Shown piece by piece: positions 1-64,000 of a DNA stretch of 64,000 nucleotides. The stretch covers positions 3,888,831 through 3,952,830 of the forward strand of contig CM082578.2 in the NCBI GenBank assembly GCA_040954595.2, read 5' to 3'. The position numbers and the translations under genes were made by a program. The notes under the pieces are model-generated. The model did not search any database, had not been told where the DNA came from, and was given only the letters and a program-made list of their open reading frames with translations. Position 1 is the stretch's first letter; each line of letters begins with the position of its first letter. This stretch comes from Balanoglossus misakiensis (taxonomy: Eukaryota; Animalia; Hemichordata).

Positions 1-95
1 CCCGACAATGCTGCTTGCAGCTTTAATTAGGGCCCAAGCCAAGCCAGGCTTGGGCCCTATTGGTTTCGTTGGTATTTTTCAGTCTTTCTTTCTTT

Positions 96-1577
96 AGGGC
101 CCAAGCGCAAGCAAGCGCTTGGGCCCTATTGGTTTCGTTGGGGTTTTTCTTTCTTTCTTTCTTTCTTTATTCTCCTGTCCATTTTTTATCGCTCTAGATC
201 TCAGACACCGCTGCAGGTTCAGTTCTCAAACTTGCTACAGTGGTCAAGGTCAATGAGTAGTCGTGCATTGAACCCATGAATTTTTAATTTGTCACGTGAC
301 ATGGCGGCCATATTGGATTTTCTGAAAAAATGCAAATCTCAGATCTCAGAAACTACAAGTCAGATTTACTTCAGATTTGGCGTGCTGGTAGTGTACCTTC
401 TGCCCATTATTTTTGTAATTGGATATTTTGCTGTCAATGTTGCAGTTTTTTTGCTACAGTTGTTTTTCTGAAATCTGGTCAAGATTTCAAAAATCTTCTT
501 CTCCAGAACCGGCGATAACCGAGTCACGCGGTTTGGGGTATGTGGTCACCTAACTGAGGTCTATCAAGTTTGCGAAGATCATTGTGATTGGTCGAAGATT
601 ATGGCGGCCATATTGGATTTCCGAAAAACTATAGTAAAACTCCAAAAATCTTCTTCTCCAGAACGGGCGATAATCGAGTCACAAGATTCGGGGAGTATGG
701 TCACTACACTGATGTCTATCAAGTTTGCAAAGAGCATTGTGATTGGTCGAAGATTATGGCGGCCATATTGGAATTTGTAAAAAGCATCGAAAAATTGAAA
801 TTCCTTTTTCTAGTCTAAAAATTGATAGCATACAAATTCTTTTTATGGATATCAATCGTCAGGTGACTAAGATATGTTACAATTTTTTGGCGATTTTTCA
901 CATGACCTTTGACCTACTTATCACGCGTTATTATTTCTGCATATCTAATTCCAGGCTAACCTATAGGGCTAGACATTTGGTTTTTGATGCTTGTGGATTA
1001 GTGTGTGATCAAAATATTTTGCTACTTTCCATGACACCTTTGACCTCTGCTTACCTCATTAATTATGTGCATAGCTAATTACAGGCGAACCAATAGAGCT
1101 AGAGCTTTGGTTTTTGTTGAACATGGACCAGTATGGGTTCAACATTTTTTGCCCAAATGTTGGGTGACCTCTGGTGACTTTTGACCTACTTTCACATATC
1201 TCAACATCCAGAGCAGATACAGCCTTGGCATTTGGCAGGATGGGACCTAAATGTAAAGCCAAATTTTTGGGTCACCTGTGACACCTGCTGACCTCATTAA
1301 ATATGCACATACCTAATTACAAGCGAACCAAAAGAGCTAGAGTTTTGGTTTTTGTTGGACATGGCCCAGCAAGGGTCAAATTTTTTGCCCAAATGTTGGG
1401 TGACCTCAGGTGACCTTTGACCTACTTTACTCTATTTCAGCAGCAAAAATACATAAGTCCTTGTTATGTCATGAGATAATACATGCGATAGAAAATTCTG
1501 TTTCTTCTCATTCATACTGTGCATATATAATTCAAGATCAGCGCTTGGGCCCGACAATGCTGCTTGCAGCTTTAATT
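96..1577 (+). mobile_element. Non-autonomous Helentron derivative (HINE-like), family A
   Basis: Left hairpin 96-127, non-coding body, right end gcgcttgggcccgacaatgctgcttgcagctttaatt at 1541-1577. Confidence 0.8.
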
Positions 1578-1607
1578 CTGTCTTTCCTTCTTTCTTCTTT
1601 CTTTCTT

Positions 1608-1816
1608 AGGGCCCAAGCGCATACCAGCGCTTGGGCCCTATTGGTTTCGTTGGGGTTTTTCTGTCTTTCCTTCTTTCTTTAGGGCCCAAGCGCAAGCCAG
1701 CGCTTGGGCCCTATTGGTTTCGTTGGGGTTTTTTAGGGCCCAAGCCCAGCAGGCTTGGGCCCTATTGGTATTACTGGGGTTTTTAGGGCCCAAGCGCGCG
1801 CAAGCGCTTGGGCCCT
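1608..1816 (+). repeat. Stack of four left-end hairpins
   Basis: agggcccaagc-N-gcttgggccct at 1608, 1681, 1735 and 1785, each followed by attggt...tgg and a T-run; loops atacca, aagcca, cagca, gcgcaa. Confidence 0.9.
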
Positions 1817-3255
1817 ATTGGTTTCGTTGGAATTTTTCTTTCTTTATTCTCCTGTCAATTCTTCGGCCAACTAAATCTCTGAAACTACTGCAGGTACACC
1901 GCTCAAACTTACTACAGTGGTCAAGGTCAATGAGTAGATGTGCAGTGGCTCGTGAATATTTAATTAGTCACGTGACCAGGCGGCCATATTGGATTTTCTG
2001 AAAAAATGTAAATGACTTCTTCTCAAAAACTACAAGGCAAATCAAGTTCAAATTTGGTACATAGTACACATGGCCTCTGCCCAACAAAGTTTGATAATAA
2101 AATCTCGAGCGGTCACGTGACTTTGGCCGCCATATTGGATTTTCGAAAAATCCAACTAAAACTTCAAAAATCTTCTTCTCAAGAACCGGCGATAACCGAG
2201 TCGCGGGATTTGGGGTATGTGGTCACCTAACTGATGTCTATCAAGTTTGATAAGAAGCATTGTGATTGGTCGAAGATTATGGCGGCCATATTGGATTTTC
2301 GAAAAACCATAGTAAAACTGCAAAAATCTTCTTCTCCAGAACGGGCAATAACTGAGTCGCAAGATTCGGGGAGTATGGTCACTACACTGATGTCTATCCA
2401 GTTTGCAAAGAGCATTGTGATTGGTCGAAGATTATGGCGGCCATATTGGATTTTGTAAAAAGCAGTGAAAACTTGAAATTCCTTTTCCTAGTCTAAAAAT
2501 TGATAGCATACAAATTTTTTTCATGGATATCAATCGTCATATGACTAAAATATGTTACAAATTTTTGGCGATTTTTCACATGACCTTTGACCTACTTTTC
2601 ACACGTTATTATTTCTGCATATCTATTTCCAGGCTAACCTATAGGGCTAGACGTTTGGTTTTTGATGCATGTGGATTAGTGTGTGATCAAAATATTTTGC
2701 TACTTTTCATGACCCCTTTGACCTCTGTTGACCTCATTAATTATGTGCATCGCTAATTACAGGCGAACCAATAAAGCTAGTGGTTTGGTTTTTGTTGGAA
2801 ATGGACCAGAATGGGGTCAAATTTTTTTGCTCAAATGTTGCATGACCTCTGGTGACCTTTGACCTACTTTCGCATATCTTAGCATCCAGAGCAGATACAG
2901 CCTTGGCATTTGGCAGGATGGGACCAAAATGTAAAGCCACATTTTTGGGTCACCTGTGACACCTGCTGACCTCATTAAATATGCACATACCTAATTACAG
3001 ACGAACCAATAGAGCTAGAGTTTTGGTTTTTGTTGGACATGGACAAATATGGGTCAAAAAAATTTCCCAAAATTTAGATGACCTCAGGTGCCCTTTTACC
3101 TACTTTACTCTATTTCTGCAGCAAAAATACATACGTCCTTGTTATGTCATGAGATAAAAAACATGATAGAGCATTCTGTTTCTTCTCATTCATACTGTGC
3201 ATATGTAATTCAAGATCAGCGCTTGGGCCCGACAATGCTGCTTGCAGCTTTAATT
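1785..3255 (+). mobile_element. Non-autonomous Helentron derivative, family A variant
   Basis: Left hairpin 1785-1816, right end 3219-3255. Confidence 0.8.
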
Positions 3256-6200
3256 CTTCTACTTCTTCTTCTTCTTCTGTCGTTTTCTTTGGCGAGGTAG
3301 ATCTGGAAAACTGCTAAACCTACCAATTTCAAACTTGGCACAATGGTGCAGGCCAATGAGAGCTAGTGCAGTACCCTTGTGAATGTTTAATTAGTCACGT
3401 GACTTGATGACCATATATGGGCAAAATTTTCAAATCGGCCTTATTTGCATATGAATGGAGATATCACAATTCTTTTAGCAACTTTTGCGGACCATGTGGT
3501 CAGTGTCCTACATGCCAAATGTCAAGGCCATTGGCCATGCCAATTTTGAGAAGAAGATTTTTAAGTATTATTTTTCATATTTTTTGACCAAGCCATGGGC
3601 GTATACTTTCCATAGTAAAGCTATGACCACATATTATTTTGGATAAATATGCATACATATCTCAAAATCTGTTAGGCCAATCATCTCCAACTTTGGTGTG
3701 CAGCTAGCCTAGCATTGGTCAATAATTTTAAGCGAAAAAAAATAATATGAAAAATCGACCGATTTTTTTATATTAATTTTTTTATTAAATTTATACCTTT
3801 ACTTATACCTCTATAGTTAAGCTATGTCCATGTCTTATTTTGGAATTCTGGTCTGTGCAATGGTCCTGTAAAGTGACTGTCTTTTGGCCAGTGAGCACAA
3901 TGAGACCAAAATAAAAGGCGAAATTTTGGGCCCACCTGTAACACCTGCTTAACTCATTAATTATGTGCATACCTAATTCCAGGCTAACTAATAGGGCCAG
4001 AGGTTTTGTTGTTGTTGGACTTGGGCCAGTAAAGGGTTAAACATTCCTGCCAAAATTTGGGGTGACCTCAGGTGACCTTTGACCTACTTTCCTATATCTT
4101 GGCATCCAGAGCAGGTACAGACTTGGCGTTTGGAGGGTTGGGACTAAAATTGAAAAGCCAAAATTGCAGGTCACCTGTGACACCTGCTTATCTCATTAAT
4201 TATGTGCATACCTAATTCCAGGCTAACCAATAGGGCTAGAGGTTAGATTTTTGTTGAACATGGACAAGTATGGGGTCAAAATTTCTTGCCCAAATTTTGG
4301 GTGACCTCAGGTGACCTTTGACCTACTTTACCATATCTTGGCATCCAGAGCAGGTACAGACTTGGCGTTTGGAGGGTTGGGACTAAAATTGAAAAGGCAA
4401 AATTGGGGGTCACCTGTGACACCTGCCTACCTCATTAATTATGTGCATAACTAATTCCAGGCTAACCAATAGGGCTATAGGTTTGGTTTTTGATGAACAT
4501 GGACCAGTATAGGGTCAAAATTTCTCGCCCAAATTTTGCATGACCTCAGGTGACCTTTGACCTACTTTACCATATCTTGGCACCCAGGGCAGGTACAGAC
4601 TTGGCGTTTGGAGGGTTGGGACTAAACTTGAAAAGCCAAAATTGGGGGTCACCTGTGACACCTGCATATCTCATTAATTATGTGCATACCTAATTCCAGG
4701 CTAACCAATAGGGCTATAGGTTTGGTTTTTGTTGAACATGGACTAGTATAGGATCAAAATTTCTTGCCCAAATTTTTGCATGACCTCAGGTGACCTTTGA
4801 CCTAATTTTCCATATCTTGGCATCCAGAGCAAATATGCTTATTGCTATGTTGCTATGTGCTATGTTGGCTTGGGCCCGCTATTGCTGCTTGCAGCTATAT
4901 TTTTTTTTCTTCTTGTGTAGTTTTTTCGGCCAGCTAGATCTGGAAAACTGCTAAACCTACCAATTTCAAACTTGGCACAATGGTGCAGGCCAATGAGAGC
5001 TAGTGCAGTACCCTTGTGAATGTTTAATTAGTCACGTGACCTGATGACCATATATGGGCAAAATTTTCAAATCGGCCTTATTTGCATATGAATGGAGATA
5101 TCAAAATTCTTTTAGCAACTTTTGTGGACCATATGGCCAGGGTTCTACATGCCAAACGTCAAGGCCATAGGCCATGTCAATTTTGAGTAGAAGATTTTTA
5201 AGTATTATTTTTCATATTTTTCGCCCAAGCCATGGGCCTATACTTTACATAGTACAGCTATGGCCACATATTATTTTGGATAAATATGCATACATATCTC
5301 AAAATCTGTTAGGCCGATCATCTCCAACTTTGGTGTGCAGCTAGCTTAGCATTTGTCAATAATTTTAAGCGAAAAAAAATTCTATGAAAAATCGACCGAT
5401 TTTTTTATATTAATTTTTGTTATTAAATTTATACCTTTACTTATACCTCTATGGTTAAGCTATGTCCATGTCTTATTGTGGAATTCTGGTCTGTGCAATA
5501 GTCCTGTACAGTGACTATCTATTGGCCAGTGAGCACAATGGCACCAAAATAAAAGGCAAAATTTTAGGCTCACCTGTAACACCTGCTTAACTCATTAATT
5601 ATGTGCATACCTAATTATGGGCTAACTAAGAGGGCTAGAGGTTTCATTCTTGTGGGATATGGACCGATATAGGGTCAAAATTTCTTGCCCAAATTTTGGG
5701 TGACCTCAGGTGACCTTTGACCTACTTTCCTATATCTCGGCATCCAGAGCAGGTACAGACTTGGCGTTTGGAGGGTTGGGACTAAAATTAAAAAGCCAAA
5801 ATGGGGGTCACCTGTGACACCTGTATATCTCATTAATTATGTGCATACCTAATTCCAGGCTAACCAATAGGGCTATAGGTTTGGTTTTTGTTGAACATGG
5901 ACCAGTATAGGTTCAAAATTTCTTGCCCAAATTTTGCTTGACCTTAGGTGACCTTTGACCTACTTTACCAGATCTTGGCATCCAGAGCAGGTACAGACTT
6001 GGCGTTTGGAGGGTTGGGACTAAAATTAAAAAGCCAAAATGGGGGTCACCTGTGACACCTGTATATCTCATTAATTATGTGCATACCTAATTCCAGGCTA
6101 ACCAATAGGGCTATAGGTTTGGTTTTTGTTGAACATGGACCAGTATAGGTTCAAAATTTCTTGCCCAAATTTTGCTTGACCTTAGGTGACCTTTGACCTA

Positions 6201-6544
6201 CATTACCAGATCTTGGCATCCAGAGCAGGTACAGACTTGGCGTTTGGAGGGTTGGGACTTAAATTGAAAAGCCAAAATTGGGGATCACCTGTGACACCTG
6301 CCTACCTCAATAATTATGTGCATACCTAATTCCAGGCTAACCAATAGGGCTATAGGTTTGGTTTTTGTTGAACATGGACCAGTATAGGGTCAAAATTTCT
6401 TGCCCAAATTTTGCATGAACTCAGTTGACCTTTGACCTACTTTACCATATCTTGGCATCCAGAGTAGATATGCTTATTGCTATGTTGCTATGTGCTATGT
6501 GCTATGTTGGCTTGGGCCCGCTATTGCTGCTTGCAGCTATATTT
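3256..6544 (+). mobile_element. Two bodies of a third non-autonomous subfamily ('C', ~1.64 kb each) with ~239-bp internal tandem repeats
   Basis: Both start ...tagatctggaaaactgctaaacctacc and end ggcttgggcccgctattgctgcttgcagctatattt (4867-4900, 6509-6544). cacctgtgacacc recurs at ~4172/4411/4650 and ~5809/6047/6287. Confidence 0.75.
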
Positions 6545-9455
6545 AGGGCCCAAGCGCATACCAGCGCTTGGGCCCTATTGGTTTCTTTGGGGTTTTTCTT
6601 TCTTTCTTTCTTTCTTTCTTTCTTTATTCTTCTGTCATTTCTTTGTCGCTCTAGATCTCAGACACCACTGCAGGTACAGTTCTCAAACTTGCTACAGTGG
6701 TCAAGGTCAATGAGTAGTCGTGCATTGAACCCATGAATTTTTAATTAGTCACATGACCTGGCGGCCATCTTGGATTTTCTGAAAAAATGCAAATCTCAGA
6801 TCTCAGAAACTACAAGTCAGATCGACTTCAAATTTGGCGTGCAGGTAGACTACCTTCTGTCAAACATTTTTGTAATTGGAAATTATGCTGTCAATGTTGC
6901 AGTTTTTTTGCTACAATTTTTTTTCTGAAATCTGGCTTAAATTTCAAAAATCTTCTTCTCCAGAACCGGTGATAACCGAGACATGGGGTTTGGGGTATGT
7001 GGTCACCTAACTGATGTCTATCAAGTTTGCGAAGATCATTGTGATTGGTCGAAGATTATGGCGGCCATATTGGATTTTCGAAAAACCCTAGTAAAATTTC
7101 AAAAATCTTCTTCTCGAGAACCGGCAATAACCGAGTCACAAGATTTTGTGTGTGTGGTCATTCAACAGATGTCTATCAAGTTTGCGAAGAGGAATGTGAT
7201 TGGTCGAAGATTATGGCGGCCATATTGGATTTTGTGAAAAACGATTAAAAAGTAAAAATTCCCTTTCTAGCCTAAAAATTGATAGCACAGAAATTCTTTT
7301 TATGGATATGAATCATCATATAACAAGAATAAGCTATAAATATTTTGGTAATTTTGGCAATGACCTTTGACCTACTTTTGACGCATTAATTTTCTGCATA
7401 TCTAATTCCAGGCTAACCAATAGGGCTATAAGTTTGGTTTTTGATGTATGTGGATTTGTATGTGATCAAAAAATTTTGGTACTTTTCATGACCCCTTTGA
7501 CCTCTGCTGACCTCATTAAATATGCGCATACCTAATTACAGATGAACCAATAGACCTAGAGGTTTTGTTTTTGTTGGACAGGACAAGTATAGGGTCAAAA
7601 TTTTTTACCCAAATTTTGGGTGACCTCTGGTGACCTTTGACCTAATTTCGCAAATCTCAGCATCCACAGCAGATACAGCCTTGGCGTTTGGAGGTATGGG
7701 GCCATAATGAAAAGCCAAAGTTTTGGGTCACCTGTGACACCTGCTTAACTCATTATTTATGTGCATACCTAATTCCGGGCTAACCAAAAGGGTTAGAGGT
7801 CTGGTTTTTGTTGGACATGGACCACTATGGGTCAAAATTTTCTGCCCAAACTGTGGGTGACTTCTGACCTACTTAACACTATATCAGCACTAAACATAGA
7901 TATAATCTTGATATTTCATGGGATAAAACACAGCATTATGTTTCTACTCATTAATTATGTGCATATCTAATAATCAGATCAGATAATAGAGCTTGGGCCC
8001 GGACAATGCTGCTTGCAGCTTTAATCTTTCTTTCTTCTTTCTTTATTCTTGTGTCAATTCTTTGTCGCTCTAGATCTCAGACACCACTGCAGGTACACTT
8101 CTGAAACTTGCTACAGTGGTCAAGGTCAATGAGTAGTCGTGCATTGAACCCTTGAATTTCTAATTAGTCACATGACCTGGCAGCCATCTTGGATTTTCTG
8201 AAAATATGCAAATCTCAGATCTCAGAAACTACAAGTCAGATCGACTTCAAATTTGGCGTGCAGGTAGACTACCTTCTGCTTATCATTTTTGTAATTGGAA
8301 ATTATGCTGAAAAAGTTGCAGTTTTTTTGCTACAATTTTTTTTCTGAAATCTGGCTTAAATTTCAAAAATCTTCTTCTCCAGAACCGGTGATAACCGAGA
8401 CACTGGGTTTGGGGTATGTGGTCACCAAACTGAGGTCTATCAAGTTTGCGAAGATCATTGTGATTGGTCGAAGATTATGGCGGCCATATTGGATTTTCGA
8501 AAAACCCTAGTAAAATTTCAAAAATCTTCTTCTCAAGAACCAGCGATAACCGAGTCACAAGATTTGGTGTGTGTGGTCATTAAACAGATGTCTATCAAGT
8601 TTGCGAAGGGGAATGTGATTGGTCGAAGATTATGGCGGCCATATTGGATTTTGTGAAAAACGATTAAAAAGTAAAAATTCCTTTTCTAGCCTAAAAATTG
8701 ATAGCACAGAAATTCTTTTTATTGATATGAATCATCATATGACAAGAATAAGCTATAAATATTTTGGTAATTTTGGCAATGACCTTTGACCTACTTTTGA
8801 CGCATCATTTTTCTGCATATCTAATTCCAGGCTAACCAATAGGGCTATAAGTTTGGTTTTTGATGTATGTGGATTTGCATGTGATCAAAAAATTTTGCTA
8901 CTTTTCATGACCCCTTTGACCTCTGGTGACCTCATTAAATATGCGCATACCTAATTAATGATGAACCAATAGACCTAGAGGTTTTGTTTTTGTTATACAT
9001 AGACCAGTATGGGGTCAAACTATTTTGCCCAAATGTTGGGTGACCTCGGGTGACCTTTGACCTACTTTTGCATATCTCGACATCCACAGCAGATACAGCC
9101 TTGGCGTTTGGAGGTATGGGGCCATAATGAAAAGCCAAAGTTTTGGGTCACCTGTGACACCTGCTTAACTCATTATTTATGTGCATACCTAATTCCGGGC
9201 TAACCAAAAGGGCTAGAGGTCTGGTTTTTGTTGGACATGGACCACTATGGGTCAAAATTTTCTGCCCAAATTGTGGGTGACATCTGGGTGACCTTTGACC
9301 TACTTAACACTATGTCAACACCAAACATGGATATAACCTTGATATTTCATGGGGTAAAACAGCATTATGTTTCTACTCATTAATTATGTGCATATCTAAT
9401 AATCAGATCAGATAATAGAGCTTGGGCCCGGACAATGCTGCTTGCAGCTTTAATT
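6545..9455 (+). mobile_element. Two family-A non-autonomous bodies (~1.43-1.48 kb) behind one left end
   Basis: Left hairpin 6545-6576; right ends 7991-8025 and 9420-9455. Confidence 0.8.
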
Positions 9456-10899
9456 AGGGCCCAAGCGCATACCAGCGCTTGGGCCCTATTGGTTTCGTTG
9501 GGGTTTTTTAGGGCCCAAGCGCATACCAGCGCTTGGGCCCTATTGGTTTCGTTGGGGTTTTTCTGTCTTTCTTCTTTCTTTATTCTTCTGTCATTTCTTT
9601 GTCGCTCTAGATCTCAGACACCGCTGCAGGTACACTTCTCAAACTTGCTACAGTGGTCAAGGTCAATGGGTAGTTGTGCATTGAACTCTTGAATTTTTAA
9701 TTAGTCACGTGACATGGCGGCCATATTGGATTTTCTGAAAAAATGCAAATCTCAGATCTCAGAAACTACAAGTCAGATTTATTTCAGATTTGGTGTGCTG
9801 GTAGTGTACCTTCTGCCCATCATTTTTGTAATTGGATATTTTGCTGTCAATGTTGCAGTTTTTTTGCTACAGTTGTTTTTCTGAAATCTGGTCAAAATTT
9901 CAAAAATCTTCTTCTCCAGAACCGGCGATAACCGAGTCACGCCCTTTGGGGTATGTGGTCACCAAACTGAGGTCTATCAAGTTTGCGAAGGTGAATGTGA
10001 TTGGTCGAAGATTATGGCGGCCATATTGGATTTTCGAAAAACCCTAGTAAAATTTCAAAAATCTTCTTCTCAAGAACCGGAGATAACTGAGTCACAAGAT
10101 TTGGTGTGTGTGGTCATTAAACAGATGTCTATCAAGTTTGCGAAGGTGAATGTGATTGGTCGAAGATTATGGCGGCCATATTGGATTTTGTGAAAAACGA
10201 TAAAAAAGTAAAAATTCCCTTTCTAGCCTAAAAATTGATAGCACAGAAATTCTTTTTATGGATATGAATCATCATATGCCAAGAATAAGCTATGAATATT
10301 TTGGTAATTTTGGCAATGACCTTTGACCTACATTTGACGCACCATTTTTCTGCATATCTAATTCCAGGCTAACCAATAGGGCTATAAGTTTCGTTTTTGA
10401 TGCATGAAGATTAGTGTGTGATCAAAATATTTTGCTACTTTTCATGACCCCATTGTCCCCTGCTGACCTCATTAAATATGCAGATACCTAATTACAGGCG
10501 AACCATTAGAGCTAGAGGTTTGGATTTTGTTGGACATGGACCAATATGGGGTCAAAAATCTTTGCCCAAATGTTGGGTGACCTTAGGTGACCTTTGACCT
10601 ACTTTCTTATATCTTGGCATCCACTGCAGGTACAGACTTAGCATTTGGAGGGATGGAACACCTGACCGAGTCTCACACATTACCCCATTAATTATGCCCA
10701 TTATAATTCCAAGCGAACCAATAGGGCTAGAGGTGGGGGTTTTTTTTGTTGAACATGGACCAATATGTGGTCAACAGTTTTTGCCCAAATTTTGGATGAC
10801 ATCAGGTGACCTTTAATCTTCTTTACCATATCTCGGTACCAACAGCAGCTACAGCCTTGTCCTTTGGAGGGATGGGATCAAAATGAAAAGCCAAATTTT

Positions 10900-11800
10900 T
10901 GGGTCATCTGTGACACCTTCTTAACCTCATTAATTTTGCACATACCTGATTCCAGGCCAACCAAACGGACTAGAGGTCTGGTTTTTGTTGAACATGGACC
11001 AATATGGGGTCACAAGCTTTTGCCCAAATTTAGGGTGACCTGAGCTGACCTTTAACCTGCTTTCCCATATCTTGGCATTCACAGGAGATACGTCCTTGGC
11101 TTTTTAAGGGGTGGGACAAAAATGAAAAGCCTAATTTTGGGGTAATCTGTGTCACCTTCTTAACCTCATTAATTATGCACATACCTAATTCCAGGCTAAC
11201 CAACATAGCTAGCAGTTTCGTTTCAGTTGAACATGGACCAATATGGAGTCACAAGCTTTTGCCCAAATTTAGGGTGACCTGAGCTGACCTTTAACCTGCT
11301 TTCCCATATCTTGGCATCCACAGGAGATACGTCCTTGGCTTTTTAAGGGGTGGGACAAAAATGAAAAGCCTAATTTTGGGGTAATCTGTGTCACCTTCTT
11401 AACCTCATTAATTATGTACATACCTAATTCCAGGCTAACCAACACAGCTAGCAGTTTCGTTTCAGTTGAACATGGACCAATATGGAGTCACAAGCTTTTG
11501 CCCAAATTTAGGGTGACCTGAGCTGACCTTTAACCTGCTTTCCCATATCTTGGCATCGGCAGGAGATACGTCCTTGGCTTTTTAAGGCATGGGACAAAAA
11601 TGAAAAGCCAAATTTTGGGGTAATCTGTGTCACCTTCTTAACCTCATTAATTATGCACATACCTAATTCCAGACTAACCAACACAGCTAGCAGTTTCGTT
11701 TCAGTTGGACATGGACCAGTATGGCATCAAAAAATTGTGCAGCAAATTTTGGGTGAACTTTGACCTACTTTTACAAATCGAAGCATCCAGGGCAGATTCG
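10900..11800 (+). repeat. ~239-bp tandem repeat, 3-4 copies
   Basis: tgtgtcaccttcttaacctcattaattatg recurs at ~11148, 11387 and 11626. Confidence 0.8.
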
Positions 11801-14496
11801 GTCTTAGCATTTGGAGGGATGAAACAACTCATGTTGTCGGACACCTTACCACATTAAATTTTACGCTGACCAATAGTGGCAGAAGGAAAGCTGGGACCAG
11901 TATGGGACCCAATTTGTGACAATTTTTTGGTTAACTTTGGGATGACCTTTTACTTTTCATTATCTTGATATGTTGAAACACTTAATGCGTTCTTATACTT
12001 CATCTCCTTCTTTTGCCTATAACAAATAGTATCCTTAAAAATAAGAGGGCTTACGTGTTTTGTGTTTTGGATCTTTACTAGTATGTGACAATTTGTGAAA
12101 TGTTTGTGTGACCTTCCAGTTTTCTTTATCTCGGTATCCGGAAAATCTACCAAACCAGATATATTGTACAGAGTACAGAGAGACACGAAAGTGAGACGTG
12201 GACATTTTGTTTTAACTGGTCAGCGACCTATAATGTAGACTAAAATAAAGATATGACTACAGTAAAATGCTTCTGTTAAAAAGCAATGATTCAACTTACA
12301 GGTTTATCTGAAGCACGTAAAACAAACGGTTGACATCAGTTGAGGTTTATTTTTGTTATGCAAGAAACTAAAAACACAGATTAGAATTGTTCACAGTTTT
12401 AAGCAATTATATCCAGCTGACAATGGCCAAGTATAATAATCACTAAATAAGTTCAGACACCATTTAATTTCTGAAAAAGAGGATTACTGAAATTAAGTTA
12501 GCATCTTTCTAAATTGTTTGAACATCCATTCGATACAGTGCATATTTAACACGACAAATACTTAAGAACATATATTTATTATGAGGACATATCTAACATA
12601 AAACACAACAAATCTGACCTTGACAAAAGTCTACTTGAATTTTAAAATACAGTTCAGCATATCCTTTAAGACATTTCTTGTTGCGCACAATTTTAGAAAA
12701 TCGGGACATACTGCATTGACAGAAATAGTCATTAAACATAATCTGACAACTTGATTGTCTACAAGCCTTAATTGCAGATCATTTGTTAAAGGGACACAGT
12801 AGCTTTTGTTTGCCCTTTTTGATATCATTCAAGAATACATAGAATACCTGCATAAAGTCACTCACTGTGCAATATGCTGTCAGTGCATAACCTAAAAAGG
12901 GGTCAGTAAATACCCCTTTGCTGTATGCAAAGTTGTGATTTTGTGTGTGACATGAAATGAACTACCTGTACCAAAGTGTGTTTCCTTTTGACAAATAACA
13001 TTGCCATAGCAGTGTACATGGCAGCTATACATAAAAGAAATTACTACACTCTGAGATCTCATGCCAAGATCCATGTGGTCTAAATAGTTTGCAACACTGG
13101 CTATATATTCAAATACATGGATAAAAGTTTAGCTAACAGTGAAAAACTGGGTGGACATCATAAATTATTTATCTGAATGTTCAATCTTGTATTTTGATAT
13201 ACAAGCATAGTTCACCAGTACAGTACTGTACTGGTAAACACAGAGCATTAATCCTTTGAGTCGCTGCACACGCACACAGTTTATTAGGCCGTTCACAATA
13301 CTAAAAAAAGGCTAGGACCTTTTCCTAGTAAGGTCCGTGGACGAGCACAAAAACAGGTGTGAACGGGTCTGGCCGATTTTTGTCCGGACAATTTTTGTAC
13401 CAGTTGAATGGGGTGGTTTGTATCCTACTCTGGTCCTACTCTGGTCGCAGCAAGATGTGTGTGGACACGTTTTGTCCGACTCTGGTCCAAGTTGACACCT
13501 TTTACAATTGACAAATCAGTGTAGTCTATCGTTTGACAATGGTGAAAATCGTATAAACATCCATAAGAGGACCAACATGGTTGTGCTTTATAAGGTCAAA
13601 GGTTGGCAAGACACCGCTGGGCAGGACTGTGCCAAACTCAATATGAACAGGGACTAAAGATTAGCTTATCTTGTCACAATCATATGGATTAGTTGTGCCT
13701 GGCCATGGGCCAAGATGTGAACCCACTTAAGGGCGCTGAGGCTTAGTCCCATAGACAATGGGTTACGAAGAGGTGTTACAGTAATTCTTTACACCGGCTC
13801 AGGTCTGACCGGCAAAGCCGTCTCAAATCTAAGCTGTTTCAGAACCACTATACACTCATGATTTTTTAAGATGGTATCTGATCTGAGACGCTTCAGAGCC
13901 GTCTTAATGGTGTGTAATTATGACCCCATACAGTTCACCATGTTTCAAGAAGTCAAACAACAGGTCCAGTTTTGAATACTAAATTGACACAAAATGAAAA
14001 TACGTAATTATTTGATAAAAAACATGCTTGATAACACAAATGACAATTTAAAAAATATCAAATCATGTTATAAAATGGCTACCTCGACTCAAAATTGGTT
14101 ATTTGCATGGTATACTAAACATCAAGAAACTTATTTCAGAATAAAAAGTACAAATTAAATTATTTCTATTACTCTCATAATGCAGGCAAATATCTTTACT
14201 GTAATAAAAAATCATCCAGTACAATAAGTTGTTCACAATACAGTATTTGATGTATCTTTTTACAAAATCCAATATATACACTATACCACACAGTATTAAA
14301 GGCAGTTGAATTATGTACATGTACTCAATATTGCATAGTATATGATCATACAAACAAATGTACACACAAAAGTGAATACCCCATGATGTAGCAATAACAT
14401 TGTTAAATTGTAATTATATCATACCAAGCAAGAATGTAAATTTTTCTAAAATACTTTATATATTTAACGATTGTATATATACATAGAAAATGACTA

Positions 14497-14602
14497 CACA
14501 TACATACATACATACATACACACATACATACATACATACATACATACATACATACATACATGCCTGCATGCATGACACAGACAGACAGACAGACAGATAG
14601 AC
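14497..14602. repeat. (CATA)n/(CAGA)n microsatellite
   Basis: Directly visible. Confidence 0.95.
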
Positions 14603-14779
14603 AACTAACTCTAACAACTAACAATTTACCCCTTGATATCAAAAACCGCCAGAAGTGTCAATATTTTTAAGCGTAATTTGAAAACTTACCTTTTTACTCG
14701 GTTTTATGTGTAACGTGTTCGATTGTGTCCTTTTAACTATTTTTACCAGCCTTGTATTTTTAATCTACTCTTTTAGCTA

Positions 14780-14850
14780 TGTACAATGCGCTGAGACGTA
14801 TGTGTAGCGCATTTTAAACAATTGTTAATAATAATAATAATAAATAATAA
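14780..14850 (+). mobile_element. Possible 3' tail remnant of a non-LTR retrotransposon (L2/CR1-like)
   Basis: Short stem-loop atgcgct...agcgcat followed by a (TAA)n tail; no coding remnant recognised. Confidence 0.35.
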
Positions 14851-14944
14851 CTCATTAAAGGCAAGTAGACAACCTGTCTTAATTACCCTGTCCTGCTCCA
14901 GAGTTTATATCTTTTTCTGAAAGTTAAATCACATCGTGTTTGAC

Positions 14945-17215
14945 AAATTATTTGCGGTTGGTGTATCGCTACCTTATCGTTACCTTATCGAAAGCAATCT
15001 GGTGGTCAATATTATTTTCCAGAAAGGTAAATAAAGGTAAATGTTGATTTCAGCTTTCACATATTATGAGTATTGCAGGGAAAGTTATTGGCTGCTGTCA
15101 AAATTCTTTGGCAAATAAGTATCATAAGGCAGTTGTACGATATGCACATAATATTTCTACAGATCCTGAACACCCACTTTAAAATATCTTTCAAAATCTC
15201 CAATTATGGACATGCTACAGAGTTCAATTTATCAGGAAACAAATCCATTGGAAAACAGCTGTATCTATTTTAAATTCTAGTTTCATCCTTTTTTAGTTTT
15301 ATCCAGTGCTGCAGATGTGATTTTCATCATGTTGTCTTTTTTGTGTCTGTGTATTTACATTGTTTATCAACATGTCATTTATCCTGAATTTATAACTGAT
15401 TGATGAGCCTGAAGACAATTTTCACAACTATTGTTGACAATTAAGTATTTGAATTGATTTACCGTAGGAGCAAGTATAAGAACATTTAACCTCTTGCTGT
15501 GTAGTTTTGCTTTTATCTAGTCTCACTCCCAGACCTCATTGTTGTGCACCCTAGTGTGCTTCTGGCAGTATGACCGGGCAAGGAGCGCAGCGACTGTTGA
15601 AGCACAAGTCACCCGCCAAATCAGATCACTTGCCCAGTCATGTCCTACCACCAGAGGCAAACACTTTGCCTTGGTGAAGCAACAAGATCTGGTACCATCA
15701 CTCAGCTTTTCTGTAACAAAGGCTTTTTTTGAAACTTGTAACTCTTGCTTGGTTGTTTTGCTTTTATCTAGTCTTACTCCCAGACCTCATCGCTGTGCAC
15801 CCTAGTGTGCAACTGGCAGTATGACCAGGCAAGGAGCGCAGCGACAAGCACAAGTCGCCCGCCAAATCAGATCACTTGCCAGGTCATGTCCTACCACCAG
15901 AGGCAAACACTTTGCTTTGGTGAAGCAACAAGATCTGGTACCATCACTCAGCTTTTCCGTAACAAGGCCATTATTAAATCATGTACGTGAATGAGGTTTT
16001 TCCTCGTGGCGGGTTACTTCTTTAATTTTCTCACCATACTTATTTTATTTCAAAACACAAGTCTAAATTATATTTTGATGCTATAGCTTCATGAAAGCTA
16101 AAATGTAAAGTCTTTTTTAAAACATTTACCATCACACTTTCTATTCCTTTCACAGACACATGATCAATCAATGTATTAGCTTCTGTAGTTAATACGCTTG
16201 AAATTATTTGCAGTTGGTGTATCGCTACTTTATCGTTACCTTATCAAAAGCAATCTGGTGGTCAATATTATTTTCCGGAAAGGTAAATAAAGGTAAATGT
16301 TGATTTCAGCTTTCTCATATTATGAGTATTGCAGGGAAAGTTATTGGCTACTGTCAAAATTCTTTGGCAAATAAGTATCATAAGGCAGTTGTACGATATG
16401 CACATAATATTTCTACAGATCCTGTACACCAACTTTAAAATATCTTTCAAATTCTCAATTATGGACATGCTACAGAGTTTAATTTATCAGGAAACAATTC
16501 CTTTGGAAAACAATTTTCCCAACAGCTATATCTATTTTAAATTCGAGTTTCATCCTTTTTTAGTTTTATCCAGTGCAACAGATGTGATTTTCATCATGTT
16601 GTCTTTTTTGTGTCTGTGTATTTACATTATTATCAAAATGTCATTTATCTTGAATTTATAACTGATTGATGAGCCTGAAGACAATTTTCACAACTATTGT
16701 TGAGAATTAAGTATTTGAATTGATTTACCGTAGGAGCCAGTATAAGAACATTTAACCTCTTGCTGTGTAGTTTTGCTTTTATCTAGTCTCACTCCCAGAC
16801 CTCATTGCTGTTCACCATAGTGTGCTTCTGGCAGTATGACCGGGCAAGGAGCGCAGCGACTGTTGAAGCACAAGTCACCCGCCAAATCAGATCACTTGCC
16901 CAGTCATGTCCTACCACCAGAGGCAAACACTTTGCCTTGGTGAAGCAACAAGATCTGGTACCATTACTCAGCTTTTTCGTTACAAAGGCCATTCTTGAAT
17001 CATGTACCTGAATGAGGTTATTCCTCGCGTTGGATTATATCTTTATTTTTCTAATAATACTGATTTTATTTCAAAACACAAGTCTAAATTATTATATTTT
17101 GATGCTTATTGCTTCATGAAAGCTGAAGTATTTTGGTACAACATTTACTGTCACATTTTTTATGCCTTTCACATACACATGGTCAATCAATGTATTAGCT
17201 TCTGTAGTTGGTTCA
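14945..17215. repeat. Tandem duplication of the transposase-A 3' end and downstream region (units ~14945-16200 and ~16201-17215), with an extra ~230-bp duplication at ~15500-15970
   Basis: aattatttgc(g/a)gttggtgtatcgctac at 14946 and 16202; ~16040-16190 is a decayed copy of ~17060-17211. Confidence 0.85.
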
Positions 17216-20200
17216 CTTACAGATTGTCTGAAACCATGATCTTTCATGAACTTTACAAGTGATGACCGGGACAAGATATCTTCATTGAAATCACCCATGA
17301 TCAGTTTGCCTCCTGGGTATTTATCCATTGCTTTCACCAAACAAACCAAACTACTTATGAATACCTCTGCTTTGTATGATGGTGGTCTGTAAACTACAGC
17401 TACTGTAACATTGATTTTAGCAACATAAAATGAAATACATTCCAAATTACACACACCCAAATGCAAAATTTCAAAATCACTACATAGTTTGCTATAGACT
17501 CCAACACCACCCCGCTGTTGCAATTGTAGACTTGATGTATTTGTATCAAATTGATTGTAGGATTGAGATCGTGGTTGGTGATTGAATTCAAATCCGCTCA
17601 ATTGTAAATTACAATGTTTTCCTTTTTCAGATAACCATGTCTCCGTCAAACAAATGAAGTCTGCTTCCAAATATTCACTGTCATTGCAAATATCTTTAAT
17701 GTGATTGACAAGTCCCTCCACATTATGCAATACAAATGAGCATGTATAATTACTGTGTTCTCTCTGAGTACACTTGGGAAGAAACTTTGGCATTGTTTCC
17801 AGGGCTTCTTGGACTTTTTCATTGCAATATATGGATGATTTGTTAAAGTCATTAATAATGAGACCATCTAATGATGTCACTCGACTCAATGCCACATATG
17901 CCTGTCCTGGTGCAAACATCTTCTTCAAATTAACAACAGCTTTTTCAACTGTCAATCCCTGCACCTTATGCACTGTACATGCCCAAGCTAGTTTTAAAGG
18001 AAATTGCCTCCTAATACCACCATTACTTGCAACTGACATTTCCTGGGGTTCTATAAGGGTACTGTTTACTGGAAGGTTAGATATAGTTATAGGCTTCTTT
18101 TTACGCAATCCTTGGCCAACTTTCTCATTATCAAATACAACATAAATGGCAGCTGGGAATTTTACATTTGGTTTAACTGCAATGTGACATACTGTGCCAA
18201 ATACGCCATTCACCAAACCATCAGCCACATCAATATTATGTGTCAATTGGACTCGTGCACCAACAGCTAGAGTAAGAGTCTTTGGCAAAGTTGTCCTGTA
18301 CACTTTGACGTGGTGACCTTCCTTTTTTTCTAGTCTTCCACTTGTAGGATTCCTGCTAAAATCTTCTGCTTCAATACACACAGGATCAGAACATTGAGAA
18401 TGAAGCATTTCAACATTACAGCTATTAACCTCTGCATTTGTAGCAAAAATATGCATTGCCTCAGACGTTTCACCAGTAACACACTTTTGAAACATTGCCA
18501 CATCACCAGCATTCATTGTGTCCCCTTTTTTGTGAACTCTTACCCGATTTAATGCCTCTGCAAATGCACAGTCTTTCTGTCTCATTATTTCCGTTAGTTC
18601 TATGATACTGAAATTATCTTTCCACAGATTGACGGATTCACGGTCTATGCACAGTGGACTTGCTTTCACAGGTGGAAGTTGATAAAAGTCACCTACAGCA
18701 ATAACACAAACATTCCCAAATGGTGACTCAGCCGATGACTGTTTGATTTGTCGTAGTCTTCCGTGAACGTAGTACAATAACTTTTTGTCTACCATAGAAA
18801 TCTCATCTATTATCAAAATTTGAAGGTGTCCAAACTTGCAACGAAGAGTATTCAGCTTTTCTTCACGCAGTGGCTGATATGGTAGCTTTGAGTCAACTGC
18901 TATGGAGAATATATGATGGAGAGTTGTTCCTTGTATATTAAATGCCGCAACTCCTGTCGGTGCAGTTAAAGCAATAGAAATTCCATCAATATCTGGCATT
19001 GCCCGAGCTAGAATTCGTTTAGCTTCATGATATATGGCTTTGATTAAGTGACTTTTCCCAGTACCAGCACCACCAGTGACAAACAAACAAAATGGTTCTG
19101 GATTATTGCCATTGCTTTTGTCCAAACACCACTTCCTGACAGTGTAAAACACTTCTGCTTGTTTCTTGTTCAATGATCTACACATTGCTTCAACCTCATA
19201 TTTCCTTATTGAATTCGAAATTTCTAAATGGTAGTCATCACCTTTGGGTTTCTGAACCAAATCTGGAATATCATCGTCATCTACGGGATCATCACCACTG
19301 CACTTTTTACCTTCTTCAATGCATTCCAACCGTTCCAATTCATTTTCTGGACATATTTGTGCCCATGCATCTTCAAGATGGCCATTCTCATCAAGAAATT
19401 GTCCAGCTGCATCAATAGCATCAGCCTCTGTTTCAAATAATGCTTTGTTGGCATCTACGATCATTTTTACCTTTTCTAAAGAAGCAGAGCCACATTTCAC
19501 TGCACCAAGACAATAAAAATCCTCAAACGATTCAAATCCACTAGGTTTCAGTTGTGATTCAGTACGATATGGGAGAAACAGTTGTAATATACTGCCATAG
19601 TGCTTTTCTGGACATTTGGTAACAGAAAATCTAGCATATCTAACAACAGCCCCATCACTTTGAGATCTTTTCTGCATGTAACCAACATCATTTTTCAACT
19701 TCACTATTGGACTGTGGCGTTTTTCATTACTCACATTTTTCATTTCTGATTTTGAAACCACTCTGTATTCAGAACAAAATGCTGCAAGACACATGTTGTC
19801 AAAATCTACCCCATTTGGTCTGTTCTTGTACCTGTCTACAATGCTGTTCATCCATATCTCTTCCTCGTCTAAATCATCACCTTTCATTTTCTTCTGTATT
19901 GCAGCTAATGGCAGACTCATTTTAATTTGATTTTCTCCTGTTGGAATAAACTGAACTTTTCGTGATGATTGTTTCAGTTTCAAACCACATACCCTATACA
20001 CAGCTTCCTGGGCACTTATTTCCCTGTTGTGCAGATATACACCACCTAATTCTTTCATGGCCGACTTTGCATCCATATTTCCTTCTTTGTTAGCCTCTTT
20101 CTGTGCATGTTCCAAGAGTAAACCCATTTCTCTTTCTGCCTTAGAGATGTATGACACAATGTACACAACACAGGCATATGCATCCACAACAAACTGAATG

Positions 20201-23200
20201 TCCATATTTGCATTCCAGCAAAGAAGGAGGTTGGCATTATATGGATTTACCCAAACATCACTTGGCTCACGTTTTAGAACTACACTTGTCTTCTTTGCCA
20301 AAATTGCATTTGCTTGTTCAAACATCTCCTGAGATATGCCAACTGCATTGAACAAATCATCAATAGTATCAATTTGTTTCTCTTTGTCACACAGGCATGT
20401 CCACACTCGTTCTAAAATTTGTCTAGCCTTCTTCTGACCCAATACTGTATCATCAAACTCAGGCAAACTATTTTCAAATTCACTTTCCAGTGATGTAGTC
20501 ATTTGATCATCCTTACACTGATCGTCATCTGTTACCTCTATACCGGTATCTATGCTGACAGAAGGGTGGCATATAAAGGTTTTGTTTGAAGGAGGTCGAG
20601 GAAAGTTGAATCGACATGTAGTACCCTTTTTCTTGCAAGATTTTGAATGCCTTGAGCTGTGTTTCTGGACTGTTTTCACAATCTCATGCAGTACCTCATC
20701 CTCTTCAATAGAAGGCATTTCACATGTTACATATCTGTCAACAAACTCAACAACATCTTCATCAGAATCTTTGTCCACTTTTGGGGCATTTTCAACCCAA
20801 AACAAACAGTGAGTGTGTGGTGATCCACGCTGCTGAAACTCAACTCGATAAAAATAATCTTTGATCTTCCCAATAGGACTAGCTGGTGACATTATTACCT
20901 CATTCAAGAAACAATGGAATCTATTATCAAACATTCTTGCTGCTGTGACGGGATTTCGCCTCAAGATACCACATTTCTCAGACCAATCGAGATCCTCAGC
21001 ATTACGTGTATCACCTTCTTCACGTAGGATAGTTTCAATTACTTCTTTCCATCTTAAGTCAGCAGCAGAAAATGAGCAGAACCATGTCGGTATACCTAAC
21101 TGTCTGATCATTGCAAACAAATCTTTCTGTGTTGATTGCCAATAAGGAGGAGTTCCTCGTACTGGTTTTAGAAACTTGTAGCCTTCATCACACTTCAATA
21201 TCTCTCTCAAAGAATCCCCATCAGTCAGAACATCAGATGTCACCTTTTTGCCACAAGCGTTGGCAGTTCCTTTTCTCAAAGCAATTGACACATTTGATAC
21301 AACCTGGTCAAGTTCTGAACGGTATTGTGCATAAAATATATAGTCTGTGCTTCTGGCAAACCTGTTACTTGCATTCATTAAACGACTTTGCAGGTATCGC
21401 CCTATTGTTATCTTAACCTCTCGGTCATCGTGAAATGTTGGTGATCCAGTTGGGAATATCACAGGAAAGCACTTAGCTTCATTGAACTTTTCCATCAACA
21501 CTCTAACAGGTTTATTATCCTCACCAGGTGCAACACAAGCAATATCATCAAAGTGATAATCAAGAATATCCTGACCAATGTCAACTGGTTGAAAGCATGT
21601 GTCCATGAATATTCCATTTGTATCTCTATCATGTTCATTTCCATCTTCTGTGTCTGATGCTACATCATTGCCTTCAGTATCTAACAATTTTTCCTCAGTG
21701 TTTCCATTACTTTCACCATCAGATTTTTCTTCAGTCTTTTCAAGAGTATTTTCCCAAGTGAGATTGAATTTGACATCATTATACCACTTGTTATTTTTCT
21801 GTAGGTATTCCAGTGCATTTTGAATGTGTCCTTTGTTTACAAATTGATACTGATAACAACCTTTATAACTTAATTTCCGCTTCAATTTCACCTTTATCAT
21901 CTGGTCCTCCAATTCACCTCTAGGCAAAATACTTGTGGCCTTTTCTATATTAGACGGGACACACACAACAGGCCCATGAACACCATTCTGTCCACCTCTT
22001 GGTAGTGCCATCATTTTCATGAAAGGAATATGCAGTGCAATTAAATGTTGCTCTAACGAATTCAGGCATTTTAATTCATTAGGTATTGGTTTGACATCAA
22101 GATTGTTTGCAGCAGCTTGAACAGGCATCTCTGCACGCAAGAGTTTGCTATGGCATGTGTGACAAATCCATAATTTACTGGCTGCACTGCTCTTAAGGGG
22201 ACAATCAATAATACATAATTCAGTACAGTTGTGTATATAATCTTGTGTTATGCATTTGTTGGCATTCATTTCACAGAGACCTCCCTTAGAGATATAGTTA
22301 TCCATCTTACAAACAAGAACCTGCTTTCTAAAAAGTCTCCGATGACAAACTGAACATACACAATTTGGCCCAACTGAAATCTGATTCCGGAAATCAATTA
22401 TAACACGCTGTATATTTTCCTTTTCAATCTTTGTCACTTTCCTCTCAGTACGTCTTCTCTCCAGTACAGTTTGTTTATAAACGTGATCCTGTTGGTAACG
22501 TTCCAAACACTTTTTTTTTGTCCGGTTTTGAAACTCTTCATCTCTGTTATACTTGTCAAGAAATTGTGCTGCATTCTGACTTTTTTTGTGTTCTCGGAAC
22601 TTCTGATCGTTGTGGAACTTGTCAGCAAATACTGCTGCACTCTGTCTCTTCTTTTGTTCTCGAAACTCCAGATCTTTGTTGTACTTATCAACGCATTGTC
22701 TCTTCTTTTGTTCTCGGAACATCTGATCTTTTTTGTACTTGTCAACACATTGTGCTGCACTCTCACTCTTCTTGTGCTCTCTGTATAGTGGAACTTTTTC
22801 ATATTTTGCCAAACATTGTTCTGCACATACAGTTTTCTGTACTTCACGAAATACTAGGTCATGATCGTATCTTCCTGCAAGTCTACGTTTTTTGTTCTCT
22901 CTGTACAGTACATCTTCATGATATCTCTTTCTTCTAACCGATTTTATATTGTCTCTATATTCACAATTAGTCTGATAACGTTCATATTGTTTAGCTGCTT
23001 TAGAGCTCTTCAGACTACTGGGTACATTTAATTGATTCAATTTACCTCTTTCACTTTCATACTTTTCACGCCTGAGTTTCTTTTTTAGCCGTTCACCCAT
23101 GGCTCTTCCACGTTTCTCACCTCTTACTGGTGCAAGACACGGAAGTTCTTCATGTGTTGCAAATACTTCATCCAAATGGAACTCTTGTTTCAAACCAATC

Positions 23201-24426
23201 TGTTTTGAACACTCATTGTCTGTCACATCCATGTATACACCAGTTTCATATTCTATAGGGACAACATCATTGCAATCAATGTGTGTACAATGACAGGTTT
23301 CCAACTGTGGTGTCTTCACACACTCTACAACTTCATAATGGTTTCTATTGCGATGGTTCAGGTATATACCAACACCTCTATCAACATTATTTTTATTGAT
23401 TAAATTACAAGAATGTTTCCACCAACTATCAAAACTGTACACAAAAATATTTACATTGAAGAGATTTGTAGTGGCAAGGATTTCCGTTTCTGTAGCCCAT
23501 GTGCCTAGATGATCCATTCTGGACTTCTCAATATAATCAGCAACTGATGTATATCCATCTAACCTTACCCAGCCTGAATATACTTCCTCATTGGCTTTCA
23601 AGTGATTCACAATGGCCGTTCGAATAACTCCGTGATTTCGCTCAGTCCCACTTATACAATATGACAAGGACCTAAAAAAACAGTTACCATCACCAATTAT
23701 TGACTTGTAATTACATGGGTCTCCAATTGTAACACTTCCAAGTTTATTTAAAACATCAATTTTATTTTTATCTACAATATCAAATTTGCAACACAGCTGT
23801 TCACATACATCAGAAGTAAGTGGAGAGAATGAATAAACACTGTCCTCTGTTCCACTACCAATATATAGGTCTTCCGATGAATCATTGTCAAGACTATGTT
23901 GTTGCAGAATTTCATTACTTCCTTCAGTCTTATCAACACTTTGATTTTCGGTCTCAAATATCTCATTGTTGACTTTAGTACTTTCATTTTCTCTGTCACT
24001 TTTTCTGATTTTATCCATATTCCTGTTTTTAGAGAGGGCAGGCCCCTCTTTGAATTCATTTCTATTCCTGTTTTTAGAGAGGGCAGGCCCCTCTTTGTAT
24101 TCATTTCTATTCCTGTTTTTAGAGAGGGCAGGCCCCTCTTTGAATTCATTATTATTCCTGTTTTTAGAGAGGGCAGGCCCCTCTTTGTATTCATTTCTAT
24201 TCCTGTTTTTAGAGAGGGCAGGCCCCTCTTTGAATTCATTTCTATTCCTGTTTTTAGAGAGGGCAGGCCCCTCTTTGTATTCATTTCTATTCCTGTTTTT
24301 AGAGAGGGCAGGCCCCTCTTTGTGCTCTATAGCTATCCTGTTTTTCAAGAGGACAGGATCCTCAGACACAACAGCATCTTCATTCTTCTGACTCCTCTTC
24401 TTCCTCCAGTATCTACTGCGTGGCAT
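17092..24426 (-). CDS. Helentron/Helitron2 RepHel transposase, family A (~2444 aa): OTU-like protease, Cys/His region, HUH-Y2 Rep, PIF1-like SF1B helicase, C-terminal AP-type endonuclease
   Basis: Uninterrupted ORF. OTU-like IIGDGNCFFRSLS...WATETEI...NHYEVV; CVCSVCHR...CHTCH; Rep WFCSFSAAD, VEFQQRGSPHTHCLFW, YACVVYIVSYISK; helicase GGAGTGKS, IIDEISMV, GDFYQLPPV, QFPLKLAWACTVHKVQGLT, GQAYVALSRV; endonuclease LTETWL, GGVGVY, MGDFN, IDHVYV. Start placed at the ATG (24426) after the acceptor ttgctttgttccag, matching MPRSR of the second ORF. Confidence 0.96.
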   Translation of the reverse strand: MPRSRYWRKKRSQKNEDAVVSEDPVLLKNRIAIEHKEGPALSKNRNRNEYKEGPALSKNRNRNEFKEGPALSKNRNRNEYKEGPALSKNRNNNEFKEGPALSKNRNRNEYKEGPALSKNRNRNEFKEGPALSKNRNMDKIRKSDRENESTKVNNEIFETENQSVDKTEGSNEILQQHSLDNDSSEDLYIGSGTEDSVYSFSPLTSDVCEQLCCKFDIVDKNKIDVLNKLGSVTIGDPCNYKSIIGDGNCFFRSLSYCISGTERNHGVIRTAIVNHLKANEEVYSGWVRLDGYTSVADYIEKSRMDHLGTWATETEILATTNLFNVNIFVYSFDSWWKHSCNLINKNNVDRGVGIYLNHRNRNHYEVVECVKTPQLETCHCTHIDCNDVVPIEYETGVYMDVTDNECSKQIGLKQEFHLDEVFATHEELPCLAPVRGEKRGRAMGERLKKKLRREKYESERGKLNQLNVPSSLKSSKAAKQYERYQTNCEYRDNIKSVRRKRYHEDVLYRENKKRRLAGRYDHDLVFREVQKTVCAEQCLAKYEKVPLYREHKKSESAAQCVDKYKKDQMFREQKKRQCVDKYNKDLEFREQKKRQSAAVFADKFHNDQKFREHKKSQNAAQFLDKYNRDEEFQNRTKKKCLERYQQDHVYKQTVLERRRTERKVTKIEKENIQRVIIDFRNQISVGPNCVCSVCHRRLFRKQVLVCKMDNYISKGGLCEMNANKCITQDYIHNCTELCIIDCPLKSSAASKLWICHTCHSKLLRAEMPVQAAANNLDVKPIPNELKCLNSLEQHLIALHIPFMKMMALPRGGQNGVHGPVVCVPSNIEKATSILPRGELEDQMIKVKLKRKLSYKGCYQYQFVNKGHIQNALEYLQKNNKWYNDVKFNLTWENTLEKTEEKSDGESNGNTEEKLLDTEGNDVASDTEDGNEHDRDTNGIFMDTCFQPVDIGQDILDYHFDDIACVAPGEDNKPVRVLMEKFNEAKCFPVIFPTGSPTFHDDREVKITIGRYLQSRLMNASNRFARSTDYIFYAQYRSELDQVVSNVSIALRKGTANACGKKVTSDVLTDGDSLREILKCDEGYKFLKPVRGTPPYWQSTQKDLFAMIRQLGIPTWFCSFSAADLRWKEVIETILREEGDTRNAEDLDWSEKCGILRRNPVTAARMFDNRFHCFLNEVIMSPASPIGKIKDYFYRVEFQQRGSPHTHCLFWVENAPKVDKDSDEDVVEFVDRYVTCEMPSIEEDEVLHEIVKTVQKHSSRHSKSCKKKGTTCRFNFPRPPSNKTFICHPSVSIDTGIEVTDDDQCKDDQMTTSLESEFENSLPEFDDTVLGQKKARQILERVWTCLCDKEKQIDTIDDLFNAVGISQEMFEQANAILAKKTSVVLKREPSDVWVNPYNANLLLCWNANMDIQFVVDAYACVVYIVSYISKAEREMGLLLEHAQKEANKEGNMDAKSAMKELGGVYLHNREISAQEAVYRVCGLKLKQSSRKVQFIPTGENQIKMSLPLAAIQKKMKGDDLDEEEIWMNSIVDRYKNRPNGVDFDNMCLAAFCSEYRVVSKSEMKNVSNEKRHSPIVKLKNDVGYMQKRSQSDGAVVRYARFSVTKCPEKHYGSILQLFLPYRTESQLKPSGFESFEDFYCLGAVKCGSASLEKVKMIVDANKALFETEADAIDAAGQFLDENGHLEDAWAQICPENELERLECIEEGKKCSGDDPVDDDDIPDLVQKPKGDDYHLEISNSIRKYEVEAMCRSLNKKQAEVFYTVRKWCLDKSNGNNPEPFCLFVTGGAGTGKSHLIKAIYHEAKRILARAMPDIDGISIALTAPTGVAAFNIQGTTLHHIFSIAVDSKLPYQPLREEKLNTLRCKFGHLQILIIDEISMVDKKLLYYVHGRLRQIKQSSAESPFGNVCVIAVGDFYQLPPVKASPLCIDRESVNLWKDNFSIIELTEIMRQKDCAFAEALNRVRVHKKGDTMNAGDVAMFQKCVTGETSEAMHIFATNAEVNSCNVEMLHSQCSDPVCIEAEDFSRNPTSGRLEKKEGHHVKVYRTTLPKTLTLAVGARVQLTHNIDVADGLVNGVFGTVCHIAVKPNVKFPAAIYVVFDNEKVGQGLRKKKPITISNLPVNSTLIEPQEMSVASNGGIRRQFPLKLAWACTVHKVQGLTVEKAVVNLKKMFAPGQAYVALSRVTSLDGLIINDFNKSSIYCNEKVQEALETMPKFLPKCTQREHSNYTCSFVLHNVEGLVNHIKDICNDSEYLEADFICLTETWLSEKGKHCNLQLSGFEFNHQPRSQSYNQFDTNTSSLQLQQRGGVGVYSKLCSDFEILHLGVCNLECISFYVAKINVTVAVVYRPPSYKAEVFISSLVCLVKAMDKYPGGKLIMGDFNEDILSRSSLVKFMKDHGFRQSVSEPTTEANTLIDHVYVKGIKNVTVNVVPKYFSFHEAISIKI
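24015..24325 (-). repeat. 45-bp coding minisatellite, 7 copies of KEGPALSKNRNRNE(Y/F)
   Basis: agagagggcaggcccctcttt at 24031, 24076, 24121, 24166, 24211, 24256 and 24301. Confidence 0.95.
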
Positions 24427-24699
24427 CTGGAACAAAGCAAATATACTGTCTAGTTAGGTTTTTACTTTCACCACCAGACTTCAGATAACCTTCTCATCAA
24501 ATCACATCACTAGTGATTATAACCAGTAAAAAGTAGTGGAACTTTTAACAGACAGAAGTGATTTATAGAAACTAAGTCCGAACAAAGTTGTAATTCAACA
24601 GCCACACATAATACACACATATCCCCATGCTTGTATACAAATAGACACATATACACACAAACTATCACAGAGACACTTTTTTTCTGCTGGAAAACAGGA

Positions 24700-26820
24700 T
24701 AAGGCTTAAATCCTGACCCCTGTATGACCTAACATTCTGGCATTCACATTAGAATGTGCTCAGACAAATCTCAGATCTGAGTGAAATTTTCTTTAAAAAT
24801 CATTTCCACTATTTAGCAATATCAAGTCCAAGTACGATAGGCATACATGAATGAATTTGCACAGACATACACAAATACACGGACACCCCAACATCTACTG
24901 TGTACAACCAAATAAGGCTTCAGACCTGACCCTTAATGACCCGACATTTTCCCATTTACGTTGCAATCAACCAAATCTGAATAAAATTTCACTTCAAAAT
25001 CATTTCCACTATTTAGCAATATCAAGTCTAAGTACGATAGGCATACATGTATGAATTTGCACAGACATACACAAATACACGGACACCCCAACATCCACCG
25101 TGTACAACCAAATAAGGCTTCAGACCTGACCCTGAATGACCCGGACATTTTCCCATTTACGTTGCAATGTACTCAGCCAAATCTGAATAAAATTTCACTT
25201 CAAAATCATTTCCACTATTTAGCAATATTAAGTCTAAGTACGATAGGCATACATGTATGAATTTGCACAGACATACACAAATACACGGACACCCCAACAT
25301 CCACCGTGTACAACCAAATAAGGCTTCAGACCTGACCCTGAATGACCCGACATTTTCCCATTTACGCTGCAATGTACTCAGCCAAATCTGAATAAAATTT
25401 CACTTCAAAATCATTTCCACTATTTAGCAATTTCAAGTCCAAGTACGATAGGCATACATGTATGAATTTGCATAGACATAAACAAATACACGGATACCCC
25501 AACATCAACTGTGTACAACCAAATAAGGCTTCAGACCTGACCCTGAATGACCCGACATTTTCCCATTTACGTTGCAATGTACTCAGACAAATGTGAATAA
25601 AATTTCACTTCAAAACCATTTCCACCAGTTAGCAATATCAAGTCCAAGTACGATAGGCATACATGTATGAATTTGCACACACATAAACAAATACACGGAC
25701 ACCCCAACATCCACTGTGTACAACCAAATAAGGCTTCAGACCTGACCCTGAATGACCCGACATTTTCCCATTTACGTTGCAATGTACTCAGACAAATTTG
25801 AATAAAATTTCACTTCAAAATCATTTCCACTATTTAGCAATATCAAGTCCAAGTACGATAGGCATACATGTATGAATTTGCACACACATAAACAAATACA
25901 CGGACACCCCAACATCCACTGTGTACAACCAAATAAGGCTTCAGACCTGACCCTGAATGACCCGACATTTTCCCATTTACGTTGCAATGTACTCAGCCAA
26001 ATCTGAATAAAATTTCACTTCAAAACCATTTCCACTATTTAGCAATATCAAGTCCAAGTACGATAGGCATACATGTATGAATTTGCATAGACATAAACAA
26101 ATACACAGACACCCCAACATCAACCGTGTACAACCAAATAAGGCTTCAGACCTGACCCTGAATGACCCGACATTTTCCCATTTACGTTGCAATGTACTCA
26201 GACAAATTTGAATAAAATTTCACTTCAAAACCATTTCTACCAGTTAGCAATATCAAGTCCAAGTACGATAGGCATACATGTATGAATTTGCACACACATA
26301 AACAAATACACGGACACCCCAACATCCACCATGTACAATCAAATAAGGCTTCAGACCTGACCCTGAATGACCCGACATTTTCCCATTTACGTTGCAATGT
26401 ACTCAGACAAATGTGAATAAAATTTCACTTCAAAATCATTTCCACTATTTAGCAATATCAAGTCCAAGTACGATAGGCATACATGTATGAATTTGCATAG
26501 ACATAAACAAATACACGGACACCCCAACATCAACCGTGTACAACCAAATAAGGCTTCAGACCTGACCCTGAATGACCCGACATTTTCCCATTTACGTTGC
26601 AATGTACTCAGCCAAATCTGAATAAAATTTCACTTCAAAACCATTTCCACCAGTTAGCAATATCAAGTCCAAGTACGATAGGCATACATGTATGAATTTG
26701 CACACACATAAACAAATACACGGACACCCCAACATCCACCGTGTACAATCAAATAAGGCTTCAGACCTGACCCTGAATGACCCGACATTTTCTCATTTTC
26801 ATTATGTACTCATACAAATC
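24700..26820. repeat. 205-bp tandem satellite, ~10 copies, upstream of the transposase-A main exon
   Basis: Unit containing aaataaggcttcagacctgaccctgaatgacccgac; the 205 period is echoed by the recurring 71-aa ORFs (25157, 25362, 25567...). Edge units are degenerate. Confidence 0.95.
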
Positions 26821-27297
26821 ACAAACGATTGTTATAGACCTGATTTACACTTAACAATTTAATATACAAGTTCAATAACAAGGCAGGGATATCAAGAAAC
26901 ATACATCATACCAATGTTTTATTGAAGCCACTATTGTAAGAAATGGCACTATCCAATGGTCTTAACACCACATAGCACAACGATTGTTCTGCACATACAA
27001 GTCCCTTCCTTTCTGATGTATTCAATAAACACCATTTCTATGAACTATTACAATATGTTTTTTCTTCCGTCACCCCTGAATAACAAATTCAAAGAAATGG
27101 GCTAGTGCTTTTACATGTTAACAGACGGTGCATGGAAGTGGACAATCATCATATCTGATATTAAACCATAGTGTGACTGATAGTAGAACTAAGCAATTCC
27201 TCCGCAAATGATTTAAAAGACTAATTCACATTTGACACAATGCACACCTGAGTGTGTTAATCTATGATACTATGCACTGTTGGGCACCAACACTCAC

Positions 27298-27323
27298 CTT
27301 GAAAACTCTTTGGTAGCCAAAAT
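27298..27323 (-). other. Predicted 26-nt micro-exon of the transposase-A transcript
   Basis: Minus strand: tattattttcttgacag|attttggctaccaaagagttttcaag|gtgagt; same length as and similar to 40005-40030. Confidence 0.6.
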
Positions 27324-30300
27324 CTGTCAAGAAAATAATAAATAATAATTAATAACTAATTAACTATAAATGTATATTTAAACTAGTACATGAAAATATA
27401 CAATTGCCTACAAACAGGATAACAATTAACAATGAATTCACTGCCAAGCTTTTGATATTCAGAAATTCATATCTTGATCACAGTTTCCATACAAATGGCA
27501 CATACAGGTTACCACAGATTGATAACATAACTTGTCTTGCCCACAACATAGTTTCATGGCATCAAAATATGTTTACAAGTCAACTGTTCTTTTCATGCTC
27601 CTGCCAGATTCCATTGTCTATGTTTTGGCACACCTGTCACCACCAGAAAGCATACACACTAAAGACAGTGGTCACCAAAAATATTTGGCCAATTCTCCGC
27701 TTGTCCCCACATTTTTACAAACAACTAAAACGTCAAATAATCCAGCAATGTTTCTGTTTTGTACTCACACAGATTGTTCAATATTTGAAGCAAAATTCCT
27801 TTCAATTATCAAAAAACAAATCGATTTAACTGATAAAAATTACAATGATAACCCCTGGGCTTTTGATCACATAAACATACAATATTCACAGAAATAAATG
27901 CAGTATTTACGTATTTGGAAAAGCCAATCCATAAATATCACACAGTTTATTTTTTTTTACAAATACACATCCCAGAAATAATACTTTACCAACGCTTGTA
28001 CGTAACATACGCATGACACACCGATCGCCCGAATTCAACACTTCCGGTCACGAGATTCGCTTGCCTAAACCCTTTCCTGTCTAAATAATCATTTGTACAT
28101 TGACTGCAAAAAGAAGCTTATCTCGTAATTTCAACTTGAATGGAACGCACTAGAAACTCTGATTTACCCAGCCTCTAATTGTTCTATTTAATCCAGCAAA
28201 CTCCACCATCTCAACATATATAACATTTGCCAAAACATGCATGCTTACGGTATCATGGATTCTTTACATACAGTATTAAAGCAATCTCGACACGTTACGA
28301 TAGCCGCCATATTGGAATTCGCTCGAGACGAAAATACAAAACATCTTACAAAACTGCCATCGTCTCACAAACAAACAAAATCACACTACCATTGGTTAAA
28401 CAACAACTTCATAACCAACATCACCAAGTATTATACGTTCAAACCACCGATTCTCTCATTCGAACCACATTTAAAAACTGCATGTAATTGTATACGTGTT
28501 ACTCACCGGATTCAGGTCAACGCCTCTGCTGGAGTCAGATTCGTTTTCGGATTCAAGTGCGTAGGATGAAGTTGCTTTCAGATTCATACCCCAAAGACGT
28601 GTTGGGTTAACACTCTGTTTATACAGCTCAATATATTGGTATATCTATACTACATCCTCTTCACAGTTAACGAATGTAATATACAGATCTGTTCACTTAA
28701 TTAAAGATATGTTTATAGCCAAACAAATACCTCTGTCAAAACTTTCACTGATTCAGATGAAAATTTTCAACTATTTACAACCAATCCACACATCACTTGT
28801 GACTAATTAACCAATCACATAATGTGTCCATTCTAACTTTGTATTTCGCCCTCAACTACTGCATGTGTAATGATGCATGTGGATTAGTGTGTAATCATAA
28901 TAGTTTGTAGTCTACCTTTTACCCATCATTTTTGTAATTGGACATTATGCTGTCCATGTTCCAGTTTTTTTGCCACAATTTTTACTAAGTTTGCGTAGAA
29001 CATTGTGATTGGTCGAAGATTATGGCGGCCATATTGGATTTTCGAAAAACCATAGTAAAACTCTAACAATCTTCTCCAGAACTGGAGATAACTGAGTCGC
29101 AAGATTCGGGGAGTATGGTCATTACACTGATGTCTATCAGGTTTGCAAAGAGCATTGTGATTGGTCGAAAAATATGGCGGCCATATTGGAGTTTGTAAAA
29201 AGCAGTGAAAAATTGAAATTCCTTTTTCTAGTCTAAACATTGATAGCATGCAAATTCTTTTTATGGATATCAATCGTCATATGACTAAAATATGTTACAA
29301 ATTTTTGGCGATTTTTCACCTGACCTTTGACCTACTTTTCACACATTATTATTTCTGCATATCTATTTCCAGGCTAACCTATAGGGATGCATATATAGCT
29401 CATTCTACCTGTTCTAAATGCACCAGAGTTCTGATTTTTGTGCACATTGGTATCACCCCTGCCAGGACCTACCCCAAATATTTTGGTAATTTTGGCAATG
29501 ATTTTTGACCGTGACATGGCGGCCATATTGGATTTTCTGAAAAAATGCAAATCTCAGATCTCAGAAACTACAAGTCAGATTTACTTCAGATTTGGTGTGC
29601 TGGTAGTTTACCTTCTGCCCATCATTTTTGTAATTGGATATTTTGCTGTCAATGTTGCAGTTTTTTTGCTACAGTTGTTTTCTGAAATCTGGCTTAAATT
29701 TCAAAAATCTTCTTCTCCAGAACCGGTGATAACCGAGACACGGGGTTTGGGGTATGTGGTGACCAAACTGAGGTCTATCAAGTTTGCGAAGATCATTGTG
29801 ATTGGTCGAAGATTATGGCGGCCATATTGGATTTTCGAAAAACCCTAGTAAAATTTCAAAAATCTTCTTCTCAAGAACCAGCGATAACTGAGTCACAAGA
29901 TTTGGTGTGTGTGGTCATTAAACAGATGTCTATCAAGTTTGCGAAGGTGAATGTGATTGGTCGAAGATTATGGCGGCCATATTGGATTTTGTGAAAAACG
30001 ATTAAAAAGTAAAAATTCCCTTTCTAGCCTAAAAATTGATAGCACAGAAATTCTTTTTATGGATATGAATCATCATATGCCAAGAATAAGCTATAAATAT
30101 TTTGGTAATTTTGGCAATGACCTTTGACCTACTTTTGACGCATCATTTTTCTGCATATCTAATTCCAGGCTAACCAATAGGGCTATAAGTTTGGTTTTTG
30201 ATGTATGTGGATTTGTATGCGATCAAAAATTTTGCTACTTTTCATGACCCCTTTGACCTCTGCTGACCTCATTAAATATGCACATACCTAATTAATGATG

Positions 30301-30792
30301 AACCAATAGACCTAGATGTTTTGTTTTTGTTGGACAGGACAAGAATGGGGTCAAAATTTTTTACCCAAATGTTGGGTGACCTCTGGTGACCTTTGACCTA
30401 CTTTCGCATATCTCAGCATCCACAGCAGATACAGCCTTGGCGTTTTGAGGTATGGGGCCATAATGAAAAGCCAAAGTTTTGGGTCACCTGTGACACCTGC
30501 TTTACTCATTATTTATGTGCATACCTAATTCCAGGCTAAACAAAAGGGCTAGAGGTGTGGTTTTTGTTGGACATGGACCACTATAGGTCAAAATATTCTG
30601 CCCAAATTGTGGGTGACCCCTGGGTGACCTTTGACCTACTTAACACTGTATCAGCACCAAACATAGATATAACCTTGATATTTCATGGGATAAAACACAG
30701 CATTATGTTTCTACTCATTAATTATGTGCATATCTAATAATCTGATCAGATAATAGAGCTTGGGCCCGGACAATGCTGCTTGCAGCTTTAAT

Positions 30793-33663
30793 CTGTCTTT
30801 CCTTCTTTCTTTCTTCTTTCTTTATTCTTCTGTCAATTCTTTGTCGCTCTAGATCTCAGACACCACTGCAGGTACAGTTCTCAAACTTGCTACAGTGGTC
30901 AAGGTCAATGAGGAGTCGTGCATTGAACCCATGAATTTTTAATTAGTCACATGACCTGGCGGCCATCTTGGATTTTCTGAAAAAATGCAAATCTCAGATC
31001 TCAGAAACTACAAGTCAGATCGACTTCAAATTTGGCGTGCAGGTAGACTACCTTCTGTCAAACATTTTTGTAATTGGAAATTATGCTGTCAATGTTGCAG
31101 TTTTTTTGCTACAATTTTTTTTCTGAAATCTGGCTTAAATTTCAAAAATCTTCTTCTCCAGAACCGGTGATAACCGAGACACGGGGTTTGGGGTATGTGG
31201 TCACCTAACTGATGTCTATCAAGTTTGCGAAGATCATTGTGATTGGTCGAAGATTATGGCGGCCATATTGGATTTTCGAAAAACCCTAGTAAAATGTCAA
31301 AAATCTTCTTCTCGAGAACCGGGGATAACCGAGCCACAAGATTTTGTGTGTGTGGTCATTCAACAGATGTCTATCAAGTTTGCGAAGAGGAATGTGATTG
31401 GTCGAAGATTATGGCGGCCATATTGGATTTTGTGAAAAACGATTAAAAAGTAAAAATTCCCTTTCTAGCCTAAAAATTGATAGCACAGAAATTCTTTTTA
31501 TGGATATGAATCATCATATGACAAGAATAAGCTATAAATATTTTGGTAATTTTGGCAATGACCTTTGACCTACTTTTGACGAATCATTTTTCTGCATATC
31601 TAATTCCAGGCTAACCAATAGGGCTATAAGTTTGTTTTATGATGTATGTGGATTTGTATGTGATCAAAAAATTTTGCTACTTTTCATGACCCCTTTGACC
31701 TCTGGTGACCTCATTAAATATGCGCTTACCTAATTAATGATAAACCAATAGACCTAGAGGTTTTGTTTTTGTTATACATGGACCAGTATGGGGTCAAAAT
31801 ATTTTGCCCAAATGTTGGGTGACCTCGGGTGACCTTTGACCTACTTTTGCATATCTCGACATCCACAGCAGATACAGCCTTGGTGTTTGGAGGTATGGGG
31901 CCATAATGAAAAGCCAAAGTTTTGGGTCACCTGTGACACCTGCTTAACTCATTATTTATGTGCATACCTAATTCCGGGCTAACCAAAAGGGCTAGAGGTC
32001 TGGTTTTTGTTGGACATGGACGACTATGGGTCAAAATTTTCTGCCAAAATTATGGGTGACCTCTGGGTGACCTTTGACCTACTTAACACTATATCAACAC
32101 CAAACATAGATATAACCTTGATATTTCATGGAATAAAACACAGCATTATGTTTCTACTCATTAATTATGTGCATATCTAATAATCAGATCAGATAATAGA
32201 GCTTGGGCCCGGACAATGCTGCTTGCAGCTTTAATCTTTCTTTCTTTCTTTATTCTTCTGTCAATTCTTTGTCGCTCTAGATCTCAGACACCGCTGCAGG
32301 TACACTTCTGAAACTTGCTACAGTGGTCAAGGTCAATGAGTAGTCGTGCATTGAACCCTTGAATTTTTAATTAGTCACGTGACCTGGCGGCCATATTGGA
32401 TTTTCTGAAAAAATGCAAATCTCAGATCTCAGAAACTACACGTCAGATCTACTTCAAATTTGGTGTGCTGGTAGTCTACCTTCTACCCATCATTTTTGTA
32501 ATTGGATATTTTGCTGTAAATGTTGCAGTTTTTTTGCTACAATTTTTTTTCTGAAATCTGGCTTAAATTTCAAAAATCTTCTTCTCCAGAACCGGTGATA
32601 ACCGAGTCACGCGGTTTGGGGTATGTGGTCACCTAACTGATGTCTATCAAGTTTGCGAAGATCATTGTGATTGGTCGAAGATTATGGCGGCCATATTGGA
32701 TTTTCGAAAAACCATAGTAAAACTTCAAAAATCTTCTTCTCAAGAACGGGCAATAACCGAGTCACAAGATTTGGTGTGTGTGGTCATTAAACAGATGTCT
32801 ATCAAGTTTGCGAAGGGGAATGTGATTGGTCGAAGATTATGGCGGCCATATTGGATTTTGTGAAAAACGATTAAAAAGTAAAAATTCCTTTTCTAGCCTA
32901 AAAATTGATAGCACAGAAATACTTTTTATAGATATGAATCATCATATGACAAGAATAAGCTATAAATATTTTGGTAATTTTGGCAATGACCTTTGACCTA
33001 CTTTTGACGAATCATTTTTCTGCATATCTAATTCCAGGCTAACCAATAGGGCTATAAGTTTGTTTTTTGATGTATGTGGATTTGTATGTGATCAAAAAAT
33101 TTTGCTACTTTTCATGACCCCTTTGACCTCTGGTGACCTCATTAAATATGCGCTTACCTAATTAATGATGAACCAATAGACCTAGAGGTTTTGTTTTTGT
33201 TATACATAGACCAGTATGGGGTCAAAATATTTTGCCCAAATGTTGGGTGACCTCGGGTGACCTTTGACCTACTTTTGCATATCTCGACATCCACAGCAGA
33301 TACAGCCTTGGTGTTTGGAGGTATGGGGCCATAATGAAAAGCCAAAGTTTTGGGTCACCTGTGACACCTGCTTAACTCATTATTTATGTGCATACCTAAT
33401 TCCGGGCTAACCAAAAGGGCTAGAGGTCTGGTTTTTGTTGGACATGGACGACTATGGGTCAAAATTTTCTGCCAAAATTATGGGTGACCTCTGGGTGACC
33501 TTTGACCTACTTAACACTATATCAACACCAAACATAGATATAACCTTGATATTTCATGGAATAAAACACAGCATTATGTTTCTACTCATTAATTATATGC
33601 ATATCTAATAATCAGATCAGATAATAGAGCTTGGGCCCGGACAATGCTGCTTGCAGCTTTAAT
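30793..33663 (+). mobile_element. Two family-A non-autonomous bodies with right ends but no adjacent left ends
   Basis: Right ends at 32201-32235 and 33629-33663; each body starts directly in the CTTT tract. Confidence 0.8.
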
Positions 33664-36253
33664 CTTTCTTTCTTTCTTTCTTTATTCTTGTGTCAATTCT
33701 TTGTCGCTCTAGATCTCAGACACCACTGCAGGTACACTTCTCAAACTTGCTACAGTGGTCAAGGTCATTGAGTAGATGTGCATTGTACCCTTGAATTTTT
33801 AATTAGTCACGTGACCTGGCGGCCATATTAGATTTTCTGAAAAAATGCAAATCTCAGATCTCAGAAACTACAAGTCAGATCGACTTCAAACTTGGTGTGC
33901 TGGTAGTCTACCTTCTACCCATCATTTTTGTAATTGGATATTTTGCTGTCAATGTTGCAGTTTTTTTGCTACAGTTGTTTTTCTGAAATCTGGTCAAACT
34001 TTCAAAAATCTTCTTCTCCAGAACCGGCGATAACCGAGTCACGCGGTTTGAGGTATGTGGTCACCAAACTGAGGTCTATCAAGTTTGCGAAGATCATTGT
34101 GATTGGTCGAAGATTATGGCGGCCATATTGGATTTTCGAAAAACCCTAGTAAAATTACAAAAATCTTCTTCTCAAGAACCGGCGATAACCGAGTCACAAG
34201 ATTTGGTGTGTGTGGTCATTAAACAGATGTCTATCAAGTTTGCGAAGATCAGTGTGATTGGTCGAAGATTTTGGCGGCCATATTGGATTTTGTGAACAAC
34301 GATTAAAAAGTAAAAATTCCGTTTCTAGCCTAAAAATTGATAGCACAGAAATTCTTTTTATGGATATGAATCATCATATGACAAGAATAAGCTATAAATA
34401 TTTTGGTAATTTTGGCAATGACCTTTGACCTACTTTTGACGCATCATTTTTCTGCATATCTAATTCCAGGCTAACCAATAGGGCTATAAGTTTGGTTTTT
34501 GATGTATGTGGTTTTGTATGTGATCAAAAATTTTTGCTACTTTTCATGACCCCTTTGACCTCTGCTGACCTCATTAAATATGCGCATACCTAATTACAGA
34601 TGAACCAAATGACCTAGAGGTTTGTTTTTTTTGGACATGGATCAGTATGGGGTCAAAATATTTTGCCTAAATGTTGGATGACCTCGGGTGACCTTTGACC
34701 TACTTTTGCATATCTCGACATCCACAGCAGATACAGCCTTGGCGTTTGGAGGTATGGGGCCATAATGAAAAGCCAAAGTTTTGGGTCACCTGTGACACCT
34801 GCTTAACTCATTAAGTATGCGCATACCTAATTACAGACGAACAAATAGATCTAGAGTTTTTGTTTTTTTTGGACATGGACCAGTATTTGGTCAAAGAATT
34901 TTGGGTGACCTCAGTGACCTTTTACCTACTTTCTCATATCTTGGCATCCACTGCAGGTACAGGCTTAGCATTTGGAGGGATGGAACACCTCACCGAATCC
35001 CACAATTTACCCCATTAATTATTTACATATATAATTCCAAGCGAACCAATAGGGCTAGAGGTGTGTTTTTGTTGAATTCAAAAGTTTTTGCCCAAATTTT
35101 GGATGAACCGGGGTGACTTTTAACCTACTTTACCATATCTCGGCACCAACAGTAGCTACAGCCTTGTCCTTTCGAGGGATGGGATCAAAATTAAAAGGCA
35201 AATTTTGGGGTCACCTGTGACACCTGCTTGACTCATTAATTACGTGCATACCTGATTCCAGGCCTACCAAATGGAATAGAGGTCTGGTTTTTGTTGAACA
35301 TGGACCAATATGGGGTCACAATCTTTTGCCAAAATTTAGGGTGACCTGACCTGACCTTTACAGGAGTTACATCCTTTGTTTTTTGAGGGATGGGACAAAA
35401 ATGAAAAGCTAAATTTTGGGTTAATCTGTGACACCTTCTTAACCTCATTAATTATGCACATACCTAATTCCAGGCTAACCAACACAGCTAGCAGTTCCGT
35501 TTCAGTTGGGCATGGACCAGTATGGCATCAAAATATTTTGGAGCAATTTTTTTGTGAACTTTGACCTAATTTTACAAATCTCGGCATCCAGGACAGATAC
35601 CGCTTTACTCATGTTGTCAGACACCTTACCACATTAAATTTTACGCTGACCAATAGTGGCAGAAGGGAAGCTGGGACCAGTATGGGACCAAATTTTTGAC
35701 AAATTTTTGGGTAACCTTGGGATGACCTTTTAGTTTTCATTATCATGATATGTTGAAACACTTAATGCGTTCTTATACTTCACCTCCTTATTTTGCCTAC
35801 TACAAATAGTATCCTTAAAAATAAGAGGGCTTACATGTTTTGTGTTTTGGATCTCCACTAGTATGTGACAACATTATTTGAGAAATATTTGTGTATTAGA
35901 CCTTCAAGTTTTCTTTATCTTGGTATCCGGAAAATCTACCAAACCAGATAGATTGTACAGAGTACAGAGAGACACGAAAGTCAGACGTGGACATTTTGTT
36001 TTAAGTGGTCAGCGACCTATAATGTAGACTAAAATAAAGAGATGACTACAGTAAAAGGCTTATGTTAAAAAGCAATGATTCAACTTACAGGTTTATCTGA
36101 AGCACATAAAACAAATGGTTGACATCAGTTGAGGTTGGTTTTTGTTATTGCAAGAAACTAAACAAACACAGATTACAATTGTTCACAGTTTTAAGCAATT
36201 ATATCCAGCTGACAATGGCCAAGTATAATAATAACTAATAATAATAACTAAAT
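33664..36253 (+). mobile_element. Second long family-A copy, part before the 26-kb insertion
   Basis: Colinear with ~9560-12448, including the non-repetitive stretch ~11830-12448 = ~35610-36253. Confidence 0.8.
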
Positions 36254-37541
36254 AATTAAAGCTGCAAGCAGCGTTGGCGGGGCACAAGCGGTTCCCATGG
36301 TGACCAGCAAATGCCACGGCTGTATCTGCTGGGGATACCAAGATATGGGAAAGTAGGTCAAAGGTCACCTGAGGTCACCCCAAATTTGGGGAAAACAGTT
36401 TGACACTGTACAGGTCCATGTCCACCAAAAACCCAACCTCTAGCTTGTGGTTAGCTTGGAATGAAATATGTGCATAATTAATGAGGTATTGTGTAAGACT
36501 CCATTATGTGCTCAAATTCCCCAAATGCCAGGGCTTTATCTGTTCTGGTACCCATGTCCACAATAATCAAACATATACCTGCATTTGTTGGTGTAGTATA
36601 TTAGACATGTGCATATAATTAAAAAAGCGCTGAAACAATGTGAAAATTGGAGTGCAAAGTTTGCTTCTATACCTATTCAGGCTATTCAAATACCAAATTA
36701 AATTGTGCCTGCATGTGTTCATAAACGTTTAAATATGCTTGACATCCATTAGTGGTATGAACTTTCGCTCGTTCACTCGTACAACTATTTTGGTGTTTTT
36801 ATTATTAGCTCTTTTGTTGATGATGATGACATTAAGTGACAAATGCGTTAAATATGTATTTGTGACAACTTTCTTTCAAGAATAGTTGTTCACTGTTCTA
36901 CCCAGGTGAATACGAGACTATTTCAGTCATTTTGCAGAAATTTATACTGCTTCCAGCTGTGGTCTATCTTTACAGGTACTAACAACAATTTCCGTGCCCA
37001 ATAACAATTGTTTCAGAAGGCTGAATGTTTATGCCTGTACATATATAAATTCACCACAGTGCATACACTGGAGAAATATTTTAAACTCATTTCTGTATTG
37101 AAAACCTTTTGGACGGTGCATACATGTATCTGTGTCATGTATATTTTTCTATAACCTTACCTGATTCAAATAAATGAAATGAACATCATAAAAGCAGACC
37201 TTTTTGGTAGCTTAATCATAAAATAAGGGATGATCATAATAATTGGAATTCAATAAGGTCAGGTTCATCCAAAATAAGTTTCAGTGCCACATACATAGTG
37301 CAAAGTCCATGAACTGCCAATTTGCCCACCCACTGTATATATAGGCTCCTATACCGCTCAGCGCCACCAACAGAAGAATGGAGAGAAGAGATTTTCATTC
37401 ACGTTGATCTTATCATTAGATGTTTGCACCAAAATATAATAAATGAGCAATGATAACGATGGGGAAATTAATTATATGTTGATTGAAACATAACAGTCAT
37501 CGCAAGTGTAACAACGAACTCGTTTATTTGAACGTCTTGGG

Positions 37542-37632
37542 CGGAAGTGACGTACAAAAGAAAGGCAGAATACCAATGTTTGGGGGCGCTATACCAATTA
37601 CAGCCACACTCTATACTGAACTACTGGTGAGT
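37542..37632 (+). promoter_or_regulatory. Candidate promoter and first exon of transposase B
   Basis: ETS-CRE-like cggaagtgacgt at 37542-37553 in a locally CpG-richer stretch; donor ctg|gtgagt at 37626/37627, and a second donor cag|gtgagt at 37882/37883. Confidence 0.45.
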
Positions 37633-38004
37633 ATTATTTTGTAAAGCCCGTCTTTCGAAAATTAGTTTTAGATAAGCGATCCCGATGTTTCAAGGCACGA
37701 AAGATATATGACACTGTGCGGGAAGATGTTGGGTTATGAGTACTTGATGGCCATCATCGAAGTTTAATTCGATTGTGTGAAATTATTGACGATTCTTTTC
37801 GATCGCTGACACAGCTGCCTAAAAAGTAGGGTTAGGGACTTAGGGTAAAAATAGAATCGCGACCACCACATGCGGTCTGCAGGTGAGTTTGTTTTGGTTC
37901 TTTCTTGAAACGTGCAGCTTTTTGGATGAAATAATACATTACAGAACCCAGCAAAACTGTAAGTATCTGTGCAAATGGTTCGCTATGTAATCGAAGGGAA
38001 ATCC

Positions 38005-38099
38005 TTAGCTGCAATGATTGTAGCGGGTGCTGCTAGGTTGACTGATGCTGCGAACACACCAGTCAACCTAGCAGCACCCGCTACAATCATTGCAGCTAA
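38005..38099. repeat. Perfect 40-bp inverted repeat with 15-nt loop
   Basis: ttagctgcaatgattgtagcgggtgctgctaggttgactg (38005-38044) and its exact reverse complement (38060-38099). Confidence 0.95.
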
Positions 38100-38984
38100 T
38101 AAACACTTTCTCAGTTTTGTACATTTCATATTAGTGTCATTGAGGAAGAAATTGCAGTTATATTAAACCTTGGGAATATGTTCAAGAAGCAACGAATTGT
38201 AGTTTTAGCTGTGAATTGAATAATTCATTTCTATAGTCACTGTCTATTAGAGGTATATGCATAGATTGCAAATAGTATTGCTGGGTATTCTTATGTTGCA
38301 TTTAGACTACAATGCTGCACAAGTAGAATGAACCACAACAAAGTCACCAGGGTGAAGTGTTCATGACATACTGTAAAACAGGTCATTGGCATGACATGAA
38401 ATTTTTGCTATATCAAAAGAAGCAACTGTTACGTGAGGATTAATTTTTGCTTGGTTTCATGTCTGTTCGTGTGCCAGTTTAGTTGAGTGTGTGGCACATA
38501 TGTGAATGTTGGTATATACAGCCTGTGCACAGTGTATATAATTGCACCATGTGATTGCGTGTGTTTGGACCTTTGCACCTCTTTGATGCCTGTCCGTCTG
38601 TGTGCTAGTTCATCAGAGTGTGGATGCGTGTGTGTAGGTATGTCTATGTATCATGTCTTTGCATCTTTTTCTGAATCTTTGTCTGCATGTCTTTGTTGAT
38701 TCATGTATGTCTGGAACTCCTGTCTGTGTGCAAGTTTATCAAAGTGGGTGTGTGTGGCTAGGTATTAGTACTACATGTACCCTTTGTTTATGTCTGGGTG
38801 TGCACTGTCAGCCGTTCTGGATTGGCTGTGTTGTATATGTACATTGAATGATTTTTGTGTCACTATGCATGGTTCTATTGTGTATGCAGAAAACAATGTA
38901 CTTACATGTATTTTGATATGCAGTATTCAGTCTTTGTAAAGGTGTTTGAATGTAAAGTGTGACGATGGGGAATGGGATCACTTA

Positions 38985-39709
38985 GGGACCGTTCAGTTTT
39001 TACGGCCGGGGGTGGGGGGGGGGGATCAAAATCCAGGGGGGTGACTTAAGTCCAAGAGGGGGGGGGGGGGTCATCTGTTTTTTTAAATGTTTAGGGGGGT
39101 CACATACTTTTGCCACCGAACTTTTGCTTTTGAGTACACGAAATTGCAGTTTCACGCCCTTTATTTTACAAAATTTTCTAATGTGGGAGGGGGACACCAA
39201 CCCCCTCCATTCTCCCCCACATTGCATTTATTCGCTGGTTTGTCTAGTGTACAGGGCAGACTTCTTCCCACCCTACCCCGATGCTTCTTTTGAGTGGAGT
39301 GGCAAAATTAAAATTTGTCCTCCCTAACATTAAGTTAATTTGCTTTTGAGTTCATTAAAATGCAACTTTGAGCACTGTATTTTACCAAATTTTCTTATGT
39401 GGGAGGGGGACACCCCCGCCACTTTTCTTTTTTTACCAATTCTACCAACTATTGTATTGGATTGTCATTTTAGTTTGTTCATTTAATTTAATGTCTAATT
39501 GAGGCGTGAGGAGCCTCATTCCATTTATTGCATACAGTGTACATAGGTTCATGTTTTCGGCATGGGGGGGGGGGTCATCATATTTTTGGGTCTGTCAAAG
39601 GGGGGGTCATCGTTTTTTGGTCCTTGGTGAAGGGGGGGTCGGCCTGATTTTGAAAATCGATGACACAAACTTGCCCCCCCCCCCCTGGCCGTAAAAACTG
39701 AACGGTCCC
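38985..39709. mobile_element. Non-autonomous PIF/Harbinger-type MITE, 725 bp
   Basis: Perfect 23-bp TIRs gggaccgttcagtttttacggcc / ggccgtaaaaactgaacggtccc continuing into poly-G/poly-C; TTA duplication at 38982-38984 and 39710-39712. Confidence 0.88.
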
Positions 39710-40004
39710 TTATACTGTAAAGATTCTCATGTTATAAGGGTGGTAATTTCAATGACTCCTTTATGATGTTATATCTGGCACTGTCTTTTATCTTTTTGTA
39801 TGTGGTTGTATGTGTTTGCTTTGATTGTATTGGCGCATATACTGTAGTCTGTTATGTTTAGTGAAGATAAAGAGGAAATGCCTGATGGAAATAGATGAAC
39901 TGGATTTTATGCAGAAATAATATGCATGTATTCTGTTGGATTCAGTGGCAAACATGTACACCTATAACCAGTAATGATAATTTATATTATTTGCTTTCTT
40001 GCAG

Positions 40005-40030
40005 TTTTGTATAACCAAAGATATCCCAAG
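40005..40030 (+). other. Predicted 26-nt micro-exon of the transposase-B transcript
   Basis: tattatttgctttcttgcag|ttttgtataaccaaagatatcccaag|gtaagt. Confidence 0.6.
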
Positions 40031-40967
40031 GTAAGTGTGTCTGCCATGTGAAGAGACCTTCAGCATAATGCACTGCAGTACAGTTCTGCATGTGATTCAT
40101 TTCAGGTTACTTGTCATAACTCTGCTCTGACACAGAGCTTATCAGATAAGACAATTGTTCATAGGTTGTCTGTCATGTGTCAACACAAGTGTTCTGTTAA
40201 ATAACTAGTGCAAATGTGTTTAAATTTTATATGCATGTTTGGCCTTAGTATAGTTTTTGGAAATTGTGAAATTTGGGTATATAATTAAACCCTCTTAGTA
40301 TCCAAGTGTCCAATTGCCTTGAAATGTACAGTCACTATGTGTAAATACAACAAATGCCATAATTTGAGTGGGAAATTTTTGCTGAGCTAAATTTCTTTAA
40401 TCACGTCCTGTGTGAAAAAAATGTCTATAGTTGTGTTTGAGAATGGCACATGCTGTCTTACTACTTTGACTTTATTCTATGTGCATGAAGTCAACATATG
40501 TTGGAATAGTTTCTACAGAAATGTCTACTTGTCTTACCCAGATTGCAAACAAATATTTCAAAAAGGTAAATGAGAAGAAAGTGTGATCGGCTGAATCTAT
40601 GAATCTCAAACTTGGCACAATTATGTGGGCCTATGTAATTTCATGCATAACACTCTTGAATTTTTAATTACTCACTGTAATTGTCAGCTTTGATTGGAAT
40701 TTTCATATGGACCTTATTTATATTAAAATGTGGAATAAAAAATCTGTTGACAGTCCTTGTACACTACATGTACCGGTATATGGTCAGGATCCCACATGCC
40801 AAATTTCAAGGTTGTGGACCATGTCAACAGGTTTATCCGTGACCTTGACCTACCCATAGGCCTATACCTCTACAGTGAAGCTATCACCACATTTTATTCT
40901 GGCATTCTGGTCTGTACAATAGTCCCGGACATTAAAATGTTAACAGTTATGTATTTATTGATTTCAG

Positions 40968-43900
40968 ATGCCACGCTCTAGGAACTGGAGGAAGAAGAGG
41001 AGTCAGATGAAAGAGGATGCTGCCCTCTCAAAAAACAGCTTCGATATGACAGAGGATGCTGCCCTCTCAAAAAACAGCTTCGATATGACAGAGGATGCTG
41101 CCCTCTCAAAAAACAGCTTCGATATGACAGAGGATGCTGCCCTCTCAAAAAACAGCGACGTAATCAAAGAGGATGCTGCCCTCTATAATCTCAGCGACAA
41201 TACCCTTCGGGGTGCCAGCCTTCGGTGTTCGAAGGATCAAAACTGTGAAACTTCCCTTCGGGGTTCAAACCTTCGGTGTTCGAAGGGTGAAAACTTTGAA
41301 ACTTCCCTTCGGGGAACCAATGATTCTAGGGTACCTGCAAATGGTGACATTGTCACTTGTGTTAATGGAAATTTACAGATTGAGAAAGCAGTTGATATTG
41401 CACACAAGAGAAATGACAATGAATGTATTATTCAGAATGTTACCCCGAATGAATTTGTTTTCTCTCCTGTAACCACCACCATATGCCAAGAGTTATGCTG
41501 TAAGCTTCACATAAAATATGGAAATAAAGTTGAAATGCTCGATGAAATTCGTAGTGTTGAAATTGGTGAACCATGCAATATGAAGTCTATTATCGGTGAT
41601 GGTAATTGTTTGTTTAGAGCTTTGTCGTATGCCATTAGTGGCAGTGAACGTAACCATGCTGTAATGCGAAAGGCCATTGTAAACCACATGATTGCAAATG
41701 ACAGTGCATATTTTGGTTGGCTGGACCAAGACCAAGGATATACATCAGTTGCTGATTATATTGCAAAGTCTAGAATGAATTGCCTAACAATCTGGGGTTC
41801 CGAAAATGAGATCTTGGCCGCTGCCGATCTCTTACAAACTAACATTTATGTGTATAGTTCTGGAACATGGCTAATACATTATTGTAATGCAATTAATAAA
41901 AGTAATGTTGATAAAGGTGTAGGTATATACCTGAACCATCGCAACAGAGATCATTTTGAAATTGTCAAGAGTGTAAAGACACGTGAGATGGTAACATCTG
42001 ACTATACACACATTGAATGTGATAAACTTGTCTCAAGTGAAGGTATGACTAATGAATTCCACAATGAGGCAGATAGTGGCAGTTGTGTTCCACTAAAGAG
42101 TCCATTGGACAAGAAAGGAAATTTCCACTTAAGTGATGAAACTGAAAGTGTTACAAAAGGAAGAGGTAAGAGACCAGCAATGAGTGAACGATTACGAAAG
42201 AAAATCAGAAAACAAAAATATGAATGTAATGAGACCACTGCAAAGAGCTGCAGGGCAATATCTGAATCAGAATTGTACCACAGTAATTCTCAATATAGAG
42301 AGACAAAGAAGTTAAAAAGTAGACAGCATTATCATCAGATCCGAGAAAGTAAGAAACAAAAAATGAAAGATTTATATGAACAAAATGCCGACTATCGGGA
42401 GGCGAAAAAGACACAGTTCAGAGTTAAATATGAACAAAATCCCGATTTTCGGGAGGCAAAGAAAGCACATGTAAGAGTGAATTACCAAGAAAATCCTGAT
42501 TTTCGGGAGGCAAAGAAAGCACATGTAAGAGTGAATTACCAAGAAAATCCTGATTTTCGGGAGGCAAAGAAAGCACATGTAAGATTGAATTACCAAGAAA
42601 ATCCTGATTTACAGGAGGCAAAGAAGGCACGTGTAAGAGTGAATTACAACCGAAATCCTGATTTTCGGGAGGCACATAAGGCAGAAATGTCAAAAAAATT
42701 ATCACAAAAATATCAGAGAGACGTAAACTATCGTGAGGAAAAGAAGGCAAAATTAATACAGAAATACGAACAAAATGATCTTTACAGAGAATGCAAGAAG
42801 GCACAGAGTATTCAACGATATGAGAATGACCCTCATTACAAAGATAATGCATTGAAGAGAAGCAGGTGTCAGATGATACAGAATGACATTGGCAAGCATA
42901 ATGTTCAGCATGTTATTGCTGATTTCAGAAATACTGCCTCAGAAGGTCCAAATTGTGTATGTTCTGTTTGTTATCGTAGACTTTTCAGGAAACAAGTAAT
43001 TGTTTGCAAGAAGGATAAATATTACAGTAACAGAATTACATCTGATATTGCTGTAAAATGTATATCAGAAGAATATGTGCACAAATGTGCCCCGACATGT
43101 ATGGCTGACTGCCCTCTCAAGAATAGTGCAGCCAGTACATTATGGATTTGTCACACATGCCACAGAAAGCTTTTACGTGGAGAGATGCCAGTTCAAGCTG
43201 CAGCAAATAACCTTCATGTCACACCAGTCCCTCCTGAATTGAAATGCCTCAACTCACTTGAGCAACATTTAATTGCATTAAATATACCATTCATGAAAAT
43301 GTTGGCATTACCTAAGGGTGGTCAGAATGGAGTCCATGGACCTGTAGTGTGTGTCCCTTCTGATATAAAGAAGGCTACAAATATTTTGCCTCGAAATGAG
43401 TTTGATGATCAGATGATAAGGGTCAAATTGAAGCGAAAGCTGAGTTATAAAGGTTACTATGAGTATCAGTTTGTAAACAAACGACACATTCAGAATGCTT
43501 TGGAATACCTCCAGACAAATAATCATTATTACAGTGATATAACTTTCAATATGGATTGGAAAAATACTCTTGAAAAGACTGAAGAAGATCTTTCAGATGC
43601 TAAAATTAATAACAGCGAATCAGAAATGTCTGATGACAAAAACATTGATGAAAGCAATGAAAAGACCAAAGGAAATGTTTCAGATACTGAAGGTAATGAT
43701 GTGTCATCAGACACAGAAGATAACAATGTGTCAAACAAAGATACTAATGGAATATTGATGGACACATGCCTCCAACCAATTGACATAGGTCAGGATATTC
43801 TTGATTATCACTTTGAGGATATATCTTGTGTTGCTCCTGCAGAGGGTAATACACCTGTTAGTCTGTTGATGGAAAAGTTGAATGAAGCCAAGTGCTTTCC

Positions 43901-46900
43901 TGTGTTATTCCCAACTGGGTCACCCACATTTCATGATGACCGAGAGGTTAAGATAACAATAGGACGATACTTGCAAAGTCGTGTAATGAATGCAAGTAAC
44001 AGATTTTCAAAAAGCACAGACTATATATTTTATGCGCAATATCTGTCTGAAATTAACCAGGTTGTATCCAATGTGTCAATTGCTTTGAGAAAAGGAACTG
44101 CTAATGCTTGTGGCAAAAAAGTGACATCCGATGTTTTAAGTGACAGTGAATCTTTGAAACAGATTTTGAAGTCTGATGAAGGGTACAAGTTTTTAAAACC
44201 TATAAGAGGAACTCCTCCTTATTGGCAAGCAACACAAAAAGACCTGTTTGCAATGATCAGACAGTTGGGTATACCAACATGGTTTTGCTCATTTTCTGCT
44301 GCCGACTTACGGTGGAAAGAAGTTATTGAAACTATACTTCGTGGAGAAGGAGACGTACGTAATGCTGAGGATCTTGATTGGTCTGAGAAATGTGCTATCT
44401 TGAGACGAAATCCTGTAACAGCAGCCAGGATGTTTGATCACAGATTTCATTGTTTTCTGAGTGAAGTCATCATGTCACCAGCCAATCCTATTGGAAATAT
44501 CAAAGATTATTTTTATCGAGTCGAGTTTCAACAACGAGGCTCACCACATACACACTGCCTATTTTGGGTTGAAAATGCACCAAAGGTTGATAGAGATACT
44601 GATGAAGATGTAGTTGATTTTGTTGACAGATATGTAACATGTCAAATGCCTTCTGTTGAGGAGGATGAGGAATTGCAAGAGATTGTGAATAAAGTTCAGA
44701 AACACAGCTCAAGGCACTCCAAATCTTGCAAGAAAAAGGGCACTAGATGCAGATTCAACTTTCCACGACCACCATCAAAGAAAACGTTCATATGCCGTCC
44801 TGATATAGATATAGAAATGACAGGTGAAGGTGAGAAGTCAAACCTTGATGACGATAAAGAAACACTAGAAGAGAAATGTCAAAGAGACACGACTCAGTTA
44901 ATTGATAATGTGATGAGCCAGATGGCTGCTAGGAATATTCTAGAAAAAGTGTGGACATGCCTGCATGACAAAGAGAAACAGATTGATTCGGTTGATGCAC
45001 TGTTTAATGAAGTCAGCATTTCTCAGGAGATGTTTGAGAAAGCACATGCAATTTTGGCAAGGAAAACAAGTGTAGTATTAAAGCGTGAGCCAAATGATGT
45101 TTGGGTAAACCAATACAATTCTAACCTGCTTCTTTGCTGGAATGCAAACATGGACATTCAATTTGTTGTGGATGCTTATGCCTGTGTTGTGTACATTGTG
45201 TCATACATCTCTAAGGCAGAGAGAGAAATGGGTTTACTGCTGGAAAATGCACAGAGAGAAGCTAACAAAGAAGGAAATATGGATGCGAAATCTGCATTGA
45301 AACAGTTGGGCAGTGTTTATCTGCATAACAGAGAAGTGAGTGCCCAAGAGGCTGTATATAGACTGTGTGGATTGAAACTGAAGCAATCATCTCGAAAAGT
45401 CCAGTTTATTCCAACTGGAGAAACCCCTATCAAAATGAGTTTGCCATTGAGTGTAATACGTAGCAAAATGACAGGAGATGATTTGAATGAAAATGATATC
45501 TGGTATAATAGCATTGTAGACAGATACAAGAACCGACCAAATGGAGACGAGTTTGACGACATGTGTCTTGCGACATTTTGTTCAGAATACCGAATAGTGT
45601 CAAAATCAGAAGTGACAAATACCAGCACTGAGAAACGTGCAAATCCAATAGTCAAGTTGAAAAATGGTGCAGGTTACATGCAAAAAAGATCTCGAACTGA
45701 TCCAGCTGTCATTAGATATGCAAGATTTTCTGTGACTAAATATCCAGAAAAGTATTACCGCACTATGTTAGAACTCTTCTTGCCACACTGGGTTGATTCC
45801 CAATTGAAACCAAATGGGTTTGAAACATATGCAAATTTCTATTCTGCGGGTGCAGTGAAGTGTGGATCTGCCTCGTTACAAACAGTGAAATTGATAGTAG
45901 ATGCCAATAAAGCAATGTTTGAGAAAGAGGCTGATGCCGTTGATTTAGCTGAAGAGCTCCTTGAAGGAAGTGGCCCTCTAGAGGATGCATGGGCCCAAAT
46001 CTGTCCAGAAAGTGAAATAGACAGATTAGAATGCATTGATGAACGTCAACAATTGCCTGATGATGATGATGTAAATGAGGAGGATATTCCAGATTTGGTG
46101 CACAAACCAAAAGGTGATTGCCACATAGAAATTTCTACCTCTGAAGTAAGGAGGGCTGATGTTCAAGCAATGTGTAGGTCACTGAACAGGAAACAGGCAG
46201 AAGTCTTTTATAACGTCAGACAGTGGTGTCTGGATAAAAGCAATGGCAAGAACCCAGAATCTTTTTATTTGTTTGTCAGTGGTGGTGCTGGCACAGGTAA
46301 AAGCCATTTAATTAAAACCATATATCATGAAGCCAAACGAATTCTATCTCGTGTCATGGCTAATCCAGATGAAAAATCAATACAGGTAACAGCCTCAACT
46401 GGAGTTGCAGCATTTAATGTAGGAGGTGAAACTCTCCATCATGCATTTTCAATAGCAGTTGACTCAAAACTACCATATGAGCCACTACGTGAAGAAAAAC
46501 TCAACACTCTTCGTTCCAAATTGGGAAATCTTCAGATTTTAATAATAGATGAGATTTCTATGGTAGACAGAAAATTGTTTCACTATGTACATGGACGATT
46601 ACGTCAAATCAAACAAACATCAAGTGATTCACCATTTGGAAATGTGTGTGTTATTGCTGTGGGCGACTTTTATCAGCTGCCACCTGTGAAAGCAAGTCCA
46701 CTGTGTGTGGAAAATGATGCCATCAATATGTGGAATAATTTCAAAATTGTGGAACTCACTGAAATTATGAGACAAAAGGACTGTGCATTTGCAGAGGCAC
46801 TAAATAGAGTAAGAGTTCACAAGAAAGGGCACACGCTGAGTGCAAATGATCTAGAAATGTTCAATAACCGTGTGACTGGTGAAGCATCTGAGGCAATTCA

Positions 46901-48263
46901 CATCTTTGCTACAAATGCAGAAGTTAACAATTGCAATATCACAATGCTGCATTCATTGTGCTCTGATCCTGTATGTATTGAAGCACAAGATTTTAGTAAG
47001 AATACTAAAACTGGGAAACTCCAAAGAAAGGAAGGCCATCATGCCAAGGTCTATAGGACCACTTTACCAAAGACTCTCACTCTAGCTAAGGGTGCACGAG
47101 TGCAACTGACACAAAATATTGATGTCTCTGATGGATTGGTGAATGGTGTATTTGGATCAGTATGTCACATTGATATGAAACCAAATGAAAGCTTTCCAAC
47201 TGCTGTTTATGTTGTATTTGACAATGTCAAAGTTGGCCGAGGATTGCGAAACAAGAACCGTGTAAATATATCTGACCTTCCTGAAAACACCACCCGTATA
47301 GAACCTCAGGAAATGTCTGTTGCAAGTAATGGTGGTATTAGAAGACAGTTTCCTCTGAAACTAGCATGGGCATGTACAGTGCATAAGGTACAGGGATTAA
47401 CAGTTGAAAAAGCTGTCGTTAGTTTGAAGAAAATGTTTGCACCAGGACAGGCATATGTTGCACTGAGTCGAGTGACATCATTAGATGGTCTAATAATTGA
47501 TGAATTTAAGACATCTTCTATATATTGCAATGAAAAGGTTCAAGCAGCCTTGGAAATGATGCCAAAGTTTGTTGATGGGTGCTTTGAGCAATTACAGCTA
47601 AACTATAGATGTTCTTTTATACTTCATAATGTTGAAGGTCTTCTGAACCACATGGAAGATATTCGTAGTGGCAAGGAATACTTGGAGTCAGACTTTATTT
47701 GTTTGACAGAAACATGGCTAACTGAGAACCAAACAAAATGTGATGTAATAGTCAATGGATTTGAATTCAGTCACAAGCCTCGATCAAAATCGTATAACAA
47801 CTTTGATATGAATACTTCACAGTTGCAGTTGCAACATCATGGTGGTGTTGGTGTCTACTACAAAGTAGGCCACTCTGTTGAAATTTTGGATTTGTCTGTT
47901 AGTAACTTGGAATATCTTACATTTTATGTCAAAGATATCAATACAGTGGTGGCAGTAATTTACAGACCATCATCCTACAAAGCAGTCGCATTCAGGAAAA
48001 ACCTACTTCTGTTGGTGAAGGAAATGTCAAAGTATTCAGGTGCTGCAGTGATCATGGGTGATTTCAATGACAATATTTTAATCTCTTCATCTCTTGTGAA
48101 AATCATGCAAGACCATGGTTTCAAGCAACACGTGAGCAAACCAACCACAGAAGCTGGTACATTGATTGACCACGTGTATGTGAAAGGAACAGGAAAGGTG
48201 GAAGTTGACATTGTGCCAAAGTACTTCAGTTTTCATGAAGCCATCAGCATTAAAATCTATTGA
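40968..48263 (+). CDS. Helentron/Helitron2 RepHel transposase, family B (2431 aa), same domain order
   Basis: Uninterrupted ORF colinear with the first: IIGDGNCLFRALS (~41590), VEFQQRGSPHTHC (~44520), YIVSYISK (~45192), GGAGTGKS (~46281), GDFYQLPPV, GQAYVALSRV, LTETWL/MGDFN/IDHVYV (47620-48260). ATG directly follows the acceptor tttattgatttcag. Confidence 0.96.
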   Translation: MPRSRNWRKKRSQMKEDAALSKNSFDMTEDAALSKNSFDMTEDAALSKNSFDMTEDAALSKNSDVIKEDAALYNLSDNTLRGASLRCSKDQNCETSLRGSNLRCSKGENFETSLRGTNDSRVPANGDIVTCVNGNLQIEKAVDIAHKRNDNECIIQNVTPNEFVFSPVTTTICQELCCKLHIKYGNKVEMLDEIRSVEIGEPCNMKSIIGDGNCLFRALSYAISGSERNHAVMRKAIVNHMIANDSAYFGWLDQDQGYTSVADYIAKSRMNCLTIWGSENEILAAADLLQTNIYVYSSGTWLIHYCNAINKSNVDKGVGIYLNHRNRDHFEIVKSVKTREMVTSDYTHIECDKLVSSEGMTNEFHNEADSGSCVPLKSPLDKKGNFHLSDETESVTKGRGKRPAMSERLRKKIRKQKYECNETTAKSCRAISESELYHSNSQYRETKKLKSRQHYHQIRESKKQKMKDLYEQNADYREAKKTQFRVKYEQNPDFREAKKAHVRVNYQENPDFREAKKAHVRVNYQENPDFREAKKAHVRLNYQENPDLQEAKKARVRVNYNRNPDFREAHKAEMSKKLSQKYQRDVNYREEKKAKLIQKYEQNDLYRECKKAQSIQRYENDPHYKDNALKRSRCQMIQNDIGKHNVQHVIADFRNTASEGPNCVCSVCYRRLFRKQVIVCKKDKYYSNRITSDIAVKCISEEYVHKCAPTCMADCPLKNSAASTLWICHTCHRKLLRGEMPVQAAANNLHVTPVPPELKCLNSLEQHLIALNIPFMKMLALPKGGQNGVHGPVVCVPSDIKKATNILPRNEFDDQMIRVKLKRKLSYKGYYEYQFVNKRHIQNALEYLQTNNHYYSDITFNMDWKNTLEKTEEDLSDAKINNSESEMSDDKNIDESNEKTKGNVSDTEGNDVSSDTEDNNVSNKDTNGILMDTCLQPIDIGQDILDYHFEDISCVAPAEGNTPVSLLMEKLNEAKCFPVLFPTGSPTFHDDREVKITIGRYLQSRVMNASNRFSKSTDYIFYAQYLSEINQVVSNVSIALRKGTANACGKKVTSDVLSDSESLKQILKSDEGYKFLKPIRGTPPYWQATQKDLFAMIRQLGIPTWFCSFSAADLRWKEVIETILRGEGDVRNAEDLDWSEKCAILRRNPVTAARMFDHRFHCFLSEVIMSPANPIGNIKDYFYRVEFQQRGSPHTHCLFWVENAPKVDRDTDEDVVDFVDRYVTCQMPSVEEDEELQEIVNKVQKHSSRHSKSCKKKGTRCRFNFPRPPSKKTFICRPDIDIEMTGEGEKSNLDDDKETLEEKCQRDTTQLIDNVMSQMAARNILEKVWTCLHDKEKQIDSVDALFNEVSISQEMFEKAHAILARKTSVVLKREPNDVWVNQYNSNLLLCWNANMDIQFVVDAYACVVYIVSYISKAEREMGLLLENAQREANKEGNMDAKSALKQLGSVYLHNREVSAQEAVYRLCGLKLKQSSRKVQFIPTGETPIKMSLPLSVIRSKMTGDDLNENDIWYNSIVDRYKNRPNGDEFDDMCLATFCSEYRIVSKSEVTNTSTEKRANPIVKLKNGAGYMQKRSRTDPAVIRYARFSVTKYPEKYYRTMLELFLPHWVDSQLKPNGFETYANFYSAGAVKCGSASLQTVKLIVDANKAMFEKEADAVDLAEELLEGSGPLEDAWAQICPESEIDRLECIDERQQLPDDDDVNEEDIPDLVHKPKGDCHIEISTSEVRRADVQAMCRSLNRKQAEVFYNVRQWCLDKSNGKNPESFYLFVSGGAGTGKSHLIKTIYHEAKRILSRVMANPDEKSIQVTASTGVAAFNVGGETLHHAFSIAVDSKLPYEPLREEKLNTLRSKLGNLQILIIDEISMVDRKLFHYVHGRLRQIKQTSSDSPFGNVCVIAVGDFYQLPPVKASPLCVENDAINMWNNFKIVELTEIMRQKDCAFAEALNRVRVHKKGHTLSANDLEMFNNRVTGEASEAIHIFATNAEVNNCNITMLHSLCSDPVCIEAQDFSKNTKTGKLQRKEGHHAKVYRTTLPKTLTLAKGARVQLTQNIDVSDGLVNGVFGSVCHIDMKPNESFPTAVYVVFDNVKVGRGLRNKNRVNISDLPENTTRIEPQEMSVASNGGIRRQFPLKLAWACTVHKVQGLTVEKAVVSLKKMFAPGQAYVALSRVTSLDGLIIDEFKTSSIYCNEKVQAALEMMPKFVDGCFEQLQLNYRCSFILHNVEGLLNHMEDIRSGKEYLESDFICLTETWLTENQTKCDVIVNGFEFSHKPRSKSYNNFDMNTSQLQLQHHGGVGVYYKVGHSVEILDLSVSNLEYLTFYVKDINTVVAVIYRPSSYKAVAFRKNLLLLVKEMSKYSGAAVIMGDFNDNILISSSLVKIMQDHGFKQHVSKPTTEAGTLIDHVYVKGTGKVEVDIVPKYFSFHEAISIKIY
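41013..41185 (+). repeat. 39-bp coding minisatellite (EDAALSKNSFDMT, 4 copies plus a partial)
   Basis: gaggatgctgccctctc at 41013, 41052, 41091 and 41130, partial at 41169. Confidence 0.95.
42370..42680 (+). repeat. 60-bp coding repeat (NPDFREAKKAHVRVNYQE-like, ~5-6 copies)
   Basis: aatcctgattttcgggaggcaaagaaagcacatgtaaga recurs every 60 nt. Confidence 0.9.
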
Positions 48264-48389
48264 AAGACATCAATGTTTGACCACAACATGGTTATCAGAG
48301 AAGCATGCAAATATAATGTGAGGTACCAGTGAATGGATTTGAACTCAATCACCAGCCGCTGTCAAAATCATACCATTATTTTGAAATTA

Positions 48390-48783
48390 ATCTGCAAAAG
48401 ATATGACTGTGTTGAAATTATGCATTTGCCTGTTTGTAACTTGGAAAATATTACATTTATGTCCAAGATATCAATACGGTGGTAGCAGTAATTTAAGACC
48501 AGTGCATCATCATACAAAGCAGTGGTGTTCTATAAAACCTTACTTCTGTTGAAGAAAGGAAATGTCAATTCATGTATCCAGGTGCTGCAGTGATCATCAG
48601 TGATATGAATGAAAATATTTTCATTATCAAGGTAGTGCAACCCTTTGGTTTCAAGCAACATGTGAGCAATCAAACTTAACAGAAGCTGGTACATTGATTG
48701 ACAATGTATAATGTGAAAAGAACAGAAAATATTGTTGAAATACTGCCAAAGTACTTCAGTTTTCATGAAGCCATCAGCATTAA
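48390..48783 (+). pseudogene. Decayed tandem copy of the last ~400 nt of the transposase-B endonuclease domain
   Basis: Matches ~47870-48254, e.g. ccaaagtacttcagttttcatgaagccatcagcattaa at both ~48216 and ~48746; contains indels and stops. Confidence 0.85.
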
Positions 48784-51700
48784 CAACATTGAGGCATTAT
48801 GCATATAGTAATTAAAACCCGTGTTACATACAACTGGTATTGGGGAGGGATAATGGGGTTTGAGACTTACGGGTCCCCATTTGGAGATTGTTGGGCAGGG
48901 GGGGGGGGGGGTTGTAAACATTTATTATTTACTCTTAGGTTACCCTGGTGCTAATTGTCACATTTGATATCAAGCTGTTACTGTTTTATCGTGATGCGAG
49001 ACTAATGTATTTGATTGTCTATCATTTCTGAGCCATTTGTTTGACACGGCTGCAGTGATTTCATTGAAATGACATGGTTCACATGCAATTAGTTACATGG
49101 ATCATGATATTATCATGTTGTAGGTGATTGTGCACACATACCTGCTTATTGATGTATTTTAAAGCACAACAATTTATAACATGCTACAAAAGTAGAAGTC
49201 AGTGGTGGCCATGCATTTATGATTTCTGATGCATGTGACTTTTACGCAAATATACCAGAAATATTGTGTTCACACTGGATGTGACCTATTGTTGTGATGT
49301 TATCCATTATATGCACCTGACTGTCATTTCTTGATGATTTTATTTATTCCAGAACTGTCATTTGTGATATGTATTTCAACTGATTCATCAAAACTCACAC
49401 GGTGTTAGTCCTACGTGAATGTAATTGTCATAATTCCAGCCTGGCACTTTGTCACTGTTATTAGCAGACATGCTATCAAAAGTGTGAGTAATAACAGTCC
49501 CAATAGCCTGCTTACAGTGTTCTCCAGAGGATTTTGGGAAAGCATGGATGTGAATTTACATAACAATACAATCAATTATTATGTTAACTAAGTTATACAA
49601 TGTATAATTATGTAGCCTTAATCAGTGGTTCCCACTATGTTTTATGTAATACCCATAAGTAAGGCTTATTTAAATAAACCATTGTAAGTGTAAAGTTCAT
49701 AATGACAAATATGCCAAAATTGTAAATATTCAAGCTTGTATGAAACATTTCAGTCATTTACCAAGGCATTTTTATTCTGTTGACAATGAAATGGAAATTG
49801 GTAAATGGAAATTCCATAAGAATAAGGTTAATTTAAGAATAATTACACAACTTAACATTAAAAATGGATTTTTAATTACGCTGTATGTAAAGTACCATTA
49901 GGGGAAATGTGTTAAACACATAGTTTGATTTATAATTGGTAAAACATTAGCACCAGGGTAGCCTAGGTTTATAAATGTTTTAATCCTTTTTGTAAATTTG
50001 TGAAATCTATTTTTATGCATTTTCCTTATGTTATCTACTCAATGACCACATACATTGTATAATACCACTGTCTACCTTTGTGTCTGTCAGGCTGTCATGA
50101 ATGGCTTAAGTTAATACACTGAATTAAATTCATTATATAGACATTTGTGAAGCAATTTTAACAACTTGTTTGAAGTATAGTACGGTCTTTCAGTGCAGGA
50201 TGGTTGCTTTCAGTTTCACAAAACAATATAAATTGCCCATCAAAGACACAATTTTTGGGGATACATGCACCAAGACAAACATCGTGGAATGGCAATCCCA
50301 AAATTATCCTTATATAACTGGTATTCAGACTTGTATTCTGTGAATCATCATTGCTATTTATGTAGAACAACATGCTGTAACTCCAGTAGCAATAACTGAA
50401 CCACTGCGTATAAAGCAAAGAGTGTACACTGAAATGTCACTATTGCTTTAGTCCCAAACATTTAGAATGAGCATGGTTATTTACAGGTCCAAAGTAACCC
50501 ACAAACACTGACACTATCAGGTTTGCATCACAGATGTGTCAGTCCCAATAATTTATTAGTTATATAATTTTTATGTCATTTTATTATATTTGTTAGTATA
50601 GAGAATCTGATATACACCACAGTACATGAAGGAATTTTACTTTCCTGATTTTTGTCCCCTATTAGTACTACACTATAAATACGTGAACTATTTGAAAAAA
50701 TTCACAGCACTGATTGCAAGAACTTATGTAACTGTATTCATAGCGAAGTTTAATATTTAACTATATTTATTCTTGAATTATTGACATCAGTTTTGTGTTA
50801 TTCCATATGCTATTATTGTCAAGAGGTGATTTATATCCTCATGTGACCTGCACTGACCCATACATATACTCAGAATGCCAAATGTATTGGGTGTGTTCAA
50901 CAGTTATGGCCTTAACTTTCATGTCACACTATCCCGTTAGTAACTATTCAGATCTTAGAGGTTCTTTTTGTTAATGAACAGGGAGTGAACGATGGGTTAT
51001 CTTAATGATAACCACACTCATATTTATATCCGATTAAGATTCTTTTTCCAGAATATGTCACCTGTCATCACCAATCCATGAATTACTTTTTATAGTGTCA
51101 GAAGATGATTTTATAAGTTGAACATTTTCCAGAAGGTCCACTATAGTGCACTGACATCAGTGTAATGATTACATAAGATTTAATGTGAGTTTGAATGACT
51201 GGGTTCTTCCCATTTGCATATTTATATGTTCACACCTGGTATTTATTACTTAGGTGAAGTTGATGAGCTAGTAGTCTGCAAACAATAGAGATTTAAATAC
51301 AGAGGTCAAGCAGGCCAATCAGTTATGGCTACCTTTATTTGGGATTTGTCAGTAGACTTTCACATCTCACTGGGAGTGCCTACAAGACAGAACTCTACTT
51401 GTTTTCTGTGTCACTCCAATCTATTCACTACTAGACGACCAGTTCAGCAAATTGCAGTCCAGAAAAACTACGAACTGTTCACTCTTAAGCAAGTCCATTA
51501 TACAGGGGATGCCACTTCTGCAACATTGCAATCTTTTGCAATTAAAGTCTTACACATTCACACGTCTAGCTAATCCTATGCACCTCTGAACTCGGACTTC
51601 GCATGTGACCAATTCTTTGGCATGCTTTGTGCACGGAATGTTTACAAGACAAGATATATGGGACTGAATTTAGACAATATGTGATTTAGCTATGGTGTAG

Positions 51701-53624
51701 ATTTATTCTGCAATGTTGCTACTTGTATTGTTTGTCAATGAAATTATATTATTTGGTCTTTGACCAAAATCAACGTAATTCAATTTGTGTCAGTGTGGTC
51801 TTTTTTCTACGCCAATATTCTACCCTGGCCACTAATTTTTGGTTAGGAATAAATTATGTCACAATGTGTCATTTGACCCTTTTGTGACACATAGCTGTTG
51901 TATTTTTTAGGTACACAATGCAATTGATAATATAAGTTGACCCGGAATGAGATATGCACATAATTACTTATGCAAAGTGATTAGGTGCTCCATCCCACCA
52001 AATGCCAAGGCTCTATCTGCTTATAGGATGCTGAGATATGGGGAAAAGGGTCCAAGGTCCCCTGAGGGAAATAAATGTTGACCCCATACTGGTCCATGTC
52101 CAAGGAAAACCAAACCCCTAGCCCTATCTGTTTGCCTTTAATTAGGTATGCACATAATTAATGAGTTAAGCAGTTGGGCTTTTGTATTTTGGTCCCTGTA
52201 GTGCTCACTGGCCAACAGACACTTGGATAAAAAACAAAGCCTTAGCCCTATAGGTTAGCCTTGAATTAGATATGCAGACAAATGAAGTGTCAAAAGTAGG
52301 TTAAAGGTCATTGCCAAAATACCGAAATATTTGGGTCATGTCCTTGCAGCGAAAGTACCTATGTCAATTCAGAACTGTGGTGCTTTTACAACAGGAGCTA
52401 TAAGGCATATGCACTTATTATTAGGTTCTTTACAAACTGGGTCAAAGGTCATGTGAAAATTGCCAACCAGCGAATGCCAAGGCTGTATCTGCTGTGGATA
52501 CCGAGATATGGGAAAGTAGGTCAAAGGTCACCTGAGGTCTCCCCAAATTTGGGCAAAAAAAATGGACCCAATACTAGTCTAGGTCCAACAAAAACCAGAC
52601 CACTAGCTCTATTGGTTCGCCTAGAATTAGGTATGCGCATAATTAATGAGGTCTTGTGTAAGACTCCATATGTGCTCCATCGGCCCCCCAAAAGCCAGGA
52701 CTCTAACTGCTGTGGATGCTGAGATATGGGAAAGTAGATCAAAGGTCATCCAAGGTCACCAAAAATTTGGGCATAAAATTTTGAGCCCAGAGTGGGCCAT
52801 GTCCAACTAAAACCAGACCTCTAGCCCTATTGGTTAGCCTGGAATTTAATGATGTTTCAGAAATAGGTCAAGGGTCATTGCCAAAATTACCAAAATATTT
52901 GTGTCATGTCCTGGCAGCATTGGTACCCATGTCCACAAAATTCATGACTGTGGTGCTTTGACAAGAGGAGATATGGGGAATATGCGTGTATAATTAGTTG
53001 TTTTAAAACTGGGTCAAAGGTCACGTGAAAATTTCCCCGAAAAATTGTGACAACTTCCTGGCATATGATGACTCATATCCAAAAAAAGAATTGCCGTGCT
53101 GTCAACATTTTGGCTACAAAACGGAATTTTCATTTTTCAATGGTTTTCCGAAAATCCAACATGGCCGCCATAATGATTGACCAATCACAGTGCGCTTTGC
53201 AAACTTGATAGACATAGGTTAGGTGACCACATACCCCGAATCCCGTGACTCGGCAATCGCTGGTTCTGGAGAAGAAGATTTTTAAAGTTTTAAGTAGTTT
53301 TTCAGAAAAACAATTGTAGCAAAAAAACGGTATGTGTGACGTCATGATTTCAATTGGGTAAAATGATGGACAGAAGGTAGGCTGCCTGCACACCAAATTT
53401 GAAGTCGATCGGCCCAGTAGTTTTTGAGAAGGACTCGTTTAACGATTTTCAGGAAATCCAATATGGCCGCCAGGTCACGTGACTAATTAAATATTCACGA
53501 GCCACTGCACGTCTACTCATTGGCCCCTATCACCCTACCAAGTTTCAGCCCCCTAGGTGCTGCCGTTTTCCAGATCTACCTGGCCGATTTTTGCAGAAGA
53601 AGAAGAAGAAGAAGAATAAAGAAG

Positions 53625-55089
53625 AATTAAAGCTGCGAGCAGCATTGTCGGGCCCAAGCGCTGATCTTGAATTATATATGCACAGTATGAATGAGAAGAA
53701 ACAGAATTTTCTATCGGATGTATTATCTCATGACATAACAAGGATGTGTGTATTTTTGCTGCTGAAATACGGTGAAGTAGGTCAAAGGTCACCTGAGGTC
53801 ACCCAACATTTGGGCAATTTTTTTTTACCCATACTGGTCCATGTCCAACAAAAACCAAAACTCTAGCTCTATTGGTTCGCCTCTAATTAGGTATGTGCAT
53901 ATTTAGTGAGGTCAGCTTGTGTCACAGGTGACCCAAAAATGTGGCTTTACATTTTGGTCCCATCCTACCAAATGCCATGGCTGTATCTGCTCTGGATGCT
54001 GAGATATGCGAAAGTAGGTCAAAGGTCACCCAAAATTTGGGCAAAAAATTTTGATCCCATACTGGTCCGTGTCCAACAAAAACCAAACCTCTAGCTCTAT
54101 TGGTTCGCCTGTAATTAGCTATGCACATAATTAATGAGGTCAGCAGAGGTCAAAGGGATCATGAAAAGTAGCAAAATATTTTGATCACACACTAATCCAC
54201 ATTCATCAAAAACCAAACGTCTAGCCCTATAGGTTAGCCTGGAATTAGATATGCAGAAATAATAACGTGTGATAAGTAGGTCAAAGGTCATGTGAAAAAT
54301 CGCCAAAAAATTGTAACATATTTTAGTCACATGACGATTGATATCCATAAAAAGAATTTGTATGCTATCAATTTTTAGACTAGAAAAAGGAATTTCAATT
54401 TTTCAATGCTTTTTACAAAATCCAATATGGCCGCCATAATCTTCGACCAATCACAATGCTCTTTGCAAACTTGATAGACATCAGTGTAGTGACCATACTC
54501 CCCGAATCTTGCGACTCAGTCATCGCCCGTTCTGGAGAAGAAGATTTTTGGAGTTTAACTATGGTTTTTCTAAAATCCAATATGGCCGCCATAATCTTCG
54601 ACCAATCACAATGATCTTCGCAAACTTGATAGACATCAGTTAGGTGACCACATACCCCAAACCCCGTGTCTCGGTTATCACTGGTTCTGGAGAAGAAGAT
54701 TTTTGAAATTTAAGCCAGATTTCAGAAAAAAAATTGTAGCAAAAAAACTGCAACATTGACAGCAAAATTTCCAATTACAAAAATGATGGGTAGAAGGTAG
54801 TCTACCTGCATGCCAAATTTGAAGTCGATCTGACTTGTAGTTTCTGAGATCTGAGATTTGAATTTTTTCAGAAAATCCAATATGGCCGCCAGGTCACGTG
54901 ACTAATTAATTATTCACAAGTCACTGCACATCTACTCATTGACCTTGACCACTGTAGCAAGTTTGAGAAGTGTACCTGCAGTAGTTTCAGAGATCTCGTT
55001 GGCCGAAGAAATTGACACAAGAAAAAAGAAAGAAAGAAAAACCCCAACGAAACCAATAGGGCCCAAGCGCTTGCGTGCGCTTGGGCCCT
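53625..55089 (-). mobile_element. Complete family-A non-autonomous element inserted just inside the left end of autonomous element B
   Basis: Left hairpin 55058-55089 lies 21 nt from the B hairpin; right end 53625-53661; the B-type body resumes below 53625. Confidence 0.85.
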
Positions 55090-55145
55090 AAATATTCCAA
55101 CAATAACAATGGGGGCACAAGCCGCCTGAGGGCGCTTGTGCCCCC

Positions 55146-58100
55146 AATTAAAGCTGCAAGCAGCGTTGGGGGGGCACAAGCGGTTCCCATTGTAACCAGC
55201 AAATGCCAAGGCTGTATCTGCTGTGGATACCAAGATATGGGAAAGTAGGTCAAAGGTCACCTGAGGTCACCCCAAATTTGGGCAAAAATATTGGACCCCA
55301 TACAAGTCTAGGTCCAACAAAAACAAGACCCCTGGCTCTATTGGTTCGCCTAGAATTAGGTATGCGCATAATTAATGAGGTCTTGTGTAAGACTCCATAT
55401 GTGCTCCATCTGCCACCCAAAAGCCATGACTCTAACTGCTGTGGATGCTGAGCTATGGGAAAGTAGATCAAAGGTCATCCAAGGTCACGCAAAATTTGGG
55501 CATAAAATTTTGACCCCAGAGTGGCCCATGTCCAACTAAAACCAGACCTCTAGCCCTCTTGGTTAGCCTGGAATTAGATATGCAGAAAAATGATGTTTCA
55601 GAAATAGGTCAAGGGTCATTGCCAAAATTACCAAAACATTTGTGCCATGTCCTGGCAGCATTAGTACCCATGTCCACAAAATTCATGACTGTGGTGCTTT
55701 GACAAGAGGAGGTATGGGGAATATGCATATATAATTAGTTGTTTTAAAACTGGGTCAAAGGTCATGTGAAAATTACCCCGAAAAATTGTGACAACTTCCG
55801 GTCATATGATGACTCATATCCAAAAAAAGAAGTTCTGTGCTGTCAATATTTTGGCTACAAAACGGAATTTTCATTTTTCAATGGTTTTCCGAAAATCCAA
55901 CATGGCCGCCATAATGGTCGACCAATCACAGTGCGCTTCGCAAACTTGATAGACATAGGTTAGGTGACCACATGCCCCAAATCCCGTGACTCGACAATCG
56001 CTGGTTCTGGAGAAGAAGATTTTTAAAGTTTTAAGTAGTTTTTCAGAAAAACAATTGTAGCAAAAAAAATTTATGTGTGACGTCATGATTTCAATGGGGT
56101 AAAATGATGGACAGAAGGTAGGCTACCTGCACACCAAATTTGAACTCGATCGGCCCAGTAGTTTTTGAGAAGGACTCGTTTAACGATTTTCAGGAAATCC
56201 AATATGGCCGCCAGGTCACGTGACTAATTAAATATTCACGAGCCACTGCACGTCTACTCATTGGCCCCTATCACCCTACCAAGTTTCAGCCCCCTAGGTG
56301 CAGCGGTTTTCCAGATCTACCTGGCCGAATTTCTCGGAAGAAGAAGAAGAAGAAGAATAAAGAAGAATTAAAGCTGCAAGCAGCATTGTCCGGGCCCAAG
56401 CTCTATTATCTGATCTGATTATTAGATATGCATATAATTAATGAGTAGAAACATAATGCTGTGTTTTATCCCATGAAATATCAAGGTTATATCTATGTTT
56501 GGTGTTGATATAGTGTTAAGTAGGTCAAAGGTCACCCAGAGGTCACCCACAATTTGGGCAGAAAATTTTGATCCATAGTGGTCCATGTCCAACAAAAACC
56601 AGACCTCTAGCCCTTTTGGTTAGCCCGGAATTAGGTATGCACATAAATAATGAGTTAAGCAGGTGTCAAAGGTGACCCAAAACTTTGGCTTTTCATTATG
56701 GCCCCATACCTCCAAACGCCAAGGTTGTATCTGCTGTGGATGTCGAGATATGCAAAAGTAGGTCAAAGGTCACCCGAGGTCACCCAACATTTGGGCAAAA
56801 CATTTTGACCCCATACTGGTCCATGTATAACAAAAACAAAACCTCTAGGTCTATTGGTTCATCATTAATTAGGTATGCGCATATTTAATGAGGTCAGCAG
56901 AGGTCAAAGGGGTCATGAAAAGTAGCAAAATATTTTGATCACACACTAATCCACATGCATCAAAAACAAAACGTCTAGCCCTATAGGTTAGCCTGGAAAT
57001 AGATATGCAGAAATAATAATGTGTGAAAAGTAGGTCAAAGGTCATGTGAAAAATCGCCAAAAATTTGTAACATATTGTAGTCATATGACGATTGATATCC
57101 ATAAAAAGAATTTGTATGCTATTAATTTTTATACTAGAAAAAGGAATTTTAATTATTCACTGCTTTTTACAAAATCCAATATGGCCGCCATAATCTTCGA
57201 CCAATCACATTCCTCTTCGCAAACTTGATAGACATCTGTTTAATGACCACACACACCAAATCTTGCGACTCGGTTATCGCCGGTTCTTGAGAAGAAGATT
57301 TTTGAAATTTTACTAGGGTTTTTCGAAAATCCAATATGGCCGCCATAATCTTCGACCAATCACAATGATCTTCGCAAACTTGATAGACATCAGTTAGGTG
57401 ACCACATACACCAAACCCCGTGTCTCGGTTATCACCGGTTCTGGAGAAGAAGATTTTTGAAATTTAAGTTAGATTTCAGAAAAAAAATTGTAGCAAAAAA
57501 ACTGCAACTTTGTCAGCATAATTTCCAATTACAAAAATGATTGACAGACGGTAGTCTACCTGCACGCCAAATTTGAAGTTGATCTGACTTGTAGTTTCTG
57601 AGATCTGAGATTTGCATTTTTTCAGAAAATCCAAGATGGCCGCCAGGTCATGTGACTAATTAAAAATTCATGGGTTCAATGCACGACTACTCATTGACCT
57701 TGACCACTGTAGCAAGTTTGAGAACTGTACCTGCAGTGGTGTCTGAGATCTAGAGCGACAAAGAATTGACAGAAGAATAAAGAAAGAAGAAAGAAAGAAT
57801 TAAAGCTGCAAGCAGCATTGTCCGGGCCCAAGCTCTATTATCTGATCTGATATTAGATATGCACATAATTAATGAGTAGAAACATAATGCTCTGTTTTAT
57901 CCCATGAAATATCAAGGTTATATCTATGTTTGGTGTTGATATAGTGTAAAGCAGGTCAAAGGTCTCCCAGGGGTCACCCACAATTTGGGCAGAAAATTTT
58001 GACCCATAGTGGTCCATGTCCAACAAAAACCAGACCTCTAGCCCTTTTGGTTAGCCTGGAATTAGGTATGCACATAAATAATGAGTTAAGCAGGTGTCAC

Positions 58101-61100
58101 AGGTGACCCAAAACTTTGGCTTTTCATTATGGCCCCATACCTCCAAACGCCAAGGCTGTATCTGCTGTGGATGTCGAGATATGCAAAAGTAGGTCAAAGG
58201 TCACCCAAGGTCACCCAACATTTGGGCAAAATATTTTGACCCCATACTGTATAACAAAAACAAAACCTCAAGGTCTATTGGTTCATCATTAATTAGGTAT
58301 GTGCATATTTAATGAGGTCAGCAGAGGTCAAAGGGGTCATGAGAAGTAGCAAAATTTTTTGATCACATACAAATCCACATACATCAAAAACCAAACTTAT
58401 AGCCCTATTGGTTAGCCTGGAATTAGATATGCAGAAAAATGATGCGTCAAAAGTAGGTCAAAGGTCATTGCCAAAATTACCAAAATATTTATAGCTTATT
58501 CTTGTCATATGATGATTCATATCAATAAAAAGAATTTCTGTGCTATCAATTATTAGGCTAGAAAATGAATTTTTACTTTTTAATCGTTTTTCACAAAATC
58601 CAATATGGCCGCCATAATCTTCGACCAATCACATTCATCTTCGCAAACTTGATAGACATCTGTTTAATGACCACACACACCAAATCTTGTGACTCGGTTA
58701 TCGCCGGTTCTTGAGTAGAAGATTTTTCAAATTTTACTAGGGTTTTTCGAAAATCCAATATGGCCGCCATAATCTTGGACCAATCACTATGATCTTCGCA
58801 AACTTGATAGACATCAGTTAGGTGACCACATACCCCAAACCCCGTGTCTCGGTTATCACCGGTTCTGGAGAAGAAGATTTTTGAAATTTAGGCCAGATTT
58901 CAGAAAAAAAATTGTAGCAAAAAAACGGCAACTTTGTCAGCATAATTTCCAATTACAAAAATGATGGGCAGAAGGTAGTCTACCAGCATGCCAAATTTGA
59001 AGTCGATCTGACTTGCAGTTTCTGAGATCTGAGATTTGCATTTTTTCAGAAAATCCAATATGGCCGCCAGGTCATGTGACTAATTAAGTAATCACAAGTC
59101 ACTGCACATCTACTCATTGACCTTGACCACTGTAGCAAGTTTGAGAAGTGTACCTGCAGCAGTGTCTGAGATCTCGTTGGCCAAAGAATGGAACCAAGAA
59201 TAAAGAAAGAAAGACAGAAAAACCCAGACGAAACCAATAGGGCCCAAGCGCTTGCATGCGCTTGGGCCCTAAAGAAGGAAAGACAGATTAAAGCTGCAAG
59301 CAGCATTGTCCGGGCCCAAGCTCTATTATCTGATCTGATTATAAGATATGCACATAATTAATGAGTAGAAACATAATGCTGTGTTTTATCCCATGAAATA
59401 TCAGGGTTATATCTGTTTGGTGCTGATATAGTGTTAAGTAGGTCAAAGGTCACCCAGGGGTCACCCATAATTTTGGCAGAACATTTTGACCCATAGTGGT
59501 CCATGTCCAACAAAAGCCAGACCTCTAGCCCTTTTGGTTAGCCCGGAATTAGGTATGCACATAAATAATGAGTAAAGCAGGTGTCACAGGTGACCCAAAA
59601 CTTTGGCTTTTAATTATGGCCCTATGCCTCCAAACGCCAAGGCTGTATCTGCTGTGGATGTCGAGATATGCAAAAGTAGGTCAAAGGTCACCCGAGGTCA
59701 CCCAACATTCGGGCAAAATATTTTGACCCCATACTTGTCCATGTCCAACAAAAACCAAACCTCTAGCTCTATTGGTTCGCCCGTAATTAGCTATGCACAT
59801 AATTAATGAGGTCAGCTGAGGTCAAAGGGGACATGGAAAGTAGCAAAATATTTTGATCACACACTAATCCACATGCATCAAAAACCAAATGTCTAGCCCT
59901 ATTGGTTAGCCTGTAATTAGATATGCAGAAAAATGATGCATCAAAAGTAGGTCAAAGGTCATTGCCAAAATTACCAAAATATTTATAGCTTATTCTTGTC
60001 ATATGATGAGTCATATCCATAAAAAGAATTTCTGTGCTATCAATATTTAGGCTAGAAAGGGAATTTTTACTTTTTAATCGTTTTTCACAAAATCCAATAT
60101 GGCCGCCATAATCTTCGACCAATCACATTCCTCTTCGCAAACTTGATAGACATCTGTTTAATGACCACACACACCAAATCTTGTGACTCAGTTATCGCCG
60201 GTTCTTGAGAAGAAGATTTTTGAAATTTTACTAGGGTTTTTCGAAAATCCAATATGGCCGCCTTAATCTTCGACCAATCACAATGATCTTCGCAAACTTG
60301 ATAGACCTCAGTTTGGTGACCACATACCCCAAACCGCGTGACTCGGTTATCGCCGGTTCTGGAGAAGAAGATTTTTGAAATTTTGACCAGATTTCAGAAA
60401 AACAACTGTAGCAAAAAATCTGCAACATTGACAGCAAAATATCCAATTACAAAAATGATGGGCAGAAGGTACACTACCAGCACACCAAATCTGAAGTAAA
60501 TCTGACTTGTAGTTTCTGAGATCTGAGATTTGCATTTTTTCAGAAAATCCAATATGGCCGCCATGTCACGTGACTAATTAAAAATTCAAGAGTTCAATGC
60601 ACGACTACCCATTGACTTTGACCACTGTAGCAAGTTTGAGAAGTGTACCTGCAGCGGTGTCTGAGATCTAGAGCGACAAAGAAATGACACAAGAATAAAG
60701 AAAGAAAGAAAGATTAAAGCTGCAAGCAGCATTGTCCGGGCCCAAGCTCTATTATCTGATCTGATTATTAGATATGCACATAATTAATGAGTAGAAACAT
60801 AATGCTGTGTTTTATCCCATGAAATATCAAGGTTATATCTATGTTTGGTGTTGATATAGTGTTAAGTAGGTCAAAGGTCATCTGAGGTCACCCAAAATTT
60901 GGGCAGAAAATTTTGACCCATAGTGGTCCATGTCCAACAAAAACCAGACATCTAGCCCTTTTGGTTAGCCCGGAATTAGGTATGCACATAAATAATGAGT
61001 AAAGAAGGTGTCACAGGTGACCCAAAACTTTGGCTTTTCATTATGGCCCCATACCTCCAAATGCCAAGACTGTACCTGCTTTGGATGCCGATATATGCAA

Positions 61101-62542
61101 AAGTAGGTCAAAGGTCATCTGACTTCATCCAAAATTTGGGCAGAAAATTTTGACCCATAGTGGTCCATGTCCAACAAAAACCAGACATCTAGCCCTTTTG
61201 GTTAGCCCGGAATTAGGTATGCACATAAATAATGAGTAAAGCAGGTGTCACAGGTGACCCAAAACTTTGGCTTTTCATTATGGCCCCATACCTCCAAACG
61301 CCAAGGCTGTATCTGGTGTGGATGTCGAGATATGCAAAAGTAGGTCAAAGGTCACCCGAGGTCACCCAACATTTGGGCAAAATATTTTGACCCCATACTG
61401 GTCCATGTATAACAAAAACAAAACCTCTAAGGTCTATTGGTTGATCATTAATTAGGTATGCGCATATTTAATGAGGTCACCAGAGGTCAAAGGGGTCATG
61501 AAAAGTAGCAAAATTTTTTGATCACATACAAATCCACATACATCAAAAACCAAACTTATAGCCCTATTGGGTAGCCTGGAATTAGATATGCAGAAAAATG
61601 ATGCGTCAAAAGTAGGTCAAAGGTCATTGCCAAAATTACCAAAATATTTATAGCTTATTCTTGGCATATGATGATTCATATCCATAAAAAGAATTTCTGT
61701 GCTATCAATTTTTAGGCTAGAAAGGGAATTTTTACTTTTTAATTGTTTTTCACAAAATCCAATATGGCCGCCATAATCTTCGACCAATTACATTCCTCTT
61801 CGCAAATTTGATAGACATCTGTTTAATGACCACACACACCAAATCTTGTGACTCAGTTATCGCCGGTTCTTGAGAAGAAGATTTTTGAAATTTTACTAGG
61901 GTTTTACGAAAATCCAATATGGCCGCCATAATCTTCGACCAATCACAATGATCTTCGCAAACTTGATAGACATCAGTTAGGTGACCACATACCCAAAACC
62001 CCGTGTCTTGGTTTTCACTGGTTCTGGAGAAGAAGATTTTTAAAATTTAAGCCAGATTTCAGAAAAAAAATTGTAGCAAAAAACTGCAACTTTGTCAGCA
62101 TAATTTCTAATTACAAAAATGATGGGCAGAAGGTAGTCTACCAGCTTGCCAAATTTGAAGTCGATCTGACTTGTAGTTTCTGAGATCTGAGATTTGCATT
62201 TTTTCAGAAAATCCAAGATGGCCGCCAGGTCACGTGACTAATTAAAAATTCAAGGGTTCAATGCACGACTACTCATTGACCTTGACCACTGTAGCAAGTT
62301 TCAGAAGTGTACCTGCAGCGGTGTCTGAGATCTCGTGGGTCAAAGAATTGACACAAGAATAAAGAAAGAAAGAAAGTAAAATTCCAACGAAACCAATACG
62401 GGCCCAAGCCTGGCTTGGCTTGGGCCCGTAAAAAACCCCAACGAAACCAATAGGGCCCAAGCGCTGGCTTGCGCTTGGGCCCTAAATATTCCAACAATAA
62501 CAATGGGGGCACAAGCCGCCTGAGGGCGCTTGTGCCCCCAAT
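55146..62542 (-). mobile_element. Non-autonomous family-B element (left end 62505-62539; body and right end 55146-56365) carrying four nested A-type bodies
   Basis: A left hairpins at 62452, 62397 and 59239; A right ends at 60713, 59287, 57798 and 56366; B right end at 55146-55182; the B body matches ~52480-53620. Confidence 0.8.
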
Positions 62543-64000
62543 AAGTTCAGACACCATTTAATTTCTGAAAAAGAGGATTAGTGAAATTAAGTTAGCATCT
62601 TTCTAAATTGTTTGAACATCCATTTGATACAGTGCATATTTAACACGACAAATACTTAAGAACATATATGTATTATGAGGACATATCTAGTATACAACAA
62701 AGCAAATCTGACCTTGACAAAAGTCTACTTGAATTTTAAAATACAGTTCAGCATATCCTTTAAGACATTTCTTGTTGTGCACAATTTTAGAAAATCAAAC
62801 GGGACATAGCATTGACAGAAATAGTCATTAAACGTAATCTGACAACTTGATTGTGTACAAGCCTTAATTGCAGATCATTTGTTAAAGGTACAAAGTAGCT
62901 TTTGTTTGCCCTTTTTGATATCATTCAAGAATACAGAGAGTACCTGCATTAAGTCACTGACTGTGCAATATGCTGTCAGTGCATAACCTAAAAAGGGGTC
63001 AGTAAATACCCCTTTGCTGTAAGTAAAGTTGTGATTTTGTGTGTGATACGAAATGAATACCTGTACCAAAGTACGTTTCCTTTTGACAAATAACATTGCC
63101 ATGGCATTGTACATGGCAGTTATACATGAAAGAATACTACACTCTGAGATCTCATGCCAAGATCCATGTGGTCTAAATAGTTTGCAACACTGGCTATATA
63201 TTCAAATACATGGATAAAAGTTTAGCACACAGTGGAAAACTGGGTGGACATCATAAATTATTTATGTGAATGTTCAATCTTGTATGTTGATATACAAGCA
63301 TAGTTCACCAGTACAGTACTGTACTGGTAAACACAGAGCATTAATCCTTTAAGTCGCTGCACACACACACAGTTTATTAGGCTGTTCACAATACTCAGAA
63401 CGGGTCTGGCTGACCTTTGTCCGGACAATTTTTGTCCCAGTTGAATGGGTTAGTTTGTATCCTACTCTGGTCCGACTCTGGTTCCACTACGGTGTGTGTG
63501 GACACGTTTTGTCCGAATCTGGTCCCAGATTGACATAATAGTGTAGTCCATCGTTTGACAATGAAGAAAATCGTATGAACAACCATTAGAGGACCAACAT
63601 GGTTCTGCTTTATAAGGTGAAAGGTTGGCGAGACACCACTGGCCAGGACTGTGCCAATCACAATGTGAACGGGGACTAAAGATTAGCTTGTCTTGTCACA
63701 ATCATCAGTGACACGTTTTGCCCGGCCATGGGCCCAGATGTGAACCCACCATAAGTAGGGGGGCTGAGGCTTAGTCCCATGGACAATGGGTTGCGGAGAG
63801 GTGTTACAGTAATTCTTTACACCGGCTCCGGTCTGACCGGCAAATGCTGTCTCAAATCTAAGCAATTTCAGAACCACTAAACACTGTCCACACCTGATTC
63901 TTTAAGATGGTATCTGATCTGAGACACTTCAGAACCGTCTTAATGGTGTGTATGTGACCCTATACAGTTTACCGTGTTTCAATAAGTCAAACAACAGGTC
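62543..64000 (+). mobile_element. Second long family-A copy, continuation after the insertion (runs off the window)
   Basis: Diverged direct copy of 12449-13967 (aagttcagacacc...aagtcaaacaacaggtc). Confidence 0.85.

What the first reader, a model, noticed from the sequence alone, without database searches (positions are those of the whole stretch)
29..33663. Self-targeting 'Matryoshka' Helentron array whose ends nest like balanced parentheses
Seen: left-end hairpins at 29, 96, 1608, 1681, 1735, 1785, 6545, 9456, 9510 and right ends at 1541, 3219, 4867, 6509, 7991, 9420, 30758, 32201, 33629. The order LLR LLLL RRR L RR LL RRR is 9:9 and never closes more than is open. Most left ends sit in the T/CTTT tract roughly 20-60 nt after another left hairpin, and after most right ends the sequence resumes in that tract. 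Known: Helentrons insert at TT without TSDs. Inference: the apparent 1.43-kb satellite was built by repeated same-orientation insertion into a landing pad carried by the element itself, a self-directed safe harbour. I do not know whether this has been described.
Basis: partly seen in the sequence, partly recalled or inferred. Interest (0 to 1): 0.85.

Follow-up and report, generated by a model that had tools for sequence, protein, structure and literature searches.

The report
Transposons nested behind their own hairpins
This 64-kb stretch is a Russian-doll pile of rolling-circle transposons, two of them with intact enzyme genes, in which nearly every copy sits in or beside a T-rich run just behind another copy's front hairpin, likely because new copies keep landing there, which would let repeat arrays grow by self-insertion rather than by duplication.

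Summary
The ends and their order are real, and the nest is larger than reported. It fills the window: 15 left ends, 17 right ends, at least three subfamilies and two Helentrons with intact OTU-Rep-helicase-endonuclease genes. Ten left ends lie in another copy's post-hairpin T-rich tract, four abut a right end exactly, and one lies elsewhere, in a T-rich repeat. A subfamily with its own terminal repeats brackets ordinary copies twice, which tandem duplication does not explain. Neighbouring bodies are 73-97% identical, with different junctions. The 9:9 balance is not a real closure: an open body follows, and three pairings fail, each as if a left end was lost. In public contigs from other animals, 11 of 59 related right ends sit at a sister's left end or tract; most others are in T-rich host DNA, so targeting is not exclusive. 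Enrichment beats TT and short T-rich nulls but not a long-pyrimidine null. Self-insertion near the 5' end was already proposed for Fusarium elements. This scan noted such nests on seven other pieces of this genome and in one other genome (unchecked notes). Verdict: new variant of a known kind.

The parts
1..26 (+). Right end cut by the window edge, joined exactly to the next left end
27..93 (+). Left hairpin and tract prefix; its own body is not cleanly assignable
94..1575 (+). Intact short element (a-type right end), inserted 35 nt behind the hairpin of L27
1576..1782 (+). Tract remnant and stacked left ends L1606, L1679, L1733 (L1733 has a divergent tail)
1783..3253 (+). Intact short element (a-type right end), innermost of the stack
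3254..6542 (+). Two headless c-type bodies with c-type right ends (239-bp internal repeats), 93.5% alike; only one c-like left end is present
6543..8024 (+). Intact short b-type element, head-to-tail on R6542
8025..9453 (+). Headless b-type body resuming in the tract
9454..9507 (+). Left end of the host of the first long element (54-bp unit identical to the next)
9508..30791 (+). First long (putatively autonomous) Helentron, 21.3 kb; right end is a short-element body lacking its first ~215 nt
17092..24453 (-). ORF1, 2453 codons stop to stop: OTU, DUF6570, Rep (HUH, Y2), PIF1 helicase, AP endonuclease; reads from right end to left end
30792..33662 (+). Two headless b-type bodies resuming in the tract, 97.3% alike
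33663..36255 (+). Open body of a relative of the first long element; interrupted at a (TTA)n repeat by the minus-strand nest
36256..55147 (-). Second long Helentron of the primed subfamily (own terminal repeats), 17.4 kb after removing its insert
40962..48263 (+). ORF2, 2433 codons stop to stop, same domain order, 64% identical to ORF1; also reads from right end to left end
53627..55091 (-). Intact short a-type element inserted 19 nt behind the primed hairpin
55148..62541 (-). Primed short element (left end 62541, body and right end 56367-55148) holding four b-type bodies and three ordinary left ends; one left end short
62542..64000 (+). Continuation of the interrupted body (matches 12446-13966 at 87%)

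Best explanation
The window is a nest of Helentron transposons and their short non-coding derivatives, likely built by new copies inserting again and again, in the same orientation, into the T-rich tract that each copy carries about 20-40 bases behind its left hairpin. Shown: the end structures, two intact transposase ORFs, 14 of 15 left ends in such a tract or exactly against a right end, and a T after all 17 right ends (a pyrimidine tract after 12, a (TTA)n repeat after 1, a left end after 4). Inferred: the transposase joins the right end to the start of a T-rich run without a target duplication; this splits the host's hairpin from its body (stacked heads, headless bodies), brings in a fresh tract, and leaves the run intact behind the new right end, so a later insertion there gives the exact right-left junction. 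Inferred, least certain: binding of the transposase to resident left ends adds to the T-run preference and sets the usual 19-20 nt distance. Inferred: slippage between 50-70 bp stacked heads, composite transposition or unequal exchange later removed some heads, so the bracket record is incomplete.
For: Primed left and right ends, whose terminal repeats differ from the ordinary ones and match each other, are outermost in both minus-strand nests (chance 1 in 315 for random labels), and both restore to the same tract start. The one divergent head of the plus stack meets the first divergent body. Neighbouring bodies are 73-97% identical, none identical, with different tract offsets. Removing the 26-kb minus nest restores a continuous homolog of the first long element. 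Landing-zone share of possible targets in six intact short elements is 6% for TT, 5.5% for TTTT-T/C, 13% for T-rich 4-mers, 7-21% for a profile of 6-15 nt learned from 46 host sites in other animals; P of 10 or more of 11 in the zone is 1e-6 or less in each. Six of 8 adjacent heads are 19-20 nt behind the hairpin across three subfamilies, including the primed site that is not a TTTT site. In public contigs of three accession series, 11 of 59 distinct right ends with the same terminal motif sit at a sister's left end or tract, and none matched a body interior of the small library built from those loci. Right-end-to-tract and head-to-head junction variants occur in contigs of one independent-format sample.
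Against: Under a null of pure-pyrimidine 10-mers the zone holds 67% of targets (P 0.075 for 10 of 11; 0.26 for 6 of 7), and under the 20-nt learned profile 56% (P 0.016 and 0.11), so sequence composition alone may suffice. The events are not all independent: B8/B9 (97.3%) and B3/B4 (93.5%) are neighbours and each other's closest relatives. Three pairings fail. Six of the 11 public cases are exact right-left junctions, which concatemers also give. 47 of 59 public right ends are in host DNA. The fixed distance coincides with the start of the T-rich tract in every subfamily, so distance and composition are confounded. No genome was held, and the empty-site test was uninformative.
Confidence: 0.5

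Rival explanations
1. Same nest by repeated insertion, but as a pure by-product of target chemistry: the enzyme seeks long T-rich or pyrimidine runs, and the element's own tract is simply the best such run in a repeat-filled region; resident hairpins play no part.
For: Long-pyrimidine and 20-nt profile nulls remove most of the significance. The one non-tract insertion is in a (TTA)n repeat. Host sites in public loci are T-rich: 45 of 46 start with T, mean T share 0.66 over 10 nt against 0.32 background. T-rich targets are published (PMC4067079, PMC3627910, passages).
Against: Shorter profiles leave strong enrichment. 11 of 59 public right ends at sister ends seems far above the share of T-rich sites that sister tracts could hold (inference; copy numbers not measured). 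The primed site is used twice though it is not a T-run.
Confidence: 0.3
2. One or two chance nestings were multiplied by unequal exchange, slippage and transposition of composite elements, so that few junctions are independent insertions.
For: Heads are mosaic relative to tails; B8/B9 and B3/B4 are closest neighbours; L9454 and L9508 form an identical 54-bp pair; composite elements with extra termini transpose in Fusarium and maize (PMC5148889 section 10, PMC3288121 passages); microsatellite slippage can shift apparent offsets.
Against: Three host subfamilies with different tails carry inserts, and the two primed hosts hold different inserts (a-type and b-type right ends) at the same site. The same junction classes recur in unrelated bodies from other animals.
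Confidence: 0.11
3. The array is made of rolling-circle concatemers or 5'-truncated, one-ended transposition products that stop in the tract.
For: Exact right-left junctions (4 in the window, 6 in public loci) are what circles give; right ends outnumber left ends; 5' truncation with 3' excess is reported for Helitron2 (PMC3627910, passages) and truncated tandem arrays for plants (as reviewed in PMC12628747, passages).
Against: Concatemers predict near-identical units with one junction; found 73-97% identity and several junctions. They do not give stacks of different heads or primed ends outside ordinary copies.
Confidence: 0.07
4. Mis-assembly of a repeat.
For: Repeat-dense region; no reads spanning the window were seen.
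Against: Copies differ by 3-27%; two 7.3-kb ORFs are intact; junctions fall at exact termini; the same junction classes appear in short-read contigs and in other animals.
Confidence: 0.02

Closest known systems
Helentrons and HINE / DINE-1 elements (Thomas, Vadnagara and Pritham 2014, PMC4067079; passages and section 16 read); oyster Cg_HINE (PMC7492417; passages)
   Same: Sub-terminal inverted repeats, left hairpin, microsatellite after it, central tandem repeats, short 3' palindrome, T-rich target, no clear target duplication, variable T number; OTU-Rep-helicase-endonuclease ORF; reversed ORF known in one Drosophila element.
   Different: The passages read do not describe the element's own microsatellite as an insertion site, nor nested stacks.
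Helitron2 / HLE2 (Bao and Jurka 2013, PMC3627910; HELIANO, PMC11417382; passages)
   Same: Asymmetric terminal repeats, hairpins at both ends, DUF6570, TTTT-T/C type target, reversed ORF in some members; Xenopus HelenXT233 has two left ends in direct repeat.
   Different: Doubled left ends are reported without the matching bodies and right ends.
FoHeli elements of Fusarium oxysporum with multiple 5' termini (PMC5148889 sections 10 and 16; PMC13342296 passages)
   Same: Short (31-85 nt) repeated 5' ends, up to five, explained by self-insertion followed by composite transposition.
   Different: There several heads share one 3' end and the nest was hypothetical; here heads, bodies and right ends of several subfamilies survive together and form an array tens of kb long in an animal.
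Tandem transposons by double insertion (McGurk and Barbash 2018, PMC5932611; passages) and Paramecium telomere-targeted Helitrons (PMC13085455; passages)
   Same: A target that survives insertion allows repeated, oriented insertion and can seed satellites.
   Different: There the target is host sequence or a target duplication; here it is carried inside the element.
Maize Helitrons with multiple termini (PMC3288121; passages)
   Same: Nested insertion proposed as the source of extra termini.
   Different: Canonical Helitron1 ends; no fixed landing site described in the passages read.

Membership tests
Helentron / HINE (HLE2) | 5' sub-terminal repeat folded into a hairpin with its inverted partner | tested here: met
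   13-14 bp stems, -16.8 to -20.9 kcal/mol in 4 of 4 left ends folded
Helentron / HINE (HLE2) | 3' sub-terminal repeat complementary to the 5' one, followed by a short palindrome | tested here: met
   All 16 complete right ends; primed ends co-vary
Helentron / HINE (HLE2) | Microsatellite after the left hairpin and central tandem repeats | tested here: met
   (CTTT)n/(CTT)n tract; 155- and 237-239-bp repeats
Helentron / HINE (HLE2) | Rep (HUH, Y2) + PIF1 helicase + AP endonuclease, with DUF6570 and often OTU | tested here: met
   Pfam hits above the curated cut-off for these five families in both ORFs; motifs present (motif patterns recalled)
Helentron / HINE (HLE2) | Insertion in T-rich sequence without target duplication | tested here: inconclusive
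   T follows 17 of 17 right ends; several excisions restore a normal five-T run; one T of ambiguity throughout, and 3 extra bases within a (TTA)n repeat at the one non-tract site; no paralogous empty site seen
Helentron / HINE (HLE2) | Placement in the HLE2 transposase clade | not tested
   No tree built; best hits 64-69% from abalone, acorn worm and hagfish share the domain set
Helitron2 (Bao and Jurka) | Insertion after TTTT or a related T-rich 4-mer | tested here: inconclusive
   8 of 11 non-head-to-tail sites fit in one of two registers; both primed-host sites and the (TTA)n site do not
Satellite by tandem duplication or concatemer | Near-identical neighbours with one junction | tested here: not met
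   12 neighbour pairs 73-97% identical; several junction offsets
Site-specific (exclusive) self-targeting element | Insertions confined to the element's own site | tested here: not met
   47 of 59 related right ends in host DNA; unrelated flanks in contigs of this family
Active transposon | Transposition, circles or expression | not testable with these tools
   Only ORF integrity shown

The most novel reading that the evidence does not exclude
A widespread animal Helentron clade recognises resident left-end hairpins as landing marks and cuts about two helical turns behind them, so that subfamilies pile into one another, satellites grow by insertion, and each array keeps a readable order of transposition.
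Probability: 0.35. Interest if true: 0.75.

Novelty: new variant of a known kind. Interest (0 to 1): 0.52.

Why it matters
How Helentrons choose targets is untested biochemically (PMC4067079 section 16 says so). These nests give an exact, recurring target and a direct test between T-run preference and end recognition. They show the intact intermediate that the Fusarium self-insertion model predicted, offer a route to satellite-like arrays that needs no duplication, give relative ages of subfamilies, and warn that repeat annotation will call such blocks satellites or mis-pair their ends. The same junctions in other animals suggest it is general for this clade.

Tried and rejected
No whole genome was held, so no genome-wide count. 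The left-end pattern found 0 matches in metagenome contigs; the right-end pattern found 0 in viral contigs and 1 in a bacterial MAG, likely host DNA. Laying contigs on 53560-55200 to find the empty primed site failed because the tool skips the microsatellite stretches: no inference. Summed depths are not copy numbers and were not used as such; runs X1 and X2 are one sample and may be the source of the window or a relative (44% of words), so they are not independent support for the locus. Parenthesis balance as a test was rejected (P 0.1, truncated set). A tree of bodies does not give one pairing because heads and tails are mosaic. The idea that the reversed ORFs belong to inner elements in opposite orientation found no inner termini. 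Dropped rows in the public-locus count: of 64 matches, L002 (bacterial chance match, judged by eye) and 4 duplicates (L045, L051, two in L060); the script also dropped L022 and L028 as false duplicates, so the profile used 46 host sites; L022 ends in a repeat at the contig edge and is unclassed. Literature: 8 searches found no paper describing intact Helentron nests at an element-borne site; subscription papers and Repbase reports are not covered, and no supplements were read (Fusarium Table S6 and HELIANO figures may bear on this). Coates et al. 2010 (Helitron-like elements disrupting (GAAA)n microsatellites) was seen only as a title in a reference list; Xiong et al. 2016 only as reviewed.
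Full report
Observation. Each element starts with TT and a 13-14 bp hairpin, then a short tail and a (CTTT)n or (CTT)n tract, a body with 155- and about 239-bp repeats, and ends with the complement of the left repeat, a short palindrome and five A/T bases. Over the whole window there are 15 left and 17 right ends, and a relaxed scan found no more. The 9:9 set is not closed: the window opens with a cut right end, and a further tract and body follow R33629. Random order would pass the bracket test one time in ten.

L9510-R30758 spans 21.3 kb and holds an intact 2453-codon ORF; a second intact 2433-codon ORF lies at 40962-48263. Both encode OTU, DUF6570, Rep, PIF1 helicase and AP endonuclease, keep the expected motifs (patterns recalled), are 64% identical, and read from the right end toward the left hairpin; reversed ORFs are known in some Helitron2/Helentron members (PMC3627910, PMC4067079, passages). 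Best protein hits are 64-69% identical, from abalone, acorn worm and hagfish, then fishes, which points to an animal host but does not name it. A second nest on the minus strand (62541 to 36256) interrupts the open body at a (TTA)n repeat; removing it gives a continuous 3.3-kb match at 83% to the first long element.

Nesting test. The strongest evidence is in the second nest. A primed subfamily has its own left and right repeats, which match each other, and its own body (70-74% to ordinary heads). In both sub-nests the primed head comes first and the primed body and right end last, with ordinary copies between (1 in 315 for random labels). Both primed heads restore to the same tract start though they hold different inserts. 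In the plus stack the one divergent head meets the first divergent body. Strict excision fails three times: a doubled tract start for L27, a subfamily mismatch for L1679, and one surplus body in the first minus nest. Each fits the loss of one head from a run of 50-70 bp stacked heads (inference; alternative pairings); composite transposition or 5' truncation would do as well. Neighbouring bodies are 73-97% identical in 12 pairs; two pairs (B3/B4, B8/B9) are mutual closest relatives and may be duplications, the rest are not. Heads and tails give different trees, so bodies recombine.

Target. Of 15 left ends, 10 are in a tract, 4 abut a right end with no spacer, 1 is elsewhere. All 17 right ends are followed by T: 12 by a pyrimidine tract, 1 by (TTA)n, 4 by a left end. 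One rule covers all: the right end is joined to the start of a T-rich run, and the run survives behind it, so the next insertion makes the exact right-left junction (inference). In six intact short elements the landing zone holds 6% of TT sites, 5.5% of TTTT-T/C sites and 13% of T-rich 4-mer sites on both strands; 10 of 11 hits then has P 1e-8 or less, and a conservative 6 of 7 has P 3e-5 or less. A looser T-rich 10-mer null gives 24% (P 5e-6 and 1e-3). But the zone holds 67% of pure-pyrimidine 10-mers, where the result is not significant. These tests treat events as independent. Six of 8 adjacent heads lie 19-20 nt behind the host hairpin in three subfamilies, which may reflect a ruler or only the conserved start of the tract.

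Outside evidence. The right-end motif matched 60 metagenome loci and one MAG contig; they share only the last 30 bases with this window and look like animal host DNA. After dropping one chance match and four duplicates, 11 of 59 right ends sit at a sister: 6 exact right-left junctions (one degenerate), 1 with three bases between, 3 followed by tract and headless body, 1 inverted inside a tract; two loci also show stacked heads. None matched a body interior in the limited library from those loci. 47 are in T-rich host DNA and 1 is unclear. A profile from 46 host sites gives this window's zone 7%, 11%, 21% and 56% of target weight at widths 6, 10, 15 and 20; only the widest approaches sufficiency. 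Contigs from one sample holding this family show right-end-to-tract junctions at several offsets, a head-to-head junction, and unrelated flanks; the empty-site test was uninformative.

Mechanism. Most likely: repeated oriented insertion into an element-borne T-rich tract (about 0.8 for this in any form), with attraction to resident left ends adding to T-run preference (0.5) or T-run preference alone (0.3). Block amplification of few events (0.11), concatemers (0.07) and mis-assembly (0.02) explain less. A selected 'safe harbour' function is untested.

Known work. The elements meet the structural and coding features of Helentrons/HINEs (PMC4067079, PMC7492417, PMC11417382, PMC3627910; passages). 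Self-insertion near the 5' end was proposed for Fusarium FoHelis with 31-85 nt repeated heads (PMC5148889 sections 10, 16), up to five heads (PMC13342296, passages); doubled heads occur in Xenopus (PMC11417382) and nested origins of extra termini in maize (PMC3288121). Double insertion as a seed of satellites is known (PMC5932611). Passages of PMC11934779, PMC12001565 and PMC8268682 added nothing on nesting. Eight searches found no description of intact multi-subfamily nests at an element-borne site; subscription papers, Repbase and supplements were not seen. Earlier unchecked notes of this scan describe like nests on seven other pieces of this genome and in one other genome; I did not check them, they are not counted as evidence, and they led me to PMC3627910 and to read the maize paper.

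Verdict. Real, larger and less tidy than reported; a new variant of a known kind; interest 0.52.

Noticed in passing
window 62431-62394 (-): This left hairpin has one extra C-G pair present on both arms, a symmetric change that suggests fold-back copying or selection on pairing.
   Followed up: no
window 28860-30791: The right part of the first long element is a patchwork of body fragments followed by a short-element body lacking its first ~215 nt (95% to B8); the long element may have acquired its right end by recombination.
   Followed up: partly
window 24775-26798: 205-bp array of about 10 copies upstream of ORF1.
   Followed up: no
window 14945-15743 and 16201-17009: 0.8-kb direct duplication, 94%, downstream of ORF1.
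   Followed up: no
window 24018-24357, 22551-22753, 41007-41314, 42395-42674: In-frame repeats of 39-66 bp in the N-terminal parts of both transposases, different in each.
   Followed up: no
window 17092-24453 and 40962-48263: Both transposase genes read from the right end toward the left hairpin, so the hairpin lies at the 3' side of the coding strand, as the terminator does in canonical Helitrons (recalled).
   Followed up: partly
L061 2001-2031: A bacterial MAG contig of 62 kb carries this animal-type Helentron right end; likely host DNA in the bin.
   Followed up: no
L001-L060: The last 30 bases of the right end are about 93% conserved between this window and animal-like public contigs whose bodies are unrelated.
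   Followed up: partly
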